Shown here: positions 1-64,000 of the stretch, piece after piece
Numbering within the stretch: position 1 is the stretch's first letter
How the letters are laid out: the number at the start of each line of letters is the position of its first letter
Source: Dehalococcoidia bacterium
GTDB lineage: Bacteria; Chloroflexota; Dehalococcoidia; Lucifugimonadales; UBA3495
Length of the DNA stretch: 64,000 bases
Assembly (NCBI GenBank): GCA_963664625.1
Contig: OY761541.1
Coordinates: forward strand, 1,410,204 to 1,474,203
Direction of reading: 5' to 3'
Program-made: the position numbers and the translations under genes
The notes under the pieces: model-generated
Told to the model about the DNA's origin: nothing
Seen by the model: the letters and a program-made list of their open reading frames with translations, nothing else
The model's database searches: none

Positions 1-2
1 AA

Positions 3-518
3 GCCGCCCGTATCCTGGGATTGGGCTTCCCCGGCGGGCCGGAGATACAGCGGGTATCCGATGGCGCCGAGGGGGACGAGCGCCTTCCGAGGGCCTGGAT
101 GCGGGGCACTCTGGACTTCAGTTTCAGCGGCGTAAAGACCGCGCTGCTGCATCTGGCCCAGGACAAGGGCTTATACCCGGAAATCGAAGATGGCCTTGGA
201 GAAGAAGAGCTGCGCCGGTTGGTCAGGGAGATGGCCCACGCCTTCCAAGAGTCGGTGGTCGACGTATTGACCGTCAAGCTTCTGGACGCGGCGGAGCGTT
301 ACCATGCCAAGGGCCTGGTCCTGGGCGGCGGCGTCATAGCCAACGCGCGGCTCCGGCAGGAGATACTCAAACGCTCCCCCCTGCCAGCCATCATACCCTC
401 TCCTATCCTGTGCACCGACAACGGCCCCATGATCGCGGCCTGCGCCTATTACCAGTACAAACGGGGAATGGATTTCGGGATGGACTTGGACATCGACCCA
501 AGCCTGTCGCTGGGCTAA
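3..518 (+). CDS. tsaD: tRNA N6-adenosine threonylcarbamoyltransferase TsaD, C-terminal part (5' end outside window)
   Basis: Frame is open to the left edge. The C-terminal block GGGVIANARLRQ...LCTDNGPMIAACAYY matches the TsaD/Kae1/Gcp signature (CTDNGAMIA). Confidence 0.85.
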   Translation, partial: AARILGLGFPGGPEIQRVSDGAEGDERLPRAWMRGTLDFSFSGVKTALLHLAQDKGLYPEIEDGLGEEELRRLVREMAHAFQESVVDVLTVKLLDAAERYHAKGLVLGGGVIANARLRQEILKRSPLPAIIPSPILCTDNGPMIAACAYYQYKRGMDFGMDLDIDPSLSLG

Positions 519-527
519 AGCCAACTC

Positions 528-558
528 GTCATTCCCGCGAAGGCGGGAATCCATAAGC
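528..558 (+). repeat. REP-A copy (consensus GTCATTCCCGCGAAGGCGGGAATCCA)
   Basis: gtcattcccgcgaaggcgggaatccataagc, with palindromic core TTCCCGC-GAAG-GCGGGAA. Lies between convergent genes. Confidence 0.9.
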
Positions 559-1239
559 TTCGGATCGGTCGGCAGATTCTGCGCTGGCGCCGCGGGCGGC
601 TGGCACCCAACCGGAAACCGCCGCTCGTCCCAAGTCCACTTGGTGACCATTCAGCGACCGGCGGGCGACAAAAGCCGTATTGACCAGTTGATAGACCTGC
701 AACTTAGACTTGTCGCTGTGGTACGGAAACGCAAACAGCCAGTTGCGGCCTTGAAAGACAACCGACCCCGTATCCTTCACGAAATAGTACCGCCCCACCA
801 GCACTGCGCCAGCGATGACCGCCAACAACAGGATAAGCGGTCCCATATCCATTCCGATGAAGGGAACCGAGGGGCCGTCGATATGTCCCGTAAGCCAATA
901 GGCAACGACCAGATAAATAACCAGCCCACCCACCACAACTACCAGCCCCTGGAGCAGGGAGCCGAACCCGCGGGCGCCTGAGCGCACCAGCACTCCCGCC
1001 AACTCCTCAACCGGCACGATGTGGGTCTGGGCCTTGCCGTCCTCTTGAGAGAAGGCCAGGATCCGCTGGTCGGTGGTGATCAACAGTTGTCCTTCCACCG
1101 GCGGCTCGTCGCTGAGACCCGCGGACGGTGAAAAGACATGGGTCACCCTCTCCCCCGGCAGAAGGGCCACGTCCCGAATGTGAGTAAGATAGCTTACGTC
1201 CTGCAAGTCCCCGTCCAACGCGCGTCCTCCGGATACCAT
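529..1239 (-). CDS. hypothetical membrane protein (soluble N-terminal domain plus 2-3 TM helices)
   Basis: 236-aa ORF with hydrophobic segments LLQGLVVVVGGLVIYLVVAYWL and GPLILLLAVIAGAVLVG. No family motif recognised. The last ~10 codons are read from the REP-A copy, so the 3' end is uncertain. Confidence 0.5.
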   Translation of the reverse strand: MVSGGRALDGDLQDVSYLTHIRDVALLPGERVTHVFSPSAGLSDEPPVEGQLLITTDQRILAFSQEDGKAQTHIVPVEELAGVLVRSGARGFGSLLQGLVVVVGGLVIYLVVAYWLTGHIDGPSVPFIGMDMGPLILLLAVIAGAVLVGRYYFVKDTGSVVFQGRNWLFAFPYHSDKSKLQVYQLVNTAFVARRSLNGHQVDLGRAAVSGWVPAARGASAESADRSEAYGFPPSRE

Positions 1240-2246
1240 ACTACCATAAGGGGTAGGTAGTTGCTGTTACGGCAGTTAGCCGCTAATTCACAATCGGGGA
1301 TGTCGTTATATGCAACTGTCATTTGTTGCTTGACTTTGGCATCGTAACTAAGGTACAGAAGGGTCAGTTTCAGATAGGATACGGCGTGCAATGACAACAC
1401 CGAAGGTAACTGCTGAAAAGTCGGGCAATGGGGAGTCTACGTTCATTCACAATATGGGGCTTCCGGTGCATGGATGGTACAGATTTCCGGCTGGCTTCTC
1501 GGCTGAATGGGCCCAGCAGGTTATAGAAGACCACCGTGGCGTAATCGGAGAGTTAGCCGTTTTAGACCCCTTTGCCGGCGTTGGCACGACCGTCCTGGCC
1601 GGTGAGAGTGCTGGTGTTCCTGCTTGCGGAGTCGAAGCTCAGCCGTTCATCCAAAGAATCGCCGCAGCCAAACTGCTTTGGCACAGTAACATCGCAGAAT
1701 TCCACGAAATGGCTCAAGCCGTGGCCGATCTAGCTAAGAGTAAATGCAGACAGTTGCCACCTTATCCAAAGCTTATTCATGGATGCTTTACCGAGGAGTC
1801 GTTGAATGATCTAAACGCCCTTCGTTGCGCTTGGGAAGAACTTAATGACGGTAGTCCCGGAGCAACTCTTAGCTGGTTAGCCTTGGTTGGCATCCTGCGT
1901 GCATGTTCCTCCGCTGGGACCGCTCCTTGGCAGTATGTCCTGCCTTCCAAGACGAAAAACAAAGTTTTGCCTCCATACGATGCGTTCGACTTACAGGTAA
2001 GACGGATGCTGGCTGATATGAACTACTGGCAAATGCTGGAAGCTAGACGGGACGCGAATATCTCTCGCGACGATGCGCGTCTACTTGAAACTGTACAGGC
2101 AGACTCTGTTGGGCTGGTAGTTACTTCTCCACCATACGCCAACAACTACGACTATGGCGATGCGACAAGGTTGGAAATGACATTCTTTGGGGAAGTATCC
2201 GGCTGGGGGGATGTACACTGAGATGGACCCCATTGGTTGGACAGGA

Positions 2247-3164
2247 TTAGGCCGTAATCAAGTGGGGTTCCTGCATCCCGTCGTATGATACCAAGACCGG
2301 TTGGTCCGAACACCTCCTCTCTTTGGTCTCCTTAGACTCTCCGCAGAAAACCTCCGCCGGCGTCCGGTAGCACAAGGCTTGGTGCGGCCTGCGGTTGTTG
2401 TAGAACCGGAAGTATTCTCCCAGTTCCCGGCGGGCCTCACTGGCGTTGCCGTAGGCTTTCAGGTATACCTCTTCGTACTTCACCGTCCGCCATAGCCGCT
2501 CCACGAAGATGTTGTCAGCGTAGCGCCCCTTCCCGTCCATGCTGATCTTCACCCCGCTGTCCTCCAGCACCTGGGTGAACTCGCGGCTGGTGAACTGGCT
2601 GCCCTGGTCCGTGTTGAACACCTCCGGCCTCCCCCGGCCCAACGCTTCAGTCAGCGCCTCGGCACAGAAACCGACCTCCAAAGTATTGGACAACCGCCAA
2701 GCCAGCACGTACCGGCTGTGCCAGTCCATGACCGCCACGAGGTACAGGAATCCCCGGGCCATGGGCAAGTAGGTGATATCTGCCGCCCACACCTGGTTGG
2801 GCCGGGTGATACTGGCACCCCGCAGGAGGTAGGGATAGACTCGTTGCTCCGGCGCCGGCCGACTGGTGCGAGGTTGTCGGTAGATGGCCCGCAGCCCCAT
2901 GACCCGCATCAGCCGCTGCACCCGCTTTCTACTTACCGGCTTGCCCCGCCTCTCCAGACAGGCTTTCATCCGCCTGGACCCGTAAAAGGGCGTCTCCAGG
3001 TACTGGCGGTCCAGTTCCATCATCAGGGACAGGTCCTGCTGTGAGGTCCCCTTGGGACGGTAGTAGAGGCTGGAGCGGCTGACGCCCAGCAACTGACACT
3101 GCCGCACTATGGACAGGTGTCGATGTCGCCGGTCCACCAACTCACGTCGCTGTGCAAGGCTCAT
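2247..3164 (-). CDS. IS3-family transposase OrfB (DDE integrase core)
   Basis: 305 aa; [10 protein letters not shown]...[15 protein letters not shown]...[10 protein letters not shown]...[13 protein letters not shown] is an rve/DDE core. The frame is also open upstream of the ATG, so an OrfAB fusion is possible. Confidence 0.9.
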
Positions 3165-3463
3165 GGACCGGACCTTTCCTCCAAGAAATCCCGCTCCACC
3201 TTGAGCTGGCCGATCTGCTGGTACAACCGGGCCACCAGAGCGTCGTTGTTCTTGCTCTTCTGACCCTTGTCTTTACTGGTCCCGTTGCCCTGGTCAAAGA
3301 TGGCGGACGCCCCATCGACCAGAGCCTTCTTCCATGTCTGAATCTGGTTGGGGTGAACCTCGAACCGGGCAGCCAGTTCGGCCACCGTCTGCTCGCCCTT
3401 CATTGCCTCCAGTGCAACTTTGGCCTTGAAGGCCGGGCTGTGCTTTCTTCTCTCTCTGGACAT
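3161..3463 (-). CDS. IS3-family transposase OrfA (HTH)
   Basis: 100 aa; [46 protein letters not shown] is typical of IS3 OrfA. Its stop overlaps the orfB ATG (ATGA). Confidence 0.85.
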
Positions 3464-4006
3464 TTCCCGCTCCTCCTCGACAGCTGTCGCTGCCCTCAGT
3501 TTAGAAGCAGGACTCCCACTTAGCTACCTGTCCAGTTTCTTGGGTCCACCTCACACGAAAAAGCGAGAAAGCATCTTATTAGGTCTTGCTCACAACACGC
3601 TTCCAGAGAAAAGCTCGACCTTAATCAACTCCTGAACGAACTTCGGGGAACCAACTTCGAGGGCGAAATATCATTGGTCTGTGAGGCACTAGGGGAAGAA
3701 CGACTTAATCACGGTGGGAAAAAAGACTACCACCTTATGGTTGCGGCTTACTTTGCGGACATGCGAAAGACATGGACAGCTCTTCGCCGGGTTTGTGCCG
3801 ACGGGAGTAAGGCCTGCTTTGTAGTGGGAGATTCGGCTCCCTACGGGGTACATGTACCAACTGATAGGTGGCTAGGCGAATTGGCTTTAGACGCCGGGTT
3901 TGAGTCGTACAGCTTCCAAAAGGTTAGAGACCGCAACACCAAATGGAAGAACCGCAAGCACCGTGTTCCCTTGAAAGAAGGGTTTCTGTGGGTACAAGGA
4001 TAGCTG

Positions 4007-4918
4007 GTGGCACAATCACCAACACATAGATTCGGACAGATCATCGGAGACTTGCTGGAAGCGGCCTTATATCCGATTTTGAAGAAATTCGCCGATGAGA
4101 GTGGGCTATACTTGGATCACAAGGGTAAGAGACCTTGCCGCAGTGGTATCAAGTGTACGTGGTTGGACAGTAACGGGAACAAGCACGACTTGGACTATGT
4201 GTTGGAGATGGGAGGGACGCCGGAATCGTTTGGCACTCCGGTCGCATTCATTGAAATTGCATGGCGAAGGTACACAAAACATTCGCGGAACAAAGTCCAA
4301 GAAATCCAAGGCGCGATAGAACCCTTGGCGGAAAAGTATCATCAATCATTACCGTTCAAAGGAGCAGTCTTAGCCGGTGAATTCACCAGTGGAGCCCTGG
4401 ATCAATTGCGATCCCTCGGTTTTAATATCGTCCATTTTCCATACCCAGCGGTAGTAGGGGCATTCAGGGAAGTCGGTATAGACGCAGCTACGGACGAATC
4501 GACGCCAGATGAAGTTGTCCTGCGTAGACTCCGGCAATGGGAGCGACTTTCTAAGCGCAGAAAAGGTCGGGTCGCCGATACACTCTTGGCAACAAGAGAA
4601 ACCGAACTGAAAGAATTCCTCGACGCGCTAACTCAATCGGTATCCCGTAAAATCGAAGAGGTCATTGTGCTTCCCTTACACGGAAGCAGATTACGTGCGA
4701 CATCCATTGCCGTCGCAAAGGCGTTACTTGAGGACTACGAGGAATCTGTTCCTCAGGCTCGGTTTGAACGATATGAAGTGCATATCAGGTTCAGGAACAC
4801 AAACGAGATCGTTGGGAGATTCAATGACAAGGCAAGCGCCATTGAATTCCTTGAGACCTATGAGAATGAAACTCGTCCCTCTCGACATCAGGTGAGCAAT
4901 GTTGGAGGCTCATATTGA
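4007..4918 (+). CDS. putative restriction endonuclease partner of the disrupted methyltransferase
   Basis: 303-aa ORF starting 4 nt after the methyltransferase stop. Possible PD-(D/E)xK-like core (DLDYVLE ... VAFIEIAWRRYTKH). Assignment rests mainly on gene position. Confidence 0.4.
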   Translation: MAQSPTHRFGQIIGDLLEAALYPILKKFADESGLYLDHKGKRPCRSGIKCTWLDSNGNKHDLDYVLEMGGTPESFGTPVAFIEIAWRRYTKHSRNKVQEIQGAIEPLAEKYHQSLPFKGAVLAGEFTSGALDQLRSLGFNIVHFPYPAVVGAFREVGIDAATDESTPDEVVLRRLRQWERLSKRRKGRVADTLLATRETELKEFLDALTQSVSRKIEEVIVLPLHGSRLRATSIAVAKALLEDYEESVPQARFERYEVHIRFRNTNEIVGRFNDKASAIEFLETYENETRPSRHQVSNVGGSY

Positions 4919-4961
4919 CAGACCTGCTTCCGTAATGATACGTTTCCCCCGTTAAAGACTG

Positions 4962-5227
4962 TGATGGAGACGAGTAGGCAAGGGTAGGCGGTTAGCGAGC
5001 CTGGTACAGTGCAAGCAGGTGCGCCGATCTTGACCGAAAATCCCTCCGGAGTCGCCAGCTGAACCCCTCCCTCCTGTGGAGGGAATGTAAGCCGGGCCGG
5101 GGTCGCCGCCCGTTACAAGCGGCGGGGCATGTTAGTGTCCTTATTGAGTGGTCCCGGCTGTGCCGGGGCAATTAGGGTGGTACCGCGGGTATACAAAGCC
5201 CCGTCCCTAGAGGCCGGGGCTTTTTTA
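4962..5227 (+). promoter_or_regulatory. T-box riboswitch leader upstream of ilvB
   Basis: Stem I elements are present: K-turn-like UGAUGGAG, AGUA S-turn, AG-bulge UUAGCGA and distal loop GGUACAGUGCAAG. Stem III is cccggcugugccgggg. The canonical T-box sequence AAUUAGGGUGGUACCGCGG lies at 5170-5188, followed by an intrinsic terminator. Confidence 0.8.
5197..5227 (+). terminator. T-box terminator hairpin plus U-run
   Basis: agccccg (5197-5203) pairs with cggggct (5215-5221) and is followed by tttttt. It competes with the T-box antiterminator. Confidence 0.75.
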
Positions 5228-5261
5228 TTTGCAAAATTTCGGCCCCGGGAAAGAGGTTGAC

Positions 5262-6941
5262 GTGAAACTCAAGGGTTCGGAGATCATCTGCGAAAGCCTG
5301 CGCCGTGAAGGCGTGGACGTCATTTTCGGACACCCCGGCGGGGCAATCCTTCCCTTTTACGACGCGCTGTGGGGCTTCCCTCACCTGCGCCATATCCTGA
5401 TGCGCCACGAGCAGGCCGCCGCCCATGCCGCCGACGGCTACGCCCGTATTACCGGGAAGGTGGGCGTCTGCGTAGCTACTTCGGGACCGGGCGCCACCAA
5501 CCTAGTAACCGGGATCATGGGCGCCAAGGCCGATTCGGTGCCCATGGTGGCCATCACCGGCCAGGTCGCTCGCGCCGCCCTTGGGTCGGAGGCCTTCCAG
5601 GAATGCGACACCTGCGCCATCGTGGCCCCCTGCACCAAGCAAGCCCAGATGGTGATGAACGCCCGTGAACTGCCTCGGGCAATCCATGAAGCCTTCCGCA
5701 CTGCCCAGGAAGGCCGTCCCGGCCCTGTGTTGATCGACGTGCCGAGGGACGTTCAACTCGAAGAGGCGGACGTGGAGTTTCCGGAGCCGTGGACCGCCAG
5801 TCCCGCCGTCTTGTCCGAGGAAACCTTGGAACGTGTGCGGCAAGCCGCCAGGATGATAAACGAAGCGGAGAGACCGGTAATCATCGGCGGGCACGGCATC
5901 CTCGCCTCCGGCGCGTCGGAGGAACTGAAGGACTTGGCCGAGGCCACCGGAATACCCGTCATTACCACCCTTCTGGGCGTCAGCAGTTTCCCCGGCAACC
6001 ACCCGCTCAGCATGGGAATGTTGGGGATGCACGGTATGTACTGGGCCAACATCGCCGTTGACCAAGCTGACCTTATCATAGGCTTGGGGATGCGATTCGA
6101 CGACCGGGTCACCGGGCGGGTCTCCACGTTCGCGCCCCACGCCCGGATAATCCACTTGGACATTGAGCGGAGCCAGGTCGGCCGCAACGTGCCGGTGGAA
6201 GTGCCCTTGGTGGGGGACGCCAAGGCCATCCTGCGGGCCTTGGTGCCCCAAGTAAACCGGGTAGACCGCCCCGATTGGATGGGCTATATCGCCGACTTGA
6301 GGCGCGACCATCCTTCATTGAGCATCCCCCACGGCGACAAGCTTCAAACGCAGCACGTCCTGAGGGACTTGAACGAACTCATCCAGGAAAACCGCGATAC
6401 CGTCGTGGTTACCGGGGTTGGACAGCACCAGATGTGGGCCGCTCAATTCCTGCACTTCGACCGGAGCAACTCCTTCGTGTCGTCCGGCGGGCTCGGAGCG
6501 ATGGGGTTCGAGTTGCCGGCGGCCTTGGGCGTACAAGCGGCGAAACCCGACATTCCCGTGTGGACCGTTGCCGGGGACGGCGGGTTCCAGATGACCTCGC
6601 AGGAACTGGCCACGGTATCAGAGGAAAAGCTGCCGGTGAAGATTGCCCTGTTCAACAACGGGTACCTCGGCATGGTGCGGCAGTGGCAGGAGTTGTTCTT
6701 CGACAACCACCTCAGCGCCGTGCCCGTCCCGGGACCGGACTACGTCAAGCTGGCCCAAGCCTACGGCGTGGGAGCGTTGCGGGTTACCGAACGGGAAGAC
6801 GTGCTATCCGCACTGCGGCAGGCCCAGGACTACGACGGGCCTTTCCTGATCGAGTTTGTGGTTGACCCGTCCGCCAACGTCTACCCGATGGTCCCGCCGG
6901 GCGGCGGGCTGGCCGACACGTTGGAAGACCCCGATGTGTGA
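5262..6941 (+). CDS. ilvB: acetolactate synthase (AHAS) large subunit, TPP-dependent
   Basis: GHPGGAILPFYDAL...HILMRHEQAAAHAADGYARITGKVGVCVATSGPGATNLVTGI and GLGAMGFELPAALG are AHAS/TPP motifs. I place the start at GTG 5262 after RBS gaaagagg, because the ORF-track start at 5229 lies in the terminator U-run. Confidence 0.85.
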   Translation: MKLKGSEIICESLRREGVDVIFGHPGGAILPFYDALWGFPHLRHILMRHEQAAAHAADGYARITGKVGVCVATSGPGATNLVTGIMGAKADSVPMVAITGQVARAALGSEAFQECDTCAIVAPCTKQAQMVMNARELPRAIHEAFRTAQEGRPGPVLIDVPRDVQLEEADVEFPEPWTASPAVLSEETLERVRQAARMINEAERPVIIGGHGILASGASEELKDLAEATGIPVITTLLGVSSFPGNHPLSMGMLGMHGMYWANIAVDQADLIIGLGMRFDDRVTGRVSTFAPHARIIHLDIERSQVGRNVPVEVPLVGDAKAILRALVPQVNRVDRPDWMGYIADLRRDHPSLSIPHGDKLQTQHVLRDLNELIQENRDTVVVTGVGQHQMWAAQFLHFDRSNSFVSSGGLGAMGFELPAALGVQAAKPDIPVWTVAGDGGFQMTSQELATVSEEKLPVKIALFNNGYLGMVRQWQELFFDNHLSAVPVPGPDYVKLAQAYGVGALRVTEREDVLSALRQAQDYDGPFLIEFVVDPSANVYPMVPPGGGLADTLEDPDV

Positions 6942-6953
6942 ATCACATCGGGG
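6929..6953 (+). terminator. perfect 10-bp hairpin spanning the ilvB stop codon (no U-run)
   Basis: ccccgatgtg / tgaat / cacatcgggg. The function (terminator or RNA-stability element) is uncertain. Confidence 0.3.
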
Positions 6954-7301
6954 TGTCCAATGGTTATGCGCCAGGCACGGGAGTTTATGAAATCGAAACC
7001 GAGCAAGTCAGTCCACCTGCCACCACTATGGCCAACACCAGTATCAAGATGACCACGATCACCAGACAGGCTTTCATCACTCCCTCCTGCAAAATGCGCC
7101 GCGCCGGCCGGTCCCCACGGTGTGCCCCATAGCCCACCGGCAGTATAGAGGAAATGCACGCCCCGCACATTTAAGCTGTCTTGCACAGTAGCCACAAATC
7201 GCCTAGACTCTTGAAAGTCTGGACCCTACCGCACTCGCCCGCATCTTGCGAGCTTCAGTCATCCGAATCCGGTAAACCCGGGCTCGGCGCCGGAGGACGA
7301 A

Positions 7302-7703
7302 GTGGAAAAAGTAACCATACAGGAAGCCTCGTACCGCCTTAACCTGTCCCAAGCCGGTATCAGGGAGTGCATCAGGAACGGCGAGCTGAAGGCCTCCAGG
7401 GAATCCGGCCCCAACGGCTCACGCTGGATGGTGGAACTCCCGGAAGAGGGATGGGTGGACAGTTTCCGAGCGTCCCTGATGGATCTGTCCAACCGGATGA
7501 CTTCCTGGTGGTGGCCCACTGCGTCCAAGACCGGCAACGTGCACTACGTGAGAGACCTTGGGATCGAAGAGATAGAACCCCTGTATCTTTGTGGTCTCAA
7601 GACCGACAACGTGTGGGACGCCACAGGGCACACCATGGAGGACAAGTGCCCCGAATGTTTGGCCATCGCCACTGAAGAGGGGCTGCCGATAGTCCAAGAT
7701 TGA
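7302..7703 (+). CDS. hypothetical protein with N-terminal excisionase/MerR-like HTH
   Basis: The N-terminus VTIQEASYRLNLSQAGIRECIRNGELKA resembles the HTH_17/excisionase DNA-binding motif. A C-terminal CPEC pair is present. GTG start. Confidence 0.45.
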   Translation: MEKVTIQEASYRLNLSQAGIRECIRNGELKASRESGPNGSRWMVELPEEGWVDSFRASLMDLSNRMTSWWWPTASKTGNVHYVRDLGIEEIEPLYLCGLKTDNVWDATGHTMEDKCPECLAIATEEGLPIVQD

Positions 7704-7756
7704 CAGGACGCATGGCAAACGCCCCGCCTATCTTTATGCCTGTACTCCCTCTGGCC

Positions 7757-9178
7757 CTAGCCGCCGCCCCCTCCGCCAACTCCAAGGCCCGGCTCGGTCA
7801 TTGCCTGCGGGTCCAGCAGATCGTCCAATTCATCGTCCGACAGAGAAGTGTTCAGCTTGGCTACCTCACGGATCGTCTTTCCGCTGGCCGCAGCTTCCTT
7901 GGCGATGGACGCAGCGGCGTCATAGCCGATGGCTGGGGCCAAGCCGGTCCCGAGCATCAACCCCTTTTCCACCATCTCCGGTCCTGTTGACGTCGCCTCT
8001 ATTCCCTTGACGCACTGCTCGGCAAAGTTATTCACCGAGGCCGCCAACAGGGAGATAGACTGGAGAATGTTGTGGGCCGCTACCGGCATCATGGTGTTCA
8101 ACTCGAAGTAGCTGCCTTGGGCGGCCACGGCCACCGCGTTGTGGTTTCCCATTACCTGGGCCACCACCTGTATCACCGACTCGGCAATCACCGGGTTGAC
8201 TTTTCCGGGCATGATGGAACTGCCCGGCTGGACTTCCGGCACCGTGATCTCGCCCAGCCCGGCCCTCGGCCCGCAGGCCATAAACCGGATGTCGTTGGCG
8301 ATTTTGTGAAGGCTGATGGCGATGGTCTTCAATACGCCGCTGGCCTCCACGATCGCGTCGATGGTGGCTTGGGCTTGGAAGTGGTTGCTCGTCTCGCGGA
8401 TGGTCACTCCGGTCGTCTCGGAAATCAACTGGCAGGTGCGGGTGGAAAATTCCGGATGGGTGTTGACCCCGGTGCCCACGGCAGTGCCGCCCAAGGCCAC
8501 CTCGGCCAGCGCCTCCTGGGCCCGCTCCAGCCGGCGGATGCCGTTCTCGGCTTGGCCGGCGAACCCCAGGAACTGCTGCCCCAGCCGTATGGGGGTTGCG
8601 TCCTGCAAATGCGTCCGTCCGGTCTTGATTATCGGCCAGAACTCGTCGGACTTGGCGCCCAACTCCGCCTTCAGCCTCTCCAGTCCCGGAATCAGGTCCT
8701 CCTTGATGGTCAGCAGGGCCGCCAAGTGGATGCAGGTAGGTATCACGTCGTTGGACGACTGGCCCATGTTAACGTGGTCGTTGGGGTGCACCAAGCGCGA
8801 TCCCAGGTCGCCCCCCAGGATTTGCGATGCCCGGTTGGCGATGACCTCGTTGGCGTTGGTGTTGGTGGAGGTGCCCGACCCGGTCTGGAAAATGTCCAGC
8901 ACGAAATGCTCGTCCAGCTTTCCGTCAGCCACCTCCTGGGCGGCGGCGATTACGGCCTCGCCAACTTTCTGGTCAAGCAACCCAAGCCCCATGTTAGTGG
9001 TTGCCGCGGCCTGTTTGACCAACCCCAGCGCCCGTATGAACGAGCGTGGAAACCGCAGGTCGCTGATGGGAAAGTTCAGCACCGCCCGCATCGTCGATGC
9101 CCCGTAAAGGGCATCCGCCGGGACCTCCATCGGCCCCATGGAGTCACGTTCTATTCTTACACCAGCGTTGGTTGTCAT
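7757..9178 (-). CDS. fumC: class II fumarate hydratase
   Basis: GSSIMPGKVNPV lyase signature and FQTGSGTSTNTNANEVIANRA (fumarase-like QTGSGT). Start set at MTTNAG (ATG 9178) rather than the ORF-track 9250. Confidence 0.85.
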   Translation of the reverse strand: MTTNAGVRIERDSMGPMEVPADALYGASTMRAVLNFPISDLRFPRSFIRALGLVKQAAATTNMGLGLLDQKVGEAVIAAAQEVADGKLDEHFVLDIFQTGSGTSTNTNANEVIANRASQILGGDLGSRLVHPNDHVNMGQSSNDVIPTCIHLAALLTIKEDLIPGLERLKAELGAKSDEFWPIIKTGRTHLQDATPIRLGQQFLGFAGQAENGIRRLERAQEALAEVALGGTAVGTGVNTHPEFSTRTCQLISETTGVTIRETSNHFQAQATIDAIVEASGVLKTIAISLHKIANDIRFMACGPRAGLGEITVPEVQPGSSIMPGKVNPVIAESVIQVVAQVMGNHNAVAVAAQGSYFELNTMMPVAAHNILQSISLLAASVNNFAEQCVKGIEATSTGPEMVEKGLMLGTGLAPAIGYDAAASIAKEAAASGKTIREVAKLNTSLSDDELDDLLDPQAMTEPGLGVGGGGGG

Positions 9179-9319
9179 ATTTACACTACCTCTTTTCTCA
9201 GGGTTGTCAGTTTTCCATTCCGTAGACTTCCCGACGTATCCGGCGGGCATTGCGGCGGCGATCTAAATTGAACCGTGCCAGTGCGTCAGCAAAAGAAACC
9301 CCTCGAACATACGAAGGCA

Positions 9320-9916
9320 TTAAGCGGTTATCCGGCCTATTGTGACATTCACCAACTTGGCAGGAAACCCCGCCTCCAATTCTTCGTCCAGTGCCGCTTG
9401 CGTCCGTCGCCTCGCGTCCAGGATTTCACACTGCAACCACCCGGTAATAGCCTCTTTGATGTTCACCAAGGCTTCTTCTTCACTGTCTCCCTGGGAAAAG
9501 CAGCCCCGTAGAGCCGGACATGCTACCGAGTAACCCTCTTCGGAATAAGTCAGGACCACGGAGTAAGTCATTTCGGCATCCGGAAATTCAACCCCCACCA
9601 GTTTGTCGGACACCCAACGCTTATCCTCGCTCCCTGAGATGTCAATGGGGACCACTTGGAAGCTATGGGCTTGGTGAGTCTTTTCCGACCAATGAACGTC
9701 GAAATAAGCAGGCCCACCGGTCTGAAGCCGGAAAGCTCGGCCATTCAGCGATTCCAGCAATTTGCTCACCAGAGAATCCAGGTCCAGGCGAGCGGTGCTG
9801 GTGATTCCCATTTCCTCGATCAATAAGGCCATAGCTTCATCGGAAATCTGGGTGGAGCGGAACTCTTCGTCGCCAAACTCAGCGTAAAGAAGTCGCGCTA
9901 CCTTGGTCTTGTCCAT
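9320..9916 (-). CDS. HicB-like antitoxin domain fused to an unknown N-terminal domain
   Basis: The C-terminal YSVVLTYSEEGYSVACPALRGCFSQGDSEEEALVNIKEAITGWL matches the HicB/UPF0150 fold. No hicA lies nearby. Confidence 0.55.
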   Translation of the reverse strand: MDKTKVARLLYAEFGDEEFRSTQISDEAMALLIEEMGITSTARLDLDSLVSKLLESLNGRAFRLQTGGPAYFDVHWSEKTHQAHSFQVVPIDISGSEDKRWVSDKLVGVEFPDAEMTYSVVLTYSEEGYSVACPALRGCFSQGDSEEEALVNIKEAITGWLQCEILDARRRTQAALDEELEAGFPAKLVNVTIGRITA

Positions 9917-9948
9917 AAGTCCTCCTGGTAACGGCCAGCAACGATCCC

Positions 9949-11499
9949 CTACCGCCCCTCCTTAATCCAGTCCGCCACCCGCTCCGCAATCATCAGCGTG
10001 GTGGCGTTGGTGTTGGCCCGGATTACGTCGGGCATCACCGAGGCGTCCACGACCCGCAGACCCTCAAGCCCGTGGACGTGGCAGTACTGGTCGACCACCG
10101 CCATGGGGTCCTCCGCAACACCCATCTTGCAGGTGCCGGATATGTGATGCTGGGTGTAAGCGTTCCTCAGCATCCAATTGTCCAGGTTGTCGTCCGAGGC
10201 GAAGTCCTCGTCGGTGGGACTCAATCGCTCTACGATCATGTCGCTGAAGGGCGGATTCTCGGATATTCGGACGGCCAGCCGCAAGGCCTCCCTCATCCGC
10301 TGCCGGTCGTAGGGATCGGACAGGTAGTCGTAGTTGAAGTAAGGCTGGACGTGGGGATCGGTGGACTGGAGCCGCAGTTCTCCGGCGGAAACGGCGTTCT
10401 GCAAAGCGCAGGTCAGGCCGAAGTGAAAATCGTCCCCTTCGATTGCTACAGTGGACGGCCGGTGCTCACTGCTCATCAGGATTGGGCTCATCTGGAAGTC
10501 GCCCCGCGTCGGTGAGCCCTCGTTGCTGAACCTCAGGCACGCCTGGATGTTGGGCGCCTCCGGGTCAAGAGCCTTGCCGACACCCTTGAACAGGACGAAC
10601 ACTGCCGGGTGGTCCCGCAGGTTCTGGCCGACGCCCGGCATTTCGTGGACCAGTCCGATGCCCATCGACTCAAGGTGTTCCCGGGGGCCGACCCCGGAAA
10701 GCATCAACAACTGGGGAGAGGCCACGGCGCCGCAACTGACGATTATCTGGTCGCCTTGCACCGCGAAGGTCTCTCCCCCGCTGTCGGCCTCTATCCCCAC
10801 CGCCCGGTTCCCTTCGAACAGGATGCGCCGCGCCGTCACGTTGCCCCTGACGGTCACGTTCAACCGGTGCCGCGCCATGTTGAGGTAAGTCAGGGCGGCG
10901 CTCATCCGCACCCCGTTGATGTTGTTCAACGGGCGCGCGGCTACGCCGGTAGAGTCCGGATGGTTCTGGTCCGGGTCTTCGGGGAATCCCATCCGGGCGC
11001 AAGCGTCATAAAATGCCCCGAAAGCGGGTATCATCTCCTCCCGCTTGTACCGCCGGATCGGGATGGGACCGTCGTTGCCATGAAAGTCCCCTCCGGGAAA
11101 GTCCAGGTCGTTCTCCAGCTTCCTGAAATAAGGGAGAACACTGGTGAAGCCCCACTCGGTGTTGCCCCATTCTGCCCAGTTGTCGTAGTCATCGGGAACG
11201 CCGCGGAACATGACCTGCCCGTTGATGGCGCTGGACCCGCCTGTGGCCCGGCCCCGGGGGATGATGACCGGGTTTGGTTGAAGGGGCGTTGCGGTGGCCT
11301 CGTAGTTCCAGCTATGCGGCCCGTAGGCCGACCGCCACATGTTGTTGCCGTTCTTCAGGTCTATGGGCAACTGCTCGAAGTCCGGATAGTCCGGCCCCGC
11401 CTCCAGCAACAGTATGGACTTGCTGTGGTCTTCGGAAAGCCGCGTCGCCAGCACGCAGCCCGCCGAACCTGACCCGACGATGATGTAGTCGTATTTCAT
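9949..11499 (-). CDS. GMC family FAD oxidoreductase (choline dehydrogenase-like)
   Basis: MKYDYIIVGSGSAGCVLATRLSED Rossmann start and a C-terminal HHISGTCKMG...VVDASVMP motif. Start at ATG 11499; the ORF-track 5' extension is discarded. Confidence 0.85.
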   Translation of the reverse strand: MKYDYIIVGSGSAGCVLATRLSEDHSKSILLLEAGPDYPDFEQLPIDLKNGNNMWRSAYGPHSWNYEATATPLQPNPVIIPRGRATGGSSAINGQVMFRGVPDDYDNWAEWGNTEWGFTSVLPYFRKLENDLDFPGGDFHGNDGPIPIRRYKREEMIPAFGAFYDACARMGFPEDPDQNHPDSTGVAARPLNNINGVRMSAALTYLNMARHRLNVTVRGNVTARRILFEGNRAVGIEADSGGETFAVQGDQIIVSCGAVASPQLLMLSGVGPREHLESMGIGLVHEMPGVGQNLRDHPAVFVLFKGVGKALDPEAPNIQACLRFSNEGSPTRGDFQMSPILMSSEHRPSTVAIEGDDFHFGLTCALQNAVSAGELRLQSTDPHVQPYFNYDYLSDPYDRQRMREALRLAVRISENPPFSDMIVERLSPTDEDFASDDNLDNWMLRNAYTQHHISGTCKMGVAEDPMAVVDQYCHVHGLEGLRVVDASVMPDVIRANTNATTLMIAERVADWIKEGR

Positions 11500-11761
11500 A
11501 AGAAACCTCTGTAAGCCGTTTCCAATAGCAACCGGAACGCGTACCTGAATCAGGTGTACTTGGCACGAGTTCAACACCTGCCGCCCGCAGCGCCTCAGGC
11601 GGTTATATGTTGCCATTCGGCATCGATTTTCGCAACAAACCGAACTCAGGCACATCGGCTCCACATTACGTCGATCCGTCATTATGATCGCCATGTGACA
11701 TGTCATACCTGAATGGACACCGCACGGCAACGACAAATATAATCGTTCCAGAGGTGCAACG

Positions 11762-13672
11762 ATGACTGATGCAGTGGCAAACCTTGAAGAGGTGACTTTC
11801 GAGGAGTTCTGTGAAGAGTGGCTACGAGAATTCACGGAAGGCGATCTTTCACCGTTTGAGAAAGGTCAGCAGTTCGCCATCAAGCTGGTTACCCAATGGC
11901 TTGGCGTAACCGAAGACGACGAAGACTTGGTGTTGTGCGACGGAAGCGGTGATGGCGGCATCGACATCGCGTACCTGCGCCGGGCGGACATTGATGGTGT
12001 TGAACAGGAAGGTCAGGCAGCAGAAGGAGATACATGGTATCTGATTCAAAGCAAATACGGGACGGCCTTCCAAGGTCAAGAGATCATCGTCAATGAAGGG
12101 CGTAAAGTTATAACCACGCTGGCGGGTGAAAACACCCGTCTCTCTGAACACGTGAGTCAGCTATTGGGGCGCTTGAATACCTTCAGGCAACAGGCATCAG
12201 AACGAGACCGCATCATTCTGGTGTTCGCTACCGACCGGCCCATGACAGAGTCGGACCGGCAGGCGTTGAATGATGTCCGCTCCATTGGAAGGGAGCGGTT
12301 TCCTAATATATTTGATGTTGAGGACATATCTCTGCAAACGATTTGGGAGGCTAGGGATACCGTAGACCAAACGAGTATCTCTTTGCCCATCGTTGGCAAT
12401 TTTGTCGATCCAAACGCTGGGCTGCGCGTGGGCACGATTCCATTGACTGATCTATACCAGTTCTTAAAAGCTTACCGGGACAAAACCGGGAACCTTGATC
12501 AACTATACGAAAAGAATGTGCGCCAGTTCCTGGGGAGCCGCAGGAAAATCAACAGGGGGATTGCGGAAACACTGAACGAAAGGCCGGAAATGTTTGGCTT
12601 GTACAACAATGGAATAACTATCGTTGTGTCCGATTACTCCACTAAACCGGATGGTTCATGCTTGTTGCATGACCCGTATGTTGTCAATGGTTGCCAGACT
12701 ACCAAAACGATTTGGCAAGTGCTAGCCCAGAAGCTTGAAGCAGGTGGCACCGGCAAAAGCGAAGTATTGGAGAAATGGCGGGCACGTGCCGACCGTGGGG
12801 TAGTCGTAACCAAGATAGTCAAAAGCAACAACGCTGAGATTACGGAGATCACTAAGTTCACGAATTCACAAAATGCAGTGCGGGACCAAGACTTCATAGC
12901 ATTGCGCGACGATTTCAGAACTTGGGCAACCTCCATGGCTGATCGTTATGGAATATTCCTTGAAATTCAGAGAGGTAGTTGGGAGGCGCAAAAGGTATAT
13001 CAGAAAGCCCATCCGAACTCTCCGGCCTTTGCAGAATCTGTCAATGCCTTTGATCTCATCAAGGTTCTGGGAGCCGGATGGCAAGGAGAACCAGGACTAG
13101 CTTTTAACAAGAACGCGCCTTTCTTACCGGGAGGAACCGTTTTCAGAACCATCACGAACCGTGACGAAAATGATGAGCCGTTTGGTGCTGCGGACCTTTA
13201 CTCTGCCTATAAAATGAAGGTTGCTGCTGATGGTTTAGGGTTTGGCAGGTCTGCGCCTCAGATTCCCAGACGACAAACCAGATTCCTCTTCTATTATGTA
13301 ACGTTAAGATTGCTGTGGGGCATATTGGTGGCACGTCAGCTATCCACATCCCCAGGCGCATTGACTAAAGCTCTCTTGGTGCTCGCCGAACCGAACCACC
13401 AAGAGGTATTCTCACGGCTATTGGAAGATGGGGCTAATTTAGTCGATGACTACTTAACTGCCGGGTCTGAACTGTGTGCACACAAAGAACCTGCTTACAA
13501 CAACGACTTCAACCAAGATATGAACGGATTTTTGAAATGGGAAAGACTGGGTAAGGGTGACCATACGCCTATTCTCACTCAGTTGATTGGAGACTACCAA
13601 AGAGACTCCAGACGGACTCGGGGCGGTAATCCATCTCTAGCCGATTCAGTATATTTGGTTCTCGGCAGCTAA
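11762..13672 (+). CDS. AIPR family abortive-infection protein
   Basis: 636 aa with CDGSGDGGIDIAYL, WYLIQSKYG, LYNNGITIVV and VVNGCQTTKTI, which are characteristic of the AIPR (abortive infection phage resistance) family. The gene is AT-richer than its neighbours. Confidence 0.7.
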   Translation: MTDAVANLEEVTFEEFCEEWLREFTEGDLSPFEKGQQFAIKLVTQWLGVTEDDEDLVLCDGSGDGGIDIAYLRRADIDGVEQEGQAAEGDTWYLIQSKYGTAFQGQEIIVNEGRKVITTLAGENTRLSEHVSQLLGRLNTFRQQASERDRIILVFATDRPMTESDRQALNDVRSIGRERFPNIFDVEDISLQTIWEARDTVDQTSISLPIVGNFVDPNAGLRVGTIPLTDLYQFLKAYRDKTGNLDQLYEKNVRQFLGSRRKINRGIAETLNERPEMFGLYNNGITIVVSDYSTKPDGSCLLHDPYVVNGCQTTKTIWQVLAQKLEAGGTGKSEVLEKWRARADRGVVVTKIVKSNNAEITEITKFTNSQNAVRDQDFIALRDDFRTWATSMADRYGIFLEIQRGSWEAQKVYQKAHPNSPAFAESVNAFDLIKVLGAGWQGEPGLAFNKNAPFLPGGTVFRTITNRDENDEPFGAADLYSAYKMKVAADGLGFGRSAPQIPRRQTRFLFYYVTLRLLWGILVARQLSTSPGALTKALLVLAEPNHQEVFSRLLEDGANLVDDYLTAGSELCAHKEPAYNNDFNQDMNGFLKWERLGKGDHTPILTQLIGDYQRDSRRTRGGNPSLADSVYLVLGS

Positions 13673-13759
13673 TACTCAATTAGATGACTTGGCCCTATCT
13701 AGTGCCTTCTTCCGCCATACCAGCGGAAACCATCCAACTCAGCCAACTCGAGGTGCATT

Positions 13760-15412
13760 ATGCCGGAAATGACCGGCGCCCAAGCATTAGTCCGGTCGTT
13801 GGCCCGCAACGGCGTGGAGGTGGTGTTCGCCCTCCCCGGCGTACAGATTATGGACGCCTTCGACGCCATCTACCAAGAACCGGGCATACGCTTGATTACC
13901 GCCCGCCACGAGCAGGCCGTGGCCTACATGGCCGACGGCTACGCCCGCACCACCGGCAAGCCGGGAGTGGGGCTGGTTGTGCCCGGCCCGGGAGCCCTCA
14001 ACACCACTGCCGCCCTGGGCACCGCCTACGCCACCTCGTCGCCGGTGCTGCTGGTGTGCGGGCAGATAGAGACCTATAACCTGGGCAAGAACCGGGGCGC
14101 CCTGCACGAGATCGGCGAGCAACTGGACGTTTTCGAACATCTCACCAAGTGGCGTCACCGCGCCGAAGCGGTGGAGGCAATACCGGAGATGGTCCAGACG
14201 GCCTTCCAGCACCTCGGCACCGGCAGGCCCAGGCCTGTGGAAATCGAAGTGCCTTGGGACGTGCTCCCCTCCAAGGCGACCGCGGAACTGCTGGAGAGCG
14301 AAGTTTACGCCAAGACGCCGCCGGAACCCGAACAGGTCCGCGAAGCGGCCCAACTGCTGTCCCAAGCCCGCCGCCCGGTCATCTGGGCCGGCGGCGGAGC
14401 CCGCGAGGCCGACTTGTCCGACGAGCTTCTGGAACTGGCCCGGACGCTCAACGCCCCGGTGATCACCACTCCTCAGGGAAAGGGAGCTATACCGGAGGAT
14501 GACCCGCTGTCCGTCGGCTGCTTTTACTACGCCCACGGCCCCGGCTACCTGACGCTCCCCCAAGCCGACGTAATCCTGGCCGTGGGCAGCCGCTTGCTTA
14601 TCACTCCCAACGTTCCTTGGACGATCCAACCCCATCAAAAACTGGTCCAGATAGACGCAGACCCCGAAGAGGTGGGGCGGAACTTCGAGCCGGCGGTGGG
14701 TATGACCGCCGACGGCCGCTTGGGTGTCCAAGCATTGCTGGATGAGTTGAAGGACCACTCACGGAACAGCGAATGGACGCCAAGCGAGGTCGCGTCCATC
14801 CGGCAGCAGTCCGACCAGACAATCCGGGAAATGGCCCCTACCCAAGTGGGGATAATAGAAGACATCCGCAAGGAATTGGATGACGATGCCATCGTCGTCA
14901 GCGGCGTAACCAACATTGGCTATTGGAGCAACCTGGCCCTGCCGGTACTGAAACCCAGATCTTACTTGACCTCGAGCTACTTCGCTACGTTGGGATTCGC
15001 CTTTCCTACTGCGCTTGGCGCAAAGGTGGGCAACCCTCATCGGCAGGTAGTCGCCATTACCGGGGATGGCGGATTCGGCTATGCCGCCGGCGAGTTGGCC
15101 ACGGCGGTGCAGGAAGGCATCAACGTGGTGACCCTGGTGTTCAATAACGAGATGCTGGGGGCGTCCCTCATGGAACAGCGCAACCGGCTGGAAGGCAGGA
15201 TCATCGGCACCCAGCTTCACAACCCGGACTTCGCCCAATTGGCCGAGGTCTACGGGGCTATGGGCATCAAGCTGACCAGCCACGACGAAGTGGGAGACGC
15301 GCTCAAGACCGCTCTCAAAGCGGACCGGCCGGTGGTCATAGAGGTGCCGGTCCCTAACCTGTTGCCCCCATTCCAGATTCCCCCGCCCACCGGTCAGGAG
15401 ACGCCCGCGTAA
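13760..15412 (+). CDS. thiamine pyrophosphate-binding enzyme (AHAS-like paralogue)
   Basis: HEQAVAYMADGYARTTGKPGVGLVVPGPGALN and ITGDGGFGYAAGELATA are TPP-fold motifs. Confidence 0.8.
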   Translation: MPEMTGAQALVRSLARNGVEVVFALPGVQIMDAFDAIYQEPGIRLITARHEQAVAYMADGYARTTGKPGVGLVVPGPGALNTTAALGTAYATSSPVLLVCGQIETYNLGKNRGALHEIGEQLDVFEHLTKWRHRAEAVEAIPEMVQTAFQHLGTGRPRPVEIEVPWDVLPSKATAELLESEVYAKTPPEPEQVREAAQLLSQARRPVIWAGGGAREADLSDELLELARTLNAPVITTPQGKGAIPEDDPLSVGCFYYAHGPGYLTLPQADVILAVGSRLLITPNVPWTIQPHQKLVQIDADPEEVGRNFEPAVGMTADGRLGVQALLDELKDHSRNSEWTPSEVASIRQQSDQTIREMAPTQVGIIEDIRKELDDDAIVVSGVTNIGYWSNLALPVLKPRSYLTSSYFATLGFAFPTALGAKVGNPHRQVVAITGDGGFGYAAGELATAVQEGINVVTLVFNNEMLGASLMEQRNRLEGRIIGTQLHNPDFAQLAEVYGAMGIKLTSHDEVGDALKTALKADRPVVIEVPVPNLLPPFQIPPPTGQETPA

Positions 15413-15804
15413 TGGCTGTCGACGCATCCCGCATACGGCGTTACCGCATCCAGAGCTTTCGTTTGCTCGACGACGCCTTGGGACAGATGCGCGGCGGCAA
15501 ATGGGCCCGCTCCGAGGACCTGCTCTGGGGCAGCCTCACCTTGGCCGTCAAGGCCGTCGCCCTCAGCAGGGGGCACGACCTGGACAACGACGAAGCCGTC
15601 CGCAGCTATGCCGCCCAACTGGGCCGGGAACACCGCGACCGCCGAATCCGGGACGCCTTCGAGAAGTTGGCCTCTTTCGGCGAATCGGTGCAACTAATCA
15701 GGGAGTCCCGTTCCCGCATCGACCGGCTGTTCCCTATACTGGACGATGTAACTTCCGCCGTCGAACGACTCTGGGACATGGTGCCGACGAATGACCGAGA
15801 TTAA
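15412..15804 (+). CDS. PaREP1/HEPN-like small protein
   Basis: ARSEDLLWGSLTLAVKAVALSRGHDL resembles the PaREP1 core (ASEKAWGAAA..VKAVA). Paralogue of 45340-45846. Its ATG overlaps the upstream stop (TAATG). Confidence 0.4.
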   Translation: MAVDASRIRRYRIQSFRLLDDALGQMRGGKWARSEDLLWGSLTLAVKAVALSRGHDLDNDEAVRSYAAQLGREHRDRRIRDAFEKLASFGESVQLIRESRSRIDRLFPILDDVTSAVERLWDMVPTNDRD

Positions 15805-15862
15805 CCCAACCCTTCAAACGGACGGGTTGGACTTCCCAGCCACAGACGCATCCATCCCTAGG

Positions 15863-17212
15863 ATGGACAAGCAACCCACCGTAGCCATAAGGACCCACGG
15901 CTGCAAACTGAACCAAGCCGACAGCGACCTGCTGGCCCGGCAGTTCATGGAATCCGGCTACCGCATCGTATCTTCCACCGCCGAAGCCGACGTTTTCATC
16001 CTGAACACCTGTACCGTCACCGCCAACGCTGACGCCAAGGCCCGCCAAGCCCTGCGCGCAGCCAAGAAAGCCAACCCTCAAGCGGTGGTGGTAGCCACTG
16101 GCTGCTACGCCCAGTGGTCAGCCCAGCAGTTGGAGAAAATCGAGGGCGTGTCGCTCGTGGTGGGCAACACCGGCAAGGAACAACTGCCGTCGATGGTCAC
16201 TGGCTTGCTTGAGCAAGGGCAACCGACTGACGCAACTATCTTGCCAGACACCGCGCCGGTGCGTCATTCCCGCGAAAGCGGGAATCCACAACCCGCACCC
16301 AGTCCGGTCAATCTCCCCTTCGCCGCCGGGCGACACCGGGCCATGGTCAAGATACAAGAGGGCTGCAACCAAGTCTGCGCCTACTGCATCGTGCCCAAAG
16401 TCCGGGGCCGTGAGCGCAGCATCCCTCCCGAGACGCTGGTGTCCCAGATTAACCAGCGCGTGGAAGAGGGCTTCCGGGAAGTGGTGCTGACCGGAACCCA
16501 ACTGGGGACTTACGGCTTCGACCTTCCTGATATAACCCTCACCCGGCTACTGGAACGCATTCTCGCCGGGACTGGCGTCGACAGGCTGCGGGTATCATCC
16601 CTTCAAGCCCATGAGATAGACCCGCCCTTGCTGGAGTTGTGGCAGGACCCGCGCATGTGCCCCCACTTTCACATTCCATTGCAGAGCGGTAGCGACACCG
16701 TGCTGGAACGTATGCGGCGCCGTTACACCACCGGCCGGTTCGCCGACAACGTTGCATTGGTCAGGGAATTCGTCCCGGGCTGCGCGGTGACCACCGACGT
16801 CATCGTAGGGTTTCCCGGAGAAGGCCCCAACGAATACGCTGAAAGCCTCTCCTTTGCCCAAGCAATGGAATTTGCGGACATGCACATCTTTCCCTACTCC
16901 TCACGGCCGGGCACCACCGCGGCCCACTTCGTTGACGACCTGCCGCCGTGGGAGAAGAAGGACAGGGTTGGCCGAATGATGGAAGTTGCCGAGCGTGGCT
17001 TCCGGGCCTTTCGCACCCGCCAGTTGGGGCGTACCCGCCCGGTACTCTGGGAATCGAAGCGCGTGGATGACGGCGGGATAACCTGGCAGGGCCTGACTGA
17101 CAACTACATCCGCGTTTACGGAAAGACGGACCGGGACTTGAGCAACTCCATTTCGATGGCTCAGCTTACGGAACTGGACCGGCGGGAGGTCGCCGTTCAA
17201 CCTCTTTTGTAG
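15863..17212 (+). CDS. mtaB: tRNA t6A37 methylthiotransferase MtaB (radical SAM)
   Basis: VAIRTHGCKLNQADS, ILNTCTVT and QEGCNQVCAYCIVPKVRG are methylthiotransferase/radical-SAM motifs. An alternative upstream ATG at 15791 is possible. Contains an in-frame REP-A copy. Confidence 0.8.
   Translation: MDKQPTVAIRTHGCKLNQADSDLLARQFMESGYRIVSSTAEADVFILNTCTVTANADAKARQALRAAKKANPQAVVVATGCYAQWSAQQLEKIEGVSLVVGNTGKEQLPSMVTGLLEQGQPTDATILPDTAPVRHSRESGNPQPAPSPVNLPFAAGRHRAMVKIQEGCNQVCAYCIVPKVRGRERSIPPETLVSQINQRVEEGFREVVLTGTQLGTYGFDLPDITLTRLLERILAGTGVDRLRVSSLQAHEIDPPLLELWQDPRMCPHFHIPLQSGSDTVLERMRRRYTTGRFADNVALVREFVPGCAVTTDVIVGFPGEGPNEYAESLSFAQAMEFADMHIFPYSSRPGTTAAHFVDDLPPWEKKDRVGRMMEVAERGFRAFRTRQLGRTRPVLWESKRVDDGGITWQGLTDNYIRVYGKTDRDLSNSISMAQLTELDRREVAVQPLL
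16263..16290 (+). repeat. REP-A copy inside the mtaB coding sequence
   Basis: gtcattcccgcgaaagcgggaatccaca is read in frame as (R)HSRESGNPQ, in the linker between the N-terminal and radical-SAM domains. Confidence 0.9.
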
Positions 17213-17252
17213 TCCATCCAACCGGAGCCATCACCCCAATGGGAGCTACACC

Positions 17253-18056
17253 ATGACCACCACTTCACCCGCCATGCTGCCCTACCGGATGGGAGGCCCC
17301 ATCGACTATGCCAGCTTGGACTTCGACCCTGACGTGTCGGAGCACCCGGAAGATGCTATGGACCAGAACGACGAAATGGACGAAATCATGGGCCTGCTCA
17401 GGGCCCGCTTTACCGACTTTGGCAACCGGCCCGATGTTTTTCTCAACCGCGAGACCAACATCTGCTACGACCCCAGTAACCTCAACGTCCGGATTTCCCC
17501 GGATGTCTACTTGGCCTTCGGCATCGACGCCCGGGCCATCAAGCCGCGCAAGCTGTACCTGCCTTGGGAGGTCGGCAAACCGCCGGACTGGGTCCTGGAA
17601 ATCGCGTCCGCAAGCACCGGACAACGGGACGTGGAATACAAGCCCGGTATATATGCCCGGATTGGCGTGCCTGAATACTGGCGGTTCGACCCCAGCGGCG
17701 GAGCCAATCACGGGGCGGCCATATCGGGCCTGTTGCTGACCGGCGGGGGCTACCGGGATGTGGAGTTGACCACCCAACCCGACGGCATCCTCAAGGGGTA
17801 CAGCCCGGTGCTGGGGTTGAGCCTGTGCTGGGACGAGGGTTGGCCCCGGTTCTACGACCCGGCGACCGGGACCTACTTGGAAGGGTGGCGTGAGGCGGCC
17901 GTCGCCCACGCCGCCGCCGAGGCCCAACTGGATGCCGAAACCGCCGCCCGCGCCGCCGCCGAGGCCCAGTTGGATGCCGAAGCCGCCGCCCGCGCTACCG
18001 CCGAGGCCGAGGTGCGCCGGCTACAGGAACAGCTTCGCCGTCTCCAGTCCCAATAG
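17253..18056 (+). CDS. Uma2 family (DUF820) endonuclease-like protein with Ala-rich coiled-coil tail
   Basis: PDVYLAFG...KLYLPWEVGKPPDWVLEIASAST...KPGIYARIGVPEYWRFDP is the Uma2 core. The C-terminal AAAEAQLDAE repeats are encoded by a 42-bp tandem duplication. Confidence 0.8.
   Translation: MTTTSPAMLPYRMGGPIDYASLDFDPDVSEHPEDAMDQNDEMDEIMGLLRARFTDFGNRPDVFLNRETNICYDPSNLNVRISPDVYLAFGIDARAIKPRKLYLPWEVGKPPDWVLEIASASTGQRDVEYKPGIYARIGVPEYWRFDPSGGANHGAAISGLLLTGGGYRDVELTTQPDGILKGYSPVLGLSLCWDEGWPRFYDPATGTYLEGWREAAVAHAAAEAQLDAETAARAAAEAQLDAEAAARATAEAEVRRLQEQLRRLQSQ
17910..17993 (+). repeat. 2 x 42-bp tandem repeat inside the Uma2 gene
   Basis: gccgccgccgaggcccaactggatgccgaaaccgccgcccgc is followed by a near-identical unit. 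Confidence 0.8.
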
Positions 18057-18072
18057 CCGACCACAAAAAAAC

Positions 18073-18107
18073 GGCGGCCCCTCCCTTTCTTTGAGAGACG
18101 GGCCGCC
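18073..18107. terminator. candidate bidirectional terminator between convergent genes
   Basis: ggcggccc (18073-18080) pairs with gggccgcc (18100-18107). It is preceded by aaaaaaa and followed by a T-rich tail. Confidence 0.45.
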
Positions 18108-18157
18108 ATGCTGTTTTCGTCATTCCGGCCCGAGGCCGGAAATACGGTGGGCGGTTG

Positions 18158-18988
18158 CTACAACTCCACCGGCCGCAGGTAACCCATGTCTCCCTTGCGC
18201 TCCAAGTAGCCGGCGCGCACGTCGTGCCCGTGGGAGAAAACCAGAAGCCATCCCTGCTGTTCCGCCTGCGCCAGTATGTCCCGCTTGCGTTCCAAGGTAA
18301 CCTCCGGCGACCTGTCGAAAGCGGATATGACGGCCAAGTTCAGGTGATGCGGCGTTGGAACAAGGTCCCCCAGGAACACTATCCGTTCGCCGCCGTGGTT
18401 CACCATGACCATCTGGTGCCCCTTGGCGTGGCCGTCGGTGACAATCACGTTCAACCCCGGCATGATCTCACTGTCGCCGTGAAGCATTTCGAGTTGGCCC
18501 CGTTCGTCTATGGGCAGAAAGTTGTCCGCCCTGTGACTCACGTGGCACCGTTCGTTGGGATTGCAGGCCTCGTCCCAGCATGACTCTTGGACGTAGTACT
18601 TGGCCTTTGGGAACGTGGGAACGATGTTCCCCACCCGGTCCAACCGGGTGCAACCGCCGCTGTGGTCGAAATGAAGGTGAGTAAGTATTACTGCGTGGAT
18701 GTCCTTGGGCCCCAGGCCCAGTCCTTTGAGTCCCTTCAGCAAGCGGCTGGGCACCAACCCCAAGCTCTCCTTGTCGTTGTCGATGTCTTTGGAACCTACT
18801 CCGGTGTCCACCAATACGTTCTGTCCGCCCAATTGAAGCAACAGGCAGTTGAGGCCCAGGGTCATGCGGTTCTTGCGATCGGTAACCACACTGTTCTCCC
18901 AAGCCATCTTGGGCACCTGCCCGAACATGGAGCCGCCATCCAACTTGATGACTCCGTCGCTTAATACCTTGACAGCCGTCGACATCAT
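18158..18988 (-). CDS. MBL-fold metallo-hydrolase
   Basis: The HLHFDHSGG metal-binding motif is present. Start taken at ATG 18988 after a G-rich RBS. Confidence 0.8.
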   Translation of the reverse strand: MMSTAVKVLSDGVIKLDGGSMFGQVPKMAWENSVVTDRKNRMTLGLNCLLLQLGGQNVLVDTGVGSKDIDNDKESLGLVPSRLLKGLKGLGLGPKDIHAVILTHLHFDHSGGCTRLDRVGNIVPTFPKAKYYVQESCWDEACNPNERCHVSHRADNFLPIDERGQLEMLHGDSEIMPGLNVIVTDGHAKGHQMVMVNHGGERIVFLGDLVPTPHHLNLAVISAFDRSPEVTLERKRDILAQAEQQGWLLVFSHGHDVRAGYLERKGDMGYLRPVEL

Positions 18989-19256
18989 CTTAACCCCCAA
19001 ACCCTTAAACCTAACATTGTGTTCACCCTCCCCGCCGATGAAGTCCCGTCATCAGAAAAATAAAATTTATGACAATCTCTCTATAGTGAAAAGGCGCGCG
19101 AAAGTTCGCCTGAATTCAGGGACGCCGGTTGACGGGGTTCCGTCGTCTAAGACGAGCGGTCGATATAATAGGACCCTGTATGTATAGTTGTTCTATCTAT
19201 TTGAAAGTGGTTCACCTCCCTCTCTACTTGCGCAACCCGGCCTCAATACCCAACCC

Positions 19257-19310
19257 GTTATTCCCGCGCTGGGCCTGCCCTCGCCACCGCGAGGGCGGGA
19301 ATCCATAAGC
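19257..19310 (+). repeat. REP-A copy, expanded-loop variant
   Basis: gttattcccgcg...(extra 20 nt)...gagggcgggaatccataagc. Confidence 0.7.
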
Positions 19311-19650
19311 GTCGGGACCCGCCGCCCTCGCTTCACCCAGTCTGCAAAATCACTGCCCAAAGGCTCGCGTTGTCAAGAGAATTTATCATAAGTTTAAAAC
19401 TAATTTTATATTTATTACATAATTCACAAGTTGTCAACCCTGCCCCATTGGCTGAAAAAATCCCCGTAGCGGCCTTTCAAAGGCGTAAGCATCAGGACCC
19501 CAACGCAGGGACCACACGGCGGGCAGCGGTCCGCTGAAGCGGTTGGCGCTCAGGTCCAGTTCTGTCATCACCGCCAAGCCGCATCGTAAAGGGCGGCCAG
19601 TGCAGTCCCGTCGGATGTAGAAAGGTACTCTTTCATCTCATTCTATCTTA

Positions 19651-19675
19651 TATGTATCTCGCTGATAGATACATA
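19651..19675. promoter_or_regulatory. 9-bp inverted repeat with 7-nt spacer (possible operator)
   Basis: tatgtatct-cgctgat-agatacata lies in an AT-rich gene-free region upstream of the LuxR-type regulator. Confidence 0.25.
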
Positions 19676-19689
19676 AGTACTTCTATATG

Positions 19690-19874
19690 CCGCTGTATCA
19701 TAGGCGTTATGCATCTCTGTTGTCGCCTTTTGGATACCATAGTACTCAAGCAAGTGATACAGCCCTGTTGCAAGACCCGTGGATGAGAGACCATTGCCCC
19801 CTGGGATGCGGTCTCAGCTATCGTCAATGTCAGGGAACGGCATTTCCTGGTCCGTTAGTCCCTGGTTACTTTTT
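19690..19874 (+). ncRNA. candidate structured RNA/leader ending in a terminator-like hairpin
   Basis: Local hairpins are gagacc...ggtctc and cagggaacgg...ccgttagtccctg (19831-19864), followed by gttacttttt. Bracketed by inverted GTACTTCTATAT copies at 19677-19688 and 19906-19917. No family recognised. Confidence 0.2.
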
Positions 19875-20018
19875 CATCAACATCCTCCAAGTATATTTCC
19901 ATCGTATATAGAAGTACATAAATCGCTTGTTGCAATCATTCAAGGCAGAAGATAATTTGTTTGCCAAGTCGAACAAGACTTTATGCAAGGTTGGACATAA
20001 AGGGGAAACTGGGTTCTT

Positions 20019-20714
20019 ATGTCACTTACGACACAGGTCGAAGAGGCGGGTACATTGCCCGCAACCAGCCGGACCAAGGTGATGATCGTGGACGATCACA
20101 CCATCATGCGGGAGGGCCTCAAGGAACTGCTGGGCCGGGCAGGCAACTTCGAGGTGGTGGGCGAGGCCGGGGACGGCGCGGCAGCGGTGGCGACGGCGGC
20201 CAGCGTCCGACCCGATGTAGTCATCATGGAGATCACGGTACCGGTCAAAGGCGGCATAGAAGCCTGCCGGGAGATCCGGGAATTGCTGCCGGACACCCGG
20301 GTGCTGATACTGACGGCCTCCACCGATGAGGACGCGGTCATCCAAGCAGTGGCCGCCGGGGCCACGGGCTACCTGCAGAAGTATTGCAGCAAGGAGAAGC
20401 TGCTATCGACGCTGCGGGACGTGGCCGAAGGCGAGTTCCGTGTGCCGGCCCAAGCGATGCGGCGCGTTTTCGCCAACGTCCACGCCAGGTCGCCGCAGAC
20501 CGATGCGGCTGCCCTTGCCAGCCTGACGGCCCGGGAGCGGGAGATACTCGCCCTTTTCGCCCAAGGAATGTCCTACGCGGAGATAGCCCATGCGAAGGGC
20601 AATCGGCCCCTGACTATTCGCAACTCCATCTACGCCATCCAGAACAAGCTCAAGGTCAAGTCGAAGCAGGAGTTGGTGGTCCGCGCCGTGCGCAGCGGCC
20701 TTCTGGACGAATGA
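20019..20714 (+). CDS. NarL/LuxR-family response regulator with Glu at the phospho-acceptor position
   Basis: REC domain (VMIVDDH ... PDVVIMEITVP ... ILTAS ... YLQK) plus a C-terminal LuxR HTH (LTAREREILALFAQGMSYAEIA). Codon 71 (20229-20231, GAG) occupies the usual Asp position. Confidence 0.85.
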   Translation: MSLTTQVEEAGTLPATSRTKVMIVDDHTIMREGLKELLGRAGNFEVVGEAGDGAAAVATAASVRPDVVIMEITVPVKGGIEACREIRELLPDTRVLILTASTDEDAVIQAVAAGATGYLQKYCSKEKLLSTLRDVAEGEFRVPAQAMRRVFANVHARSPQTDAAALASLTAREREILALFAQGMSYAEIAHAKGNRPLTIRNSIYAIQNKLKVKSKQELVVRAVRSGLLDE

Positions 20715-20773
20715 TATGCCCAGTCAGGGACGGTAGCAGGGCAATCGTGTTTTGACGGTCACGGGTCACGGTT

Positions 20774-20859
20774 GTAGGGGCATGGCTTGTCCCTGCCCTG
20801 TGCCCGTCGGCCAGGACAACCACATAGGTCTCGCATAGGCATTCGCCGGTTGCCCTTAC
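20774..20859 (+). repeat. REP-B composite hairpin element
   Basis: GTAGGGGCAtggcttgtccctgccc ... ggTTGCCCTTAC, with inverted GTAGGGGCA-type heads. Similar to 29371-29440. Confidence 0.75.
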
Positions 20860-21048
20860 ACCCTGTCTGGTCACGGTAGTAACAGCCTTGGTTCCACAGC
20901 TACGGTCGGCCAAAACGCGATTGCCCTGTTCACCATCTCAGCCTCACCTCACCGCTGGTCAGGTGTTATACTATGCCCCATACTACCCTTGGAAACTTCA
21001 AGGCCGGTAAAGACGTTCCCGGCCAGAACATGATAAGGAGTCACCACC

Positions 21049-22452
21049 ATGCCCGATAGCGAAAGAGCGCTCATTGCCCACCTGTTGCGAAGGGCCGGAT
21101 TCGGCGCCACGCCGGAGGAGTTGGAAGGCTACGTCGCAAAAGGCTACGAGGCCACCGTTGAGGAACTGCTCAACCCGGTGCATGAAATTCCGTTTGACGA
21201 GGATGTGGTGCGCCGCTACCACATGGACCAGAACAGCTTGATGCTCATCGAAAGCGCCCAAGCCTACTGGATTTACCGCATGATCAACAGCAAGCGCCCC
21301 TTGGACGAAAAGATCGCCCTGTTCTGGCATCACCTCTTTGCCACCGCTTACGGCAAGCTGAACCACGCCAAGGGCGTGGTCAACCAGACCAACATGTTCC
21401 GCCGCTGCGGGCTGGGCCACTTCCGCACCCTGCTGTTGGAGCTTGCCCGCGACCCGGCCATGATCTTCTGGCTGGACAACAAGGACAACCACAAGGACGC
21501 CCCCAACGAGAACTTCGGCCGGGAGCTCCTGGAACTCTTCTCGATGGGTATCGGCAACTACACCGAGGCCGATGTGAAGGCCTGCGCCAGGGCGTTCACC
21601 GGCTGGACCATCGCCAACCAGGACTACATGAGCATCCGCGCTTCCCGCGACTCCATCTGGCCCCACGGCCGCTTGGATTGGCAGTTCGTCTACCGCCCCG
21701 AGGACCACGACGACACCGAAAAGACCTTCCTGGGACACACCGGTCGGTTCAACGGCGAGGACGTCATTGACATTATCTGCGAACACCCGGCTACCGCTTG
21801 GTTCGTGGCCAGTCGGTTGTACACCTTCTTCGTGTCCGACTCCATAGACGAAAGTGCGGTGCAAACGCTGGCCGACGAGTTTACCCGCACCAACGGGCAC
21901 ATCGGGTCGGTGATGCGGGTCCTGTTCACGTCCGACTTCTTCCGCTCCGAGGCGGTACGCTTCACCCGCGTGAAGAGCCCGGCGGAACTGGTCGCCGGAA
22001 CGGCCCGGCTGGCCGGCAGCCACCGCTTCCCCGACTGGAGCATCATCAACCTGGCGATGGACTCCAACTTCATGGGCCAGGAAATCCTGAACCCCCCCTC
22101 TGTGGAGGGCTGGCACACCGGCGCCGAGTGGATCGACACCGGCAGCTTGGTGGAGCGCATCAACTCCGCCGCCTTGGAAGTGGGCGACGTAAAGCAACCG
22201 GGCGTGAGGGACATCATCCGGCGGTTGCAGGAGCGCGGCGGCGTGCTGTCGCCGCAGGAATTTGTCGACGGCTGCCTGGACCTGGCCGGTAGTCTCTGGG
22301 TCTCTGAAGCTACCCGCAGCCACCTCATCGGCTATGCCGAGTCCCAAGGCGACCTCCGCTTCGATACCCCCGATGTTGCGTCCTGTTCCGAGCAGCGGGT
22401 AGCCGACATGCTTCAACTGATAGTGGCGACCCGCGAGTTCCAACTGGCCTGA
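21049..22452 (+). CDS. DUF1800 family protein
   Basis: The N-terminus ALIAHLLRRAGFGATPEELE and the overall sequence are typical of DUF1800. The 481-aa ORF on the opposite strand is a GC shadow. Confidence 0.75.
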   Translation: MPDSERALIAHLLRRAGFGATPEELEGYVAKGYEATVEELLNPVHEIPFDEDVVRRYHMDQNSLMLIESAQAYWIYRMINSKRPLDEKIALFWHHLFATAYGKLNHAKGVVNQTNMFRRCGLGHFRTLLLELARDPAMIFWLDNKDNHKDAPNENFGRELLELFSMGIGNYTEADVKACARAFTGWTIANQDYMSIRASRDSIWPHGRLDWQFVYRPEDHDDTEKTFLGHTGRFNGEDVIDIICEHPATAWFVASRLYTFFVSDSIDESAVQTLADEFTRTNGHIGSVMRVLFTSDFFRSEAVRFTRVKSPAELVAGTARLAGSHRFPDWSIINLAMDSNFMGQEILNPPSVEGWHTGAEWIDTGSLVERINSAALEVGDVKQPGVRDIIRRLQERGGVLSPQEFVDGCLDLAGSLWVSEATRSHLIGYAESQGDLRFDTPDVASCSEQRVADMLQLIVATREFQLA

Positions 22453-22490
22453 TTACCCGAACCCTCATAACCCGCACGAGGTAGCGTCGA

Positions 22491-23507
22491 ATGACCACCA
22501 AGACCGCGTTTCAATACAGCCACACCGTCGGTTTCCTGTCCAACCAGGGCCGGGGCTTCAACAACCCGGTGGATGTCGCCATTGACTCCCAAGGCGTTTT
22601 ATACGTGGTGAGCCGGGGAGGTCCGGAACTGGACCTCCGCCTCCACTACAAGCGGGTGACCATGTGCACTGTGGACGAGGAATACTTGGGGGAGTTCACC
22701 ACCGGAGGCACCGACGACGGCGGGCTGTGGTGGCCCAGCGCCATCGCTGTCGACAGCCAGGACAACATCTACATCGCTGACGAAGCCCTCCAACGGGTAT
22801 CCGTCTTCAACAAGCAGGGAACACTGTTGGACCAGTGGGGCGAACAGGGTTCCAGGGACGGTCAACTGGACCGTCCCTCCGCCTTGGCATTCGATGCCGA
22901 AGACAATCTGTACCTGACCGACAGCCTGAACCACCGGGTGCAGAAGTTCACCAAGGAAGGCAAATTCCTCGCCAAGTGGGGCGAAGAGGGAGACGGGCCG
23001 GGCCAGTTCAACATGCCTTGGGGCATCACCCTGGACCGACAGGGCAACGTGTACGTCGCCGACTGGCGCAACGACCGGGTGCAAAAGTTCGACTCCGCCG
23101 GCGGTTTCATCGCCCAGTGGGACGGCCAAGGAAGCCCGGACGACCGGTTCAACCGACCCTCCGGCTTGGCGGTGGACGACGAGGGCGACATCTACGTGTG
23201 CGACTGGGGCAACGAGCGCGTCCAGGTCCTCAGCCCCGCCGGAGAAACGCTGACCAGCTTCCGCGGCGACTCGATAACCTCGACCTGGTCCCGCGACTAC
23301 TTCCTGGCCAACCCCGAGGAGGGCGCCGCACGGTTGGAGTCCGATCTGGAGCCGGAAGTGGAGCCGTTGCAGGAACGCTCCCGGGAAATATCAGCCAACG
23401 TCGAAAAGCTTCTGTGGGGACCTACCGCCGTCAAGGTGGACAGCCAAGGCCGCATCTACATCGTAGACAGCCTCCGCCACCGCCTGCAGGTGTACCGGAA
23501 GGGGTGA
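22491..23507 (+). CDS. NHL-repeat beta-propeller protein
   Basis: Six repeats each end in LNHRVQKF / RNDRVQKF / GNERVQVL / LRHRLQVY-type NHL motifs. Confidence 0.8.
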   Translation: MTTKTAFQYSHTVGFLSNQGRGFNNPVDVAIDSQGVLYVVSRGGPELDLRLHYKRVTMCTVDEEYLGEFTTGGTDDGGLWWPSAIAVDSQDNIYIADEALQRVSVFNKQGTLLDQWGEQGSRDGQLDRPSALAFDAEDNLYLTDSLNHRVQKFTKEGKFLAKWGEEGDGPGQFNMPWGITLDRQGNVYVADWRNDRVQKFDSAGGFIAQWDGQGSPDDRFNRPSGLAVDDEGDIYVCDWGNERVQVLSPAGETLTSFRGDSITSTWSRDYFLANPEEGAARLESDLEPEVEPLQERSREISANVEKLLWGPTAVKVDSQGRIYIVDSLRHRLQVYRKG

Positions 23508-23565
23508 GCCTGACAACAAACCGGCCCTACCCCCAACCTGTCATTCCCACCTTACTACACGACTC

Positions 23566-23596
23566 GTCATTCCCGCGAAGGCGGGAATCCATACGC
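23566..23596 (+). repeat. REP-A copy (plus half-copy at 23540-23550)
   Basis: gtcattcccgcgaaggcgggaatccatacgc lies between convergent genes. Confidence 0.9.
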
Positions 23597-23663
23597 TCCA
23601 GCCGGCAACGAGGGGCTACCGGCGGATTCAATCGCCTTTGAGATAGTCGCCGGGTCTTAATCC

Positions 23664-25364
<1,701 letters not shown>

Positions 25365-25370
25365 TGACTG

Positions 25371-26855
25371 TTACAACTCCTCGCTTTGGGAAACTTGGTC
25401 CAGCCGCTCCGCGGCCGATTCCAACCGCAGAGCTACCAGGTCCCGGCCCAGCACCTCCATCGTCTCGAACAACGGGGGCGCGGCGGTCCGCCCGGTGACG
25501 GCGGTGCGCAATACACCAAAAAACTGACGGGCCGACAGCCCCAATTCGGCTCCAACGGCCCTCAGCAGCGCTTCAAGGGACTCGTGGTCGAATGACTCCG
25601 TTGAGGCAACCTCATCCATCGCCCTGCGGAGGGCGCCCAAGGTACCCTGAACATCCATCCCCCTCTGTACCAGTGTCTTGGGGTCGTACTCCGGCACGTC
25701 GTTGAAGAAGTAAGACGTCCACTCGTCGGCTTCAGACAGCAGCTTTACCCGCTCCTGCACCAGCGGCACTATGCGCTCCAAGTAGGGCTGCTCCACCGGC
25801 AGCGAATCCCCGGGCAGGTCTCTTTCCAGGAAGGGAAGCATACGCCCGGCCAGGTCGCCGGTGGACAACTGCCGCATGTAGACCCCGCTCATCCACTCCA
25901 GCTTCTCCCGGTCGAAGACCGCCGCCGACTTGGTTATCCGGTCCAGGGTGAAGTTGCTGGCGATCTCCTCCACCGGCAGCACCTCGGTCTTGTCGTCGAG
26001 AGACCAGCCCAGCAGCGCCATGAAGTTGACCAGCGCCTCGGGCAGGAAGCCTTCCTCCCGGTACTCCAGCACCCCGGTGGCGCCGTGCCGCTTGGACAGC
26101 TTGGAACGGTCCGGCCCCAGGATGATGGGCAGGTGCCCGAACTCCGGTGGGTCGAACCCCAGGGCGTCATAGAGTTGCAGGTGACGTGGCGTGCTGGGCA
26201 GCCACTCCTCGGCCCGCAACACGTGGCTGATGTTCATCAGGTGGTCGTCGGTCACCACCGCCAAGTGGTAGGTGGGAAAACCGTCGGACTTTAGGATGAT
26301 GAAGTCCTCCTGCAGGTCGTTCTGCCACTCCACGTCTCCGCGGATCAGGTCATGCACCTTGGTGACGCCGGAGGTGGGCATCCCGAACCGTATCACCGGC
26401 GCGCCGTTTTCGGCCTCCTTATCCCGGCGTTCCTGGGTCGTCATAGTCCGGCACTCGCAGGCATGGGCCGTGGTGAAGCCCTGCACCCGGCGCTCGTCCC
26501 GCATCCTGGCCAGCCGGTCGCGGCTGCAATAGCAGGGATAAGCCCGGCCTTCCCGCAGCAGCGACTCGGCCAGTTCCTGGTAGATGCTTAACCGTTCCGA
26601 CTGGATGTAGGGCGCGTAGGGGCCGCCCACCCGCGGGCCCTCGTCCCACGGGATGTTCAGCCACTCCAAGCAGTCCAGTACGGCGTCCATGGCCCCCGGC
26701 ACCAAGCGTTCCTGGTCGGTGTCTTCCACCCTTACGACGAACTTGCCGCCGCAACTCTTGGCGAACAACCAGTTGAACAGCGCCGTGCGGACGTTGCCGA
26801 TGTGCGGCTCTCCGGTGGGGCTGGGCGCGAATCTGACGCGGACTTCTTCCGCCAC
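25371..26855 (-). CDS. gltX: glutamate--tRNA ligase
   Basis: VRFAPSPTGEPHIGNVRTALFNW (HIGH) and KLSKRHG (KMSKS). Confidence 0.9.
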   Translation of the reverse strand: MAEEVRVRFAPSPTGEPHIGNVRTALFNWLFAKSCGGKFVVRVEDTDQERLVPGAMDAVLDCLEWLNIPWDEGPRVGGPYAPYIQSERLSIYQELAESLLREGRAYPCYCSRDRLARMRDERRVQGFTTAHACECRTMTTQERRDKEAENGAPVIRFGMPTSGVTKVHDLIRGDVEWQNDLQEDFIILKSDGFPTYHLAVVTDDHLMNISHVLRAEEWLPSTPRHLQLYDALGFDPPEFGHLPIILGPDRSKLSKRHGATGVLEYREEGFLPEALVNFMALLGWSLDDKTEVLPVEEIASNFTLDRITKSAAVFDREKLEWMSGVYMRQLSTGDLAGRMLPFLERDLPGDSLPVEQPYLERIVPLVQERVKLLSEADEWTSYFFNDVPEYDPKTLVQRGMDVQGTLGALRRAMDEVASTESFDHESLEALLRAVGAELGLSARQFFGVLRTAVTGRTAAPPLFETMEVLGRDLVALRLESAAERLDQVSQSEEL

Positions 26856-26923
26856 AATGGCCTCCCTGGACCGTTGGGTTGTGTTGACTTTTTACGTTCC
26901 GGGCAGGCCCACAATCCCATCTC

Positions 26924-26950
26924 GTCATTCCCGCGCAGGCGAGAATCCAG
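26924..26950 (+). repeat. REP-A copy (first of a tandem pair)
   Basis: gtcattcccgcgcaggcgagaatccag. Confidence 0.85.
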
Positions 26951-26966
26951 AATTGACGGCCTATCC

Positions 26967-26992
26967 GTCATTCCCGCGTAGGCGGGAATTCA
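26967..26992 (+). repeat. REP-A copy (second of a tandem pair)
   Basis: gtcattcccgcgtaggcgggaattca. Confidence 0.85.
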
Positions 26993-27014
26993 AATTTATT
27001 TTAACACGCTCAAA

Positions 27015-27971
27015 TCACCCTTCCTTCAACCGCTCCAAAACTGCCAACAGCTCCGGCGGCAACTCCGACCGGAACTCCACAGGCTCGCCTGTCGCCGGAT
27101 GCCGGAAGCCCAGGCGGTTGGCATGAAGGAACTGCCGGGACAGCAAGGGACTTGACCGCCCGTACACGCCGTCCCCCACCAACGGATGCCCAATGTAAGA
27201 CAGGTGTACCCTGATCTGGTGAGTCCGCCCCGTCTCCAGGACAACCTCCAAAAGGCTGTAGCCGGACCGGGCGCCCGCGGATGGCATCTGAGACCCGCCG
27301 GATAGCATGACGTACTCCAATACCCGATACCTGGTACGCGCCTCCCTACCGTCGGCCACAACCGCCATGCGCTTGCGGTGATGAGGGTCCCGCCCGATGG
27401 GCTCGTCGATTACCCCAACCTCCGGCTCCACCCTTCCCACGGCCAAGGCAAGGTAGCCCTTGTCGACCTGCCGAGCCTTGATCTGGTCCGAAATGTCCTG
27501 GTGGGCTTGGTGGGTCTTCGCCACCACCATCAAGCCCGAGGTGTCCTTGTCCAGCCGGTGTACGATCCCCGGCCTGATCTCGCCTCCCACGCCTTGGATG
27601 TCAGGGCAGATGGCCAGAAGCGCGTTGACCAGCGTATGGTCCGAATGTCCCGGCCCGGGATGCACCGCCAAGCCAGCCGGCTTGTCGATAACCGCGATGT
27701 GCTCGTCCTGGTAGACCACCGGGAGCGGCATCCACTGGGGGACGACCTCCGTGGGCTTGGGCGGCGGGACCGTCAACGTTATCCGGTCGCCGCGCCGCAC
27801 CTTGCTCGAAGCCTTGGAGCCGCTCCCGTTCAGCAGCGCCAGCCCGTCCCCTATCAGCCTTTGCAGTTGGGAGCGGGTCAACCCCGTCGGCTGCCCGGCC
27901 AGGAACTGGTCAAGGCGAAGGCCGCTCCGGTCGGCGGTGAAAGTCCTGGTTACCGGTCGAGACGCATCCAT
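27015..27971 (-). CDS. rluD: RluA-family 23S rRNA pseudouridine synthase
   Basis: An S4-like N-terminus is followed by HRLDKDTSGLMVVAKT, the catalytic motif. Overlaps the lspA 3' end. Confidence 0.85.
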   Translation of the reverse strand: MDASRPVTRTFTADRSGLRLDQFLAGQPTGLTRSQLQRLIGDGLALLNGSGSKASSKVRRGDRITLTVPPPKPTEVVPQWMPLPVVYQDEHIAVIDKPAGLAVHPGPGHSDHTLVNALLAICPDIQGVGGEIRPGIVHRLDKDTSGLMVVAKTHQAHQDISDQIKARQVDKGYLALAVGRVEPEVGVIDEPIGRDPHHRKRMAVVADGREARTRYRVLEYVMLSGGSQMPSAGARSGYSLLEVVLETGRTHQIRVHLSYIGHPLVGDGVYGRSSPLLSRQFLHANRLGFRHPATGEPVEFRSELPPELLAVLERLKEG

Positions 27972-28621
27972 CGCCGGTATTCTTCGTAGCGTTCGAGTCG
28001 AGAATCATTTGGTTGGCCCGTCCCTGCTCCGGTCATACTGGGTCCGTCCACGGCCTTCCCCGCACTTTCGACCCGTCGCCGGCCGGGTCCCATGAAGACC
28101 CAAGCCAGCAACACCAGCCCAACCACGATCGAGGAGTCGGCCAGGTTGAATATCGGCCAAGCCCCCACGTCCAGGAAGTCGGTGACGTGGCCGAACAGCA
28201 ACCGGTCGGTCAGGTTGCCCACCGCGCCGCCTATTTGCAGGCCCAGGCTCAACCGCAGCAGGTTGGAGGGAGGGCGCTGGCTGCGGTAAATCAACCCCAG
28301 GATGAAGATGCCCACAAACGCCACCACGATCAGCGGGGTGTTCTGCCCTTGGAACAGGCCGAAAGCGCTGCCGGTGTTGTAGGTGTGGGTTATCCTGAAA
28401 AACCCTTCCGCGGGGACGGACTGGCTGAGTTGCAGGTATTCCCGCACCAGGAACTTGGTGGCTTGGTCGCACAATACGACCAAGGCAGCCAGTTGGATAA
28501 GGGCCAGGTCCTTAAAGATAAACGAAGGCCCCTCCCCTTTCCCGTCTTTCCCGCGAAGGCGGGAAACCCGCCAGGGCCAGGCGCGGGGCGGGGCGGGACC
28601 TTCAGCTTCAGATTCCATCAA
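27950..28621 (-). CDS. lspA: lipoprotein signal peptidase II (start uncertain)
   Basis: DQATKFLV, NTGSAFG and FNLADS are LspA motifs. The only ATG gives a ~35-aa N-terminal extension that is partly read from a degenerate REP-A copy. Confidence 0.8.
   Translation of the reverse strand: MMESEAEGPAPPRAWPWRVSRLRGKDGKGEGPSFIFKDLALIQLAALVVLCDQATKFLVREYLQLSQSVPAEGFFRITHTYNTGSAFGLFQGQNTPLIVVAFVGIFILGLIYRSQRPPSNLLRLSLGLQIGGAVGNLTDRLLFGHVTDFLDVGAWPIFNLADSSIVVGLVLLAWVFMGPGRRRVESAGKAVDGPSMTGAGTGQPNDSRLERYEEYRRWMRLDR
28543..28567 (+). repeat. REP-A copy, degenerate
   Basis: gtctttcccgcgaaggcgggaaaccc lies inside the annotated 5' end of lspA. Confidence 0.6.
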
Positions 28622-28624
28622 CCC

Positions 28625-29266
28625 CTACCTCAACTGCCCGGCGAAAAACTTCACCACTTCCGGCACTAGTTGGTCTTCGTACCGTGCCCAGAAGTGGTCC
28701 GCTCCCGGCACGATGTGGCATTCGGGAGGCTGGGAGAAGGAGTCCAGGATCGAGGGCAGGTTTTCCGACTGCACCAGCTTGTCCCGGTCGCCGGAAATGA
28801 CGAACATCGGTTGTTTCCCCTTACGCAGCGCGGTGCTTTCCAAGGCCCGCGCCGGGGGAGAAATGAAGCCAAAAGCCTTCACCTTCTTATGTAAACTGGC
28901 ATTGCCCAGGATGACCGACGTTCCGAAAGAGTACCCGGCCAACCCGATTCTCTTGCCGTCCACGCCGGGCCATGCTTTCAGCAGGTCCAAAGCCCCCAGA
29001 ACTTCCTGGCTCTCGAACTCCCCCTTGGAGTGCTCCCCTTCGCTGTTTCCGACTCCCCGGAAGTTGAAGCGGACGGTCACGAACCCGGCCTCCACCAAGC
29101 CAAAGGCCACCGACAGCACCACGTTGTTGTCCATGCTTCCGCCGAACAGGGGATGCGGATGGCAGATAACAACCCCCGGGAACGGCCCCTCAACGCCCGT
29201 CGGCTGGGCCACTACCCCCTCGAAGGTCAGTCCCTTGGTCTCGAACGATACTGCGCTCTGTCGCAT
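28625..29266 (-). CDS. alpha/beta hydrolase (COG2945-like)
   Basis: VVICHPHPLFGGSMDNNVV and the nucleophile elbow GYSFGT. Confidence 0.7.
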   Translation of the reverse strand: MRQSAVSFETKGLTFEGVVAQPTGVEGPFPGVVICHPHPLFGGSMDNNVVLSVAFGLVEAGFVTVRFNFRGVGNSEGEHSKGEFESQEVLGALDLLKAWPGVDGKRIGLAGYSFGTSVILGNASLHKKVKAFGFISPPARALESTALRKGKQPMFVISGDRDKLVQSENLPSILDSFSQPPECHIVPGADHFWARYEDQLVPEVVKFFAGQLR

Positions 29267-29370
29267 AGCTCCAGCCTCCTGTTTCCTGGTTCCATCTTAG
29301 GAGAGCGCCCAACGTTTGGCAAGGCGGCCCAACCACCGGCAGGCCTATGACACTTTGATGGGTCACGACT

Positions 29371-29440
29371 GTAGGGGCAGGGCTTGTCCCTGCCCTGTGC
29401 CCGGCCAGCCAGCCAGAGCAACCACAAGGGTTGCCCCTAC
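29371..29440 (+). repeat. REP-B composite hairpin element
   Basis: GTAGGGGCAgggcttgtccctgccc...gcaaccacaagggTTGCCCCTAC. Confidence 0.8.
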
Positions 29441-29497
29441 AACCCGGCATCGAATATTGCTAGAATACCCCCTAACCTACCCGTAACAGGAGCTTCC

Positions 29498-30550
29498 ATG
29501 TCGGTAATAGACCTGCGCAGCGACACCATCACTCAACCCACCGAAGAGATGCGCCAAGCCATGGCCAGGGCCGAGGTTGGCGACGACGTTTACCACGAAG
29601 ACCCCTCCATCAACCGGTTGGAGCAACGGGCCGCGGAAATCCTCGGCAAAGAGGCGGGCCTGCTCACCGCCAGCGGCACCATGAGCAACCTGATCGCCAC
29701 CCTGGCCTATTGCCACCGGGGCGACGAGATTGTCATGGGCGATCAGGCTCACATGTTCTGGAACGAGTCCGCCGGCGCGTCGGCCCTCGCCGGCGCCCAG
29801 ATCCGCTTGGTGCCCAACGACGACCAAGGCCGCATCGACCCCGCCGACCTGGAGGCCGCCATCCGCCCGCCGGGCAACATTCACTTCCCCACCACCACTA
29901 TGGTCTGCCTCGAAAACACCCACAACCGTTGCAGCGGTGGCGTCCTGACCCCCGACGACACCGCCAGGGTGGCTGAGGTTGCCCACGCCGCCGGCGCCAG
30001 CGTCCATCTCGACGGCGCACGTATCTTCAACGCCGCCGTCTCCCTGGAAGTCCCGGCCAGCGAACTGGTCAAGGACGTGGACGACGTCAGCTTCTGCCTT
30101 TCCAAGGCCCTCAGTTGCCCCGTAGGCTCCGTGCTGTGCGGCACCCAGGAGTTTGTCGACGAGGCCCGCCGGTGGCGCAAGATGGTCGGCGGAGGCATGA
30201 GGCAGGCCGGCGTCCTGGCCGCCGCGGGACTGGTGGCCCTCGACACCATGATCGACCGCTTGGCCGACGACCACGCCAACGCCCGCAGGCTGTCCCAGGG
30301 CCTCGCCAACATCGACGGCCTGAGCCTGGACCCCGACACCATGCACTCCAACATCGTCATCTTCGACGTAGACCCCTCCGTCGGCTCCGCCGCCGACCTC
30401 ATCGCAGCCCTGGACCGCAACGACGTAAAAGTCTCCTCCCCCGGCCCCCAGTCCATCCGCATGGTAACCCACCGCCACATAACCGGCGAAGACGTGGAGG
30501 AGGCCCTGTCCCGCACGTCCAGGGCGGTGGGGGAGTTGAGGGGGCGGTAG
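29498..30550 (+). CDS. ltaE: low-specificity L-threonine aldolase
   Basis: IDLRSDTITQPTEEMRQAM...VGDDVYHEDPSINRLE...SGTMSNLIA is the beta-eliminating lyase/threonine aldolase pattern. Start at ATG 29498 after aacaggag. Confidence 0.8.
   Translation: MSVIDLRSDTITQPTEEMRQAMARAEVGDDVYHEDPSINRLEQRAAEILGKEAGLLTASGTMSNLIATLAYCHRGDEIVMGDQAHMFWNESAGASALAGAQIRLVPNDDQGRIDPADLEAAIRPPGNIHFPTTTMVCLENTHNRCSGGVLTPDDTARVAEVAHAAGASVHLDGARIFNAAVSLEVPASELVKDVDDVSFCLSKALSCPVGSVLCGTQEFVDEARRWRKMVGGGMRQAGVLAAAGLVALDTMIDRLADDHANARRLSQGLANIDGLSLDPDTMHSNIVIFDVDPSVGSAADLIAALDRNDVKVSSPGPQSIRMVTHRHITGEDVEEALSRTSRAVGELRGR
30452..30550 (+). repeat. direct repeat copy 1 (the native 3' end of ltaE)
   Basis: ~99 bp that recur at 32334-32432 with roughly nine mismatches by eye. 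Confidence 0.85.
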
Positions 30551-30704
30551 GACAATTTGTCTGGAGGGGCGGCGTGCCCTTCCAGACCATTCCCAATGGT
30601 CTCGTCGGTGACCGCAATGATAGAGATAGAGGCTTCATGGCTAATGATTGGCGCAGACTTACAATGTCCATACATCCCCATCTTTATTGTGACAGGAGAG
30701 GCTG

Positions 30705-31850
30705 ATGCCACGTAAACAACTTCGTCGGTCTCCCCATGACGAAGCAATATCAATAGTCGAAAAATTCTCAACGGAAAATCTAGGTGGACGCCTCGAAGCC
30801 TCAGCGGATTGCAATCAATGTAGGGAAAAGCTCACGATCAATTTGGTCGAGGGAGCTTCCAGCATGAGCAGGGAAAAGTTCGTCGGAACAGTGCGCCCGG
30901 ACATCAGCATGTTCGACGAGAACGGGAATCCTGTCAGGTTCATAGAAATCGTAGACAGTCATTCGCCTGAAGAGAATGTCCATGACTACGCCGTGGAAAA
31001 TGACATCGAAGTCGTTGAGTTTCATCTAAGAGCAAAAAGAGAATTCACAGGTAGAAGAAGGAACAGGGCTTTGGATGCGTCCTTGACAGTCAAGGCAAGG
31101 CTACAGGAACTCGCCCATGGCAGACTCCTGATAGATGCTCACAATATCCTTTGTCGAAGACCCAAATGTGGGGAGTGCAGAACTCCACTACCGCTCAGAA
31201 CAGTCACGGTGAGAACTACTGACTGCTGGAAATGTGGCCAACACGTCAATGTTGCTACTGGGGATATAGACGAAGAAGGCCTTACGCAAGATTATTTCAC
31301 GACGGATGAAATCGCATTCGCTCAGGAGAATGGGGTGACCTTAGAACGACGGTACAGCGCCACCGCTGGGGGGAAATATCTAGCCAACATTTGTACAAAG
31401 TGCGACCAAATTCAGGGAAATTGGTTCCTGTACATGGATCCGTTTCACGATAGGTTCATGCTCGAAAAGGCCACTAGACAAGCGTACGGACCTTGTGAAC
31501 AGTGTGCCACCCGTTATTGCCTGACTCATGGAGAATACGTCGATTACAGAAATACCAACCAATGCCCTGCCTGCTTGGAGGAAGCGGAAAGGGTCATGTG
31601 CCCGAACAACCCAGACAGAGAATGTTTCTATCCTCAAAGGTGCGAAGAGGGTGGCTGTTACTTTCTGAACCGGGAACAACGGCAAAAAGAGGAACTAGAG
31701 CGGTTGGAACGCCAGCGGGAACAATGGGAACAACAGCAACAACAGCAACGCGAGGAACGACATCAGAGGGAGCAAAAGCAAAGAGAACAGCGCAAGAACG
31801 AATGGGCGGCGTTTCAGGAATGGTTCAACCAACAGCGGACAAAGCCCTGA
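30705..31850 (+). CDS. multi-zinc-ribbon protein with CoiA/PD-(D/E)xK-like N-terminus and a Q/E/R-rich tail
   Basis: 381 aa with [23 protein letters not shown] (nuclease-like core) and at least four CxxC...CxxC pairs. The C-terminal tail is [36 protein letters not shown]. No family recognised. Confidence 0.5.
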
Positions 31851-31999
31851 AGCAGCCTTTGAGAGGGCGATACCAGAGCCAAGGTCTCCAATCCGGGCTT
31901 GGCACCATACTAACTGTACCTCCTCGTCAAGCCTCTAACGCTAACCCTTACCAATGTATCCATACAAGAGAAGCAAGTTTGACCTCGCACACTATCAAC

Positions 32000-32299
32000 A
32001 TGCAACCACCCATGACCCCCGGCGAAATCCTCCTCGAAGATTACCTCAAGCCCATGGGAATCTCGCAGAACGCCATGGCCCGCGCCATAGGGGTTGCCCC
32101 ACGGGCAATTAACGAAATTGTGCATGGAAGGCGTTCCATCACACCAGCTATGTCAATCCGCTTTGGCGCTTTCTTCGGGCAGTCGGACCAGTTCTGGCAC
32201 GGCATCCAAGTCGAATGCGACTTTCGACGCCTGACTCCCAACAAACAAAACCTCATCTCCGGCATCACCCCCGCTGCATCCCTGACCCGCACTCCCTGA
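32000..32299 (+). CDS. higA: HigA-family XRE antitoxin (orphan)
   Basis: [62 protein letters not shown] is the HigA/VapI pattern. No higB-sized ORF lies upstream. Confidence 0.75.
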
Positions 32300-32333
32300 T
32301 CCCGATTTGGTCGTAACATTCCCCAGTTCTCAA

Positions 32334-32432
32334 TCCATCCGCATGGTAACCCACCGCCACATAACCGGCGAAGACGTAGAAGAGGCCCTGTCCTGCACCT
32401 CCAGGGCGGTTGAGGAGTTGAAGGGGCGATAG
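32334..32432 (+). repeat. direct repeat copy 2 (displaced ltaE 3'-end duplicate)
   Basis: Would encode SIRMVTHRHITGEDVEEALSCTSRAVEELKGR*, compared with SIRMVTHRHITGEDVEEALSRTSRAVGELRGR* in ltaE. Confidence 0.85.
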
Positions 32433-32467
32433 GAAGAACAACAAGCGGGCTCAGTTGACGTCGAATG

Positions 32468-33061
32468 TCACATCCGCCACTGCTGGAAGTGATCGCTGAG
32501 GTTATCCAGAAAATGTCGAAGTGACCGGTCCAATTGTTTGGCTCGCTCGATGTCCATTTCCCGCACTATGTCTTCCGCAAATTCGATTCCGCCAAGACTG
32601 GGTGTAATGCCCGCGTCACGGATGGCTTCTATAAGGCGTTGCTTGTAAAGATGGCGGTCGCATTTCTGCTCCGGTGCATCGCATCCCCTGCCAAATACTT
32701 TTCTGAATGCGGCGCCATCGAGCAGCAACCAGCGTTCGATATGAGGGTCTGGAACGGCGGACACCATCGGAGGCAAAATGGCCGGCTTGTTCAAGTCGAT
32801 GATTTCCTTGGTCCGGTCGTTCAAGCCCCTGCAATTGGCGTCTGTAGCAGCAATAATCAAGTCGGGCAACGGGCCGCCTTGTCTTGCCAAGTCACGCAGA
32901 TAAGTTTGGAGTTCTTGGACCACTCTCCCATGTCCGCGTACCGCGCTCCTCCAGCTTAACCGCACTTCGGTTTCAAATTCTTCGGCAGTGCGTTGTACAA
33001 GCCCTCCGATCACTTGCTGATGCGCATAATCTTCCACGAACAGGGCAATCTCACGCATCAA
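32468..33061 (-). CDS. DUF4276/TOPRIM-like small protein (partner of the ATPase)
   Basis: 197 aa with N-terminal IALFVEDYAH (conserved acidic strand) and LIIAATDANCRG (DxD-like position). Its start overlaps the ATPase stop by 11 nt. The family name is from memory. Confidence 0.45.
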   Translation of the reverse strand: MMREIALFVEDYAHQQVIGGLVQRTAEEFETEVRLSWRSAVRGHGRVVQELQTYLRDLARQGGPLPDLIIAATDANCRGLNDRTKEIIDLNKPAILPPMVSAVPDPHIERWLLLDGAAFRKVFGRGCDAPEQKCDRHLYKQRLIEAIRDAGITPSLGGIEFAEDIVREMDIERAKQLDRSLRHFLDNLSDHFQQWRM

Positions 33062-34361
33062 AGTCCCCTCTCAGGATACGCTCTGATACGGGAAGCTGTT
33101 CCTGAGTGTCATTGAGCGCGTGGGGGATGTCGCCCCCACGCCACAACGCTCCCCAAGTCGTGAACGGGCTGATTTGAGTGCAACGGCCGCTTCGGACAAC
33201 TGGGAATAGAGAATCGTTCGGCAGCATATCAGGCAGAATTGGGGAGTGAGTAGTGACAATGTACTGAGTCGGGCCGATGCCAGAACGTGTTTTCAGCAGT
33301 TCGGCGATCAACTGGATTCGGCGGGGGTGAACTCCGTTTTCCGGCTCCTCAAATCCCACCAGCGATGGGGGGTTTGCAGCGCCAGTGAGGGCCAGAAGTC
33401 CCAGCATACGCAGCGTACCTTCGGACAACACCCTGGAAGGAATGGCGACCCCGTTCTCCTTGAGCCGAAGCTCTACTTCACCTATATCGCTCACGTCCAC
33501 TTCTATGCCGTCGACGTTCGGCATCACGGTGTGGAGAGCCTTTTCTACGGCTTTGAACTGATTCGGTTCCAGTGCTTTGAGAGTATTGAGATAAGCCGCA
33601 AGCTCTTCACCCATTAGTCCTATGTGGCGAACTTCCTTGATGGGGTTGGCTGCTCGCATACGCTCTCTCGGCTCGAAGTAAAAGAACAACCAACTCTCCA
33701 ATTCACGCCGCGCCGCTGTCAAATGGGGATAATGCGGCGGATAGTGCGGCATTGAAAGAATTGTGCGGTCAAGGTAACGGTCATATTGGGTAGGGTGTGC
33801 TTGCCCTTCCAACCGCAGGTGAATCTTTTCTCCCTGCCGCTCCAGGAATGGTTTCCGCTTGCCGGTGGGTTCTCCTATGGAGTTAAGGGCCGCCAAGTAT
33901 TCATCGGTCATGCGCAGAAACCCTGATCTGGGCAGCATCTCGATCTCTACACGATAGCGCAGACTCCTTTCCCGGACCCGTGCGGAACTGGCGCCGGTAG
34001 ATTCCGCGCCCCCACCGCCGCTGGGCCGGCGCATTTCCTGTATTTGCCGGTTTACGGCATTAACGACCGTGTCCGAAAGATGCAGGTCGGCCTCGATGGA
34101 AAAGACCAACCTCTCCTGTTCCAGCGAACCTTTCAGTCCCATTTCGCCAAGGGTGAAAGATTCCAAGGGTTTACCTCGATACGGTGGATCGAAAGCCTCG
34201 TTTAATGTTTGGCTGGTCGCTAGTTTCGACAACAACTGGAGACAATCAAGGAAATTGCTTTTGCCAGCGGAGTTAGGCCCGAAAAGCAGGGTAAGCGGTG
34301 AAAGCTTCACCTCAACATCGCAAAGGGACTTGTAGCCTTTGATGTGAACTCGGTCTAACAT
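33051..34361 (-). CDS. ABC/SMC-type AAA_15/21-like ATPase
   Basis: Walker A FGPNSAGKSN, signature LSEGTLRMLGL, Walker B LVGFEEPENGVHP and H-loop VTTHSP, with a long insertion between the A and B motifs. Confidence 0.75.
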   Translation of the reverse strand: MLDRVHIKGYKSLCDVEVKLSPLTLLFGPNSAGKSNFLDCLQLLSKLATSQTLNEAFDPPYRGKPLESFTLGEMGLKGSLEQERLVFSIEADLHLSDTVVNAVNRQIQEMRRPSGGGGAESTGASSARVRERSLRYRVEIEMLPRSGFLRMTDEYLAALNSIGEPTGKRKPFLERQGEKIHLRLEGQAHPTQYDRYLDRTILSMPHYPPHYPHLTAARRELESWLFFYFEPRERMRAANPIKEVRHIGLMGEELAAYLNTLKALEPNQFKAVEKALHTVMPNVDGIEVDVSDIGEVELRLKENGVAIPSRVLSEGTLRMLGLLALTGAANPPSLVGFEEPENGVHPRRIQLIAELLKTRSGIGPTQYIVTTHSPILPDMLPNDSLFPVVRSGRCTQISPFTTWGALWRGGDIPHALNDTQEQLPVSERILRGDFDA

Positions 34362-34702
34362 GTCGAGTCTCCCACCCGCTAGGCGTCAGGGAAAGAACGG
34401 TGCTTTCTCCTGGATAGTTAAGCAGGTTCTGATAACCAACCAAATGGTACGATGCACCACAAAATTTGTGAAGTGCAAGCACCTTGCCGACAAACAAAAC
34501 CTCATCCCCGGTCCCCGGATGTAACAAGCCGGTATCCTGTCCCTGTACCCCTCTATGACACTTGCCCCTTTCCAACTCCGATAATGCTGCCGTACCATAC
34601 TACCTGCCCAACGTAACCCCCAACCGGTTGGCATTAGTCCCGCCTCCCAATGGGAGGCAATGGGAGGAAACCGGATGTACAATGGTCAACGGAGAAACCA
34701 CT

Positions 34703-35416
34703 ATGACCACGCCCATCAACACCTTCCAGGACATTCTGGACGCCTTGGAGCGCGACCCCGCGCTCAGGGACGCTCTGCGCCGTCACATCCTCAGCGAAGA
34801 GCTGCTCCAGTTGCCGGCGGCATTCGCAGCATTCGTTGAGGCCCAGAGAAACTTCAATGAGCGGGTAGATGCGTTCATAGAAACGCAGACACGATGGAAT
34901 GAACGGGTGGATACGTTCATAGAAACGCAGACCAGGTGGAACCAAGAGCAGACCAGGTGGAACGTAAACACTGAAGCCCGGATGGGCCGGATGGAAAGCG
35001 ATATGAGCAGCCTGAAGGGATACTACGCCAGGTCCCACACAATCCAGGACGCACCAGGCATAGCCGCTGACATGGGGCTGGAGTACGTCCGCACACTCAC
35101 CAACGACGATCTGCGGCGGATGGCAGGCAACAGCCTGCCCAGGGACACGGCCCGCAGCTTCCGCAACGCGGACTTGGTCATCGAGGCGACCGACGGGGAC
35201 GAGACCCGCTACATCGCTATGGAAATCTCCTTCACCGCCGATCGAAGAGAGGTGGACCGGGCGCTGCGGAACGCCAACCTTATCAGCCTGTTCACCGGCA
35301 AGACGGCGCTGCCCGCAGTGGCCAGCGTCAGAAACGACCACGACATCCAAGCAGACCTGGACGCGGGAATAGTGTACTGGCACCCGCTGGAAGACCGGAC
35401 TCCGGCGGTCAGCTAG
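34703..35416 (+). CDS. coiled-coil protein with C-terminal nuclease-like domain (paralogue of 48573-49292)
   Basis: Colinear with 48573-49292: NTFQDILDALERDPALRD ~ NTVIARIIEELNANPELK, and ADLVIEA..YIAMEISFTADRREVDRALRNA ~ ADYVLYG..AAVVEVSITIDRHDVDRAAERA. Start chosen at ATG 34703. Confidence 0.55.
   Translation: MTTPINTFQDILDALERDPALRDALRRHILSEELLQLPAAFAAFVEAQRNFNERVDAFIETQTRWNERVDTFIETQTRWNQEQTRWNVNTEARMGRMESDMSSLKGYYARSHTIQDAPGIAADMGLEYVRTLTNDDLRRMAGNSLPRDTARSFRNADLVIEATDGDETRYIAMEISFTADRREVDRALRNANLISLFTGKTALPAVASVRNDHDIQADLDAGIVYWHPLEDRTPAVS
34859..34942 (+). repeat. 2 x 42-bp tandem repeat in the coiled-coil gene
   Basis: Encodes ERVDAFIETQTRWN / ERVDTFIETQTRWN, followed by a partial third unit. 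Confidence 0.8.
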
Positions 35417-35547
35417 GTCCCAAAGAACACTTCACCCCGGAGATTTTTAGACAGCCTGGCGCCGCCAGTGTCCCCACTGTCAAAGCTGAATGTCAGGAAA
35501 TGTCCGCAAATGTCCGGCGTTTCAAAATTTAACGGGTTGGAAAAGGA

Positions 35548-35817
35548 ATGCTTATGACAATCAGGAAGGAAGACGTCTCGGCCGCAGGCCGTGCTATATA
35601 CGATCAACTACGTGAACGGCTGGAAGAGTCGGAAAATGGAAATTTCATAGCCATAGACCCAGTCAGCGGCGATTACGAGATAGACGCCAACCCTACTGCC
35701 GCATGGAGACGCTTGGAGGCGCGCCATCCAGGAGTGGAATCGTACACGAGGCGCATCGGCCAGCGCGACCAATATCGAATGGTGAGCATCAGGCTACCCC
35801 ACCGAACAAATGATTAG
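35548..35817 (+). CDS. small protein upstream of and overlapping the clan-AA protease gene
   Basis: 89-aa ORF whose stop overlaps the protease ATG by 8 nt. No motif recognised. Confidence 0.5.
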   Translation: MLMTIRKEDVSAAGRAIYDQLRERLEESENGNFIAIDPVSGDYEIDANPTAAWRRLEARHPGVESYTRRIGQRDQYRMVSIRLPHRTND

Positions 35818-36178
35818 AGGGAGAGTCACTGCGGAACTGAATCCGCTGGTCACTATCGAGATTGCCGATGGCAATGGGGCTTTTCGTCCACTGGATGTCC
35901 TTCTTGATACGGGGTTTGATGGCGAACTGGCATTGCCTTCAGACGTGATTGGGTCTCTGGGCATACCCCATAGAGCAGAAGTCGGGCTTGTCTTGGCCAA
36001 CAGTCAACGCATCCAAGCTTATACATACGGAGGTATGGTGTCGTGGCACGCCCAGCAACGAGAAGTAGAGATCGTCGAAACTGCTGGGGAACCATTGCTG
36101 GGAATGGCTTTGCTCTTGGGTAGCAGGGTCTCAATGGACGTGCGCATAGGCGGCGAAGTGTTGATAGAACCAGCGTAA
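35810..36178 (+). CDS. clan AA (retropepsin-like) aspartic protease, AF_0612-type
   Basis: VLLDTGFDGELALP carries the DTG active-site motif. The 122-aa size and layout match the bacterial/archaeal retropepsin-like family. Confidence 0.7.
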   Translation: MIRGRVTAELNPLVTIEIADGNGAFRPLDVLLDTGFDGELALPSDVIGSLGIPHRAEVGLVLANSQRIQAYTYGGMVSWHAQQREVEIVETAGEPLLGMALLLGSRVSMDVRIGGEVLIEPA

Positions 36179-36212
36179 TAATGAGAAATACCGGCTTCAT
36201 GGCACAGTTTAC

Positions 36213-36241
36213 ATGGGCCCGCGGTCGCCCGCGAGGCCCAT
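36213..36241. terminator. GC-rich hairpin between convergent genes
   Basis: atgggcccgcg-gtcgcc-cgcgaggcccat, with a weak T-tract. Confidence 0.3.
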
Positions 36242-36265
36242 CATTTATGTGTAGACGGCCCGCCT

Positions 36266-36922
36266 TCAGATGCCGTTGTCCCACCCGTCCACGGCGCAGA
36301 CTTCAGCCAGCGGCTTGCGCGTCACCGGGCCGAAGGCGCCCCGGGGGTAGCCCAAAGGCATACAGTAGACTACTTGGGCGGTGTCGGGGATGCCGAACAA
36401 CTCGTGGACCCTCTCTTCCACCACCGGGTGCAGGGTGGCAATGGTGCCGCCCACGCCGAAGGCTCGGGCCGCCAGCAGCATGTTCTGGGCCGACGGGATG
36501 ACCGACCCCGCCGCTTGCGCGCCCTTGCTGGTGGCGCACAGCAGCACCATCACCGGCGCGTTGCCGATCTCGTTGGCCAGCCGCATCGCCGAGCGCATGG
36601 TGTTCTTCCCCGGCGGAATGTCCTCCGGGCCGTTGATCCCCGCGTCCTTCCGCTTGGCCCACCACGCCTCGTGGTATAACTCCCCCAGCTTCTGCCTCAT
36701 CTCGGCATCCTTGACGATGATGAAGCGCCAAGGCTGGGCGTTGCCGCCGTTGGGAGCGCGGATGGTGGCCTCCATGATGTCCCGCATCACCTCTTCGGGA
36801 ATGGGGTCGGGCTTGAAGCGGCGTATGGCACGCTGCGTAAATAAGGCTTCACCCAAGGGAATAGTGTTGAGACGTTCCGCGGTTGTCACTTCCTCTTCCT
36901 CCTGTGGCCGCCGGTCTGGCAC
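36266..36922 (-). CDS. nitroreductase family protein
   Basis: FTQRAIRRFKPDPIPEEVMRDIMEATIRAPNGGNAQPWRFIIV is a classic nitroreductase N-terminus. Confidence 0.8.
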   Translation of the reverse strand: MPDRRPQEEEEVTTAERLNTIPLGEALFTQRAIRRFKPDPIPEEVMRDIMEATIRAPNGGNAQPWRFIIVKDAEMRQKLGELYHEAWWAKRKDAGINGPEDIPPGKNTMRSAMRLANEIGNAPVMVLLCATSKGAQAAGSVIPSAQNMLLAARAFGVGGTIATLHPVVEERVHELFGIPDTAQVVYCMPLGYPRGAFGPVTRKPLAEVCAVDGWDNGI

Positions 36923-37041
36923 TCCGGTCCCGGCTAGGCCATTGATGTCATGGACCCGGTTTCGCGGGCATCCCGAATATTACCACAGTAGCTGATATAA
37001 TACGGCACGACTCACCAGTCTCCCCAGCCACGGAGGGAACC

Positions 37042-38190
37042 TTGACGCAAAGCACAGAAAACCCAAGGATCACAGCCGCCGAGCAAGCGTATGCCAACCT
37101 TGGCGTAAGGTCCATCATCAACGCTTCCGGCTCGGTAACCAGGTACGGCGGCACCCGCACCCGTCCCGAGGTGCTGGAGTTGATGACCGGCGCCGCTCGG
37201 GTGATGGTCAATATCGACGAGTTGAACCGGAAGGCGGGCGAGGAAATAGCGCGCTTGACCGGCGCCGAGGCCGGGCTTGTTTGCAGCGGGGCCGCCGGCG
37301 GCCTTCTCCTCCAAGCCATCGCCTGCATCGCCGGGACAGACCCGGTGAAGATGCGCCAACTCCCCGACACCACGGGCATGAAAAACGAAATAGTTATCCA
37401 CACCATGCACCGGTTCCCCTACGACCAAGCCTACCGTGCCGCCGGCGCTCAGATGGTCGAGTTTGGCGATTACCTCTACGCCCACCCGTGGCAGTTGGAA
37501 GGCGCCATCAACGAGCGCACCGCCGCCGTGGCCTACCTGTGCTCCCCCTTCAGCAGCCGCCGGGTCATGTCCCTAGAACAGGTGTGCGAGATCGCCCATG
37601 CCCACGACGTGCCGGTGATCGTAGACGCCGCGTCAATGCTGCCCCCTCGGGCCAACCTACAGCGATATTTGCGCGACGGCGCCGACATGGTGGTGTTCAG
37701 CGGCGGCAAGGGTGTGCGCGGCCCCCAGGGCACCGGCATCCTGTGCGGGCGCGGGGACTTGATTGAAGCGGCGGCGGCCAACGGCAGCCCGGCCCAGTTC
37801 CTTGGGCGTCCGGGCAAGGTTGCCAAGGAGGAAATCCTGGGGTTGGTCACCGCCCTCGGCATGTTCGTGGAAGAGGACGAAGAGGCCGAGATGGCCGGGT
37901 ACCGCGCATTGGCCCAACGGGTTGTGGATGCCCTTGTGGAAGTCCCCGGGTTGGAAGTGAGCCTGAAACACGACGGGGTTGAGTACCTGATCCCTGCCGC
38001 CATAATTCGTTTCACCCCGGACTGGCAGGGCTTGCCTCCCGACCAAGTGGGCGCAGCAATGGAGGAAGGAGACCGGCCCATCTATCTGCACCGCCTGGGC
38101 CCTCCCGACCAGCTAGGCGTAGACCCCCTCAATCTAACCGAAGAGGAAACCGAGACGGTTATACGCAGGTTGCGGGAGGTATTGATTTAA
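37042..38190 (+). CDS. SelA-like PLP-dependent enzyme
   Basis: FSGGKGVRGPQGTGIL resembles the SelA/DgaE lysine-containing motif (SGDKLLGGPQAG). TTG start. Confidence 0.65.
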   Translation: MTQSTENPRITAAEQAYANLGVRSIINASGSVTRYGGTRTRPEVLELMTGAARVMVNIDELNRKAGEEIARLTGAEAGLVCSGAAGGLLLQAIACIAGTDPVKMRQLPDTTGMKNEIVIHTMHRFPYDQAYRAAGAQMVEFGDYLYAHPWQLEGAINERTAAVAYLCSPFSSRRVMSLEQVCEIAHAHDVPVIVDAASMLPPRANLQRYLRDGADMVVFSGGKGVRGPQGTGILCGRGDLIEAAAANGSPAQFLGRPGKVAKEEILGLVTALGMFVEEDEEAEMAGYRALAQRVVDALVEVPGLEVSLKHDGVEYLIPAAIIRFTPDWQGLPPDQVGAAMEEGDRPIYLHRLGPPDQLGVDPLNLTEEETETVIRRLREVLI

Positions 38191-38253
38191 TAGAGTGTGA
38201 GGTTTCTCAGGCGCCGGAGCGTTAAAGACCAAGGAGCTTATAGAATTCGCTAA

Positions 38254-38499
38254 TCAGGCGCCATTTCCGGTTCTGCCGTGGCTGGTGACTACCGGACAGG
38301 ACAAAGGGAAACCGGATACGTCCAACCGGGAAAGGTCTGACAGCCTTGCGCCGTCCTCCAACTCTATCCCGACCACCACGTCATTCTCATCGTAGTCGAA
38401 TACAATCCCTGGCGCGACCTCGTGAGAATTCGCCGCGGCACGGTCGAAAAGATTGATGTACAGCATATCGCTGTCCACGAAGTAACGAATCTTCATCAT
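38254..38499 (-). CDS. DUF2283 family protein (putative antitoxin)
   Basis: MKIRYFVDSDMLYINLFD...VVGIELEDG is the DUF2283 pattern. Confidence 0.7.
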   Translation of the reverse strand: MMKIRYFVDSDMLYINLFDRAAANSHEVAPGIVFDYDENDVVVGIELEDGARLSDLSRLDVSGFPLSCPVVTSHGRTGNGA

Positions 38500-38745
38500 T
38501 CACCTGCTTTGGCGGCGCGGTCTAAAATCTCGATCGGGGAACGCGTTATGCACCGTTTCTCTGTCTGACAGCGTTACTACCCGGAAGTACATCCCAAACT
38601 CAGACACAAACCCCCAGAAGCGAACCCGACCGTTTCGCTGCACTTCAGTTTGGGCTGGTCTAGCCAAAATGCGTTCAATCCATTCAAGCTTTAGATAAGC
38701 GCGGGTAGGAAGGACCACATTATCGAAATACCAAGTGGTCTTCAT
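38500..38745 (-). CDS. DUF4258 family protein (putative toxin)
   Basis: Lies immediately upstream of the DUF2283 gene. Start set at ATG 38745 (MKTTWYF) to avoid overlap with the permease gene. Confidence 0.55.
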   Translation of the reverse strand: MKTTWYFDNVVLPTRAYLKLEWIERILARPAQTEVQRNGRVRFWGFVSEFGMYFRVVTLSDRETVHNAFPDRDFRPRRQSR

Positions 38746-38794
38746 TGGGTCGGATTGTACCACTTTGTGCCAAGAGTTGGACTTCCAAGCCCCG

Positions 38795-39649
38795 TCAAGA
38801 CCCCTTGGCCCCTCCAATGTCCTTTTTCAGGAACAGCCAGACCATGGCCGCGCCCAGGACGGCCATATAGACCAGCGCCACAAAGAACCCGTGGATGTTG
38901 CTGGGGAGGTCAGGCGCGACGCCGAACCCGGAGAGCATTACTTCCGCTTCGCTGGGACCGCCCTCGGCCAGCCAAGCGTCAACTGCCCTGCCCAGCACGA
39001 AGTCCGCTACCGTCTCGAACCCGTCCACTGTGGCAGTGAGAATCGGGAGCAGAACGCCCTCTCCAATGAATATGTAAGCCAGTGCCAAGGCTGTGGCCAC
39101 CCCGGTGGACGAGGTCAATATCACAAGGAACATCGCCAAGACGATGTAGGGGGCCATGGCGTAAGTCCATTTGCCAAGCATCTTTCCCAATAGGGCCCAT
39201 TCCCCGGCAAAGCTGACCAGTCCTCCGGATCCCACTATGAGCCCCGCGATCACGCTGCTGACGGCGAAGGCGACCCCCACCACCGCCATCCAAGCGAACG
39301 CTGTCGCCAGCATCAGGCAGAACTGCGCGCAGAGGAACTGCCACCGCCCGGACCCCTTGGCCAGTATGGCGCGGAAAGTGCCCCACCCGTACTCGGAACC
39401 GAGCGCCGACGCCGCCCAGATGATGATCAATATGCCGACGATCTGGTAGCCGAAGCCCAAGCCCTCCGTGATAACGTCCGGAAGTCGCAGCGTCCCTCCG
39501 GTCTGGCCAATTGCGCTTTGAAAAGCGAAGCCCGCCCAGAAGACAACCTGAGAAAAGGCGATTGCTATACCCAGCATGATCCACGGCATCCAGCGGCGCC
39601 GCAGCTTATACCACTCCCAAGTCATCAGGGATAAAATCTGGGCGATCAA
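38795..39649 (-). CDS. ABC-2 type transporter permease
   Basis: 284 aa with about six hydrophobic helices. Its ATG overlaps the stop of the upstream ABC ATPase (ATGA). Confidence 0.7.
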   Translation of the reverse strand: MIAQILSLMTWEWYKLRRRWMPWIMLGIAIAFSQVVFWAGFAFQSAIGQTGGTLRLPDVITEGLGFGYQIVGILIIIWAASALGSEYGWGTFRAILAKGSGRWQFLCAQFCLMLATAFAWMAVVGVAFAVSSVIAGLIVGSGGLVSFAGEWALLGKMLGKWTYAMAPYIVLAMFLVILTSSTGVATALALAYIFIGEGVLLPILTATVDGFETVADFVLGRAVDAWLAEGGPSEAEVMLSGFGVAPDLPSNIHGFFVALVYMAVLGAAMVWLFLKKDIGGAKGS

Positions 39650-40560
39650 TTGGTCACTCCAGCATCTTCAGCCGTAACGTCCAGGAAGTACTCCTCCAAG
39701 GAGATTTGCAGCGGCCACATCTCCGTCACGTAGACTTGTGACCTGCTCAACGCGGCAGTCAATTCCCATGACCTCTCGATCGGAGCCGTGACGACAAGGT
39801 GGCCGTCCTCGACCACTGCCCCTTGGACCCAGTCCAGCGACGTCAGAATCTGGTGCGCTTGCTCGTTGCTGGTAGTGCATAATTGGACCTGCTCCTGAGG
39901 ATGAACGAGTTCCTCCACCTTTCCCTGAGCGATGAGCCTCCCCCTAGCGAGAATCGCTACACTGTCGCACACCAACTCGACCTCGCGCAACAGGTGGCTG
40001 GACAGGAGGATCGTTCTCCCCTCCGAACCCAGTTGCTTGATAAGGTCTCGAATCTCGGCCATCCCCGCCGGGTCCATGCCATTAGTAGGTTCATCCAGGA
40101 ACAGCAACTCGGGGTCTCCCAGAAGGGCGTAAGCGATGCCCAGCCGCTGTTTCATCCCCAGGGAGTAGGTCTGGTAACGGTCGTTAGCCCGCTGGAGAAG
40201 GCCCACCTTGTCGAGCAACTCGTCCAACTCTTGCCGGTCACCTTTCCCGGAAACGCCCTGAAAGTACTCCAGGTTCCGTCTACCGGAGAGGTACGGGTAG
40301 AACGACGGAGTCTCGATAATGGCGCCGATGCGACGCAAAGCCTCCCTATCGGCTTGACCATTCCCGAACAGGCGGAAGCTACCCGCCGTGGGCCTGACCA
40401 GTCCCAGCAACATGCTCATGGCCGTCGTCTTGCCCGACCCGTTGGGGCCCAGCAGACCGAACACGTGGCCCCGGGGTACGCGCAGCGATAACCGGTCCAC
40501 GGCAGTCACCCGCCCGTAACGCTTGCTTAACTCATTGGTCTCGATAACCAAGTCTTCCAC
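39646..40560 (-). CDS. ABC transporter ATP-binding protein
   Basis: GPNGSGKTT (Walker A), YSLGMKQRLGIA (signature) and LLFLDEPTNGMDP (Walker B). Confidence 0.85.
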   Translation of the reverse strand: MEDLVIETNELSKRYGRVTAVDRLSLRVPRGHVFGLLGPNGSGKTTAMSMLLGLVRPTAGSFRLFGNGQADREALRRIGAIIETPSFYPYLSGRRNLEYFQGVSGKGDRQELDELLDKVGLLQRANDRYQTYSLGMKQRLGIAYALLGDPELLFLDEPTNGMDPAGMAEIRDLIKQLGSEGRTILLSSHLLREVELVCDSVAILARGRLIAQGKVEELVHPQEQVQLCTTSNEQAHQILTSLDWVQGAVVEDGHLVVTAPIERSWELTAALSRSQVYVTEMWPLQISLEEYFLDVTAEDAGVTN

Positions 40561-40695
40561 GCTGACCGCTCCTCACAACCATCGTAGAGCAACCGGAGAC
40601 GGCCTGTCCTGAAAATGGACGACGGTTGTAACAGAAAGTACGATGCCCGGGAAGTTTGCGGACGTATATCACTCAGCCACACTTTCCGGGCAACC

Positions 40696-40722
40696 GTCAT
40701 TCCCGCCTGCGCGGGAATCCCC
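40696..40722 (+). repeat. REP-A copy (first of a pair)
   Basis: gtcattcccgcctgcgcgggaatcccc. Confidence 0.8.
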
Positions 40723-40756
40723 CGATCTACTCCAGGCTCGCCGAGTACTCCTTCGA

Positions 40757-40783
40757 GTCATTCCCGCGCAGGCGGGAATCCAC
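40757..40783 (+). repeat. REP-A copy (second of a pair)
   Basis: gtcattcccgcgcaggcgggaatccac. Confidence 0.9.
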
Positions 40784-40875
40784 CGTCCGCTCCTGAGGAG
40801 GTGGCGGCGGACGGCGCAATAATATTATGATGTCCTCACCAATTTAGCTTGGCAATGGCTTGCAAGGGATAGATC

Positions 40876-41460
40876 ATGACTGACCTCAAACTGGACGCCA
40901 AGTCGACCGCTTTGTTGATCGCGGATTTCTACACCGAGATGATGAACATCCTGCCCCACGCCACCGAACGCGCGGTCGTGGAAAAGACCGCCGCTCTGCA
41001 ACGGGCGTCGCGCGAGGCCGGGGTGTTGCTGTGCTATTGCGCCACCGTCTTTCGACCGGGCTACGTGGAAATAGGCGAACGCAACAAGACCTTCAACCAG
41101 CGCAAGGCGTCGGGCCAGCCGGCGGTGTTCGACCCGGTGGCCCTTATCCACCCGTCGGTGAGTCCCACCGAAGGCGAGGTGGTGGTTGGGAAACATCGGG
41201 TCAACGCCCTGTACGGGACAGGGTTGGACGTGGTGCTCCGGGCTAACGACATCGAGGACCTGGTAATTCTTGGGTACGCCACCAGCGGCGTGGTGCTGTC
41301 AACGGTGCGGTATGCGTCGGACTTGGACTACAACCTGTACGTGGTCGAAGACTGCTGCTCCGACTCCGACCCTGAGGTCCACGAATTCCTGACGGAGCGC
41401 ATCTTCCCCCGCCAAGCGGAAGTGGTGCAATCGGAAGACGTCATCTGGTCTTTGAGCTAA
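40876..41460 (+). CDS. isochorismatase-family cysteine hydrolase
   Basis: LVILGYATSGVVLSTVRYASDLDYNLYVVEDCCSD carries the catalytic Cys region. Confidence 0.75.
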   Translation: MTDLKLDAKSTALLIADFYTEMMNILPHATERAVVEKTAALQRASREAGVLLCYCATVFRPGYVEIGERNKTFNQRKASGQPAVFDPVALIHPSVSPTEGEVVVGKHRVNALYGTGLDVVLRANDIEDLVILGYATSGVVLSTVRYASDLDYNLYVVEDCCSDSDPEVHEFLTERIFPRQAEVVQSEDVIWSLS

Positions 41461-41661
41461 CGATGGCCGACGGACCTTCAATCCAGGGGCCGGGCAGCGA
41501 CACACCACCTCCATGCCAAGCCGAGGGAAATCGCAAGAGACCGTTCCCGCGGGTCCGGACGCGGACCATCGCCCTGTGGGCATTGGCTATCGCCATTGGA
41601 CACGTCATATATCACGCCCTGAGGGACCACGTGTTCCCTGACGCTTATTAACGGAGGCTGG

Positions 41662-42144
41662 ATGGACCTGCCGGCGCATCGTTTCCTGGACGAAAGTGAC
41701 ATTCCATATCAGCGGCTGTCCTTCCCATCCGACACCGAGAAGGGGGCCGCCAACGTGGCCTATGCCCTGGGCTATAGCGAAGCCCAGATGGTGAAAACGC
41801 TCATCTTCGTGACTGGAGCGGGGGAACACGCCCTGGTAATGCTGGGCGGCGACAAGTCGGCCATTTCCGGACGGTTGAAAAAAGCACTGGGGTCCCGGAA
41901 CATCAAGCTGGCTGCCCCGGCCATCGTCAAGGAGGTCACCGGCTACGAGATCGGTTCCATCCCGCCCTTCCACTGGCAGCCGCCCGGATTCCGCTCCATA
42001 CTTGACGCTTGTTTGATGGACGAAGAGGTCCTGGGGGTGGGCGCCGGCGTTTGGGGAGAAGAAATAATGATCACTCCGGAAGACCTGGTGGCGGCCGTCG
42101 GCGCGGAGGTGGTCGACCTTTCGGGCAAGGGCTTCCCGTCGTAA
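41662..42144 (+). CDS. YbaK/EbsC-type aminoacyl-tRNA deacylase
   Basis: MVKTLIF...VTGYEIGSIPPFHW is the YbaK editing-domain pattern. Confidence 0.7.
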   Translation: MDLPAHRFLDESDIPYQRLSFPSDTEKGAANVAYALGYSEAQMVKTLIFVTGAGEHALVMLGGDKSAISGRLKKALGSRNIKLAAPAIVKEVTGYEIGSIPPFHWQPPGFRSILDACLMDEEVLGVGAGVWGEEIMITPEDLVAAVGAEVVDLSGKGFPS

Positions 42145-42198
42145 CCCAATTGGACAGTCAATTCTTCAATATCCGGGAGTAGTCACCGAGGTTGCAAG

Positions 42199-42435
42199 AT
42201 GAGAACAGTCATATCAATTCCGGATTCAGTAGTTGAAGCGGCCGATTCCCTAGCAAAGAATCAGGGAATTTCAAGAAGCGAATTCTTCAGACGAGCGATC
42301 GAAACTTACATAGCTTCTTGCCAGCCGTCAAACGTCCAAGCGACCCTTGACGCCATTTATAGTCAAGAAGAGTCCAAGGTAGATGATTTACTCGCTGGGC
42401 TGCAATGGGCATCGTTGCCCAAGGAAGATTGGTAA
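42199..42435 (+). CDS. ribbon-helix-helix (CopG/MazE-like) antitoxin
   Basis: ISIPDSVVEAADSLAKNQGISRSEFFRRAIETYI is an RHH motif. Its stop overlaps the mazF ATG (TAATG). Confidence 0.75.
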   Translation: MRTVISIPDSVVEAADSLAKNQGISRSEFFRRAIETYIASCQPSNVQATLDAIYSQEESKVDDLLAGLQWASLPKEDW

Positions 42436-42773
42436 TGCATCGTGGTGAGGTATGGTGGGCGGCACTTCCGGAACCACTAGGTTCCGGTCCGGGTTTTAGA
42501 AGGCCGGTCGTCATAGGCCAGATTGATCAATTCAACGCCAGCCGCATCAACACAGTTATTGTTATTGCCGTTACGTCAAATTTGAGGCTCGCTAATGCTC
42601 CAGGCAACGTGTTTCTGGATGGCGCAAGTTGTGGGTTGCCAAAGGATTCTGTGCTTAATGTTTCTCAGGTTTTAACCATCGACAAGTCATCCTTGACTGA
42701 ACGGATCGGAAGATTACCCAACCATACAATCGACGCAATGGATACAGGACTGCGGTTAGTCTTGGGCCTGTAA
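42435..42773 (+). CDS. mazF: MazF/PemK-family endoribonuclease toxin
   Basis: RGEVWWAALPEPLGSGPGFRRPVVIGQ...VIVIAVTSN...DSVLNVSQVLTIDK is the PemK pattern. Confidence 0.8.
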   Translation: MHRGEVWWAALPEPLGSGPGFRRPVVIGQIDQFNASRINTVIVIAVTSNLRLANAPGNVFLDGASCGLPKDSVLNVSQVLTIDKSSLTERIGRLPNHTIDAMDTGLRLVLGL

Positions 42774-42833
42774 TGGTCCCCAAGTGAATGTCTGTGATGA
42801 TAATGATGGACAGGTAACTTAGTCGATGTCTTT

Positions 42834-44171
42834 CTAGTCCTTCTTCCCCCACCACTTCTTCAACCGTTCCCCAATCTCTTTCTCTGCGCCCTCCTGACCG
42901 GGGTGGTAGTAGCGGCGGTCCTTGAGCTGTGGAGGCAGGAACTCCTGGTCGACGAAGTGGCCTTCGTAGTCGTGGGAGTATTTGTAGTCCCTCCCGTAGC
43001 CCATCTGCCGCATCAGCCCGGTGACGGCGTTGCGCAGATGCAGCGGTACCGGCTCGTTGGGCATCCGTCTCACATCCTCCAAAGCCTGTTCCAAGGCCAT
43101 GTAGGCCGTGTTGCTCTTAGGGGCCGAGGCCAAGTACACCGTCGCCTCTGCCAGCGGAATACGGCCCTCGGGCATCCCCAGGAAGTGGACCGCCTGCTGG
43201 GCGGCCATAGCCACCGGCAAAGCTTGCGGCTCGGCAAGGCCGATGTCCTCGGCGGCCAGCACCACCAAACGTCTGGCGATGAAAAGCGGGTCTTCCCCGG
43301 ACTCGATCATCCGCGCCAGCCAGTACAGGGCGCCGTCGGGAGAAGAACCCCTCACCGACTTGATGAAGGCGGAGATGGTGTCGTAGTGGCCCTCCCCAGC
43401 CTTGTCGTACATGGGAGACCGGCGTTGCAGAGCTTCGGCGATGGTCTCCAAGTCTACCCGACGCATTCCGTCCTCACCGGGAGCGGTGGCGAAGGCGGCG
43501 GTCTCCAGGGCGTTGAGCGCGATCCGGGCGTCACCGTTGGAGATGTTCACCAGGTGGGCTATGGCATCCTCCTGGAGCATGGCGCCCATTTCACCCAGTC
43601 CGCGGTCGGTGTCCGCGATGGCCCGTTTCACGATGGTTTCCACTTGGTCGGGCGTCAGGCTTTGCAGGGCAAACACCCGGCTCCGCGACAACAAGGGCGC
43701 GATTACTTCAAAAGAGGGGTTCTCGGTAGTCGCGCCGATGAAGGTGATGGAGCCGTTCTCGACGTGGGGGAGAATAACGTCCTGCTGGGCCTTGTTGAAC
43801 CGGTGAATCTCGTCGACGAACAGGATGGTAGCCTGACCTTGCATTCCCTTCAGGTCCCGGGCCTCGACGACGATACGGCGCAGGTCAGCCACGCCGGACG
43901 TAACGGCACTCAATGACTGAAAAGCGGCTTTGGTGACCGTTGCCACCAGCCTAGCCAGCGTGGTCTTGCCCGTGCCCGGCGGCCCCCAGAGGATGAAGGA
44001 GGGAACACGGCCAGCGGCGATTGCCCTAGTCAGGACTCGACCGGGCCCTACAATCTGGTCCTGGCCCACAAACTCTTCGAAACTGCGGGGCCGCATACGC
44101 TCAGCCAGCGGCGCATCCCGTTCCATTTGGACCCGTTCCTGGCGTTCAAACAGCGATTCTGACGAAGCCAT
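42834..44171 (-). CDS. rarA: replication-associated recombination protein A
   Basis: RMRPRSFEEFVGQDQIVG, GPPGTGKTTLA and the C-terminal MgsA domain YDTISAFIKSVRGSSPDGALYWLARM. Confidence 0.9.
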   Translation of the reverse strand: MASSESLFERQERVQMERDAPLAERMRPRSFEEFVGQDQIVGPGRVLTRAIAAGRVPSFILWGPPGTGKTTLARLVATVTKAAFQSLSAVTSGVADLRRIVVEARDLKGMQGQATILFVDEIHRFNKAQQDVILPHVENGSITFIGATTENPSFEVIAPLLSRSRVFALQSLTPDQVETIVKRAIADTDRGLGEMGAMLQEDAIAHLVNISNGDARIALNALETAAFATAPGEDGMRRVDLETIAEALQRRSPMYDKAGEGHYDTISAFIKSVRGSSPDGALYWLARMIESGEDPLFIARRLVVLAAEDIGLAEPQALPVAMAAQQAVHFLGMPEGRIPLAEATVYLASAPKSNTAYMALEQALEDVRRMPNEPVPLHLRNAVTGLMRQMGYGRDYKYSHDYEGHFVDQEFLPPQLKDRRYYHPGQEGAEKEIGERLKKWWGKKD

Positions 44172-44188
44172 AGAAGCGTCCCCCTCCC

Positions 44189-44214
44189 GTTATTCCCGCC
44201 TTTGCGGGAATCCC
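44189..44214 (+). repeat. REP-A copy
   Basis: gttattcccgcctttgcgggaatccc. Confidence 0.75.
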
Positions 44215-44248
44215 GCCGGGGGCAAGCCCGACCGGCGCATGTTCAAAA

Positions 44249-45262
44249 TCATTCCTGGAATGGGGGCATGACCTCCGCGGCGAACAACCGCATGGAGTTG
44301 CTCACCTCTTCGTTGGTCAACATGCCGCCGGTGTTGAACCAACAGATGAAAGTGTCGGGATCGTACATCTCCTTGAACCGGTGCAGCTTGTCCGCTACTT
44401 GTTCCGGTGTGCCCACGGCAGCGAACTCGTCCAGCACTGTTTCATAGTCCAGGGACGTCGCCCGAGAAGAACCTCGGGAACCTCCCATGTCCCGCAGGGT
44501 GCCGAGGTAGTTGTTGATGGTTTTCTCGAACCCGCGGCGGGCTTCCTGCTCCGAATCGGCAACGTTGACGTGAACGGTCACGTTGACGTTGAGCTTGTCT
44601 TCATCGTGACCGTGGTCTGCAAGGTTCCGCCGGTACGACGCCAAGCCGTCCACCGCGCCTTGGGCGGTAACGATGGTCGGCGCAACCAGGATGTTGTGGC
44701 CCAGTTGGCCTACTATGTCAAAGGTGTCGGCGCTGTTGGCCGCGATGTAAACCGGAGGATGGGGTTGCTGGACAGGCCGGGGGGCGATGTCTATATCGTT
44801 CACTTGATAGTAACGCCCCCGGTGGGAATACTTCTTCTCGGTCCACATGCCCAGGACCATTTCCAAGCTTTCCAGGAACCGGTCCCTGGCCTCTTCGTGG
44901 TCTACACCGTAGCCTTGGAAATGGGCGGGGATCGCGCCGCGTCCGATGCCGAAAATCGACCGGCCATTCGACATTACGTCCAGCGTGGCGGCTTCTTCCG
45001 CCAACCGGATGGGCTGGTGCAACGCCACCAGATGCACGGCAGTGCCGATCTTGATTTGCTCCGTGGTCTGGGCGACGGCAGCCGCCACCATCAAGGGCGC
45101 GGGCATCACCGAAAAACGCGCGTTGAAGTGCAACTCGGCCAGCCACATTGAGTCAAACCCCAATTGGTCAGCCAACTGGCATTGGGATATGGTATCCCGG
45201 TAGCGGGCGGCAGGCTCTTGGTCAACCGCACACGGCATCTGGTAGAACACGCCGAATTTCAT
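44249..45262 (-). CDS. LLM-class (luciferase-like) flavin-dependent oxidoreductase
   Basis: MKFGVFYQMP...LGFDSMWLAELHFN is a typical LLM N-terminus. Confidence 0.8.
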   Translation of the reverse strand: MKFGVFYQMPCAVDQEPAARYRDTISQCQLADQLGFDSMWLAELHFNARFSVMPAPLMVAAAVAQTTEQIKIGTAVHLVALHQPIRLAEEAATLDVMSNGRSIFGIGRGAIPAHFQGYGVDHEEARDRFLESLEMVLGMWTEKKYSHRGRYYQVNDIDIAPRPVQQPHPPVYIAANSADTFDIVGQLGHNILVAPTIVTAQGAVDGLASYRRNLADHGHDEDKLNVNVTVHVNVADSEQEARRGFEKTINNYLGTLRDMGGSRGSSRATSLDYETVLDEFAAVGTPEQVADKLHRFKEMYDPDTFICWFNTGGMLTNEEVSNSMRLFAAEVMPPFQE

Positions 45263-45339
45263 GTGTGGCCTCTTAACAAAACGGTTTCTGCCCTGATTCT
45301 ACACCACTTTGCCAGCCGGCACCGAGTATAAGTGATAAT

Positions 45340-45846
45340 ATGAACCAAACCAATTGGCGGGAAAGCAAGAGGATGGAGTCTTCCATTTCGGGATCGGAAA
45401 AATACGCAGAACTGAGCTGCCAGTACATCGAAAGGGCCGATGAGTATTTGCAGGCGGGGGACCGGGTACAGGCATCGGAGAAGGGCTGGGGCGCAGTGGC
45501 AGAGGCCGTCAAATCCATAGCCGAGAATAGGGGATGGAACCACAATAGCCAACGGCTGCTGAACGACATAGCGTTTCAGCTATCGGAAGAGTGGGGCCGT
45601 CCTGACGTGCGAACACTGTTCAATGCAGCAAAAGACTTGCACATCAACTTTTATGAAGACAATCGGGGACTGGACGACATTGCGGCCAGCGTCGGCGATG
45701 CCAAGACACTGCTAAGGGAACTGGAAATCCTGCGCCAACAACCACCCCAACCGGTAGCTCTCGACAGCAGGGAGCGGCGACTACGCTGGCGGCGGCTAAC
45801 GGGCGAGTTGCTGCCGTTGGGGTCCGAGCCGGACACAGCGGAATGA
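45340..45846 (+). CDS. PaREP1-family (HEPN-like) protein
   Basis: YIERADEYLQAGDRVQASEKGWGAVAEAVKSIAENRGW...AKDLHINFYED closely follows the PaREP1 pattern recalled from archaeal proteins. Confidence 0.6.
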   Translation: MNQTNWRESKRMESSISGSEKYAELSCQYIERADEYLQAGDRVQASEKGWGAVAEAVKSIAENRGWNHNSQRLLNDIAFQLSEEWGRPDVRTLFNAAKDLHINFYEDNRGLDDIAASVGDAKTLLRELEILRQQPPQPVALDSRERRLRWRRLTGELLPLGSEPDTAE

Positions 45847-45856
45847 AGGCAAGAAT

Positions 45857-45890
45857 GCGGGGGCAGTAACGAATATCCGCCCCCGTTTCG
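45857..45890 (+). terminator. candidate intrinsic terminator
   Basis: cggggg (45858-45863) pairs with cccccg (45880-45885), then tttcgttc. Confidence 0.35.
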
Positions 45891-45913
45891 TTCTACGGAG
45901 AGAGGGCTTTCCC

Positions 45914-47478
45914 TTACAGGGGGATGTTGCCGTGCTTTTTGGCGGGAAGGTTGTCCCGCTTGTTCTGCAGCATCTCCAAGGCCCGCACCACGCGAGAGCG
46001 GGTGTCGGCGGGATCGATAACGTCGTCGACGAACCCCCGGCTGGCGGCGATGTAGGGGTTGGTGAACTTTTCCTGGTATTCGACTACCAGTTCCCGCCTG
46101 GTCTTGTCCGGGTCGTCGGCAGCCGCAATCTCACCACGATAGATGATGTTGACTGCGCCCTCGGCCCCCATAACCGCTATCTCAGCCGATGGCCATACAA
46201 AGTTGACGTCGGCCCGCAGGTGCTTGCTGCTCATGACAATGTAGGCGCCGCCGTAAGCCTTGCGGGTGATGATGCTTATCTTGGGAACAGTGGCCTCGGC
46301 GTAGGCATATATCAGCTTGGCCCCGTGGCGGATGATGCCACCGTACTCCTGGTCCACGCCGGGCATGAACCCCGGAACGTCCACCAAGGTGACCAAGGGA
46401 ATGTTGAAGCAGTCGCAGAACCGGACAAAGCGGGCCGCCTTGGTGGAGGCGTCTATATCCAGCACACCCGCCAGGTAGTCGGGTTGGTTGCCAACGATTC
46501 CCGCCGTCCTGCCGTTAAAGCGGCCAACCCTACTACTATATTGGGAGCGAAGCTTTCGTGGACTTCCATGAACTCTTCGTCATCAACAATACGGTAGATG
46601 ATGTCCCGCATATCGTAGGGACGGTTGGCATCATCGGGCACCAAGTAACGCAACTCGGCGTCAGTGCGGCTCGGCGGGTCGTTGGTGGGCATCGGTGGGG
46701 GGTCGTCCAAGTTGTTGCCCGGCAGGAACCGCAACAGACGGCGAACCTCGGATATGCACTCCTGCTCGGTGCAATATACGAACTGGGCCACTCCGCTGCG
46801 GGAGGCGTGGGACTCAGCGCCGCCCAGTTCCTCGTGGGTAACGTCTTCTCCGGTAACGGCCTTGATCACGTCCGGGCCGGTGATGTACATCTGGCCGGTG
46901 CCGCTGACCATGAATATGAAGTCGGTGATGGCCGGAGAGTAGACCGCGCCGCCGGCGGCCGGCCCGACGATAACCGAGATCTGCGGGATAACCCCGGAGA
47001 ACAGGGTGTTCCGCAGGAATATGTCCCCGTAGGCAGCCAAGCTGGAGGAACCTTCCTGGATCCTTGCGCCGCCGGAATCGTTCAGCCCCACCACGGGGCA
47101 TCCGGTCTTGGCGGCCAAGTCCATCATTTTGCAGATTTTGGCGCTCACCGCTTCGGACAGGGAGCCGCCCAATACGGTGAAGTCCTGGGCATAGGCAAAC
47201 ACCTGCCGGCCATTGACGCGGCCGTAGCCGGTGACCACCGCGTCCCCCAGGAACTTGCGGTCGGCAAGGCCGAAATCGGTTGCCCGGTGGGTCACAAAAG
47301 TGTCCAGCTCTTCGTAAGCGCCGTCGTCCATCAACAAGGCAAGCCGCTCCCGAGCAGTCAGCTTGCCCCGATTGTGCTGCTGATCGATGCGGGCCTCGCC
47401 GCCACCCTTACGCGCTTCGGCGCGCATCTGTTGCAGGGTGTCCAGCTTTACGTCGATGGAACGTCTTTCTACCGCCAA
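45914..47478 (-). pseudogene. acyl-CoA (propionyl/methylmalonyl) carboxyltransferase beta subunit, frameshifted
   Basis: The N-terminal ORF 46453-47478 and C-terminal ORF 45914-46465 are colinear with PccB-type enzymes. The frames meet at ...NIVVG / (F/L)(G/A)[26 protein letters not shown], which implies a 1-nt loss near 46521-46530. A sequencing error cannot be excluded. Confidence 0.7.
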
Positions 47479-47608
47479 AGCACCTCTCGCGGTCTATAAC
47501 CGGCGCGGAATCACGCATCATCCTAGCAGACCACTATAGGCGGCGCAAGGAGAACGGCGGAGGGGCTCACTGTTCCGTTTGTTGGTCTGTACAGCGGCGC
47601 CGGTGCGG

Positions 47609-47634
47609 TGGATTCCCGCCTTCGCGGGAATGAC
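47609..47634 (-). repeat. REP-A copy (reverse orientation)
   Basis: tggattcccgccttcgcgggaatgac. Confidence 0.9.
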
Positions 47635-47670
47635 GGATCGGCGCGCCCGTTCCTTGGTCGAGCCGGACTT

Positions 47671-47696
47671 GCTTCCCCGCCTTCGCGGGGAAGACG
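47671..47696 (-). repeat. REP-A copy, degenerate (reverse orientation)
   Basis: gcttccccgccttcgcggggaagacg. Confidence 0.6.
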
Positions 47697-47755
47697 TTCC
47701 TGCGCCAGTTCTCCCGTTCGGCCCGGTTTTCTGTGGAGGCTGCGTTTCCGGCGGT

Positions 47756-47780
47756 GGGGAAAGGACTTAAGAGCAACAGG
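47756..47780. repeat. left arm of a 25-bp inverted repeat
   Basis: ggggaaaggacttaagagcaacagg. Its reverse complement at 48286-48310 differs at one position. Confidence 0.85.
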
Positions 47781-48120
47781 CGGCCAAACGCCAAGGTCAC
47801 GACCGCTTCTATGACCTGATGACCCTCATCTTGCGCCTACGCCTTCGCCAGCTATCCGTCCGCCCAAGCTTTCAAAGCCTTGTGACCGGTCGACGCCGTC
47901 CGCATCCATGGCGGCGGCGCAGCGGTCCTCCGCTGGTCCCTTAGCCAACTGCCGGGAAGTTTGCCCCCGCACCAGAAAGTCTCAGGGGCGCGTTGACGCA
48001 AGGAAATTTCTCTCGCGGGAGATCTCATCGCTTGCCTGAAAGCAGGCGGAATGGTAAACGCTATAACGGGCCAGCGGTTACTCAAGAACCGTATGGCCGC
48101 CGAGGGCAGCCAATAGGTTT

Positions 48121-48147
48121 CACATAGGCATTCGCCGGTTGCACCTA
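48121..48147 (-). repeat. REP-B partial copy
   Basis: cacataggcattcgccggttgcacctac matches the right half of 20774-20859. Confidence 0.6.
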
Positions 48148-48285
48148 CAAGGCCCGTTGTTAAGACTACTCAGCCCAAGGCGCCGCCGGAGTCAAGTCCG
48201 GGACGTCGGGCATGAGCGGCGATCTCAGCGCCGCAACACCGCAAGCAGGCACGGAAAGCCTGCCGGGCGATACCGCTTGGTTACA

Positions 48286-48310
48286 CCTGTTGCTCTTAAG
48301 CCCTTTCCCC
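48286..48310. repeat. right arm of the 25-bp inverted repeat
   Basis: cctgttgctcttaagccctttcccc. Confidence 0.85.
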
Positions 48311-48316
48311 GATGAT

Positions 48317-48341
48317 GGGCAACCACAAGGGTTGCCCCTAC
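48317..48341 (-). repeat. REP-B partial copy
   Basis: gggcaaccacaagggttgcccctac matches the right half of 29371-29440. Confidence 0.7.
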
Positions 48342-48572
48342 GTGGTGTCCCTCTTCAATGGAGAGGGGAAATATACAGTTTGTTGCCTCCTTTGGTGGGT
48401 TCGAGGCGGGCTGGCTGCAGTCCGGGCCCGCTTGTTGCTCGTCCTACCCTACCTGGGTGTAATACGAGGTGTCAACGAGGAAATGTCAGTGGCAGGGAAA
48501 GGCTGCGTTTGTGCAGGATAAACCGGAAAACTGGTATACTCAGAACAAATCCTCAGGAGCCAGCCAAGCAAC

Positions 48573-49292
48573 GTGAGCACCAACGCCGGACCTCACCCCA
48601 ACACTGTAATTGCCCGCATCATAGAAGAGTTGAACGCCAACCCGGAGCTGAAGCCCCTCCTGCTCCGAGTAATGCTGACTGAGGAATTTCTGTTGCTACC
48701 CGCCAAGGTCGACCGGCTGGCCGAGTTGTACAGCGAACTAGCCGGCACGGTCAACGGGCTAGTATCCACGGTCAACAAACTGGCCGACACAGTAAGCGAA
48801 CTAGCCGCCAAAGTTAACATCTTGGAAGTCAGGGTCAACCGGGTGGAGGGACAACTTGGAAACCTGCTGGGCGAGAAGTACGAGCGCCGCATTGCCCGCT
48901 CCATTCGCAGCAAGGCCCACTCGGAGCTAGGCATCCGGCGGGCCCAAGTGCTGCAGGGCGAGACCACCACCGATTACGAGTCCTTGCTCGACGCCATTCT
49001 GGAAGCGAAATCCGCCGGGGTCGTTACACCTGAAGAGACAGATTCCCTGGAACGGGCGGACTATGTACTCTACGGCACAGACCTGACCAACGGACTGCCG
49101 CGAGCGGCAGTGGTGGAGGTGTCCATCACCATAGACCGACACGACGTAGACCGGGCCGCAGAGCGGGCCGGCACCCTGGGGCGGGTGATGGACTGCCCCT
49201 CGGCTGCGGCCGTAGTCGGAAACGACATCAGCGAATTCGACCGCCGGCGGGCGGAGGCCGTCGGCGTCAAGGTATTGATTATCGCCGAGTAA
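48573..49292 (+). CDS. coiled-coil protein with C-terminal nuclease-like domain (paralogue of 34703-35416)
   Basis: See 34703-35416. GTG start. Heptad-like LAELYSELAGTVNGLVSTVNKLADTVSELAAKVNILEVRVNRVEGQL. Confidence 0.55.
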   Translation: MSTNAGPHPNTVIARIIEELNANPELKPLLLRVMLTEEFLLLPAKVDRLAELYSELAGTVNGLVSTVNKLADTVSELAAKVNILEVRVNRVEGQLGNLLGEKYERRIARSIRSKAHSELGIRRAQVLQGETTTDYESLLDAILEAKSAGVVTPEETDSLERADYVLYGTDLTNGLPRAAVVEVSITIDRHDVDRAAERAGTLGRVMDCPSAAAVVGNDISEFDRRRAEAVGVKVLIIAE

Positions 49293-49415
49293 TCCGCTCG
49301 GTCCGTTAGTCTGAATCAGAACGGGACCGATTCATCCTGAAAGTGGGCTAAGTATGCAGTGGACACACAGACATAGTCCTCAGACCAGGCTGTGCTGATT
49401 GATCTTCACGAACAT

Positions 49416-50636
49416 CTACTCGTTGGGCGATGACCCCTGCCTTAGAAGGATGCCGGCGGTGGTGAGGGACAAGGGGGTGGCGCTGACGATCAACAGGGCC
49501 AGCCTCAAGTCTCCGAAGTGTTCCTGGAGGAGTCCGGTAGCCAAGGGGCCAAGGGTGGAGCCCAGCGAAACCATCATGGCGATGAATCCCACGGCCACGG
49601 CGACCTCGCGGGGCCTGATTCCCTGCAGGTGGAAGGGCACCGTGTAGAGAATGGGCCAGAAGCCCCATGCGACCCCGTTGAGAAAGTTCAGCAAGAGCAA
49701 CAGGGGCACCGAACCGGTGAGAGGCATGGCGGCAAAGGTGTAGGCCATCAACGCTCCCAGTAACCCCAAAATCACCTTGTCCTGCCGGGTCAGGGTGGCC
49801 AGATACCCGACTCCCAAGCCGCTTACTCCCCCCATCACGATTCCCAACGCAAGCAGGCTGCCGGACCAGCGCAACGGGATGCGGTAGCTTTCCAGCGCCA
49901 TGGTTGGGAAAAATGAGATAAAGGCGAAGAACGCCAGGGTCGCGCCCAGGAAGCCGAAGCCGGTTATCCACAGGTCGCGGTAGCCGAAGGCCCTGCGGAT
50001 GATGTCTATGTCTAGGCCTTCGGAGCGCGGGCTCGCCGCGCGGTCCGAATTCTCCCGGCCTAATACGATCCACAGGACGGTCTCCACCGCCAAGAGGCCG
50101 CCGAAGACCCCCAGCGTCATGCGCCAATCGTTCCCAAGGCTGCTGAGGATGAACGGCGACGTCGCCACCCCTCCGCCAACCACCAATCCAAACATGGTGT
50201 TGCCCACCGCATTGACCCTGACAAATTCACGGGGAGGAAACCACTGCTGCATCAGGATGGCTTGGGCCGGCTGGCGGGCGATCACCGAGAAACCGAAGGC
50301 CAATCTGCCAAAAAGCAACAGGGCAAACACCGGGGCAGAGGCTTGAACAAAGATGAAGACGGTGGAGAAGACCATCGTCACCGAGGTCAACGCCTTGGGG
50401 CTGAACCGGGAGAACAACCAACTGAGGGGCACCGCCAACGTCAGGTTGCCCCAGAACGCCGCAGACCCAAGCACACCCTGTTGGGTAGGGGAGATGCCCA
50501 GTTCCGCGGTTATCTCAGGAAGCAGTATCCCGAAGGTGGACACAACCATGAAGCCTGAGACGCTGGAGACCATCCATATCACCATGACCACCCAGCGGTA
50601 GGACGAAAACTGTCCCCTGCTCTCCGCAACTTCCAC
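49416..50636 (-). CDS. MFS transporter
   Basis: 406 aa with about 12 hydrophobic helices in a two-halves organisation. Confidence 0.75.
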   Translation of the reverse strand: MEVAESRGQFSSYRWVVMVIWMVSSVSGFMVVSTFGILLPEITAELGISPTQQGVLGSAAFWGNLTLAVPLSWLFSRFSPKALTSVTMVFSTVFIFVQASAPVFALLLFGRLAFGFSVIARQPAQAILMQQWFPPREFVRVNAVGNTMFGLVVGGGVATSPFILSSLGNDWRMTLGVFGGLLAVETVLWIVLGRENSDRAASPRSEGLDIDIIRRAFGYRDLWITGFGFLGATLAFFAFISFFPTMALESYRIPLRWSGSLLALGIVMGGVSGLGVGYLATLTRQDKVILGLLGALMAYTFAAMPLTGSVPLLLLLNFLNGVAWGFWPILYTVPFHLQGIRPREVAVAVGFIAMMVSLGSTLGPLATGLLQEHFGDLRLALLIVSATPLSLTTAGILLRQGSSPNE

Positions 50637-50911
50637 TAAACAGGTCCCCCACCCATAAGCTCGCCGGTCTGGGCGCCGGCGTTATAGCTGCCCCGCTCCC
50701 AAGAGGTCTTTTCAAACGACTCGATGGATTCCGGCCAACTGGCAGTGTAGAAGTCCGACAATATACCGTCAATCGACTCGTGCTGTGGAGAGCCTTCCCG
50801 ATAATGTAATATACAGAGCGACTATCGCGGCGCGACAGCGCGAGGATGGCGCTGAATAGAACGGCGTTGCTCCAATGAACGCCGGGGACGCTGGTACATT
50901 TTTGACGAAGG

Positions 50912-51919
50912 ATGCGAATAGCTATGGAATATCGGCCAATGGGGCGGACCGGGATGAATGTCTCTGAAATCGGTTTCGGATGCGGCAACGTGGGCGGCCT
51001 GCTGATACGGGGGAGCCACGAGGAACAGGTGCAGGCGGTCGCCAGGGCCATGGAACTGGGAATCAACTACTTCGACACGGCCATGTCCTACGGCAACGGC
51101 CAGTCGGAGACCAACCTGGGCAGGGTGCTGAGGGAGCTTGACGCGCCGGTGTACGTGGGCACCAAGTACCGGCTGTTCGCCGATGACGGGTCGGACATCA
51201 AGGGCGGCGTGATACGGTCGGTGGAGGCCAGCCTGAGCAGGATGGGTCGGGAGAACGTGGACCTCATCCAGCTTCACAACCGGGTGGGCGCCGAGCGAGA
51301 CCTGAGCCGAGACGCACTATCGGTGGAAGACATACTGGGAGAAGTGAACGAGGCAGTGGAGAGCCTGCGGTCCCAAGGCAAGATCACTCACTGGGGATTG
51401 ACCGGGGTGGGGGAGACTCCCGCATTGCATCGCATAGCGGACTCGGGCTCGATGCAGACGGTCCAGACGGTCTACAACCTGCTGAATCCCAGCGCCGCCG
51501 CCGAAGTGGGCCCCGACTTCGACATGCCCAACTACGACAAGCTTATCGACAGGGCCGCCGCATCAAATATGGGAGTAATCGGCATCAGGGTGTTGGCGGC
51601 GGGGGCGCTTGCCGGCTTCCAGGAGAGGCATCCGATGGCGGCGCCGTCGGTGGGTCCCATCGGCTCGGGCAGAGACTACGACCAAGACTTGGGCCGGTCG
51701 GCTGACTTCAGGTTCCTGGTGGACGAGGGTTACGCGGACGATTTGGTGGAGGCGTCGTTGAGGTTCGTGCTGAGTAACCCGTCGGTTTCAACGGCGCTGG
51801 TTGGATATTCGAGCCTGGACCACTTGGAGCAGGCGGTGAAATGCGCCGCCAAGGGCCCGTTGCCTGCCGAGGCTCTGGCCAAGCTGCCGGCAGTCTGGGG
51901 GCGGTACACCGGGAGTTAA
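50912..51919 (+). CDS. aldo/keto reductase
   Basis: MEYRPMGRTGMNVSEIGFGCG...GINYFDTAMSYGNGQSE is the AKR pattern. The start may be ATG 50924. Confidence 0.85.
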   Translation: MRIAMEYRPMGRTGMNVSEIGFGCGNVGGLLIRGSHEEQVQAVARAMELGINYFDTAMSYGNGQSETNLGRVLRELDAPVYVGTKYRLFADDGSDIKGGVIRSVEASLSRMGRENVDLIQLHNRVGAERDLSRDALSVEDILGEVNEAVESLRSQGKITHWGLTGVGETPALHRIADSGSMQTVQTVYNLLNPSAAAEVGPDFDMPNYDKLIDRAAASNMGVIGIRVLAAGALAGFQERHPMAAPSVGPIGSGRDYDQDLGRSADFRFLVDEGYADDLVEASLRFVLSNPSVSTALVGYSSLDHLEQAVKCAAKGPLPAEALAKLPAVWGRYTGS

Positions 51920-52010
51920 ACGTCCCCTTGAGCTGAAACCATTGCCAACATGCGGCTCTCAGGAGAGCGCTTGATAATATATAATTGCCCAATTGCTCAG
52001 GGGGTATAGG

Positions 52011-52649
52011 ATGGCAACGGAACCCGAAACGATAGCCCGGGTGCTGGGACAACTGGAAGGGCGGATAACCGAACTCTCGGCATCCATACAGGAAGTGAAC
52101 CGACGTATGGACGCGGGGTTTCAGGCATTCCGGCAGGAGCTTCAGGAAATCAACCACCGAATGGATGAAAGGTTTCAGGAAGTCAACCACCGAATGGACG
52201 AAAGGTTTCAGGAAGTCGACCACCGGATGGACGCGGGGTTTCAGGCATTCCGGCAGGAGCTTCAGGAAGTCAATCACCGGATGGACGAAAGGTTTCAGGA
52301 AATCAACCACCGAATGGACGAAAGGTTTCAGGAAGTCAACCGCCGGATGGAAGCGGGGTTTCAGGAAATCAACCATCGAATGGACGAAAGGTTTCAGGAA
52401 GTCAACCGCCGGATGGAAGCGGGGTTTCAGGCATTCCGGAAGGAGCTTCAGGAAGTCAACCACCGGATAGACGCGGGGTTTCTGGCATTCTGGCAGGAGC
52501 TTCAGGAAATTAACCGCCGGATGGACGCAAAGTTTCAGGAAGTCAACCGCCACATTGACCGGATGCTTCTGGCACTGCTGGTTATCGGCGGCGGCTTGAT
52601 AATCGCCCAAACCGGACTACTGGCCACACTGATAATCCGAGGTGGGTAG
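52011..52649 (+). CDS. tail-anchored coiled-coil protein built from 11-residue repeats
   Basis: About 14 copies of FQE(V/I)N(H/R)RMD(E/A)(R/G), with occasional 8-residue FQAFRQEL inserts, then a C-terminal TM helix LLALLVIGGGLIIAQTGLLATLII. The 300-aa ORF on the opposite strand is a shadow of the repeats. Confidence 0.65.
   Translation: MATEPETIARVLGQLEGRITELSASIQEVNRRMDAGFQAFRQELQEINHRMDERFQEVNHRMDERFQEVDHRMDAGFQAFRQELQEVNHRMDERFQEINHRMDERFQEVNRRMEAGFQEINHRMDERFQEVNRRMEAGFQAFRKELQEVNHRIDAGFLAFWQELQEINRRMDAKFQEVNRHIDRMLLALLVIGGGLIIAQTGLLATLIIRGG
52089..52560 (+). repeat. 33-bp coding tandem repeat array
   Basis: Units such as caccgaatggacgaaaggtttcaggaagtcaac are repeated with minor variation. 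There are no spacers and the array is in frame. Confidence 0.9.
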
Positions 52650-52664
52650 CGGAGGCATTAAATC

Positions 52665-53267
52665 ATGGCTGCAAGTGAACAAGTGACCATACCCGCGAGA
52701 AAAGGGACGGCCTGCTTTGTCGCCAAGGGCCGGCAGTTCAAAGTCATCAACACCCACGGCCAGCAGGTGGTGGATACTTGGGCGTTCAACCGCGACGACT
52801 TGAGAGAGTTCATGTCGATGGAGCATTGCCGGACGGCGATAGACGGCATTCTGCCGCGGGCGGGCCACACGATGGTGACCAACAAGAGGCGTCCGATACT
52901 GCACTTCGTGGAAGACACATCAGGCGGGCTGCACGACACGTTGATGTCGGCCTGCGACCGGTACCGCTACGAGTTGCTGGGGTGCGAGGGCTACCACGAC
53001 AACTGCACCGACAATCTGGCGGCGGCGCTGGCCGAGTTGGGCCTTACGCCGCCGGAGACTCCCAGCCCTTGGAACCTGTTTATGAACATACCGGTGCAGC
53101 CCAACGGCAGCCTGACCTTCGAGCCGCCGGTGTGTCAGCCTGGCAACTACGTGCTTTTGAGGGCGGAGATAGACTGCATTGTGGCCTTTTCGTCCTGCCC
53201 GCAGGACGTGGTGCCGGTCAACGGCGCAGACCTCCAGCCAACCGACGCCCACTACCAGTTGTTGTAG
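52665..53267 (+). CDS. DUF1989 (urea carboxylase-associated) family protein
   Basis: IPARKGTACFVAKGRQFKVINTHGQQVVDTWAF...HDTLMSACD is the DUF1989 pattern. Confidence 0.7.
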   Translation: MAASEQVTIPARKGTACFVAKGRQFKVINTHGQQVVDTWAFNRDDLREFMSMEHCRTAIDGILPRAGHTMVTNKRRPILHFVEDTSGGLHDTLMSACDRYRYELLGCEGYHDNCTDNLAAALAELGLTPPETPSPWNLFMNIPVQPNGSLTFEPPVCQPGNYVLLRAEIDCIVAFSSCPQDVVPVNGADLQPTDAHYQLL

Positions 53268-53291
53268 GGGACGCAATGGACAGGACCTGAC

Positions 53292-54668
53292 ATGGCATTG
53301 GAAGCGCAACCTTCACAAATGCTGCTGACGCCAAGTGGCGCGAACGGGCATTTTGGCGAGGCTGCATCAGCAAACAATAAGTCACTGTCAATTCATCGCT
53401 GGGCCAACTGGATAGCCGGTTTTTCCGGAGAGTTCGCCCGCAGCGCCATTACGCAGTATCTCCCTTTTCCACGTCGAGACTGCGTCGTCATGGACCCGTT
53501 CGCCGGGGTGGGGACTACGCTGGTCGAAGCCAACCGGTTGGGGTTGGACTCCATCGGGTTCGAGATAAACCCCTTCGCTCACTTGGTTTCGGACGTCAAG
53601 CTGCGGTCGAAAGACATCCCCCTGGAGAAACTCACGGAAGCCGTAGGCCAATATGAGACTTTCATGGAAGAAGCCGGGCAATCGTCCGAGCGGAGCGGTT
53701 GCATGGAGGATGTACGCCCGGCCCCCCGCCGTTCACCGCCGCCGGGATTCAAGAGCAGGATCCCCTTCTATTCGCCGGCGGTGGAAGAGCGGGTGTTGTT
53801 TACCCTGGACTTCCTGGACAATCTGACCCCGCCGGTGCAGAACATTTTCCGGGTCGCCTTTGCGTCGGTGATGGTGGAGTTCTCCAACTACACTTACGAG
53901 CCGTCCTTGGGGTCGCGGCCCGGCGCAGGCAAGGACCTGGTGATCGATGCCCCGGTGGGCGGCATCGTGGCGGCGAAGCTGCGCCAGATGTTGGAGGACA
54001 TTGCGGAATTTCAAGCGGACGCAGCCCGGCAGCCCAAGAGTCCCCGATGGCAGGTCCACAACTGCTCTTTCTTTGAAGCCGAAAGCCGCGTAGACCCCGG
54101 CACTGTTGACTTGGTAGTGACATCGCCGCCCTACATGAACAACTACCATTACGTCCGCAACAGCCGTCCGCAACTTTTCTGGACAGGGCTGGTTACATCG
54201 CCCGCCGAGTTGAAGAGGCTGGAGCAAGAGAATTTCGGAAAGTTCTGGCAAACGGTAAGGGCTGAAGAGCCTATATCCTTGGTGCCTCATTTGCCTGACC
54301 TTGAGGAACAGTTGGCTGAGATACGGGAAATCAACCTTGCGAAGGGAGTATACGGCGGTAGCGGCTGGGCCAATTACATCTGCACCTATATGAATGACCT
54401 CGACCGTTTCTGTGGGTTGTTGGTCCGGTTGTTACGGCCCGGCGGGACGGCGGTCGTAGTGCTTGGCAACTCCATAGTCCAAGGCAGGGAGATAAAGGTC
54501 GAAGAATATCTATGCGCCATTGCCAAGCTCAACGGCCTTGCGGTGGTAAGAGTCCAGAAGCTGCGGGAACGCACCGGCTCCAGCATAATAAACAGCGGGG
54601 CCAGGCTCCACACGAGAAGCAAGGCCCCGTTGTACGATGCTGCGGTAGTTTTGCGGCGGACAAGTTAG
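53292..54668 (+). CDS. type II DNA (N6-adenine/N4-cytosine) methyltransferase, intact paralogue of 1391-4003
   Basis: MDPFAGVGTT (motif I) and VVTSPPYMNNY (motif IV). Same motif order and similar blocks as the IS-disrupted gene. Confidence 0.8.
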   Translation: MALEAQPSQMLLTPSGANGHFGEAASANNKSLSIHRWANWIAGFSGEFARSAITQYLPFPRRDCVVMDPFAGVGTTLVEANRLGLDSIGFEINPFAHLVSDVKLRSKDIPLEKLTEAVGQYETFMEEAGQSSERSGCMEDVRPAPRRSPPPGFKSRIPFYSPAVEERVLFTLDFLDNLTPPVQNIFRVAFASVMVEFSNYTYEPSLGSRPGAGKDLVIDAPVGGIVAAKLRQMLEDIAEFQADAARQPKSPRWQVHNCSFFEAESRVDPGTVDLVVTSPPYMNNYHYVRNSRPQLFWTGLVTSPAELKRLEQENFGKFWQTVRAEEPISLVPHLPDLEEQLAEIREINLAKGVYGGSGWANYICTYMNDLDRFCGLLVRLLRPGGTAVVVLGNSIVQGREIKVEEYLCAIAKLNGLAVVRVQKLRERTGSSIINSGARLHTRSKAPLYDAAVVLRRTS

Positions 54669-55096
54669 CTTGTCGGCGGGAACCGTCGGTCCCACTCATT
54701 AACGTAATTCGGCATTCCCGGGCGTCCCCTGCCCGGTGCGTGCATACTGAATCCTGGAATTCCGTTCCATTCTGGGTTGAATCTTGCGATCAAGACTTCC
54801 TCCGCTCTGGCTATTTCCCATAGCCTCGGAATCGTCAAAAATCGGCAAGAAACTTCCTCTGGGTCGATGCCTATCCTGTTCTCGATTTTCCGCAAATGAT
54901 CACGTAACCGATTACGCAGATTCCGGGCTTGTCCAACGTAAACGGGTATCCCGTTCCGGTAAATGACATAGACACCGTTGCTGGTAGGAGCCTCAGTTGC
55001 CCTGATGGGATGCTCCGGGCTGTCCGATAGCACGGTGGCTAATTGGTCCTCGTAAGCCCTGTCCACGTCGAAGACAAAATCGTGTTGGTCACACAC
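54665..55096 (-). CDS. Eco29kI-family GIY-YIG restriction endonuclease
   Basis: GVYVIYRNGIPVYVGQA...LRNRLRDH...CRFL...EEVLIARFNPEWNGIPGFSMHAPGRGR...WD parallels the Eco29kI/Cfr42I motifs (YVGKA, CRF, PLWN, GFGNHxPGxGR). Convergent with the methyltransferase, with a 4-nt overlap. Confidence 0.75.
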   Translation of the reverse strand: MCDQHDFVFDVDRAYEDQLATVLSDSPEHPIRATEAPTSNGVYVIYRNGIPVYVGQARNLRNRLRDHLRKIENRIGIDPEEVSCRFLTIPRLWEIARAEEVLIARFNPEWNGIPGFSMHAPGRGRPGMPNYVNEWDRRFPPTS

Positions 55097-55193
55097 GGCT
55101 GGGCCTTTACTTATTCAGTGTCTAAATCATAGCCGCCGGCGATGTTACCGGCGGCCTTTTCGCGTTCGGAATAAAGAGGCTTGCCAGATTACG

Positions 55194-57518
55194 TTACTTT
55201 TCGTCCCCCTCCCATAACGTCTCCAACACGTTGCCCGGCGTCATGGGGAGGCTGGTCATGCGGACGCCGAGGGCGTTGCTGATGGCGTTGGCTATGGCGG
55301 CCATCGGGGGTACCAACGGCACCTCGCCGGTGCCGCGGACGCCGTAGGGATGGCCGGGGTTGGGCACCTCGATGATGACGGTGTCAATCATGGGCAGGTC
55401 CAGGCTGGTGGGCATCCGGTAGTCCAGGAAACTGGAGTTCATCATCTGGCCGGCGTCGTTGAGGTAATACTCTTCGTTAAGCGCCCAGCCGATGCCCTGG
55501 ACTGCGCCGCCTTGAATCTGGCCTTCCACGTAGCTGGGGTGGATGGCCTTGCCGCAGTCCTGAAGGGCGGTGTAGCGGAGAATGTCCACTTTTCCGGTGT
55601 CAGGGTCCACCTCCACGTCCACTATATGCAGGCCGAAAGCGTTGCCTACGCCCCCGGGGTTGGCGGTGCCCCGGCCGACGATGGGGCCGCCGGTAGCGTT
55701 CAGGCGGCGGGCCAGTTGCTTGAAGGTCGTCCTCAGCTCCGGGTCCTCTTTGTGCTGCACCACGCCGGACTCATAGACCACGGACTCCGGGTCCACGTCC
55801 CACAGCTTGGCGGCCCGTTCCCTCATCTGGCGCGAGACGTCTTCAGCAGCCAAGTAGCAGGCGGTGCCCATTTTGAAGGTGACGCCGCTGCCGCCGGCGC
55901 CGGAGCTGTAGCCGATGGAGTCGGTGTCCACCACCGCAGGCTTTACTTCCTCCACCGGGATTCCCAGCACCTCGGCAACGTGCATGGCCATAGCGGCGCG
56001 GGAGCCGCCGATGTCGGGGGAACCCTCCACCAAGCTCACGGTGCCGTCGGGGTTGACGCTGACGACGGCGCTGGCAGGACCGGTGCCGTTGAACCACGCG
56101 CCCGCGGCGACACCTCGTCCGCGGTTGGCGCCGGTCAAGGCAGTTGCCACATGGGGATGCTGCTGGGCAGCCTGCAAAGTCTCCACGAAGCCGATGCGGC
56201 GGAACGCCGGGCCGGCGGCCTGCCGGGTGCCTTCCTCGGAAGCGTTGCGGAGCCTGAATTCAATGGGGTCCATACCCAGCTTCTGGCATATCTCGTCTAC
56301 AACCGACTCCGCCGCGAAAGCGGCGGGCGGCGAGCCGGGGGCGCGGTAGGCCGCGGCCTTCTGGGTGTTGACCAGTACGTCCAACCCTTCGACGAACACA
56401 TTGGGGATGTTGTAAGGGGCGAGCATGGTCCGGCAACCGGACGGCACCGGGGAGCCGGGGAAGGCCCCGGCCTCGTAGACCAGCTTGGCCTCGGCGGCGG
56501 TGATGCGGCCGTCGTTAGTTGCGCCCATCTTGACCCGGATGTGAGTGGCGGACGTGGGGCCGGTGCCTTCGAACACCTCGACCCGGTTCATGGTTATCTT
56601 CACCGGTTGGCCGGTCTTGCGGGACAACGCGGCGGCTACGGGCTCCAAGTACACGCCGCCCTGCCCCTTGCCGCCGAAGCCGCCGCCGATCTCCATGGGC
56701 ACGATCTTCAACCGGGATACCGGCACTCCGAGGATTTGGGAGGTGTGGTCGCGGACGGCGAAGTGTCCCTGGCTGCTGCACCAGATGGTGACAGTGTCGT
56801 CACTGCTCCACAACGCCGTGGCCGAGTGGGGTTCGATGTACCCTTGATGCACCGGCTTGGTGTGGAATTCCCGGTCGACAATAACGTCGGCTTCTTCAAA
56901 CCCCTTTTCTATGTCGCCCATGGTGAACTGGAAGCGGTTTGCCACGTTGCTGGCGTCTTCCGTGTCGGTTGCTCCCCAGCCGCCGGCCCGCAACGCCGGG
57001 TCGGCCAGGGTCAACAGCCTCTCATGGAGGATGGGAGCGCCCTCTTTCATGGCATCGTCGGCGTTGAGGGCCGGTTCCAGCACCTCGTAGTCTACGTCGA
57101 TCAACGACAGGGCCTTTTCCGCGATGTGGGAGCTAGTGGCCGCGACCGCCGCCAGAGCGTGGCCTCGGTAGAGCGCCTTCTCTCGCGCCATCACATTGCG
57201 GCTGTAGAAGCCGTAGTTGACGGCCGCGCCCTCTTCCAGGTCCGCCACCTGTGCCGAGACTTCCGGCAGGTCGGCGGCGGTAACCACGGCCTTTACGCCG
57301 GGGAGGGCCAGCGCGCGGCTGGCGTCGATGTTCCTGATGCGCGCGTGGGGATGAGGGCTGCGCAACAGCTTACCGAACAACAGGTTGGGCAATTGGATGT
57401 CGGCCCCGTAACGGGCGCGGCCCGTCACTTTGTCCGGCCCGTCGTGGCGGATGGGCCGGCTGCCCACCACGTCGAACTCCTGGTTGGAAAGCACTATGTT
57501 CGGCTTGTAGTCCAACAT
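55194..57518 (-). CDS. xanthine dehydrogenase/aldehyde oxidase-family molybdopterin-binding subunit
   Basis: 774 aa with an a/b-hammerhead N-terminus (KVTGRARYGADI) and Mo-cofactor domains (GGGFGGKG). The 735-aa ORF on the opposite strand is a GC shadow. Confidence 0.85.
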   Translation of the reverse strand: MLDYKPNIVLSNQEFDVVGSRPIRHDGPDKVTGRARYGADIQLPNLLFGKLLRSPHPHARIRNIDASRALALPGVKAVVTAADLPEVSAQVADLEEGAAVNYGFYSRNVMAREKALYRGHALAAVAATSSHIAEKALSLIDVDYEVLEPALNADDAMKEGAPILHERLLTLADPALRAGGWGATDTEDASNVANRFQFTMGDIEKGFEEADVIVDREFHTKPVHQGYIEPHSATALWSSDDTVTIWCSSQGHFAVRDHTSQILGVPVSRLKIVPMEIGGGFGGKGQGGVYLEPVAAALSRKTGQPVKITMNRVEVFEGTGPTSATHIRVKMGATNDGRITAAEAKLVYEAGAFPGSPVPSGCRTMLAPYNIPNVFVEGLDVLVNTQKAAAYRAPGSPPAAFAAESVVDEICQKLGMDPIEFRLRNASEEGTRQAAGPAFRRIGFVETLQAAQQHPHVATALTGANRGRGVAAGAWFNGTGPASAVVSVNPDGTVSLVEGSPDIGGSRAAMAMHVAEVLGIPVEEVKPAVVDTDSIGYSSGAGGSGVTFKMGTACYLAAEDVSRQMRERAAKLWDVDPESVVYESGVVQHKEDPELRTTFKQLARRLNATGGPIVGRGTANPGGVGNAFGLHIVDVEVDPDTGKVDILRYTALQDCGKAIHPSYVEGQIQGGAVQGIGWALNEEYYLNDAGQMMNSSFLDYRMPTSLDLPMIDTVIIEVPNPGHPYGVRGTGEVPLVPPMAAIANAISNALGVRMTSLPMTPGNVLETLWEGDEK

Positions 57519-57630
57519 GTCGTTACTCCTTCAATAATGGTTTGTAAGCTGTGTTGATATTTCCCCTTCGTCTCCGTGAAAGCGGGGCCAGAGTTCTGCC
57601 GGGGTGAGCACTACCATTTCCCAAAGCTAG

Positions 57631-57656
57631 TAGATTCCCGCCTTCGCGGGAATGAC
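57631..57656 (-). repeat. REP-A copy (reverse orientation)
   Basis: tagattcccgccttcgcgggaatgac. Confidence 0.9.
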
Positions 57657-57695
57657 GAAATTAAGTCGCTCTACGTGAGAAAACTGTTCAATGGG

Positions 57696-59297
57696 TCAGG
57701 TGAACGGGGTTGGCATCATGCCGACGGGCGCCTCTATCAAAACAGGGGCGTCCAGCTCCAGCGCCTCTCGCAGCTTTGACTCCAACTCCTCGGCGTCGTT
57801 GGCTTTCATGCCCTTGACGCCGTAGGCCTCGGCCAGCTTGACAAAGTCCGGGTTGTGAAGCTCCGCCCCGATGGAGCGGCCGTCGAAGCGGTTCACTTGG
57901 TCACGGAGGACGTTGCCGTAGGCGTTGTCGTTGAATACCACGACGACCACGTTGATGCCGTGCTGGACCGCCGTGGCCATCTCTTGTGAGTTGAACAAAA
58001 AGCCGCCGTCGCCCGACAGAGCCACCACCGCCTTGTCCGGCTGGGCCACCTTGGCGCCCAAGGCCACAGGATAGGCATAGCCGAGGTTGCCGGAGTAGGA
58101 CGAGGTGATGAAGGTGCGGGGTTCGTACACCGGATAGTAGGCGCGGCTGTAGTAGCCCATCTGGGTCATGCCGGCTATCAGGATGCCGTCTTCAGGCATG
58201 GCGTTGCGGACGGCATCGAGGTATGAGTCTTGGGGTTCTACCCTGGGGGCCGTCCGGGTACGCAAGTCCTTCAGCCTGTCTACCTCCGCTTGACGGCTGG
58301 GCTTGGCCGTCATGGTGGTCGACAGAGCGTCGTACAACCCGGCCAGCGTCAGCCGGGCGTCGCCCTGGATGCCCAGAGTGTCGTCGTAGTTGCGGCCCAG
58401 TTCTTCAGGATCGATGTCGATCTGCACCACTCGTTGCCCGTCGATGAACTGAGGGTTCTGTATCCTCGTACCCACGGCCAGGACCACGTCGTGGCCATAG
58501 TCGTCCTGCCCGAAGGGGTCGTTGCGCAATCTCATGGCGCCCAGGGACAAGGGATGATGGTCTGAAATGGCGCCTCTCCCTTCTGCGGTGGCCAACACCG
58601 GGGCTTGCAGGAATTCGGCGACCCTGATGAGTTCGCGGGACGCCCCGGAGGAGATTACGCCGCCTCCAACGAGAATCATCGGAGACTCGGCTTCCTTCAG
58701 GACCTTGGCGGCCTCGGCGATTTGCTGGCCGTTTCCGGCTTGCCGGGGGTACTCCTCCGGTTCCCGCAATTCTACGTCGGCCACGTCGGCCAAGGTTTCC
58801 GGCGGTATTTCTATCTCGACCGGCCTGGGCCGCCCGGTCTTCAGGTGGTAAAAGGCCTCATGCACGACTTCGGGCACCTTGGCCGGGTCCAGTATTCGCT
58901 CGGCCCACTTGGTAATGGGACGGATGCAGTCCTGCTGGTCGTTAACCTCGTGCAGCACTCCCCGGTCCACGCCAATCAGGTCGCGCTCCACTTGCCCCGA
59001 AACGACCAGTATGGGCGAGGACGCGGAGTAGGCGGTGCTGATCCCCGACGCCGCGTTCAGCAACCCCGGCCCGGGCACCATCAGCGCCGTGCCGATGCCG
59101 CCCCCGGCCCGGGCATAACCGTCGGCCATGTAGGTGGTCGCCTGCTCGTGCCTGGTTGTGATGAAACGGATGCCGGGTTCGTCGTACAACGCATCCATGG
59201 CGTGGTACAACTGTACTCCGGGCAGGCCGAAGATTACCCGTACCCCCTCCAAGTAGAGGGACCTCATCAAAGCTTGGCCGCCGGTCATTTGAGCCAT
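57696..59297 (-). CDS. thiamine pyrophosphate-binding enzyme (AHAS-like paralogue)
   Basis: HEQATTYMADGYARAGGGIGTALMVPGPGLLN and LSGDGGFLFNSQEMATA. Confidence 0.8.
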   Translation of the reverse strand: MAQMTGGQALMRSLYLEGVRVIFGLPGVQLYHAMDALYDEPGIRFITTRHEQATTYMADGYARAGGGIGTALMVPGPGLLNAASGISTAYSASSPILVVSGQVERDLIGVDRGVLHEVNDQQDCIRPITKWAERILDPAKVPEVVHEAFYHLKTGRPRPVEIEIPPETLADVADVELREPEEYPRQAGNGQQIAEAAKVLKEAESPMILVGGGVISSGASRELIRVAEFLQAPVLATAEGRGAISDHHPLSLGAMRLRNDPFGQDDYGHDVVLAVGTRIQNPQFIDGQRVVQIDIDPEELGRNYDDTLGIQGDARLTLAGLYDALSTTMTAKPSRQAEVDRLKDLRTRTAPRVEPQDSYLDAVRNAMPEDGILIAGMTQMGYYSRAYYPVYEPRTFITSSYSGNLGYAYPVALGAKVAQPDKAVVALSGDGGFLFNSQEMATAVQHGINVVVVVFNDNAYGNVLRDQVNRFDGRSIGAELHNPDFVKLAEAYGVKGMKANDAEELESKLREALELDAPVLIEAPVGMMPTPFT

Positions 59298-59453
59298 TAT
59301 TTACATCTCCAATCGGGGTAGAATTTCTTGGTTGCGGTGGAGTCGTTCAACGCAGAGGGCGCGAAGGCCGCGCAAAGAGCGCAAAGTATTCCTCTTGTTT
59401 CAGGCTGGCGATATTTTAACACCCTGCCTGAAATTCCACACATGGGGCTGGAC

Positions 59454-59479
59454 GGATTCCCGCGAAGGCGGGAATGACC
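59454..59479 (-). repeat. REP-A copy (reverse orientation by flanks)
   Basis: ggattcccgcgaaggcgggaatgacc. Confidence 0.85.
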
Positions 59480-59507
59480 GGTTGGGGCAGGATGCCGTTG
59501 TAATGAC

Positions 59508-60038
59508 TCAGATTAGGTTCTGGAGTTGAACAAGAGGATTGTTCCTCTCGTCAACAACTCGTTGGAAAAGAGGATGAGAAAGAGCTTGTTTGGGCTGTTT
59601 GTGAGTTGTCATGCCTTTTGGTGGTGTTGGGCGTGGTTCCCACACCAGCAGGGCGACGTATTTGATGGATACATTGGGGATGTAGCCGTGGTAACAGCAA
59701 AGTGATATCAACCAATCGCAGAACAATTTGCCGTTGGCGATTTGCCTCTTATAGTCCCCCTTGTTGGAGGTTTTCTGTTCTATCACGAACATATACACCT
59801 GATTCTTGTGAATGAAGGCAATCATGGCATCACACATCTTAGCGATGTGTTCCGGGGGGCTGTTGCCCATGAAAGCGAATGGCGGATTGTTTTGATTGTC
59901 CAAAGAAAACGCTATCGTATTACTGTTCGGAGCGCGGAGCCGGACGTTATTCGGGAGGCACCAATCACGCTGTTGTCTGGGGAGGTAGTACTGGCTGTCG
60001 ATAACCCTTTTGAGTGTGTCGATCACCTTATTGGCCAT
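59508..60038 (-). CDS. 176-aa partner protein with possible PD-(D/E)xK core
   Basis: MCDAMIAFIHKNQVYMFVIEQKTSNKGDYK gives a D ... E-x-K arrangement with appropriate spacing. Its start overlaps the ATPase stop by 11 nt. No family recognised. Confidence 0.5.
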   Translation of the reverse strand: MANKVIDTLKRVIDSQYYLPRQQRDWCLPNNVRLRAPNSNTIAFSLDNQNNPPFAFMGNSPPEHIAKMCDAMIAFIHKNQVYMFVIEQKTSNKGDYKRQIANGKLFCDWLISLCCYHGYIPNVSIKYVALLVWEPRPTPPKGMTTHKQPKQALSHPLFQRVVDERNNPLVQLQNLI

Positions 60039-61182
60039 CTTGGCGCTCCTGGATGCCGTAGTAGATGTCGTCGTTAATGGCGTTTATCTGCTCGATCACG
60101 TTATCGAACGTATTAGCGCGTATGCCGTCATCGGCGGTGATTTCAGAGGGTTCTATGGTGTGGTCTTTGAACACGTATGCCCCAACCAGTTCTGGGTCGA
60201 GGATTTCATCGTCGTGATAGCGGTACTTCCTTCGGAAACGGGCAGCGTCAGGATGATTAAGCATAATGAGGGAGTTGAACTCGCGCACGATATAATCGCT
60301 ATGGGTGCTAATAACGACACGAACGCCCGCGTTCACCAACCGAGCCAACAATTTGGCTATTGTGCGCTGGCTTGAGGGATGGAGATTCAGTTCAGGTTCG
60401 TCAATCATGAGGATGTTGCCAGGGATAGCCTGATTTTCGAGATAGAACCAAAGTGCGAACAGGCTTTTGACGGCGCTGGAAGTAGCGTGCAGAGGAATGC
60501 GTCGTGTGCTGCGAGTACGCTCCCTAGTGCGATATGGCCTGAACTGGATGCTGTCGGTCTGGGGGTCTATGCCGTATACGCCGCCGGCCAGATAGCGTTT
60601 TACGCGTTCTGCAAGTGAATGGAATGCCGGTCGGCCTGCGGCCTCAATCTCGGGTAAGCGGTTTAACCAGTCGATGTAATCCGCGATTGGTTCCGCGTAG
60701 CGTGAGTACACGACGTCGCGCAAAAGGTCTTCAAGGTCAACACCCTCCCGGGAAGCTCGGTGTAGCAAGCCTGTTCGCCGCCTGCTCAGTTCACGGTAAA
60801 AAAGATGCAATCCGTTTCGCTCGGCAGGCATGAGAAAGACGTCAGCGAACTCTCCTGCATTTATTAGCCGCTCAAAGTCGTGCTCGTGGGAAAGGGTAAA
60901 CTGGGCTTCGCCCAGACCCAGTGATGAGACATTGAAGGTAAGGGGGAGGTAAGAGGTGGTGAAATCGCGCCGGGAATCCGGGTGGTCTTCGGGGTCATCT
61001 TGCAGTGCTAGTGCAATTTCGGGCAACAGCTTGTAGAAAGTGTAAAGGGAATAGATCGTCCACGTTTTTCCCGTGTTGTTTTCACCGTAGAAGACGGTGA
61101 GGGGTTTGTGCATGAATTGACCATATTGCACGCTGCCGAGATTTTTGACTTCGAATGTCAGTGACTCTGATTGCTTACCCAT
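60028..61182 (-). CDS. ABC/SMC-type AAA_15/21-like ATPase
   Basis: Walker A YGENNTGKT, signature-like LHATSSAVKSL, Walker B ILMIDEPELNLHP and H-loop VISTHSDY. Confidence 0.75.
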   Translation of the reverse strand: MGKQSESLTFEVKNLGSVQYGQFMHKPLTVFYGENNTGKTWTIYSLYTFYKLLPEIALALQDDPEDHPDSRRDFTTSYLPLTFNVSSLGLGEAQFTLSHEHDFERLINAGEFADVFLMPAERNGLHLFYRELSRRRTGLLHRASREGVDLEDLLRDVVYSRYAEPIADYIDWLNRLPEIEAAGRPAFHSLAERVKRYLAGGVYGIDPQTDSIQFRPYRTRERTRSTRRIPLHATSSAVKSLFALWFYLENQAIPGNILMIDEPELNLHPSSQRTIAKLLARLVNAGVRVVISTHSDYIVREFNSLIMLNHPDAARFRRKYRYHDDEILDPELVGAYVFKDHTIEPSEITADDGIRANTFDNVIEQINAINDDIYYGIQERQDGQ

Positions 61183-61404
61183 CTTGCTGTCCCCTTGAAA
61201 GTTGCGGGGTGTAATAGATGATCATCCCCATGCGCCACTGATTCAAATGGACCGAACGGACTGCCAGCTCAATGGTATGGGTGCGCAGCGCATTATACCG
61301 CTCCGAACCGACACTGGGCTTCTATCGGCAGAGGTGAACATAGGTCAATTGCTGACGTCAACGGTGGTCCCACGCCCAGCGGTACAGGGAACATCAGGGC
61401 AATG

Positions 61405-61432
61405 AAAAAGCCGCTCCCGCGTGCGGAGCGGC
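61405..61432 (-). terminator. intrinsic terminator of the LRR gene
   Basis: On the minus strand, gccgctcc-gcacgcg-ggagcggc is followed by ttttt, about 27 nt after the stop. Confidence 0.6.
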
Positions 61433-61458
61433 TACGTGCGAGGGGAAAGACGCGGGCG

Positions 61459-61968
61459 CTACTTCGCCGGTTTACCCCCGTCTGCACGAGGGCAGGCTCT
61501 GCACGGGCTGGTCAGGTTGCCCAACTGGGTCGGAATGGCCCCAGTCAACTGGTTGTCGTAGAGGCTCAGCCGTTCCAGGCTGGTAAGGCTGCCCAACTCC
61601 AGCGGTATAGTCCCGGTCAACTGGTTCCTGTCGAGGTTCAGCCATGTCAGGTTGGTAAGGCTGCCCAACTGGGCCGGTATGGCCCCGGTCAACTGGTTCT
61701 GGTGGAGGCTCAGTGCGACAACACGCCCGTCGGAGTTCGTGGAGACTCCGTACCACTCTCCTATTGACGCATTACTGTTCCAATTAGTGTTGTTTTTCCA
61801 GTTTGGGCCGTCCGTGGCGTTGTAGAGCGCGACGAGGATATCGCGGTCGGTCGGCGTGCCGGTCTGCGCCAGGGCCGGATGGACCAGCCCCGGTCCCGTC
61901 ACGCTCGCAAGCGTCATGGCGGCAACGGCCAGCACTGCAATGAGCATCCTTCCAAGTCTCTTGTTCAT
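61459..61968 (-). CDS. secreted plant-type leucine-rich-repeat protein
   Basis: Signal peptide MNKRLGRMLIAVLAVAAMTLASV...ALAQ, an LRRNT-like cap (DRDILVALYNATDGPNWKNNTNW...WYGV), then 24-residue LxLxxNQLTGxIPxxLGxLxxL repeats. Confidence 0.75.
   Translation of the reverse strand: MNKRLGRMLIAVLAVAAMTLASVTGPGLVHPALAQTGTPTDRDILVALYNATDGPNWKNNTNWNSNASIGEWYGVSTNSDGRVVALSLHQNQLTGAIPAQLGSLTNLTWLNLDRNQLTGTIPLELGSLTSLERLSLYDNQLTGAIPTQLGNLTSPCRACPRADGGKPAK
61510..61725 (-). repeat. 3 x 72-bp tandem repeats (the LRR units)
   Basis: ggt(c/a)agg(t/c)tgcccaact...gtcaactggtt... recurs three times. Confidence 0.8.
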
Positions 61969-62060
61969 GCTTCTATCCTTTGACCTCCAGCTTCACCGGC
62001 ATACCGCGGGAGTCCACCACCGGGTGCGGCTTGCTGTTCAGCCCCCTTTTGTGCGGGCGA

Positions 62061-62086
62061 TGGATTCCCGTTTCCACGGGAATGAC
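62061..62086 (-). repeat. REP-A copy (reverse orientation, variant loop)
   Basis: tggattcccgtttccacgggaatgac. Confidence 0.75.
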
Positions 62087-62341
62087 GCCTGCGCCCGTGA
62101 AGACGGATGGAGCATTTTTCGGCAGGCTTGGCTTGCGTCGTGGTACCGAGCTGAAACGCGATTGCCTTGGGCAGGCGTCATGTTGGTAGAATTATATCGT
62201 TGCTTATTAGGTAGGATTATACCATTTCTAATGACGATATGTTGATGACTTTATGAAAATACAGGTTACTTTATAACGATGCTAACAAAGACACTGGCGG
62301 CTGCCCCTTCCGCCATTGCCGTGAAAACTTGTCCCCGGCGC

Positions 62342-62366
62342 GGTTTCCCGCCTTCGCGGGAATGAC
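62342..62366 (-). repeat. REP-A copy (reverse orientation)
   Basis: ggtttcccgccttcgcgggaatgac. Confidence 0.85.
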
Positions 62367-62584
62367 GGGGGAGGGGGGGCCATTTTCATGTTCATACGTG
62401 GCGCCCTGGGGCCATCACGCGCGAACAGGGAGAAATCGACGTAGCCGGGATAAATCTCGCTTTGACTTGATAGCGGCTACCATGTAGCATACTCTGGCCG
62501 CCGTGAACCGGCGGGCTGCGCCCGATATACGCACGGGCAAGCTCACCCCGCATTAAGTTGGGGGGTTCCAGTGGGGACAACAGC

Positions 62585-64000
62585 ATGAGTTCGGATAGCC
62601 AACAGCAACCTCCGTCGCCCCTCGCCGCGCCTGCCGTCAACCCGGGTTTCCTCAAGGCGTTGGACGAACTGGCAGAGCTGGCAAGACAAGGGCAGCCGGA
62701 GGAGAGCCAGTTTTTCAATCCTCCCGTCGAATGGCTCCAGCAGCAAATGCCGGTCCTTCAGGATATGCCAAAAGAGGCGCAGGAGCGGATATTCGCCGAA
62801 GCTGACGCCATCGACCAGGAAGCAGAGGAGGCCAATGCTGCGGGCAGGGCCGCCACAAGGGCATGGCCCGAGGTGGTTGTCAGGCTGGACAGCGGCGGGC
62901 TGGCGTTTTTCAGTCAACTGGGGGTCGTCCGCCGGCCGGACCTTACCCAGTACTTCGTAGATGACTTCGTTCAAAATCGTGACGCGCTGTCCTTCAGCGA
63001 GGCCAACCAAGCCCTCTTTGCCGAAGTGTTGGAATACATCAACGATTACATGCGGAGCCAGTTCGCCTCGGGGCAGACCATCATCCAGACCGACCGGCAG
63101 ATTTGCGACGCGCCGGGCCGGTCATTCCATGCGCGCCAGTTGCTTTTCGGCGCCCGCTACATGCAAATTCCCATCATGTGGCGGCAGCTTACCTTCGACT
63201 TGCCTGAAGAGGAGCGGACTTCACCGCCGGATATTCTGGAAGTGACCATCCCCCACTGGCTGGATGACCTGGGCCTGCCCGACGGTCTCAAGGCCCGGAT
63301 AGAAGAGTCGGGCCTGACCAAGCTGATCTTCAAAGCGCCTACCAAGGGGCTCTCGCTGCATCTTGGCTTCGATTACGTGGGCGAGCACAAGATGGGGCCG
63401 CTCTCCATCGCCATGTTCCTGGTCAAGCAGGCCAAGGGACTGGCCATACAGGCCGCCTTGAGCATGGCCAGGGTAAAGACCTTGGAGGGCGCGGCCAAGA
63501 ACACCGCCATGATTACGGTGGGGCCGTCTCTCCACGGAAAGAGCACCCTTACCATAATGATCGAGTTGGCCAACAGCGATCTGGCGCGGCTCCTCTCCCT
63601 GGAAGAGGACCAGGAAGAGGGCGTGTACCCGATGAACGACGACATCGTGTTGCTGCAACCTCTTTCCGAACCCGTGGAGGTCGAGCACAACGGCCGCAGG
63701 GTGCGCATCACCCACGGAATCGACGGCACCGAGAACAACTTCTACGCCATGCCCTTCGGGTTGAACCAGGAAGAGGACCCCATCACCTATCAAGCCATCC
63801 GCGGCACCAAGGACGCTCCCAACGACCAGGAAACCGTGGAGAACGTTCCGGTCGACATGCCATCAATCGGGGCACGGGAAGACGGCGTTCCCAACTATAT
63901 GCTGAACCCGGTCCGCAACATGCGGGTCACATTGTCCCGGCCCAGGTTGATCGACAGGAAAAACGCCCGCCACCTGATTGAGGACATTACCAACGGGCGA
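62585..64000 (+). CDS. divergent PEP-carboxykinase(ATP)-like P-loop protein (3' end outside window; not in the ORF track)
   Basis: My own translation from ATG 62585 is open for 472 codons to the window edge. GPSLHGKSTLT compares with PEPCK GLSGTGKTTLS, MNDDIVLL with GDDEHGW, GIDGTENNFYAM with NFEGGCYAK, and ETVENV with LENV. The minus-strand ORFs listed here are shadows. Confidence 0.5.
   Translation, partial: MSSDSQQQPPSPLAAPAVNPGFLKALDELAELARQGQPEESQFFNPPVEWLQQQMPVLQDMPKEAQERIFAEADAIDQEAEEANAAGRAATRAWPEVVVRLDSGGLAFFSQLGVVRRPDLTQYFVDDFVQNRDALSFSEANQALFAEVLEYINDYMRSQFASGQTIIQTDRQICDAPGRSFHARQLLFGARYMQIPIMWRQLTFDLPEEERTSPPDILEVTIPHWLDDLGLPDGLKARIEESGLTKLIFKAPTKGLSLHLGFDYVGEHKMGPLSIAMFLVKQAKGLAIQAALSMARVKTLEGAAKNTAMITVGPSLHGKSTLTIMIELANSDLARLLSLEEDQEEGVYPMNDDIVLLQPLSEPVEVEHNGRRVRITHGIDGTENNFYAMPFGLNQEEDPITYQAIRGTKDAPNDQETVENVPVDMPSIGAREDGVPNYMLNPVRNMRVTLSRPRLIDRKNARHLIEDITNGR

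Follow-up and report, generated by a model that had tools for sequence, protein, structure and literature searches.

REP copies in the window and their orientation

The window, by which we mean the whole 64-kb stretch of DNA analysed here, carries 17 copies of a short hairpin element of the REP type. All 16 copies in the first-pass annotation are present, 12 at the positions given there and four displaced by one base (they begin at 28544, 47670, 59453 and 62341), and an additional forward copy, missing from that list, lies at 18119. A 26-mer search allowing up to three mismatches returned 10 matches against 0.00 expected, and a search for the palindromic core TTCCCGC-N4-GCGGGAA allowing two mismatches at most returned 15 against 0.71 expected. 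In a profile search of the window the assigned orientation outscored the opposite one for each copy, and no copies beyond those known were found.

On the forward strand, the consensus copies at 528-553 and 23566-23591 sit between convergent ORFs and convergent genes, respectively, while the copy at 16263-16288 (loop GAAA) lies in frame within a MiaB/MtaB-like gene (15791-17212). The 17th copy (18119-18145) has the stem variant TTCCGGC, a 5-nt loop and a degenerate tail; the copy at 19257-19305 retains intact tails (CGTTA ... TCCA) around a second palindrome that replaces the loop. Copies 26924-26949 and 26967-26992 form a head-to-tail pair flanked by two minus-strand genes in tandem, one of the GluRS/GlnRS type and one for a pseudouridine synthase. 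The copy at 28544-28569 has the tails CGTCT and ACCC, and a second head-to-tail pair consists of 40696-40721, with forward tails and an inverted loop (CTGC), and 40757-40782 (loop GCAG). The last forward copy, 44189-44214 (CGTTA ... TCCC, inverted loop), lies between rarA, encoding replication-associated recombination protein A (42834-44171, minus strand), and an LLM oxidoreductase gene, and has an orthologous copy in the relative L244. The reverse copies begin with a third head-to-tail pair, the consensus copy at 47609-47634 and its neighbour at 47670-47695 (stem variant TCCCCGC, degenerate tails). They continue with 57631-57656, between tandem minus-strand genes, 59453-59478, whose tails are reverse and whose loop reads GAAG on the plus strand and is thus inverted relative to the tails, 62061-62086 (stem variant TTCCCGT, with a compensating ACGGGAA) and 62341-62366 (tail ACCG). 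The density of copies along the window is irregular.

The element consists of a 5' CGTC tag, an 8-bp stem (ATTCCCGC/GCGGGAAT), a 4-nt loop and a 3' CCA tail, the consensus copy being CGTCA-ATTCCCGC-GAAG-GCGGGAAT-CCA. It is a REP of the CGTC-1 type and belongs to the same family as dRS3 of Neisseria. The stem with its 4-nt loop, with A-T pairs at stem positions 1 and 2, is found in 15 of the 17 copies, the exceptions being 18119, with its longer loop, and 19257, whose loop is replaced. The CGTC tag is exact in 12 of the 15 copies aligned by profile search, the variants being CGTT (44189), AGTC (40757) and GGTC (59453); the tags of copies 18119 and 19257 are CGTC and CGTT. The 3' tail is exactly TCCA in eight of 17 copies and one base off in most others. 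Folded as DNA, the hairpin has a stability of -8.9 kcal/mol (z = -4.2), and the two strands give an identical hairpin of near-equal stability (-8.9 versus -8.7 kcal/mol). The polarity of the element resides in its tails: the hairpin is equally stable on either strand, and in three copies (40696, 44189 and 59453) the loop runs opposite to the tails. It is the tag adjoining the foot of the hairpin that a Y1 enzyme reads (PMC3333891).

When orientation is defined by the tails (5' CGTCA, 3' TCCA), all 17 copies are sorted, forward up to 44.2 kb and reverse from 47.6 kb, which bears out the sorting that the first-pass annotation had claimed. The sorting is perfect only with this tail-based call; calling orientation from the loop gives a mixed pattern. 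The earlier chance figures, 32/65536 for 16 random orientations and 26/8192 with tandem pairs taken as single events, are arithmetically right. If GC skew is used as an independent guide to the boundary and 14 sites are counted as independent, a perfect match has a chance probability of about 2 x 2^-14 = 1.2e-4. Orientation was also said to be unrelated to local gene direction, and indeed tandem minus-strand genes flank copies of both orientations, forward (26924, 26967 and 44189) and reverse (57631, 59453, 62061 and 62341). Read 5' to 3', the strand carrying CGTCA ... TCCA is always the C-rich strand in the window. In the window genome, which is Chloroflexota-like, orientation as read from the tails is locked to the difference in base composition between the two DNA strands.

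GC-skew switch in the window, its relatives and other genomes

GC skew in the window turns from negative to positive, with a best change point at 41-45 kb and means of -0.039 and +0.036 on the two sides (t-test p = 3.9e-6; 0 of 5000 permutations as extreme). The resolution of this change point is a few kb, and the best position (41-42 kb) precedes the last forward copy (44189) by 2-3 kb; together with the REP flip between 44214 and 47609 it defines a switch interval of 41000-47608. At third codon positions, the replication component of the skew is about -0.087 to the left of the switch and +0.087 to its right, and the transcription component is close to -0.07 on either side. Since the replication component switches sign, the skew change is independent of gene strand. 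The window spans a boundary of the replichore type, where GC skew and REP orientation both flip, at about 41-47.6 kb.

A negative-to-positive switch also adjoins rarA in four of five related genomes (L121, L242, L245 and, more weakly, L244). Being common to genomes whose RarA proteins are just 85-94% identical, the switch is old and stable. REP copies that are not orthologous to those of the window follow the same rule: in L121 the copy at 2626 is forward on the negative side and that at 18169 reverse on the positive side, and in L245 the copy at 528 is forward on the negative side. Among Chloroflexota loci, eight of nine agree with the rule relating orientation to skew.

Loci from other genomes with the exact 25-mer of the REP in uniform orientation were pooled, and the regression was controlled for coding-strand bias, which does affect local skew. 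In genome contigs, forward orientation goes with negative skew (p = 0.0099; replication component of GC3, p = 0.014). Genome and metagenome contigs together (n = 107) give p = 0.0036 and p = 0.0027 for the GC3 component, in the same direction as the window; metagenome contigs alone (n = 41) give the same sign, which is not significant (p = 0.11-0.44). The proposal in the first-pass annotation that orientation is tied to the replication strand, with a boundary at about 44-47.6 kb, is thus supported by a gene-strand-independent skew switch at 41-45 kb that recurs in relatives, and the pooled loci agree with it.

The close pairs of the window comprise three head-to-tail pairs, no head-to-head pairs and no inverted pairs. 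Elsewhere (240 loci from other genomes), 84 close pairs comprise 73 head-to-head, five tail-to-tail and six head-to-tail. The organisation of the REPs here, as singlets and head-to-tail pairs, is atypical for CGTC-1, and the head-to-tail arrangement fits insertion of single units on one strand. The data suggest that single REP units are inserted or kept on just one replication strand.

Nature of the boundary and source of the polarity

The leading strand is usually G-rich, and under this rule the polarity of the boundary, negative then positive skew, is origin-like, with a skew minimum at the boundary. An origin would combine such a minimum with a DnaA-box cluster, an AT-rich unwinding element and, often, dnaA/dnaN close by. 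Against an origin, a DnaA-box cluster was not found, nor were dnaA or dnaN among the window ORFs, nor a conserved non-coding stretch; moreover, a simple count of the ORFs shows that 33 of 50 would face the replication fork head-on if the boundary were an origin. A terminus fits less well by polarity, the switch being negative-to-positive and not positive-to-negative. A search for a dif site near the switch, as suggested in the first-pass annotation, gave no dif-like match in 41-48 kb to a proteobacterial dif consensus.

We consider it probable that the window contains a replichore-type boundary, that REP orientation is locked to strand asymmetry there, and that the polarity comes from one-strand insertion of single units at the fork, likely by a Y1 HUH (RAYT-type) enzyme. 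Single REP units, and not inverted REPIN doublets, would be inserted as single-stranded DNA; insertion on one strand at the replication fork would produce the polarity, and each new copy would take the orientation of its replichore. The likely agent would be a Y1 HUH transposase of the RAYT type, as for IS608 and ISDra2. RAYT genes, which in REPIN-RAYT systems are flanked by their cognate REPs, are usually single-copy. Strand-specific insertion of this type, already put forward in the first-pass annotation, is the most plausible cause of a strand-tied orientation, but no gene for the enzyme came to light: there is none among the window ORFs and none in about 365 fetched loci, screened at limited sensitivity by motif and with RayT of E. 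coli as the seed. The same REP family has been linked to a Group 2 RAYT in Neisseria (bioRxiv 10.1101/2021.07.10.451892), and IS200/IS605 elements show replication-linked orientation bias (PMC3971601, PMC6006769).

The boundary could instead be an old inversion or rearrangement breakpoint, at which a flipped segment of the other replichore brought its skew and its REPs along. REP orientation would then still record the replication strand of the past, and the window would be silent on where replication now starts or ends. This explanation would account for the failure to find dnaA, a DnaA-box cluster or a dif-like site. Moreover, synteny with the relatives breaks off near 47.5 kb, precisely at the onset of the reverse copies, and a MITE-like insertion and a split gene mark this junction. 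The skew switch, however, lies inside the syntenic block and is the old, stable feature common to the relatives, and their far-side genes, which differ from those of the window, nevertheless share the skew sign and REP polarity of its right side. We regard a breakpoint as unlikely.

Short sequences whose orientation flips at origin and terminus are known in the KOPS/FtsK-orienting sequences, Chi and the "architecture imparting sequences". Selection, rather than insertion, might likewise maintain the polarity of the REPs, either because one orientation is harmful on each replication strand or because the tails serve as a polar signal to the replication, repair or segregation machinery. Such motifs of the KOPS/Chi type are hairpin-less 8-mers recognised by proteins on duplex or unwound DNA, and there is no sign of such a function for the REPs here. 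A polarity that is perfect (17 of 17) and resident in the tails would fit selection, as would the conservation of the exact 25-mer across many phyla, which could reflect recognition by a conserved protein, and the tandem REP arrays of P. fluorescens SBW25, which are also mirrored about the origin (PMC3116915). The head-to-head pairs of most other genomes have no net polarity, which makes a universal polar function unlikely; one copy of the window lies inside a coding sequence, the copies are irregularly spaced, and no candidate reader protein was identified. We hold selection to be less likely again than a breakpoint.

Coincidence in a short window, which the first-pass annotation had also allowed, would require 14 independent sites to be sorted by chance near a local fluctuation in skew. 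Only a single boundary is seen, and the skew change point is resolved to a few kb, but with a probability of about 1e-4 for the skew-fixed boundary, p = 4e-6 for the skew change alone and an association of the same sign in relatives and unrelated genomes, this is very improbable. Finally, that orientation follows transcription, the REP being a terminator or mRNA-stabilising hairpin 3' of genes that tracks skew only via gene direction, is scarcely credible: REPs do lie mostly downstream of genes in other species (PMC3733652) and coding-strand bias does influence local skew, but copies flanked by minus-strand genes in tandem point forward in the left part of the window and reverse in the right part, the skew switch remains once the gene-strand effect is removed, the orientation effect persists after control for coding-strand bias, and in the pooled loci orientation is unlinked to the direction of the upstream gene (Fisher p = 0.28).

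Significance and comparison with known systems

Fork-coupled insertion of single units, our preferred reading, may extend beyond the window. We tentatively propose that CGTC-1 could move, in this Chloroflexota lineage, as a single hairpin that enters one replication strand only, each copy being an arrow of fork direction genome-wide; the breadth of this proposal is that of one 64-kb window, 17-21 kb loci of relatives and noisy local skews over 4-15 kb. If true, REP transposition coupled to the replication fork would be visible as a footprint in genomes for the first time, and sequence alone would suffice to map replichores, origins, termini and past inversions in uncultured bacteria. Few bacterial repeats are as abundant as REPs, and their spread has so far been demonstrated in vitro only or inferred from sequence. 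A link between REPs and the replication fork has already been proposed (PMC3333891, PMC3116915), and it would be invisible in genomes with doublets because doublet units are symmetric. Single units perfectly sorted by replichore in one lineage would provide the missing in-vivo signature of this link and would locate the strand information in the tails, not in the loop or stem. Such a lineage would also offer an easy way to read off replication direction and earlier inversions in metagenome-assembled genomes, whose origins must otherwise be guessed via skew alone.

The closest published counterpart is the CGTC-1 family (Di Nocera, De Gregorio & Rocco 2013, PMC3733652), which includes dRS3 of Neisseria and RPE-6 of Rickettsia. 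Common to that family and the window are the CGTC tag, an 8-bp stem beginning AT (ATTCCCGC), the 4-nt loop and the CCA tail, as well as numerous copies that are mostly intergenic, with a few in frame within genes; the loop is the sole difference between the Neisseria master sequence, ATTCCCGCGCAGGCGGGAATC, and the window element. The published family occurs mainly as head-to-head dimers, with negligible head-to-tail, whereas the window has singlets and head-to-tail pairs and no head-to-head pairs. The host of the window element also differs, being Chloroflexota-like. The words leading or lagging strand do not occur in that paper, and a link to strand goes without mention.

REPIN-RAYT systems (Nunvar 2010, PMC2817692; Bertels & Rainey 2011, PMC3116915; Ton-Hoang 2012, PMC3333891) have, as here, a hairpin with the type of 5' tag that Y1 HUH enzymes read, and use of single-stranded DNA on the lagging-strand template has been proposed for them. 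Their mobile unit, however, is an inverted, symmetric doublet (REPIN/BIME), whereas the units of the window are single and polar, with no inverted pairs within the roughly 130 bp that define a REPIN. In the IS200/IS605 family, transposition is coupled to the fork and single-stranded, as summarised for IS608 and ISDra2 (Ton-Hoang 2010, cited in PMC3333891 and PMC6006769; survey PMC3971601), and the copies of the window are sorted by replichore, with skew as a proxy for replication direction, as would be expected of IS200/IS605-like insertion into single-stranded DNA at the fork. IS608 and ISDra2, though, are 0.7-2 kb long and carry their own transposase, whereas the window elements are 26-nt hairpins. 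Should the boundary be an origin, the strand with the CGTC tag would be the leading-strand template, the opposite of the "top strand" rule of IS608 unless the active strand is the complement. Finally, the tandem REP arrays of P. fluorescens SBW25 (PMC3116915) are forward on one side of the chromosome and reverse on the other, approximately symmetric about the origin, and the copies here are likewise sorted; the SBW25 arrays, however, are few, large, of the GTAG type and partly copies of one another, with no skew analysis reported, whereas those of the window are dispersed singlets.

Copies, orientation and variants of the repeat

The repeat under study is a 26-nt hairpin (REP, the REP-A of the first-pass annotation) with a CGTCA tail at its 5' end and TCCA at its 3' end, and as an oligonucleotide it reads 5'-CGTCATTCCCGCGAAGGCGGGAATCCA-3'. 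The 26-mer GTCATTCCCGCGAAGGCGGGAATCCA gave 10 matches in the window at up to three mismatches (0.00 expected from shuffles), and its palindromic core, TTCCCGC-N4-GCGGGAA, gave 15 at up to two (0.71 expected). When each site was inspected together with its flanks, all 16 previously annotated copies were present, at positions that were right in general, four of them being one base off. A looser pattern added a 17th copy, at 18119, whose stem is TTCCGGC and whose loop has 5 nt, and a profile search built from the known copies found no others in the window. The profile score of every copy was greater in the assigned than in the opposite orientation.

The stem, a perfect palindrome, leaves only the tails or the loop to show orientation. 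The tails bear out the perfect sorting claimed at first pass, with 11 copies from 528 to 44189 forward and six from 47609 to 62341 reverse. A loop-based call would reverse three copies (40696, 44189 and 59453), whose 4-nt loops run opposite to their tails (e.g. one copy has a CTGC loop and its neighbour GCAG). The sorting is real, but it belongs to the tails; the loop, being inverted in three copies, does not maintain polarity, and these inversions look like hairpin-loop inversion inside a perfect palindrome. As the annotation had also maintained, orientation is unlinked to local gene direction: according to ORF tables and domain matches, tandem minus-strand genes flank both forward copies (26924, 26967 and 44189) and reverse ones (57631, 59453, 62061 and 62341), other copies have convergent or divergent neighbours, and 16263 is intragenic. 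In pooled loci from other genomes, among the matches listed, the direction of the upstream gene had no relation to REP orientation (p = 0.28).

The intragenic copy (16263-16288) is in frame within a MiaB/MtaB-like radical-SAM gene (ORF 15791-17212, +), falls between the UPF0004 (aa 31-125) and Radical_SAM (aa 187-355) domains, and is translated as ...APVRHSRESGNPQPAP.... In the copy at 19257-19305, a second G+C-rich palindrome, CCTGCCCTCGC-CACC-GCGAGGGCGGG, takes the place of the loop and may represent a nested insertion or the fusion of two hairpin repeats. Copies 28544, 44189 and 62341 have extended flanks in common (CCCCTCCC preceding the CGTC tag, CCGCC/GGGG past the stem), which suggests a longer REP subfamily. 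The three head-to-tail pairs in the window were also considered as copies of one composite element, and this was ruled out by their unrelated spacers.

Several other features of the window were recorded. The sole Rfam match, a T-box leader (4952-5211, +; RF00230, 102 bits) immediately 5' of a gene for a TPP-dependent, acetolactate-synthase-type enzyme (5229-6941), is unrelated to the REP finding, and no tRNA genes were found in the window. An IS3-type insertion sequence (2247-3463, -) comprises orfA (HTH_Tnp_1) and orfB (rve integrase core). Defence or toxin-antitoxin-like genes (DNA methylases, an AIPR protein, a DUF4276 and AAA_21 ATPase pair, a MazF-like toxin, a PaREP1-like protein and an AAA_15/21 ATPase) are scattered over the window at 1391-2221, 11762-13672, 32468-34361, 42405-42773, 45340-45846, 53292-54668 and 60028-61182, several of them with low third-codon-position G+C.

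The skew switch and the nature of the boundary

Over the first 42 kb or so of the window GC skew is negative, and from there to 64 kb it is positive. Fitting two means to 1-kb windows places the change point at 41-45 kb, with a mean of -0.039 before and +0.036 after it (Welch t-test, p = 3.9e-6), a change equalled in 0 of 5000 permutations. Replication and transcription were separated through third-codon-position skew on the + strand, taken for plus- and minus-strand ORFs apart on each side. The values were -0.151 (plus-strand ORFs) and -0.025 (minus-strand ORFs) on the left, and +0.014 and +0.160, respectively, on the right, which corresponds to a replication-type component of -0.088 left and +0.087 right and a coding-strand component of about -0.07 on both. 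Since the replication component flips while the coding-strand component stays, the switch is independent of gene direction. REP orientation changes between 44214 and 47609, inside the resolution of the skew break, and with the boundary set by skew the chance of a perfect orientation match at 14 independent sites is about 1.2e-4. This gene-strand-independent switch at the REP flip supports the first of three explanations put forward in the first-pass annotation, that orientation is tied to the replication strand.

By the usual rule, a negative-then-positive skew has the polarity of a replication origin, making the boundary a candidate origin; groEL of relatives that are syntenic with the window around rarA, and the GluRS/GlnRS-type genes of the window, would then run co-directionally with forks departing from it. 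Against an origin, dnaA and dnaN were not found, a DnaA-box search gave no cluster near the switch, there is no conserved non-coding stretch, and forks would meet 33 of 50 ORFs head-on. As to a terminus, the dif site that the earlier annotation proposed seeking had no counterpart near the switch when 41-48 kb was searched with a proteobacterial consensus. The SkewDB paper says nothing of inverted skew in Chloroflexi.

A 1.1-kb non-coding stretch (47479-48572) was tried as oriC and rejected, as relatives conserve only about 100 bp of it, by the carboxyltransferase start; the unconserved rest contains a MITE-like element (47756-48310) with 25-nt terminal inverted repeats, GGGGAAAGGACTTAAGAGCAACAGG and CCTGTTGCTCTTAAGCCCTTTCCCC, 96% complementary and 505 nt apart. 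The carboxyltransferase gene itself (propionyl/methylmalonyl-CoA type; 45914-47478, -) consists of overlapping ORFs, one of 341 and the other of 183 aa. Four relatives (L121, L242, L243 and L245) have it intact (521 aa) and L244 has it split too, the split being a frameshift, a pseudogene or a sequencing error.

Five syntenic loci were compared with the window around rarA (42834-44171, -), whose closest homologues, 85-94% identical, are from metagenome assemblies and whose one named match, 'Chloroflexi bacterium' at 81% identity, carries the taxonomic assignment. The negative-to-positive switch beside rarA is also found in L121, L242 and L245 and, more weakly, in L244; skew there is flat in L243. 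The REP copies of the relatives lie as in the window: L121 has a forward copy (2626) on the negative-skew side and a reverse one (18169) on the positive side, L245 has a forward copy with the consensus stem (528) on the negative side, and copy 44189 has an orthologue of identical orientation in L244. At non-orthologous sites, L121 and L245 bear a compensated stem variant, CGTCATTCCGGC...GCCGGAATCCAG, in which TTCCGGC...GCCGGAA replaces TTCCCGC...GCGGGAA (relative with RarA 93% identical). A 'double-tag' copy in the same relative is flanked by CGTCA on either side, CGTCATTCCGGCGGAAGCCGGAATGACG; the variant-stem and double-tag entries are at 2626, 4867 and 18169 in L121 and 4961 in L245. An assembly artefact or recent inversion is argued against because the switch, being common to relatives, is old and within a conserved gene block. 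Synteny stops at about 47.5 kb, and beyond it the different genes of the relatives keep the skew sign and REP polarity of the window's right side.

Orientation and skew in other genomes

At least 120 GTDB genome stretches and at least 120 metagenome stretches contain an exact match to the 25-mer GTCATTCCCGCGAAGGCGGGAATCC. Among the matches listed, its hosts include Bacteroidota, Planctomycetota, Chloroflexota, many Proteobacteria, Nitrospirales, Zixibacteria and Patescibacteria, with genome G+C from about 33% to 72%. The identical 25-mer recurs in many phyla among these matches, mostly as head-to-head pairs 30-110 bp apart; in the 240 loci listed, close pairs were 73 head-to-head, 5 tail-to-tail and 6 head-to-tail, compared with 3 head-to-tail and 0 head-to-head in the window.

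Since the pattern scan gave one stretch per genome over many phyla, local skew was used in place of chromosome position, and position within a contig is uninformative because contig start points follow no standard. Viral contigs with REPs were excluded, as their skew tracks transcription and their hosts are mixed. Among the listed loci that span 4 kb or more and whose REP copies all share one orientation, forward copies went with negative skew and reverse ones with positive, which is the rule of the window. For genome contigs (n=66 of those listed), p was 0.013 (Mann-Whitney), 0.0099 (regression controlling coding-strand bias) and 0.014 (GC3 replication component); metagenome contigs (n=41 listed) had the same sign in all tests without significance (p = 0.11-0.44), and the combined listed set (n=107) gave 0.0036 by regression and 0.0027 for the GC3 replication component. 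Eight of nine listed Chloroflexota loci agreed with the rule (one-sided p = 0.02). This lends the orientation-skew link modest support, given the noise in skew measured over 4-15 kb.

Proposed one-strand insertion and known REP systems

The hairpin is equally stable from either strand (-8.9 and -8.7 kcal/mol), and this, with loop inversion that leaves polarity intact, places the strand information in the tails. It is there, beside the hairpin foot, that Y1 HUH enzymes read a tag (PMC3333891). Perfect replichore sorting, the occurrence of singlets and head-to-tail pairs only, and independence from transcription are the outcome expected if single REP units insert into one strand only, at the replication fork. 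Such one-strand insertion at the fork is established for IS608 and ISDra2 (PMC6006769, PMC3971601), and we infer that a mechanism of this type probably applies to the window REPs. Were the boundary an origin, the leading-strand template would be the strand that carries the CGTC tag, and either the active strand would be the complement (5'-TGG...GACG-3') or the rule would be unlike that of IS608.

No gene for a REP-associated tyrosine transposase (RAYT, a Y1 HUH enzyme) was found among the window ORFs, or in the fetched loci with an E. coli RayT sequence as query and an HUH...Y-x3-NP motif screen, a search of limited sensitivity. The only transposase found adjoining REPs in the fetched loci is a putative IS110-like ORF by three copies on an IMG/VR contig (L074 3375-4343, -; MNIIGLDISKDT...). 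Its location agrees with the published targeting of REPs by the IS110 family (PMC3971601).

The repeat has every structural feature of the CGTC-1 family, namely a CGTC tag, an 8-bp stem starting AT, a 4-nt loop and a CCA tail. This family includes dRS3 of Neisseria, and its description leaves leading and lagging strands unmentioned (Di Nocera et al., PMC3733652). Work on Neisseria takes this REP, with master sequence ATTCCCGCGCAGGCGGGAATC, to be the REPIN population that belongs to a Group 2 RAYT (bioRxiv 10.1101/2021.07.10.451892). The use of single-stranded DNA at the fork by RAYT systems is a proposal only in the RAYT literature (PMC3333891, PMC3116915), and a survey of IS orientation noted that REP targets 'could themselves be biased' (PMC3971601). 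The nearest precedent found is P. fluorescens SBW25, in which a few tandem REP arrays show mirrored orientation (PMC3116915). The element is a member of a known family, and its singlet, replichore-sorted organisation is a new form of behaviour within that family.

Follow-up and report, generated by a model that had tools for sequence, protein, structure and literature searches.

An IS3-family insertion splits the methyltransferase gene of a putative type II restriction-modification operon in a Dehalococcoidia genome and may have silenced the downstream nuclease gene

We analysed a 64,000-nucleotide stretch of the genome of a Dehalococcoidia bacterium (contig OY761541.1, positions 1,410,204 to 1,474,203; hereafter the window). 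Close to its beginning, a DNA methyltransferase gene (M) interrupted by an insertion sequence (IS) lies directly upstream of an open reading frame for a putative restriction endonuclease (R). The features of the locus, numbered from the first nucleotide of the window, are as follows:

1391 to 2218, plus strand: 5' fragment of the methyltransferase gene, codons 1-276, with AdoMet motif I (DPFAGVGTT) and catalytic motif IV (SPPY)
2216 to 2218, no strand assigned: left copy of the CAC target-site duplication
2219 to 3553, minus strand: IS3-family insertion sequence, 1335 bp, with TG..CA termini and a GC content of about 60-65%, like the host flanks
2219 to 2245, no strand assigned: IRR, the 27-nt orfB-distal terminal inverted repeat, complementary at 20/27 positions to 3527-3553
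2247 to 3164, minus strand: IS orfB, a DDE (rve) transposase of 305 aa whose frame is -1 with respect to orfA
3161 to 3463, minus strand: IS orfA, 100 aa, HTH_Tnp_1 DNA-binding protein by Pfam and NCBIfam profile matches
3527 to 3553, no strand assigned: IRL, the 27-nt orfA-proximal terminal inverted repeat, with the same 27-mer at the ends of other copies
3554 to 3556, no strand assigned: right copy of the CAC target-site duplication
3557 to 4003, plus strand: 3' fragment of the methyltransferase gene, codons 277-424 and the TAG stop, with the conserved NHGGKKDYH...FVVGDSAPYG block
4007 to 4918, plus strand: putative type II restriction endonuclease, 303 aa, with a GTG start 3 nt past the M stop
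4861 to 4869, plus strand: loss of 1 nt between 4861 and 4862, which puts the ancestral TGA stop (4867-4869) out of frame

The insertion arose by genuine transposition, as the element is bounded by a target-site duplication and a relative carries the empty site. This relative is a metagenome contig (L001) with a syntenic, tsaD-linked gene order of tsaD, a 229-aa gene, M and R. In a blastn alignment to it, the two flanks of the IS mapped to positions 3833-5549 and 5547-6864, and the overlap between these intervals is exactly a single CAC. The 3-bp duplication proposed in the first-pass annotation of this DNA is thus present at both junctions, and the uninterrupted allele that it suggested looking for in relatives exists in L001, where the methylase is intact. 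An exact-match scan of JGI metagenomes with the left flank, which was meant to detect the strain in either its IS-bearing or its IS-free state, returned no match; this result is evidence neither for nor against population heterogeneity.

Translation of the 5' fragment of M ends on entry into the IS, whose first three bases (2219-2221) supply a TGA, and the only possible in-frame start in the 3' fragment is a TTG at 3674, which opens a weak 109-codon ORF (3674-4003). Excision of the IS in silico with one CAC retained gives a 1275-nt ORF of 424 aa, in agreement with the restored frame of about that length that had been predicted, and its product and the intact L001 methylase, also of 424 aa, align without a single gap (390/424 residues identical, 92%). 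The reconstructed protein has FAGVG at residues 60-64 and SPPY at 246-249. It scores 36.2 bits against PF01555 (cut-off 26.7) and matches the PADLOC MTase_II model PDLC03306 with an E-value of 9.6e-122, residues 12-424 aligning to positions 16-422 of 422. By these profile matches, which uphold the methyltransferase identity first assigned to it, the split gene is that of an N4/N6-type DNA methyltransferase. Apart from the insertion the two fragments carry no lesion. The IS cut falls after residue 276 and removes 148 conserved C-terminal residues, so that M is predicted to be inactive.

Elements of the IS3 family generate target duplications of 3-5 bp, have imperfect inverted repeats ending in TG...CA and produce OrfAB by programmed -1 frameshifting. 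The window IS resembles family members such as IS3, IS150 and IS911 in its size (1.3 kb), TG..CA ends, imperfect inverted repeats and 3-bp target duplication, and in having an HTH-encoding orfA in frame 0 followed by a DDE/rve-encoding orfB in frame -1. Assignment to the family, as originally made, is secured by the NCBIfam equivalog NF033516 (transpos_IS3), to which orfB aligns over model positions 89-368 with 285 bits (cut-off 160) and orfA over positions 2-80; orfB also matches PF00665 (rve, 2.4e-22) and HTH_21 in Pfam. The two ends of the IS read TGAGATGG and CCACCTCA, and a 12-mer, TGAGRTGGACCC, was found only at these two ends, in inverted orientation, against 0.04 occurrences expected. 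Of the 27-bp inverted repeats with TG...CA ends originally described, the length and the terminal dinucleotides stand, but the repeats are imperfect (74% matching). The element may differ from the family in that no canonical A-AAA-AAG is visible where orfA (3463-3161) and orfB (3164-2247) overlap: the ORFs share an ATGA, the open frame of orfB extends 36 codons upstream beyond its ATG, and we saw no slippery heptamer of this type in the overlap window. The same arrangement is conserved in a second copy of the IS (L084; 92% identity, 1354 bp), which is flanked by AAT on both sides. The IRL 27-mer is identical in five further contigs, L084 and four from JGI, each with different flanks. These copies independently confirm the IS termini, and the AAT/AAT flanks do the same for the 3-bp duplication.

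We then turn to R, for which searches of Pfam, NCBIfam and PDB sequences gave nothing useful; it belongs to no Pfam or NCBIfam family, and public records name it 'hypothetical protein' or, wrongly, 'DNA methylase'. It does match the PADLOC REase_II model PDLC03525 (7.2e-67; residues 1-285 to positions 1-287 of 288) and, more weakly, PDLC03541 (7.4e-28). Both window proteins therefore match PADLOC-DB clusters over their full length with high scores (PDLC03525 for R and PDLC03306 for M), although these models have no enzyme name or recognition sequence attached. Because R has two domains, TM scores in Foldseek were low for its full-length model, and the search was rerun with the N-terminal domain alone (approximately residues 1-150, or 4007-4456), for which the AF2 model has a pLDDT of 91.2; the C-terminal domain is family-specific. 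The top matches of the N-terminal domain were almost all PD-(D/E)XK nucleases (AF1548, Cdn1, BstEII, MspJI, BsoBI, Can2 and EcoO109I), with TM scores of 0.37-0.50, probabilities of 0.9-1.0 and modest E-values (1.7e-3 and weaker). The first-pass annotation had made its reading depend on a nuclease fold in this product, and a PD-(D/E)XK fold is what the model predicts. D63 (before the strand at 64-68), E83 (in the strand at 77-87) and K96 are invariant in the family, and D61 and K91 reach at least 90% conservation. Two residues past E83 the family has an invariant Ala, not Lys, and the catalytic lysine may instead be supplied from the following helix.

Genomic context points the same way. A homologue of M lies directly upstream of the R homologue at all 83 loci compared, which span many bacterial and archaeal phyla, and ends 3-13 nt before it; at the loci whose start regions were inspected, the M stop and the R start lie 3-8 nt apart. 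R is thus a credible type II endonuclease of a PD-(D/E)XK family whose genes always follow those of this methylase family, and its earlier designation as the plausible nuclease partner of M gains from the PADLOC match, the predicted fold and this invariant linkage.

The closest named counterpart that we found is on the Paracoccus aminophilus plasmid pAMI7, reported to carry a type II module of NcoI specificity (PMC3925955). Over its N-terminal 169 residues R is 38% identical to a 308-aa ORF beside M.PamI on this plasmid, which we infer from its adjacency to the methylase to be R.PamI. PamI (CCATGG) and the window system have in common the order M then R, and their nucleases share the blocks H/D-x-D-[FY]-V-L-E and F-[IM]-E-x-x-W-R-R. 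However, the pAMI7 methylase carries a C5-cytosine annotation and the window methylase is of the N4/N6 type with SPPY. The C-terminal halves of the two nucleases fail to align, so their specificities may differ. NcoI is reportedly paired with an N4 methylase, and post-segregational killing is said to have been observed for PamI. We set aside, as apparently unreliable, a 2025 review table in which M.NcoI is given as m5C and M.BamHI as m6A. Site counts gave no consistent candidate recognition sequence for R in the window or in 82 host loci with this R-M family. In the window CCATGG is not depleted (20 observed against 20-31 expected) and GCATGC is absent (about 20 expected); palindromes at the 82 host loci showed no avoidance beyond the general CTAG type.

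The M/R pair has a GC content of about 50%, compared with 60-65% in the flanks and the IS, and by this compositional measure is of foreign origin. Compared with L001, M has a dN/dS of about 0.10 and R one of 0.11, and a relative-rate comparison with outgroups revealed no rate excess on the window lineage. These two comparisons show no relaxed selection on R. The insertion looks recent from these values and from the lack of other lesions in either half of M, as had been proposed.

The window contains a second R-M pair, located as follows:

53292 to 54668, plus strand: second N4/N6-type methyltransferase, 458 aa, termed a paralogue in the first-pass annotation, with the motif order DPFAGVGTT ... 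SPPY
54665 to 55096, minus strand: Eco29kI-type GIY-YIG endonuclease homologue, 143 aa, which converges on the second methyltransferase gene and shares 4 nt with it

The product of 54665-55096 matches PF09517 (RE_Eco29kI, 2e-14) and GIY-YIG, and this nuclease is the second methyltransferase's own partner. The pair resembles Eco29kI-type systems in these profile matches and in the convergent arrangement with a methylase, although at 143 aa the ORF falls short of the PADLOC Eco29kI-like models (214-216 positions). The methylase is of the N4/N6 type and the nuclease is unrelated to R. A motif screen of all window ORFs of at least 150 aa found no further DNA methylase; the candidates that it raised are actually an AAA_21 ATPase and a GMC oxidoreductase.

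Within the framework of post-segregational killing, or 'genetic addiction' by type II R-M systems (Naito, Kusano and Kobayashi 1995, as cited in PMC3031569), loss of M beside an intact R seems paradoxical. The window lineage has evidently survived the inactivation of M, however, and in the M-then-R order found here a polar insertion in M can abolish both activities. On balance we think it probable that a horizontally acquired, low-GC M-to-R operon was struck recently by the IS, which broke M and most likely silenced R through polarity. R starts 3 nt past the M stop, and no separate transcription unit is evident for it. Transcripts begun at the M promoter would meet a stop codon at the first base of the IS and then cross about 1.8 kb without convincing in-frame translation, comprising the antisense IS and the 3' fragment of M. 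Polar silencing fits this anatomy of tight M-R spacing, a stop codon at the IS and a long, weakly translated stretch. Transcription of the transposase genes would in addition converge on the M-to-R transcript. IS911 and similar IS3-family elements have a known outward-facing promoter element at their orfB-distal end; in the window IS that end faces away from R. A single insertion would in this way destroy M and silence R together, and the lineage would have survived through one-step disarming of the entire operon. The intact appearance of the R ORF would then reflect too little time for decay.

Several observations qualify this account. A sigma-70 scan of 1100-5400 returned no promoters, even upstream of M, and is hence uninformative for this organism. 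Terminator-like hairpins in the IS were not above the shuffled background (8 against 4.2 +/- 2.1). A Shine-Dalgarno-like AAGGA precedes the GTG of R by 6 nt, so read-through or an internal promoter in the 3' fragment of M could still express this gene. Furthermore, under classical post-segregational killing the joint loss of M and R should still be toxic, and polarity alone would therefore not be a full account of survival.

The same arrangement could also have arisen if R had already lost its function, or was hardly expressed, by the time the IS inserted, with M dispensable and its disruption neutral, a sequence of events that we regard as unlikely. The case for it lies at the 3' end of R. 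The first-pass annotation had reported neither frameshift nor stop in 4007-4918, and the frame is indeed open for 303 aa, but relative to L001 and L002 it has lost one nucleotide near the ancestral stop. The last two residues are changed and 16 are added: homology to L001 ends at 4869, and the ORF runs on for 16 codons into unrelated DNA, with residues 289-303 predicted to be disordered (pLDDT below 50). This tail could itself be inactivating, or could be a lesion that preceded the insertion. However, it leaves the conserved body of the protein untouched. R keeps every one of the 101 alignment columns with 90% or more conservation among 118 homologues, the last conserved helix (275-286) is intact, and some natural family members have tails extending 10-13 residues beyond the shortest members. 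The window lineage also shows neither excess dN nor raised dN/dS. With the tail as the only lesion, the suggestion that the nuclease is already inactive finds little support.

Other explanations leave R active or M functional. Shielding of the genome in trans by a methyltransferase of the same or overlapping specificity, either the one at 53292-54668 or another elsewhere in the 3.76-Mb genome, strikes us as quite improbable. The second window methylase does have the same motif order as M, and the 64 kb in view leave room for other methylases beyond. Nevertheless, that enzyme aligns to M with 24% identity and many gaps, its best PADLOC cluster is PDLC03224 rather than PDLC03306, and it is paired with its own Eco29kI-type nuclease, which together disfavour the protective role once proposed for it; the motif screen offered no substitute within the window. 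More generally, we give little credence to R being still made and active with the chromosome shielded by something other than M, be it a methylase of overlapping specificity encoded at an unlinked locus, a strong shortage of recognition sites or efficient break repair. A weaker variant starts from the recurrence of broken M beside intact R at 5/83 loci, which would hint that the addiction model overstates the toxicity of this nuclease in the absence of its methylase. These five loci, all in long-read MAG-type assemblies, have a frameshifted M that may reflect sequencing errors, and so also bear on the idea that the insertion is a consensus or assembly artefact, or is present in part of the population only, with viable cells retaining the intact operon. 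The source, one 3.76-Mb contig, occurs a single time in the protein collection, and all of its closest relatives are metagenome contigs or MAGs from uncultured organisms, Dehalococcoidia MAGs among them. We find this idea very doubtful, because a chimera would not produce a precise 3-bp duplication, complete IS ends and gene halves that rejoin in frame. Finally, naturally split methylases exist, and M might work as two polypeptides, the 276-aa N-terminal fragment, which retains motifs I and IV, and the 109-aa product of the TTG ORF, which has a GAGGG about 10 nt upstream. This would entail loss of residues 277-315, including the EKARKHL(I/V)RSCSQHAS segment conserved with L001 and L002, and expression of the C-terminal fragment from a promoter inside or beyond the antisense IS, where none is evident. 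No split arrangement occurs at any of the 83 related loci, and we consider this reading scarcely credible.

The analysis provides a functional label for a large protein family, with 3,777 members or more, whose annotation reads 'hypothetical' or, mistakenly, 'DNA methylase'. We propose that R and its relatives be described as PD-(D/E)XK type II endonucleases with a catalytic domain related to the PamI/NcoI-type enzyme. If R were expressed and active, it would be a natural 'orphan restriction enzyme' and would challenge the standard expectation of post-segregational killing. On the reading that we favour, in which the insertion broke M and probably silenced R, the locus is a clean, ordinary example of a known process, the disarming of a selfish R-M operon, in which one IS insertion in an upstream M can abolish both activities if R depends on the M transcript.

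The window carries, between two plus-strand ORFs, two overlapping minus-strand ORFs of 100 and 305 codons, both belonging to an insertion sequence (IS) that splits a methylase gene (M) ahead of a putative nuclease gene (R):

1391-2221, plus strand: ORF of 276 codons, the 5' part of M
2216-2218 and 3554-3556: CAC, one copy on each side of the IS
2219-3553: the IS, 1335 bp, including both minus-strand ORFs
4007-4918, plus strand: ORF of 303 codons, R

The IS begins TGAGATGGACCC and ends GGGTCCACCTCA, giving TG..CA termini, and its 27-nt inverted repeats match at 20 of 27 positions. The 12-mer TGAGRTGGACCC is absent from the rest of the 64 kb outside the IS ends (0.04 occurrences expected). The orfB product has HTH_21 and rve domains and scores 285 bits against the NCBIfam IS3 transposase model (cut-off 160), and orfA encodes an HTH_Tnp_1 protein that aligns with the start of the same model. 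The orfB frame is -1 relative to orfA, with an ATGA overlap at which no canonical A-AAA-AAG slippery site was seen. The first-pass annotation of an IS3-family element with TG...CA ends and 27-bp repeats is borne out.

Removal of 2219-3556 in silico joins the flanks as a 1275-nt ORF encoding 424 aa. We compared this locus with L001, a syntenic metagenome contig without the IS, which has the same neighbourhood of tsaD, a 229-aa minus-strand gene, a 424-aa methylase and its 287-aa partner. The reconstructed protein and the L001 methylase are identical at 390 of 424 positions with zero gaps. In the DNA alignment, the flank to the left of the IS (518-2218) matches L001 3833-5549 and the one to its right (3554-4869) matches L001 5547-6864, the two matches overlapping by exactly one CAC, the unoccupied target. 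A second IS copy, at locus L084 from the same metagenome as L001, is 1354 bp long and 92% identical, with the same start and end nucleotides and AAT on either side; the identical 27-bp IS end adjoins four further, differing flanks in JGI contigs. Thus, independent evidence confirms where the IS begins and ends, that 3 bp are duplicated and that the element is mobile, and the earlier claims of a CAC duplication and of a methyltransferase frame of ~424 aa restored by excision both hold.

By sequence, the reconstructed protein is an N4/N6-type DNA methyltransferase: its PF01555 score exceeds the gathering threshold, it matches the PADLOC type II methyltransferase model PDLC03306 over its full length (9.6e-122), and motif I (FAGVG) at residues 60-64 is followed by motif IV (SPPY) at 246-249. 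The IS inactivates the enzyme: it cuts after residue 276, so that 148 residues are lost, among them the C-terminal block of highest conservation (NHGGKKDYH...FVVGDSAPYG...KWKNRKHRVPLKEG), and its first three bases supply the TGA stop for the 5' part.

The 303-aa R has zero sequence matches in Pfam, NCBIfam and PDB. Four lines make it a putative restriction endonuclease. In PADLOC it has a full-length match to the REase_II model PDLC03525 (7.2e-67), and through its N-terminal 170 residues it matches another such model, PDLC03541. Residues 1-152, as modelled by AlphaFold2 (pLDDT 91), form an alpha-beta-beta-beta-alpha-beta core, for which the best Foldseek matches are almost all PD-(D/E)XK nucleases (AF1548, Cdn1, BstEII, MspJI, BsoBI, Can2 and EcoO109I; probabilities 0.9-1.0, TM about 0.46-0.50). 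The likely active-site residues are D61 (at least 90% conserved) and the invariant D63, E83 and K96; two positions after E83 there is an invariant Ala where the canonical motif has Lys. Over its N-terminal 169 residues, R shares 38% identity with a 308-aa ORF that directly follows the methylase gene on the Paracoccus aminophilus plasmid pAMI7, home of the characterised PamI system, which has NcoI specificity (PMC3925955). Finally, in 83/83 loci examined the M homologue ends 3-13 nt before the start of the R homologue. The proposed nuclease–methyltransferase pairing is supported by the PADLOC matches, the fold and this linkage.

At E≤1e-3 the R family numbers at least 3,777 members, from many bacterial phyla and some archaea. 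It travels with M on plasmids too, as shown by small mobilizable plasmids of Erwinia: p3_N2_6 of Erwinia aphidicola (locus L086, 5.9 kb) and four siblings have a homologous M-R pair together with an extra short methylase gene, and the R, annotated 'hypothetical protein', is 41.5% identical to that of the window. A frameshifted M lies beside an uninterrupted R in 5 of 83 related loci (L003, L011, L024, L027 and L076). The frameshifts fall at four different positions and in none of the five is R hit; they are likely sequencing errors, because the sources (four MAGs labelled MFD and one contig at 5x coverage) look like long-read assemblies.

The pair is flanked on one side by a gene for a conserved membrane protein and on the other by the ilvB T-box leader. 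Its GC content is about 50%, against 60-65% for the host context and the IS, which fits horizontal acquisition. The island is wedged before the T-box leader, and the downstream genes differ in L001. The leader begins 34 nt past the R stop, immediately before the gene for the acetolactate synthase large subunit (5229-6941), and has a terminator-like hairpin at 5203-5220. Other features of the window are:

4952-5211: T-box leader (Rfam RF00230, 102 bits; gathering score 93)
33054-34385, minus strand: AAA_21/AAA_15 ATPase of 444 aa (7.6e-28; Pfam names the family as AbiEii-like), which may belong to a further defence or toxin-antitoxin module
51993-52649, plus strand: 218-aa ORF made of FQE(V/I)NHRMDER-type tandem repeats (33 bp, 11 residues) within higher-order periods of 66 and 120 bp, with a hydrophobic C-terminal end
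53292-55096: second, apparently intact type II R-M pair, comprising an SPPY-containing N4/N6-type methylase of 458 aa and, convergent with a 4-nt overlap, an Eco29kI-type GIY-YIG nuclease (PF09517, 2e-14) whose 143 aa are fewer than the 214-216 positions of Eco29kI-like PADLOC models

Together with the SPPY motif of M, the pairing of NcoI with an m4C methylase and of PamI with an m5C enzyme makes NcoI-like specificity a lead only. The window has 20 copies of the PamI/NcoI site CCATGG, about the expected number, and no selectively depleted palindrome was found in the pooled 82 host loci carrying the family. GCATGC is missing from the window (about 20 expected from composition, 10.7 by a fourth-order model), and TCGCGA and GAGCTC occur once each (about 17-20 expected), which may reflect avoidance of R-M sites in the genome, with no particular system implicated.

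How is the loss of M tolerated? The proposal we favour is that polarity would have disarmed M and R in one step, which would give the apparent paradox of a dead M beside a readable R a simple explanation. R starts 3 nt past the M stop in the window and a few nt past it in the related loci inspected, where a Shine-Dalgarno-like sequence lies within the last M codons; this arrangement indicates a single M-then-R transcription unit. After insertion, ribosomes would halt at the first IS codon, and the transcript would have about 1.8 kb to cross in which no in-frame translation is convincing: first 1.3 kb of IS in antisense and then the 3' part of M, where a weak TTG at 3674 is the sole start in the M frame. 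It would also face convergent transposase transcription. In IS911-type elements an outward -35 element sits in the orfB-distal end, and here that end faces away from R. A scan for promoters and terminators gave no guidance: it found no sigma-70 promoter in 1100-5400, even ahead of M, and the terminator-like hairpins in the IS (8) did not exceed the shuffled background (4.2 +/- 2.1).

R might instead have been crippled before the IS arrived, which we consider unlikely. By its conservation R appears mostly intact: it keeps each of the 101 columns that are at least 90% conserved in an alignment of 118 homologues, dN/dS relative to L001 is 0.11 (0.10 for M), and the window lineage is no more distant from outgroups than L001. 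The first-pass statement that R lacks a frameshift or stop stands for these columns but missed a 1-nt deletion between 4861 and 4862, relative to L001 and L002 (another related locus), that puts the ancestral TGA (4867-4869) out of frame and thereby extends the ORF by 16 codons into DNA without homology to L001. This predicted disordered tail, the sole candidate lesion, is probably harmless, because tails of about equal length occur naturally in other family members. Separately, dS between the window and L001 is about twofold higher in R (0.89; 4007-4918 versus 6001-6864) than in the adjacent M (0.42), with amino-acid differences concentrated in the C-terminal half of R, which may reflect recombination or mosaicism within the operon.

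Protection in trans by another methylase is improbable. The earlier suggestion that the paralogue at 53292-54668 covers the sites of M is disfavoured by its low identity to M (24%), its different PADLOC cluster and its convergent overlap with a nuclease of its own. Population heterogeneity or an assembly artefact is likewise improbable; a chimera would not give such an IS structure. A functional split methylase is scarcely credible.

In summary, the reported insertion into an R-M methylase is confirmed as an observation and supported in its R-M interpretation: an IS3-family element has recently knocked out, in an ordinary way, the methylase gene in a known type II R-M family. Only evidence that R is expressed and active would add to the significance of the locus.

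Follow-up and report, generated by a model that had tools for sequence, protein, structure and literature searches.

For Rhs, CDI, and T6SS arrays, a proposed mechanism is homology-facilitated illegitimate recombination (HFIR), with gene 3' ends left orphaned (PMC5361080). In the Rhs/CDI orphan modules and in the Vibrio cholerae T6SS orphan-immunity arrays, a conserved gene constitutes the homology anchor: addition of an incoming gene 3' end with its cargo displaces the previous 3' end and cargo downstream, orphan protective genes remain, and no integrase is involved (PMC5361080). HFIR is known in Acinetobacter, S. pneumoniae, and P. stutzeri, according to the works cited in PMC5361080, and in E. 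coli conjugation (PMC3240628). It combines one homologous anchor with one illegitimate join, and recipient sequence may be duplicated or deleted in the process. Such joins occur at short GC-rich microhomologies. Integrative islands at gene 3' ends depend on a tyrosine integrase; their direct repeats (attL/attR) span the 3' end through the stop codon and enclose foreign, AT-richer DNA. Defence hot spots flanked by core genes ('defence islands') hold variable defence cargo between these genes, and one candidate defence system, HEC-01 of PADLOC, consists of an ATPase and a DUF4276 protein.

The locus described here lies in a 64-kb stretch of DNA (64,000 nucleotides, hereafter the window) from an uncultured member of the Dehalococcoidia; features are on the + strand unless indicated. 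Its left anchor is ltaE (29498-30550), an intact housekeeping gene for a low-specificity threonine aldolase-type enzyme (Beta_elim_lyase, Pfam PF01212, E = 3e-107). It shares 69-98% identity with orthologues from 80 genomes of Dehalococcoidia/Chloroflexota (one titled SAR202), and the upstream synteny is kept in most of them. The last ~37 functional codons of ltaE and the stop (copy 1, c1; 30439-30552) recur as a non-functional 3' fragment (copy 2, c2; 32321-32434). This duplicate of the ltaE tail is somewhat more probably than otherwise (roughly 0.55) an old scar, at which two alternative cassettes were joined in tandem within a variable defence-gene hot spot.

The two copies form the one direct-repeat family returned by a repeat search (114 nt, 89% identity), and blastn aligns them over 104 nt at 91.3%. 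Their exact 41-nt common core (30455-30495 and 32337-32377) had no match at <=3 mismatches in any of 100 shuffles. An earlier note on this DNA had placed the recurrence at 30452-30550 with 'roughly nine' substitutions; eight are counted in that interval and 13 over 30443-30552, so the estimate was right, but the similarity begins ~13 nt before the proposed start, at 30439/32321. The same note described the second copy as retaining its frame and stop, which holds for the window (SIRMVTHRHITGEDVEEALSCTSRAVEELKGR*). In the related genomes L164 and L001, c2 carries a 1-nt deletion and a TAG->CAG change; thus, it is not conserved as coding sequence. Distances among the c2 sequences amount to 0.18-0.20, versus 0.07-0.10 among the c1 sequences. 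Judging from these alignments, c2 is a decaying pseudogene fragment, subject to neutral decay and with no coding role.

Copy 1 is followed by a GC-rich hairpin (flank type 'alpha', 30559-30587), which was read from the sequence after the ltaE stop and compared across genomes, and which a simple terminator scan missed; hairpins differ between the ltaE alleles in this comparison. The sequence 3' of c2 (flank type 'beta', 32435-32467) is homologous to the stretch that follows the stop of the functional ltaE gene of L168, window 32331-32459 aligning with L168 7381-7509 at 90.7%. The hairpins behind the two copies were also considered as integron-like; this was dropped, as no integrase is present and the stems resemble, by eye, ordinary gene-end hairpins that vary between alleles.

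Between the copies lie only a 381-aa Cys-rich ORF and an orphan higA, with no higB, as the earlier note had it. Its statement on composition also holds, with a GC content of ~0.49-0.57 in the insert versus ~0.68 in ltaE; it overlooked that the low-GC tract continues to ~36200. The 381-aa zinc-ribbon protein (ZnR381, 30705-31850) represents the cargo of a first slot. Pfam, PADLOC, and PHROG contain no family that matches it, and its only NCBIfam match is sub-threshold. The fold of its AF2 model (mean pLDDT 77.6) weakly resembles those of PD-(D/E)XK nucleases and restriction enzymes, and the homologues (n = 191; no Pfam domain in any of the 120 listed) share invariant P65, D66, E81, D84, and H86, besides many Cys residues. 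The N-terminal domain is probably PD-(D/E)XK-like; the protein further contains several CxxC zinc ribbons and, at its C-terminus, a coiled coil. ZnR381 belongs to a widespread, unnamed family of nuclease-like proteins of 370-380 aa, whose members elsewhere occur in RHH-PIN-ZnR-208aa islands, most of them also with large serine recombinase genes; DNA homology of these islands to the present locus is confined to the ZnR ORF. Exact-sequence look-ups with LtaE, ZnR381, and the 100%-identical P0001 gave no match.

The antitoxin gene higA (32000-32299; TIGR02607, 90.4 bits vs cut-off 47.7) is the internal anchor of the hot spot. Its partner higB is absent in the window, where homology to L001 resumes only 20 nt 5' of the higA start; higB adjoins higA in L001, L017, L021, and L025, and the pair is also found downstream of ltaE in more distant relatives. 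A second duplication, overlooked in the earlier note, involves the higA 3' end: the first part of segment B (32238-32320, the last ~20 higA codons and ~21 nt of flank) is present again downstream of the HEC-01 genes, positions 32238-32262 corresponding to 34487-34511 at 92%. In L001 and L164 this remnant, B' (34487-34511 in the window), extends through the higA stop, whereas the window has lost the rest by a further deletion of ~60-75 nt between CCGG repeats. The locus thus has the nested pattern A-X-B|A'-Y-B', in which A is the ltaE 3' end, X the zinc-ribbon gene, B the higA 3' end with ~21 nt, and Y the HEC-01 ATPase/DUF4276 pair, and therefore the higA 3' end is duplicated too.

The second slot is occupied by two genes on the - strand: one for a DUF4276 protein (HEC-01B, TOPRIM-like; 32468-33061; PF14103 below the Pfam cut-off, PADLOC HEC-01B E = 5.7e-6) and one for an ABC-type ATPase (AAA_21/AAA_15, HEC-01A; 33051-34361; PADLOC HEC-01A E = 2e-51, PF13304). 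HEC-01A and HEC-01B are adjacent and overlap, and they constitute a HEC-01 gene pair in the sense of PADLOC. HEC-01 gave no protection in a published assay (10.1101/2024.01.29.577857), and its defence role at this locus is assumed. Closer copies (85-87%) occupy another locus in other genomes, with homology confined to the two ORFs. Scanning metagenomes with the HEC-01 ATPase yielded 80 loci of varied environmental origin (58-77% identity), none with ltaE or higA nearby, and therefore no donor allele was found. An allele of the form ltaE-HEC-01-truncated higA is likewise absent from this limited sampling of 80 genome loci, the 80 metagenome HEC-01 loci, and three close HEC-01 contexts. Beyond B', the original higA downstream flank (34512-34611) is collinear with L002 17666-17779 and L003 16798-16868. 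It is followed by further low-GC cargo (orf284, orf89, and orf122; 34562-36178), present or absent depending on the genome; orf284, of unknown family, has a paralogue at 48573-49292, and orf122 is clan AA aspartic protease-like. The nitroreductase gene (36266-36922, - strand; PF00881), 91-95% identical in L001-L003, is the right core border of the hot spot.

The B|A' junction (32316-32326), where the higA flank meets ltaE codon ~314, is illegitimate and single, and lies on a CCGG-type microhomology of 4-5 nt, which is weak evidence alone in a genome of 65% GC. At this point the flank in L002/L003 reads ..CATTCGCCGG.. and ltaE reads ..CCCCCGGCCCCCAG..; the joined sequence is ..CATTCCCCGG-CCCCA.. 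in L164, CATTCCCTGG in L001 and L168, and CATTCCCCAG in the window. These four genomes, diverged by ~12-14% in DNA, have the junction in common, with 85-88% DNA identity around it. In the nearest outgroups, L002 and L003, higA leads directly into its downstream flank, without a second ltaE copy and without HEC-01. That flank resumes in the window at 34505/34541, and window 32000-32328 and 34505-34611 map onto contiguous L002 17347-17779. An origin of c2 as a piece of a longer ltaE paralogue, which the earlier note had offered as an alternative, was rejected because the sequence upstream of 32321 is the higA flank, which L002 and L003 also have.

Searches for recombination functions gave no candidate. 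By Pfam, none of the island ORFs at 30.5-36.9 kb has an integrase or recombinase domain, precomputed Pfam annotations list none for L164 and L168, and no integrase was seen in L001 (ORFs read, three scanned). No tRNA gene was found within the 64-kb window, and Rfam had no match in 28.5-37 kb. The cargo is variable: six related genomes have six combinations between ltaE and the nitroreductase gene, all different, which bears out the earlier suggestion of a hot spot for defence cargo. Slot 1 holds ZnR in the window, L164, and L168, and an HNH-like gene with higB in L001, while slot 2 holds HEC-01 in the window, L164, and L001, and Methyltransf_34 with DUF1848 in L168.

From this anatomy, the age of the common junction, and the cargo turnover in both slots of a locus with no recombinase genes, we infer a recombination pathway and its direction. 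The interval between ltaE and the nitroreductase gene would be a hot spot at which related Dehalococcoidia exchange small, integrase-less defence and toxin-antitoxin cassettes through conserved homology arms: the 3' end of ltaE plus the hairpin behind it on the left, and higA with its flank on the right. In the ancestor of the window, L001, L164, and L168, two alternative versions of the interval would have been linked head to tail, one being 'ltaE-X-higA-flank' and the other 'ltaE-HEC-01-truncated higA-flank'; either could have been resident or incoming. The structure would go back to a one-off illegitimate junction, possibly homology-facilitated: a single join at the CCGG microhomology would have connected ltaE codon ~314 with the position ~21 nt downstream of the higA stop. 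Ordinary homologous recombination probably resolved the other end, as happens in HFIR of incoming DNA, and the outcome would be A-X-B|A'-Y-B', with two ltaE tails and two higA tails.

Copy 2 could then act as a second landing pad: DNA of a relative carrying cargo 3' of its own ltaE could recombine there rather than at copy 1, so that slot 2 alone is replaced, as apparently happened in L168. In that genome, c2 shows 12-15 differences from functional copies, versus 19-28 for the c2 of L164 and L001; its stop is intact, its 3' flank is of the type found after c1 in L001, and c1 bears the flank type that elsewhere comes after c2. These features, which rest on ~200 nt, are consistent with a refreshed c2 that was used as a homology arm and, more generally, with c2 being the homology arm on the left of slot 2. 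Permuting the genome pairings revealed no significant concerted evolution between c1 and c2 (observed 396; 24 permutations span 390-401). Hints of conversion are local only: the identical 41-nt core of the window, a GCGGG motif common to the two L001 copies, and, in L001 B/B', a patch of 30 identical nt.

Bacterial genomes are very commonly rearranged by tandem duplication at short repeats, and the same locus might have arisen in this way: sister chromosomes would have undergone an unequal or illegitimate exchange at the CCGG microhomology, which duplicated the stretch between ltaE codon ~314 and the position ~21 nt beyond higA, and X and the 5' three-quarters of higA in the second unit would later have been replaced by HEC-01. 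This course of events yields an identical A-X-B|A'-Y-B' structure with an identical single novel junction, and the ltaE alleles of the clade itself are diverse enough to encompass c2; however, two extra illegitimate junctions are required for the HEC-01 replacement, such duplications are unstable unless selected, and an A-X-B-A-X-B intermediate occurs in no genome. We consider it rather unlikely.

The earlier note had interpreted the repeats as the integration scar of an island using the ltaE 3' end; a scar of DNA rearrangement is indeed present, but an integrative element targeting ltaE is very improbable. Such an element would have carried ZnR, higA, and a replacement ltaE 3' end, inserted site-specifically by a tyrosine integrase later lost or acting in trans, with c1 and c2 as attL and attR. 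The repeats do begin inside the gene and stop just past its stop codon, as in elements that target gene 3' ends, the insert is AT-richer, and the islands that hold ZnR homologues elsewhere mostly have serine recombinase genes. Yet higA and its flank already reside in L002 and L003, which have no second copy, and the symmetrical higA 3' duplication around copy 2 and HEC-01 is not predicted by an att model. Furthermore, the higA flank and ltaE meet at a CCGG microhomology of 4-5 nt, and no integrase gene is present at the locus in any of the four genomes. When 80 related loci were each compared with themselves by blast, only L001 had a second ltaE 3' copy within 10 kb (none in the other 79), which gives no sign of a recurrently used att site. 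The earlier note had proposed a comparison with related genomes for an empty site; none was found, both copies being fixed in four genomes across ~12-14% divergence, an outcome that the note itself had named as counting against its interpretation. The recombinases linked to ZnR are of the serine type, and the DNA homology of their islands stops at the ZnR ORF. To our knowledge, serine recombinases do not create ~100-nt repeats. A direct repeat of a gene 3' end around AT-rich cargo is therefore insufficient to call an integrative element, because illegitimate or homologous recombination at a cassette-exchange hot spot yields the same signature.

An assembly artefact, by chimeric join or collapsed strain variants, can be practically discounted: the sequences are metagenome-assembled genomes and ltaE of L168 has long-read-type frameshifts, but the junction carries lineage-specific substitutions and indels in four independent assemblies from different samples.

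In uncultured Dehalococcoidia of the marine or sponge type, the locus is a hot spot with two slots (ltaE / higA / pseudo-ltaE), at which small defence and toxin-antitoxin cassettes turn over without any recombinase, and it could be a natural test case for the spread of defence islets. More tentatively, the 'ltaE 3' end + hairpin' might be a portable homology handle, any copy of which captures ltaE-downstream cassettes across species, although we regard this as doubtful. If so, a pseudo-copy would be an extra slot and integrase-less defence cassettes would be stacked, not just swapped; if general, this would account for the movement of tight two-gene defence 'islets' in mobile-element-poor marine genomes.

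The phenomenon is ordinary in kind. Variable defence cargo between conserved core genes is typical of defence islands, and the ATPase/DUF4276 pair matches the HEC-01A/B models. As in integrative islands, the direct repeat includes the 3' end with the stop codon, and its copies enclose foreign, AT-richer DNA; unlike there, the locus lacks an integrase, recurrent site use, and an empty site, the 'element' has ancestral resident sequence as its right end, and a second, overlapping repeat pair (higA) is present. HFIR, with its one homologous anchor, one illegitimate join, and possible duplication of recipient sequence, offers a likeness in mechanism, but in contrast to the experimental cases it would be deduced here from a fixed natural scar in uncultured Dehalococcoidia. 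The closest likeness is to the Rhs, CDI, and T6SS arrays: a conserved gene would likewise serve as the anchor, an incoming 3' end with cargo would have displaced the older one downstream without an integrase, and higA remains as the orphan protective gene. An orphaned, decaying anchor 3' fragment, a microhomology junction, and heterogeneous cargo between conserved arms are all found at this locus, as expected of stacking. However, the anchor is the housekeeping metabolic gene ltaE instead of a polymorphic toxin gene, no variable domain is encoded in the 3' end that was duplicated, defence and toxin-antitoxin genes make up the cargo, and the stacking seen is a single event that gives two slots in place of a long array.

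The duplicate of the ltaE 3' end exists as the earlier note claimed: a repeat search of the window returned a direct repeat of 114 nt at 89% identity (30439-30552 and 32321-32434) with a 41-nt core identical between the two copies, and shuffled windows gave no such match. The best local alignment (blastn) covers 104 nt at 91.3%. The functional 3' end (c1) and the second copy (c2) are separated by 13 substitutions in 110 nt, eight of which fall at third codon positions, and in the window c2 retains its reading frame and stop. The copies enclose a Cys-rich ORF of 381 aa (the zinc-ribbon protein ZnR, 30705-31850), for which Pfam, PADLOC and PHROG gave nothing and NCBIfam only a match below threshold, and a HigA antitoxin gene (32000-32299, TIGR02607 above the cut-off) with no higB. 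The GC content drops from ~0.68 in ltaE to ~0.49-0.57 in the insert; the lower GC ascribed to the interval thus holds, but the low-GC tract is not confined to it and extends far past c2, up to ~36200. On the minus strand, 3' of c2, are the two partners of HEC-01, a PADLOC candidate system: DUF4276 (32468-33061) and an AAA_21/AAA_15 ATPase (33051-34361). Beyond them are three small ORFs and the nitroreductase gene (36266-36922), whose GC content is high. A second repeat, which overlaps the first, involves the 3' end of higA (32238-32262 and 34487-34511, 92%), its second copy lying just upstream of the HEC-01 ATPase, and the order is therefore A-X-B|A'-Y-B', where A is the ltaE 3' end, X the zinc-ribbon gene, B the higA 3' end with ~21 nt of flank, A' c2, Y HEC-01 and B' the higA 3' remnant.

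A scan for LtaE, with one genome per species, gave 80 loci, all from Dehalococcoidia or Chloroflexota MAGs (one titled SAR202). When the ltaE tail of each was searched by blast against its own 20 kb, the sole positive was L001 (LtaE 98%), which carries ltaE, an HNH-like ORF, higB, higA, c2, HEC-01, a complete higA 3' remnant and the nitroreductase gene. Two further loci reached via zinc-ribbon homologues, L164 and L168, both contain c2 with the junction identical in position; L164 is collinear with the window for 9.7 kb (88% identity), while in L168 the cargo after c2 (slot 2) is Methyltransf_34 and DUF1848, replacing HEC-01. Judged by divergence, the c2 arrangement is old and fixed across species-level lineages, because the sequence around the locus is 85-91% identical among the four carriers. 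In the nearest outgroups, L002 and L003 (LtaE 92%), ltaE is followed by different cargo and then by an intact higA. By eye, the L002 cargo comprises a putative cytosine methyltransferase and a Vsr-like endonuclease (11200-12390, in slot 1, between c1 and higA) and two large ORFs; that of L003 is a four-gene cassette. More distant relatives have an intact higBA pair 3' of ltaE. In both outgroups higA continues without a break into its downstream flank, whereas the window counterpart is split into 32000-32328 and 34505-34611.

L002 and L003 have ...CCGTAGCATTCGCCGGTTGCCGG... in the higA flank, and ltaE has ...CTCCCCCGGCCCCCAGTCC...; the junctions are ...CATTCCCCGG-CCCCAATCC... in L164, CATTCCCTGG in L001 and L168, and CATTCCCCAG in the window. 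Comparison of these sequences places the join within a CCGG microhomology of 4-5 nt. The window's B' has lost a further ~60-75 nt between two CCGG-containing repeats; CCGG-containing motifs are present both at the illegitimate junction (32316-32326) and at this later deletion (34505-34515). We propose that two versions of one variable interval were joined by a single illegitimate junction between the higA flank and ltaE codon ~314, the other end of the join being settled by homology. The structure is the expected outcome of homology-facilitated illegitimate recombination. With the anchor in ltaE, c2 may be the displaced original, as the earlier note supposed; with the anchor in the downstream flank, it may have hitch-hiked with HEC-01.

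Tandem duplication with later replacement of the cargo is a viable alternative. An integrase-mediated scar, in which c1 and c2 would be attL and attR of an island targeting the ltaE 3' end, is unlikely: no recombinase domain was detected by Pfam in any island ORF, and the extra DNA relative to the outgroups consists of c2, HEC-01 and the duplicated higA tail, not of ZnR and higA. The whole window contains no tRNA genes, and 28.5-37 kb gave zero Rfam matches. An assembly artefact is excluded, as four independent assemblies contradict it.

The open frame of c2 in the window is, by comparison with the other carriers, not conserved, because c2 in L164 and L001 has a 1-nt deletion and CAG in place of the stop. 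Distances among c2 copies (0.18-0.20) exceed those among c1 copies (0.07-0.10), consistent with neutral decay. A permutation test for concerted evolution of c1 and c2 was not significant; local patches, and these only, suggest occasional conversion. The c2 of L168 departs from this pattern: with its stop intact, it is as near to the functional copies as those are to each other (12-15 differences, versus 19-28 for c2 of L164 and L001). The ~95 nt after it are homologous to the flank behind c1 of L001, and its c1 flank is of the type found after c2 in the other three genomes. The simplest reading of these similarities is that incoming DNA arranged as ltaE 3' end-flank-cargo crossed over within c2 and so replaced slot 2. 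The modest twist is that this pseudo-3' end seemingly serves as a second homology arm.

Relatives of HEC-01, which consists of an ABC ATPase and a TOPRIM-like protein, are found at 85-87% identity in further genomes of Dehalococcoidia, where they occupy another locus adjoining an acyl-CoA dehydrogenase gene, with homology confined to the two ORFs; a published test of HEC-01 showed no protection (10.1101/2024.01.29.577857). The ZnR family, which is large and unnamed, has at least 191 proteins; the 120 listed are all without Pfam domains and without usable names of their source. Its invariant residues are P65, D66, E81, D84, H86 and many cysteines. Fold matches of the AF2 model (mean pLDDT 77.6) are weak, the annotated ones being nearly all PD-(D/E)XK nucleases or restriction enzymes, a tentative pointer to an N-terminal nuclease domain of PD-(D/E)XK type in which PD...E..D.H is invariant. 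Homologues at 72-75% identity are a fixed part of RHH-PIN-ZnR-208aa islands (L161-L163, L169-L171), most of which also have large serine recombinase genes; DNA homology between these islands and the window covers the ZnR ORF only.

Farther along the low-GC tract, a small ORF of 89 aa forms a pair (35548-36178) with one of 122 aa that resembles clan AA aspartic proteases (TIGR03698, below cut-off). The pair also lies 40-1,500 nt 3' of ltaE in L010, L016, L020 and L036 and may be a mobile two-gene module. The neighboring orf284 (34562-35416), which was assigned to no family, has a paralogue in the window at 48573-49292 (26% identity, E = 3e-11) and remoter relatives (31-35%) upstream of ltaE in L066, L069 and L070. 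The ltaE DNA itself is 94% identical between the window (29449-30552) and L001 (9952-11055), against 86-88% for neighboring genes; either stronger constraint or a recent recombination event spanning the anchor gene could explain this. On the 5' side of ltaE, similarity to relatives is interrupted at 29325-29450, a 28-nt inverted repeat (75% complementary, 29370-29441) occupies the variable intergenic region immediately 5' of the gene, and L168 has wholly different synteny. In L002, a tandem array of 11 copies of a 68-nt unit (9158-9904, 96% matches) lies between a hydrolase gene and ltaE. The unit includes a REP-like palindrome (GTCATTCCCGCGCAGGCGGGAATC), and a 27-29-nt piece of it is also present in the window, as one intergenic copy each at 23565-23591 and 40757-40785; a CRISPR-like nature was rejected, as the whole unit repeats.

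Many small low-GC islets interrupt the high-GC core genes of the window (1391-4918, 9320-9916, 11762-13672, 42405-42773 and 59508-61182). They contain a DNA methylase fragment and two unassigned-family ORFs, split by IS3-type transposase-like ORFs (by eye only), a HicB-like antitoxin, an AIPR abortive-infection protein, a MazF/PemK toxin and a second AAA_15/AAA_21 ATPase, partnered by a 176-aa protein; among the ORFs scanned there was no integrase. The duplicated ltaE 3' end is real, and it is a recombination scar of an ordinary kind in a defence-cargo hot spot. Its parallel lies in Rhs, CDI and T6SS arrays, in which 3' ends and immunity genes are left as orphans (PMC5361080; PMC3240628).
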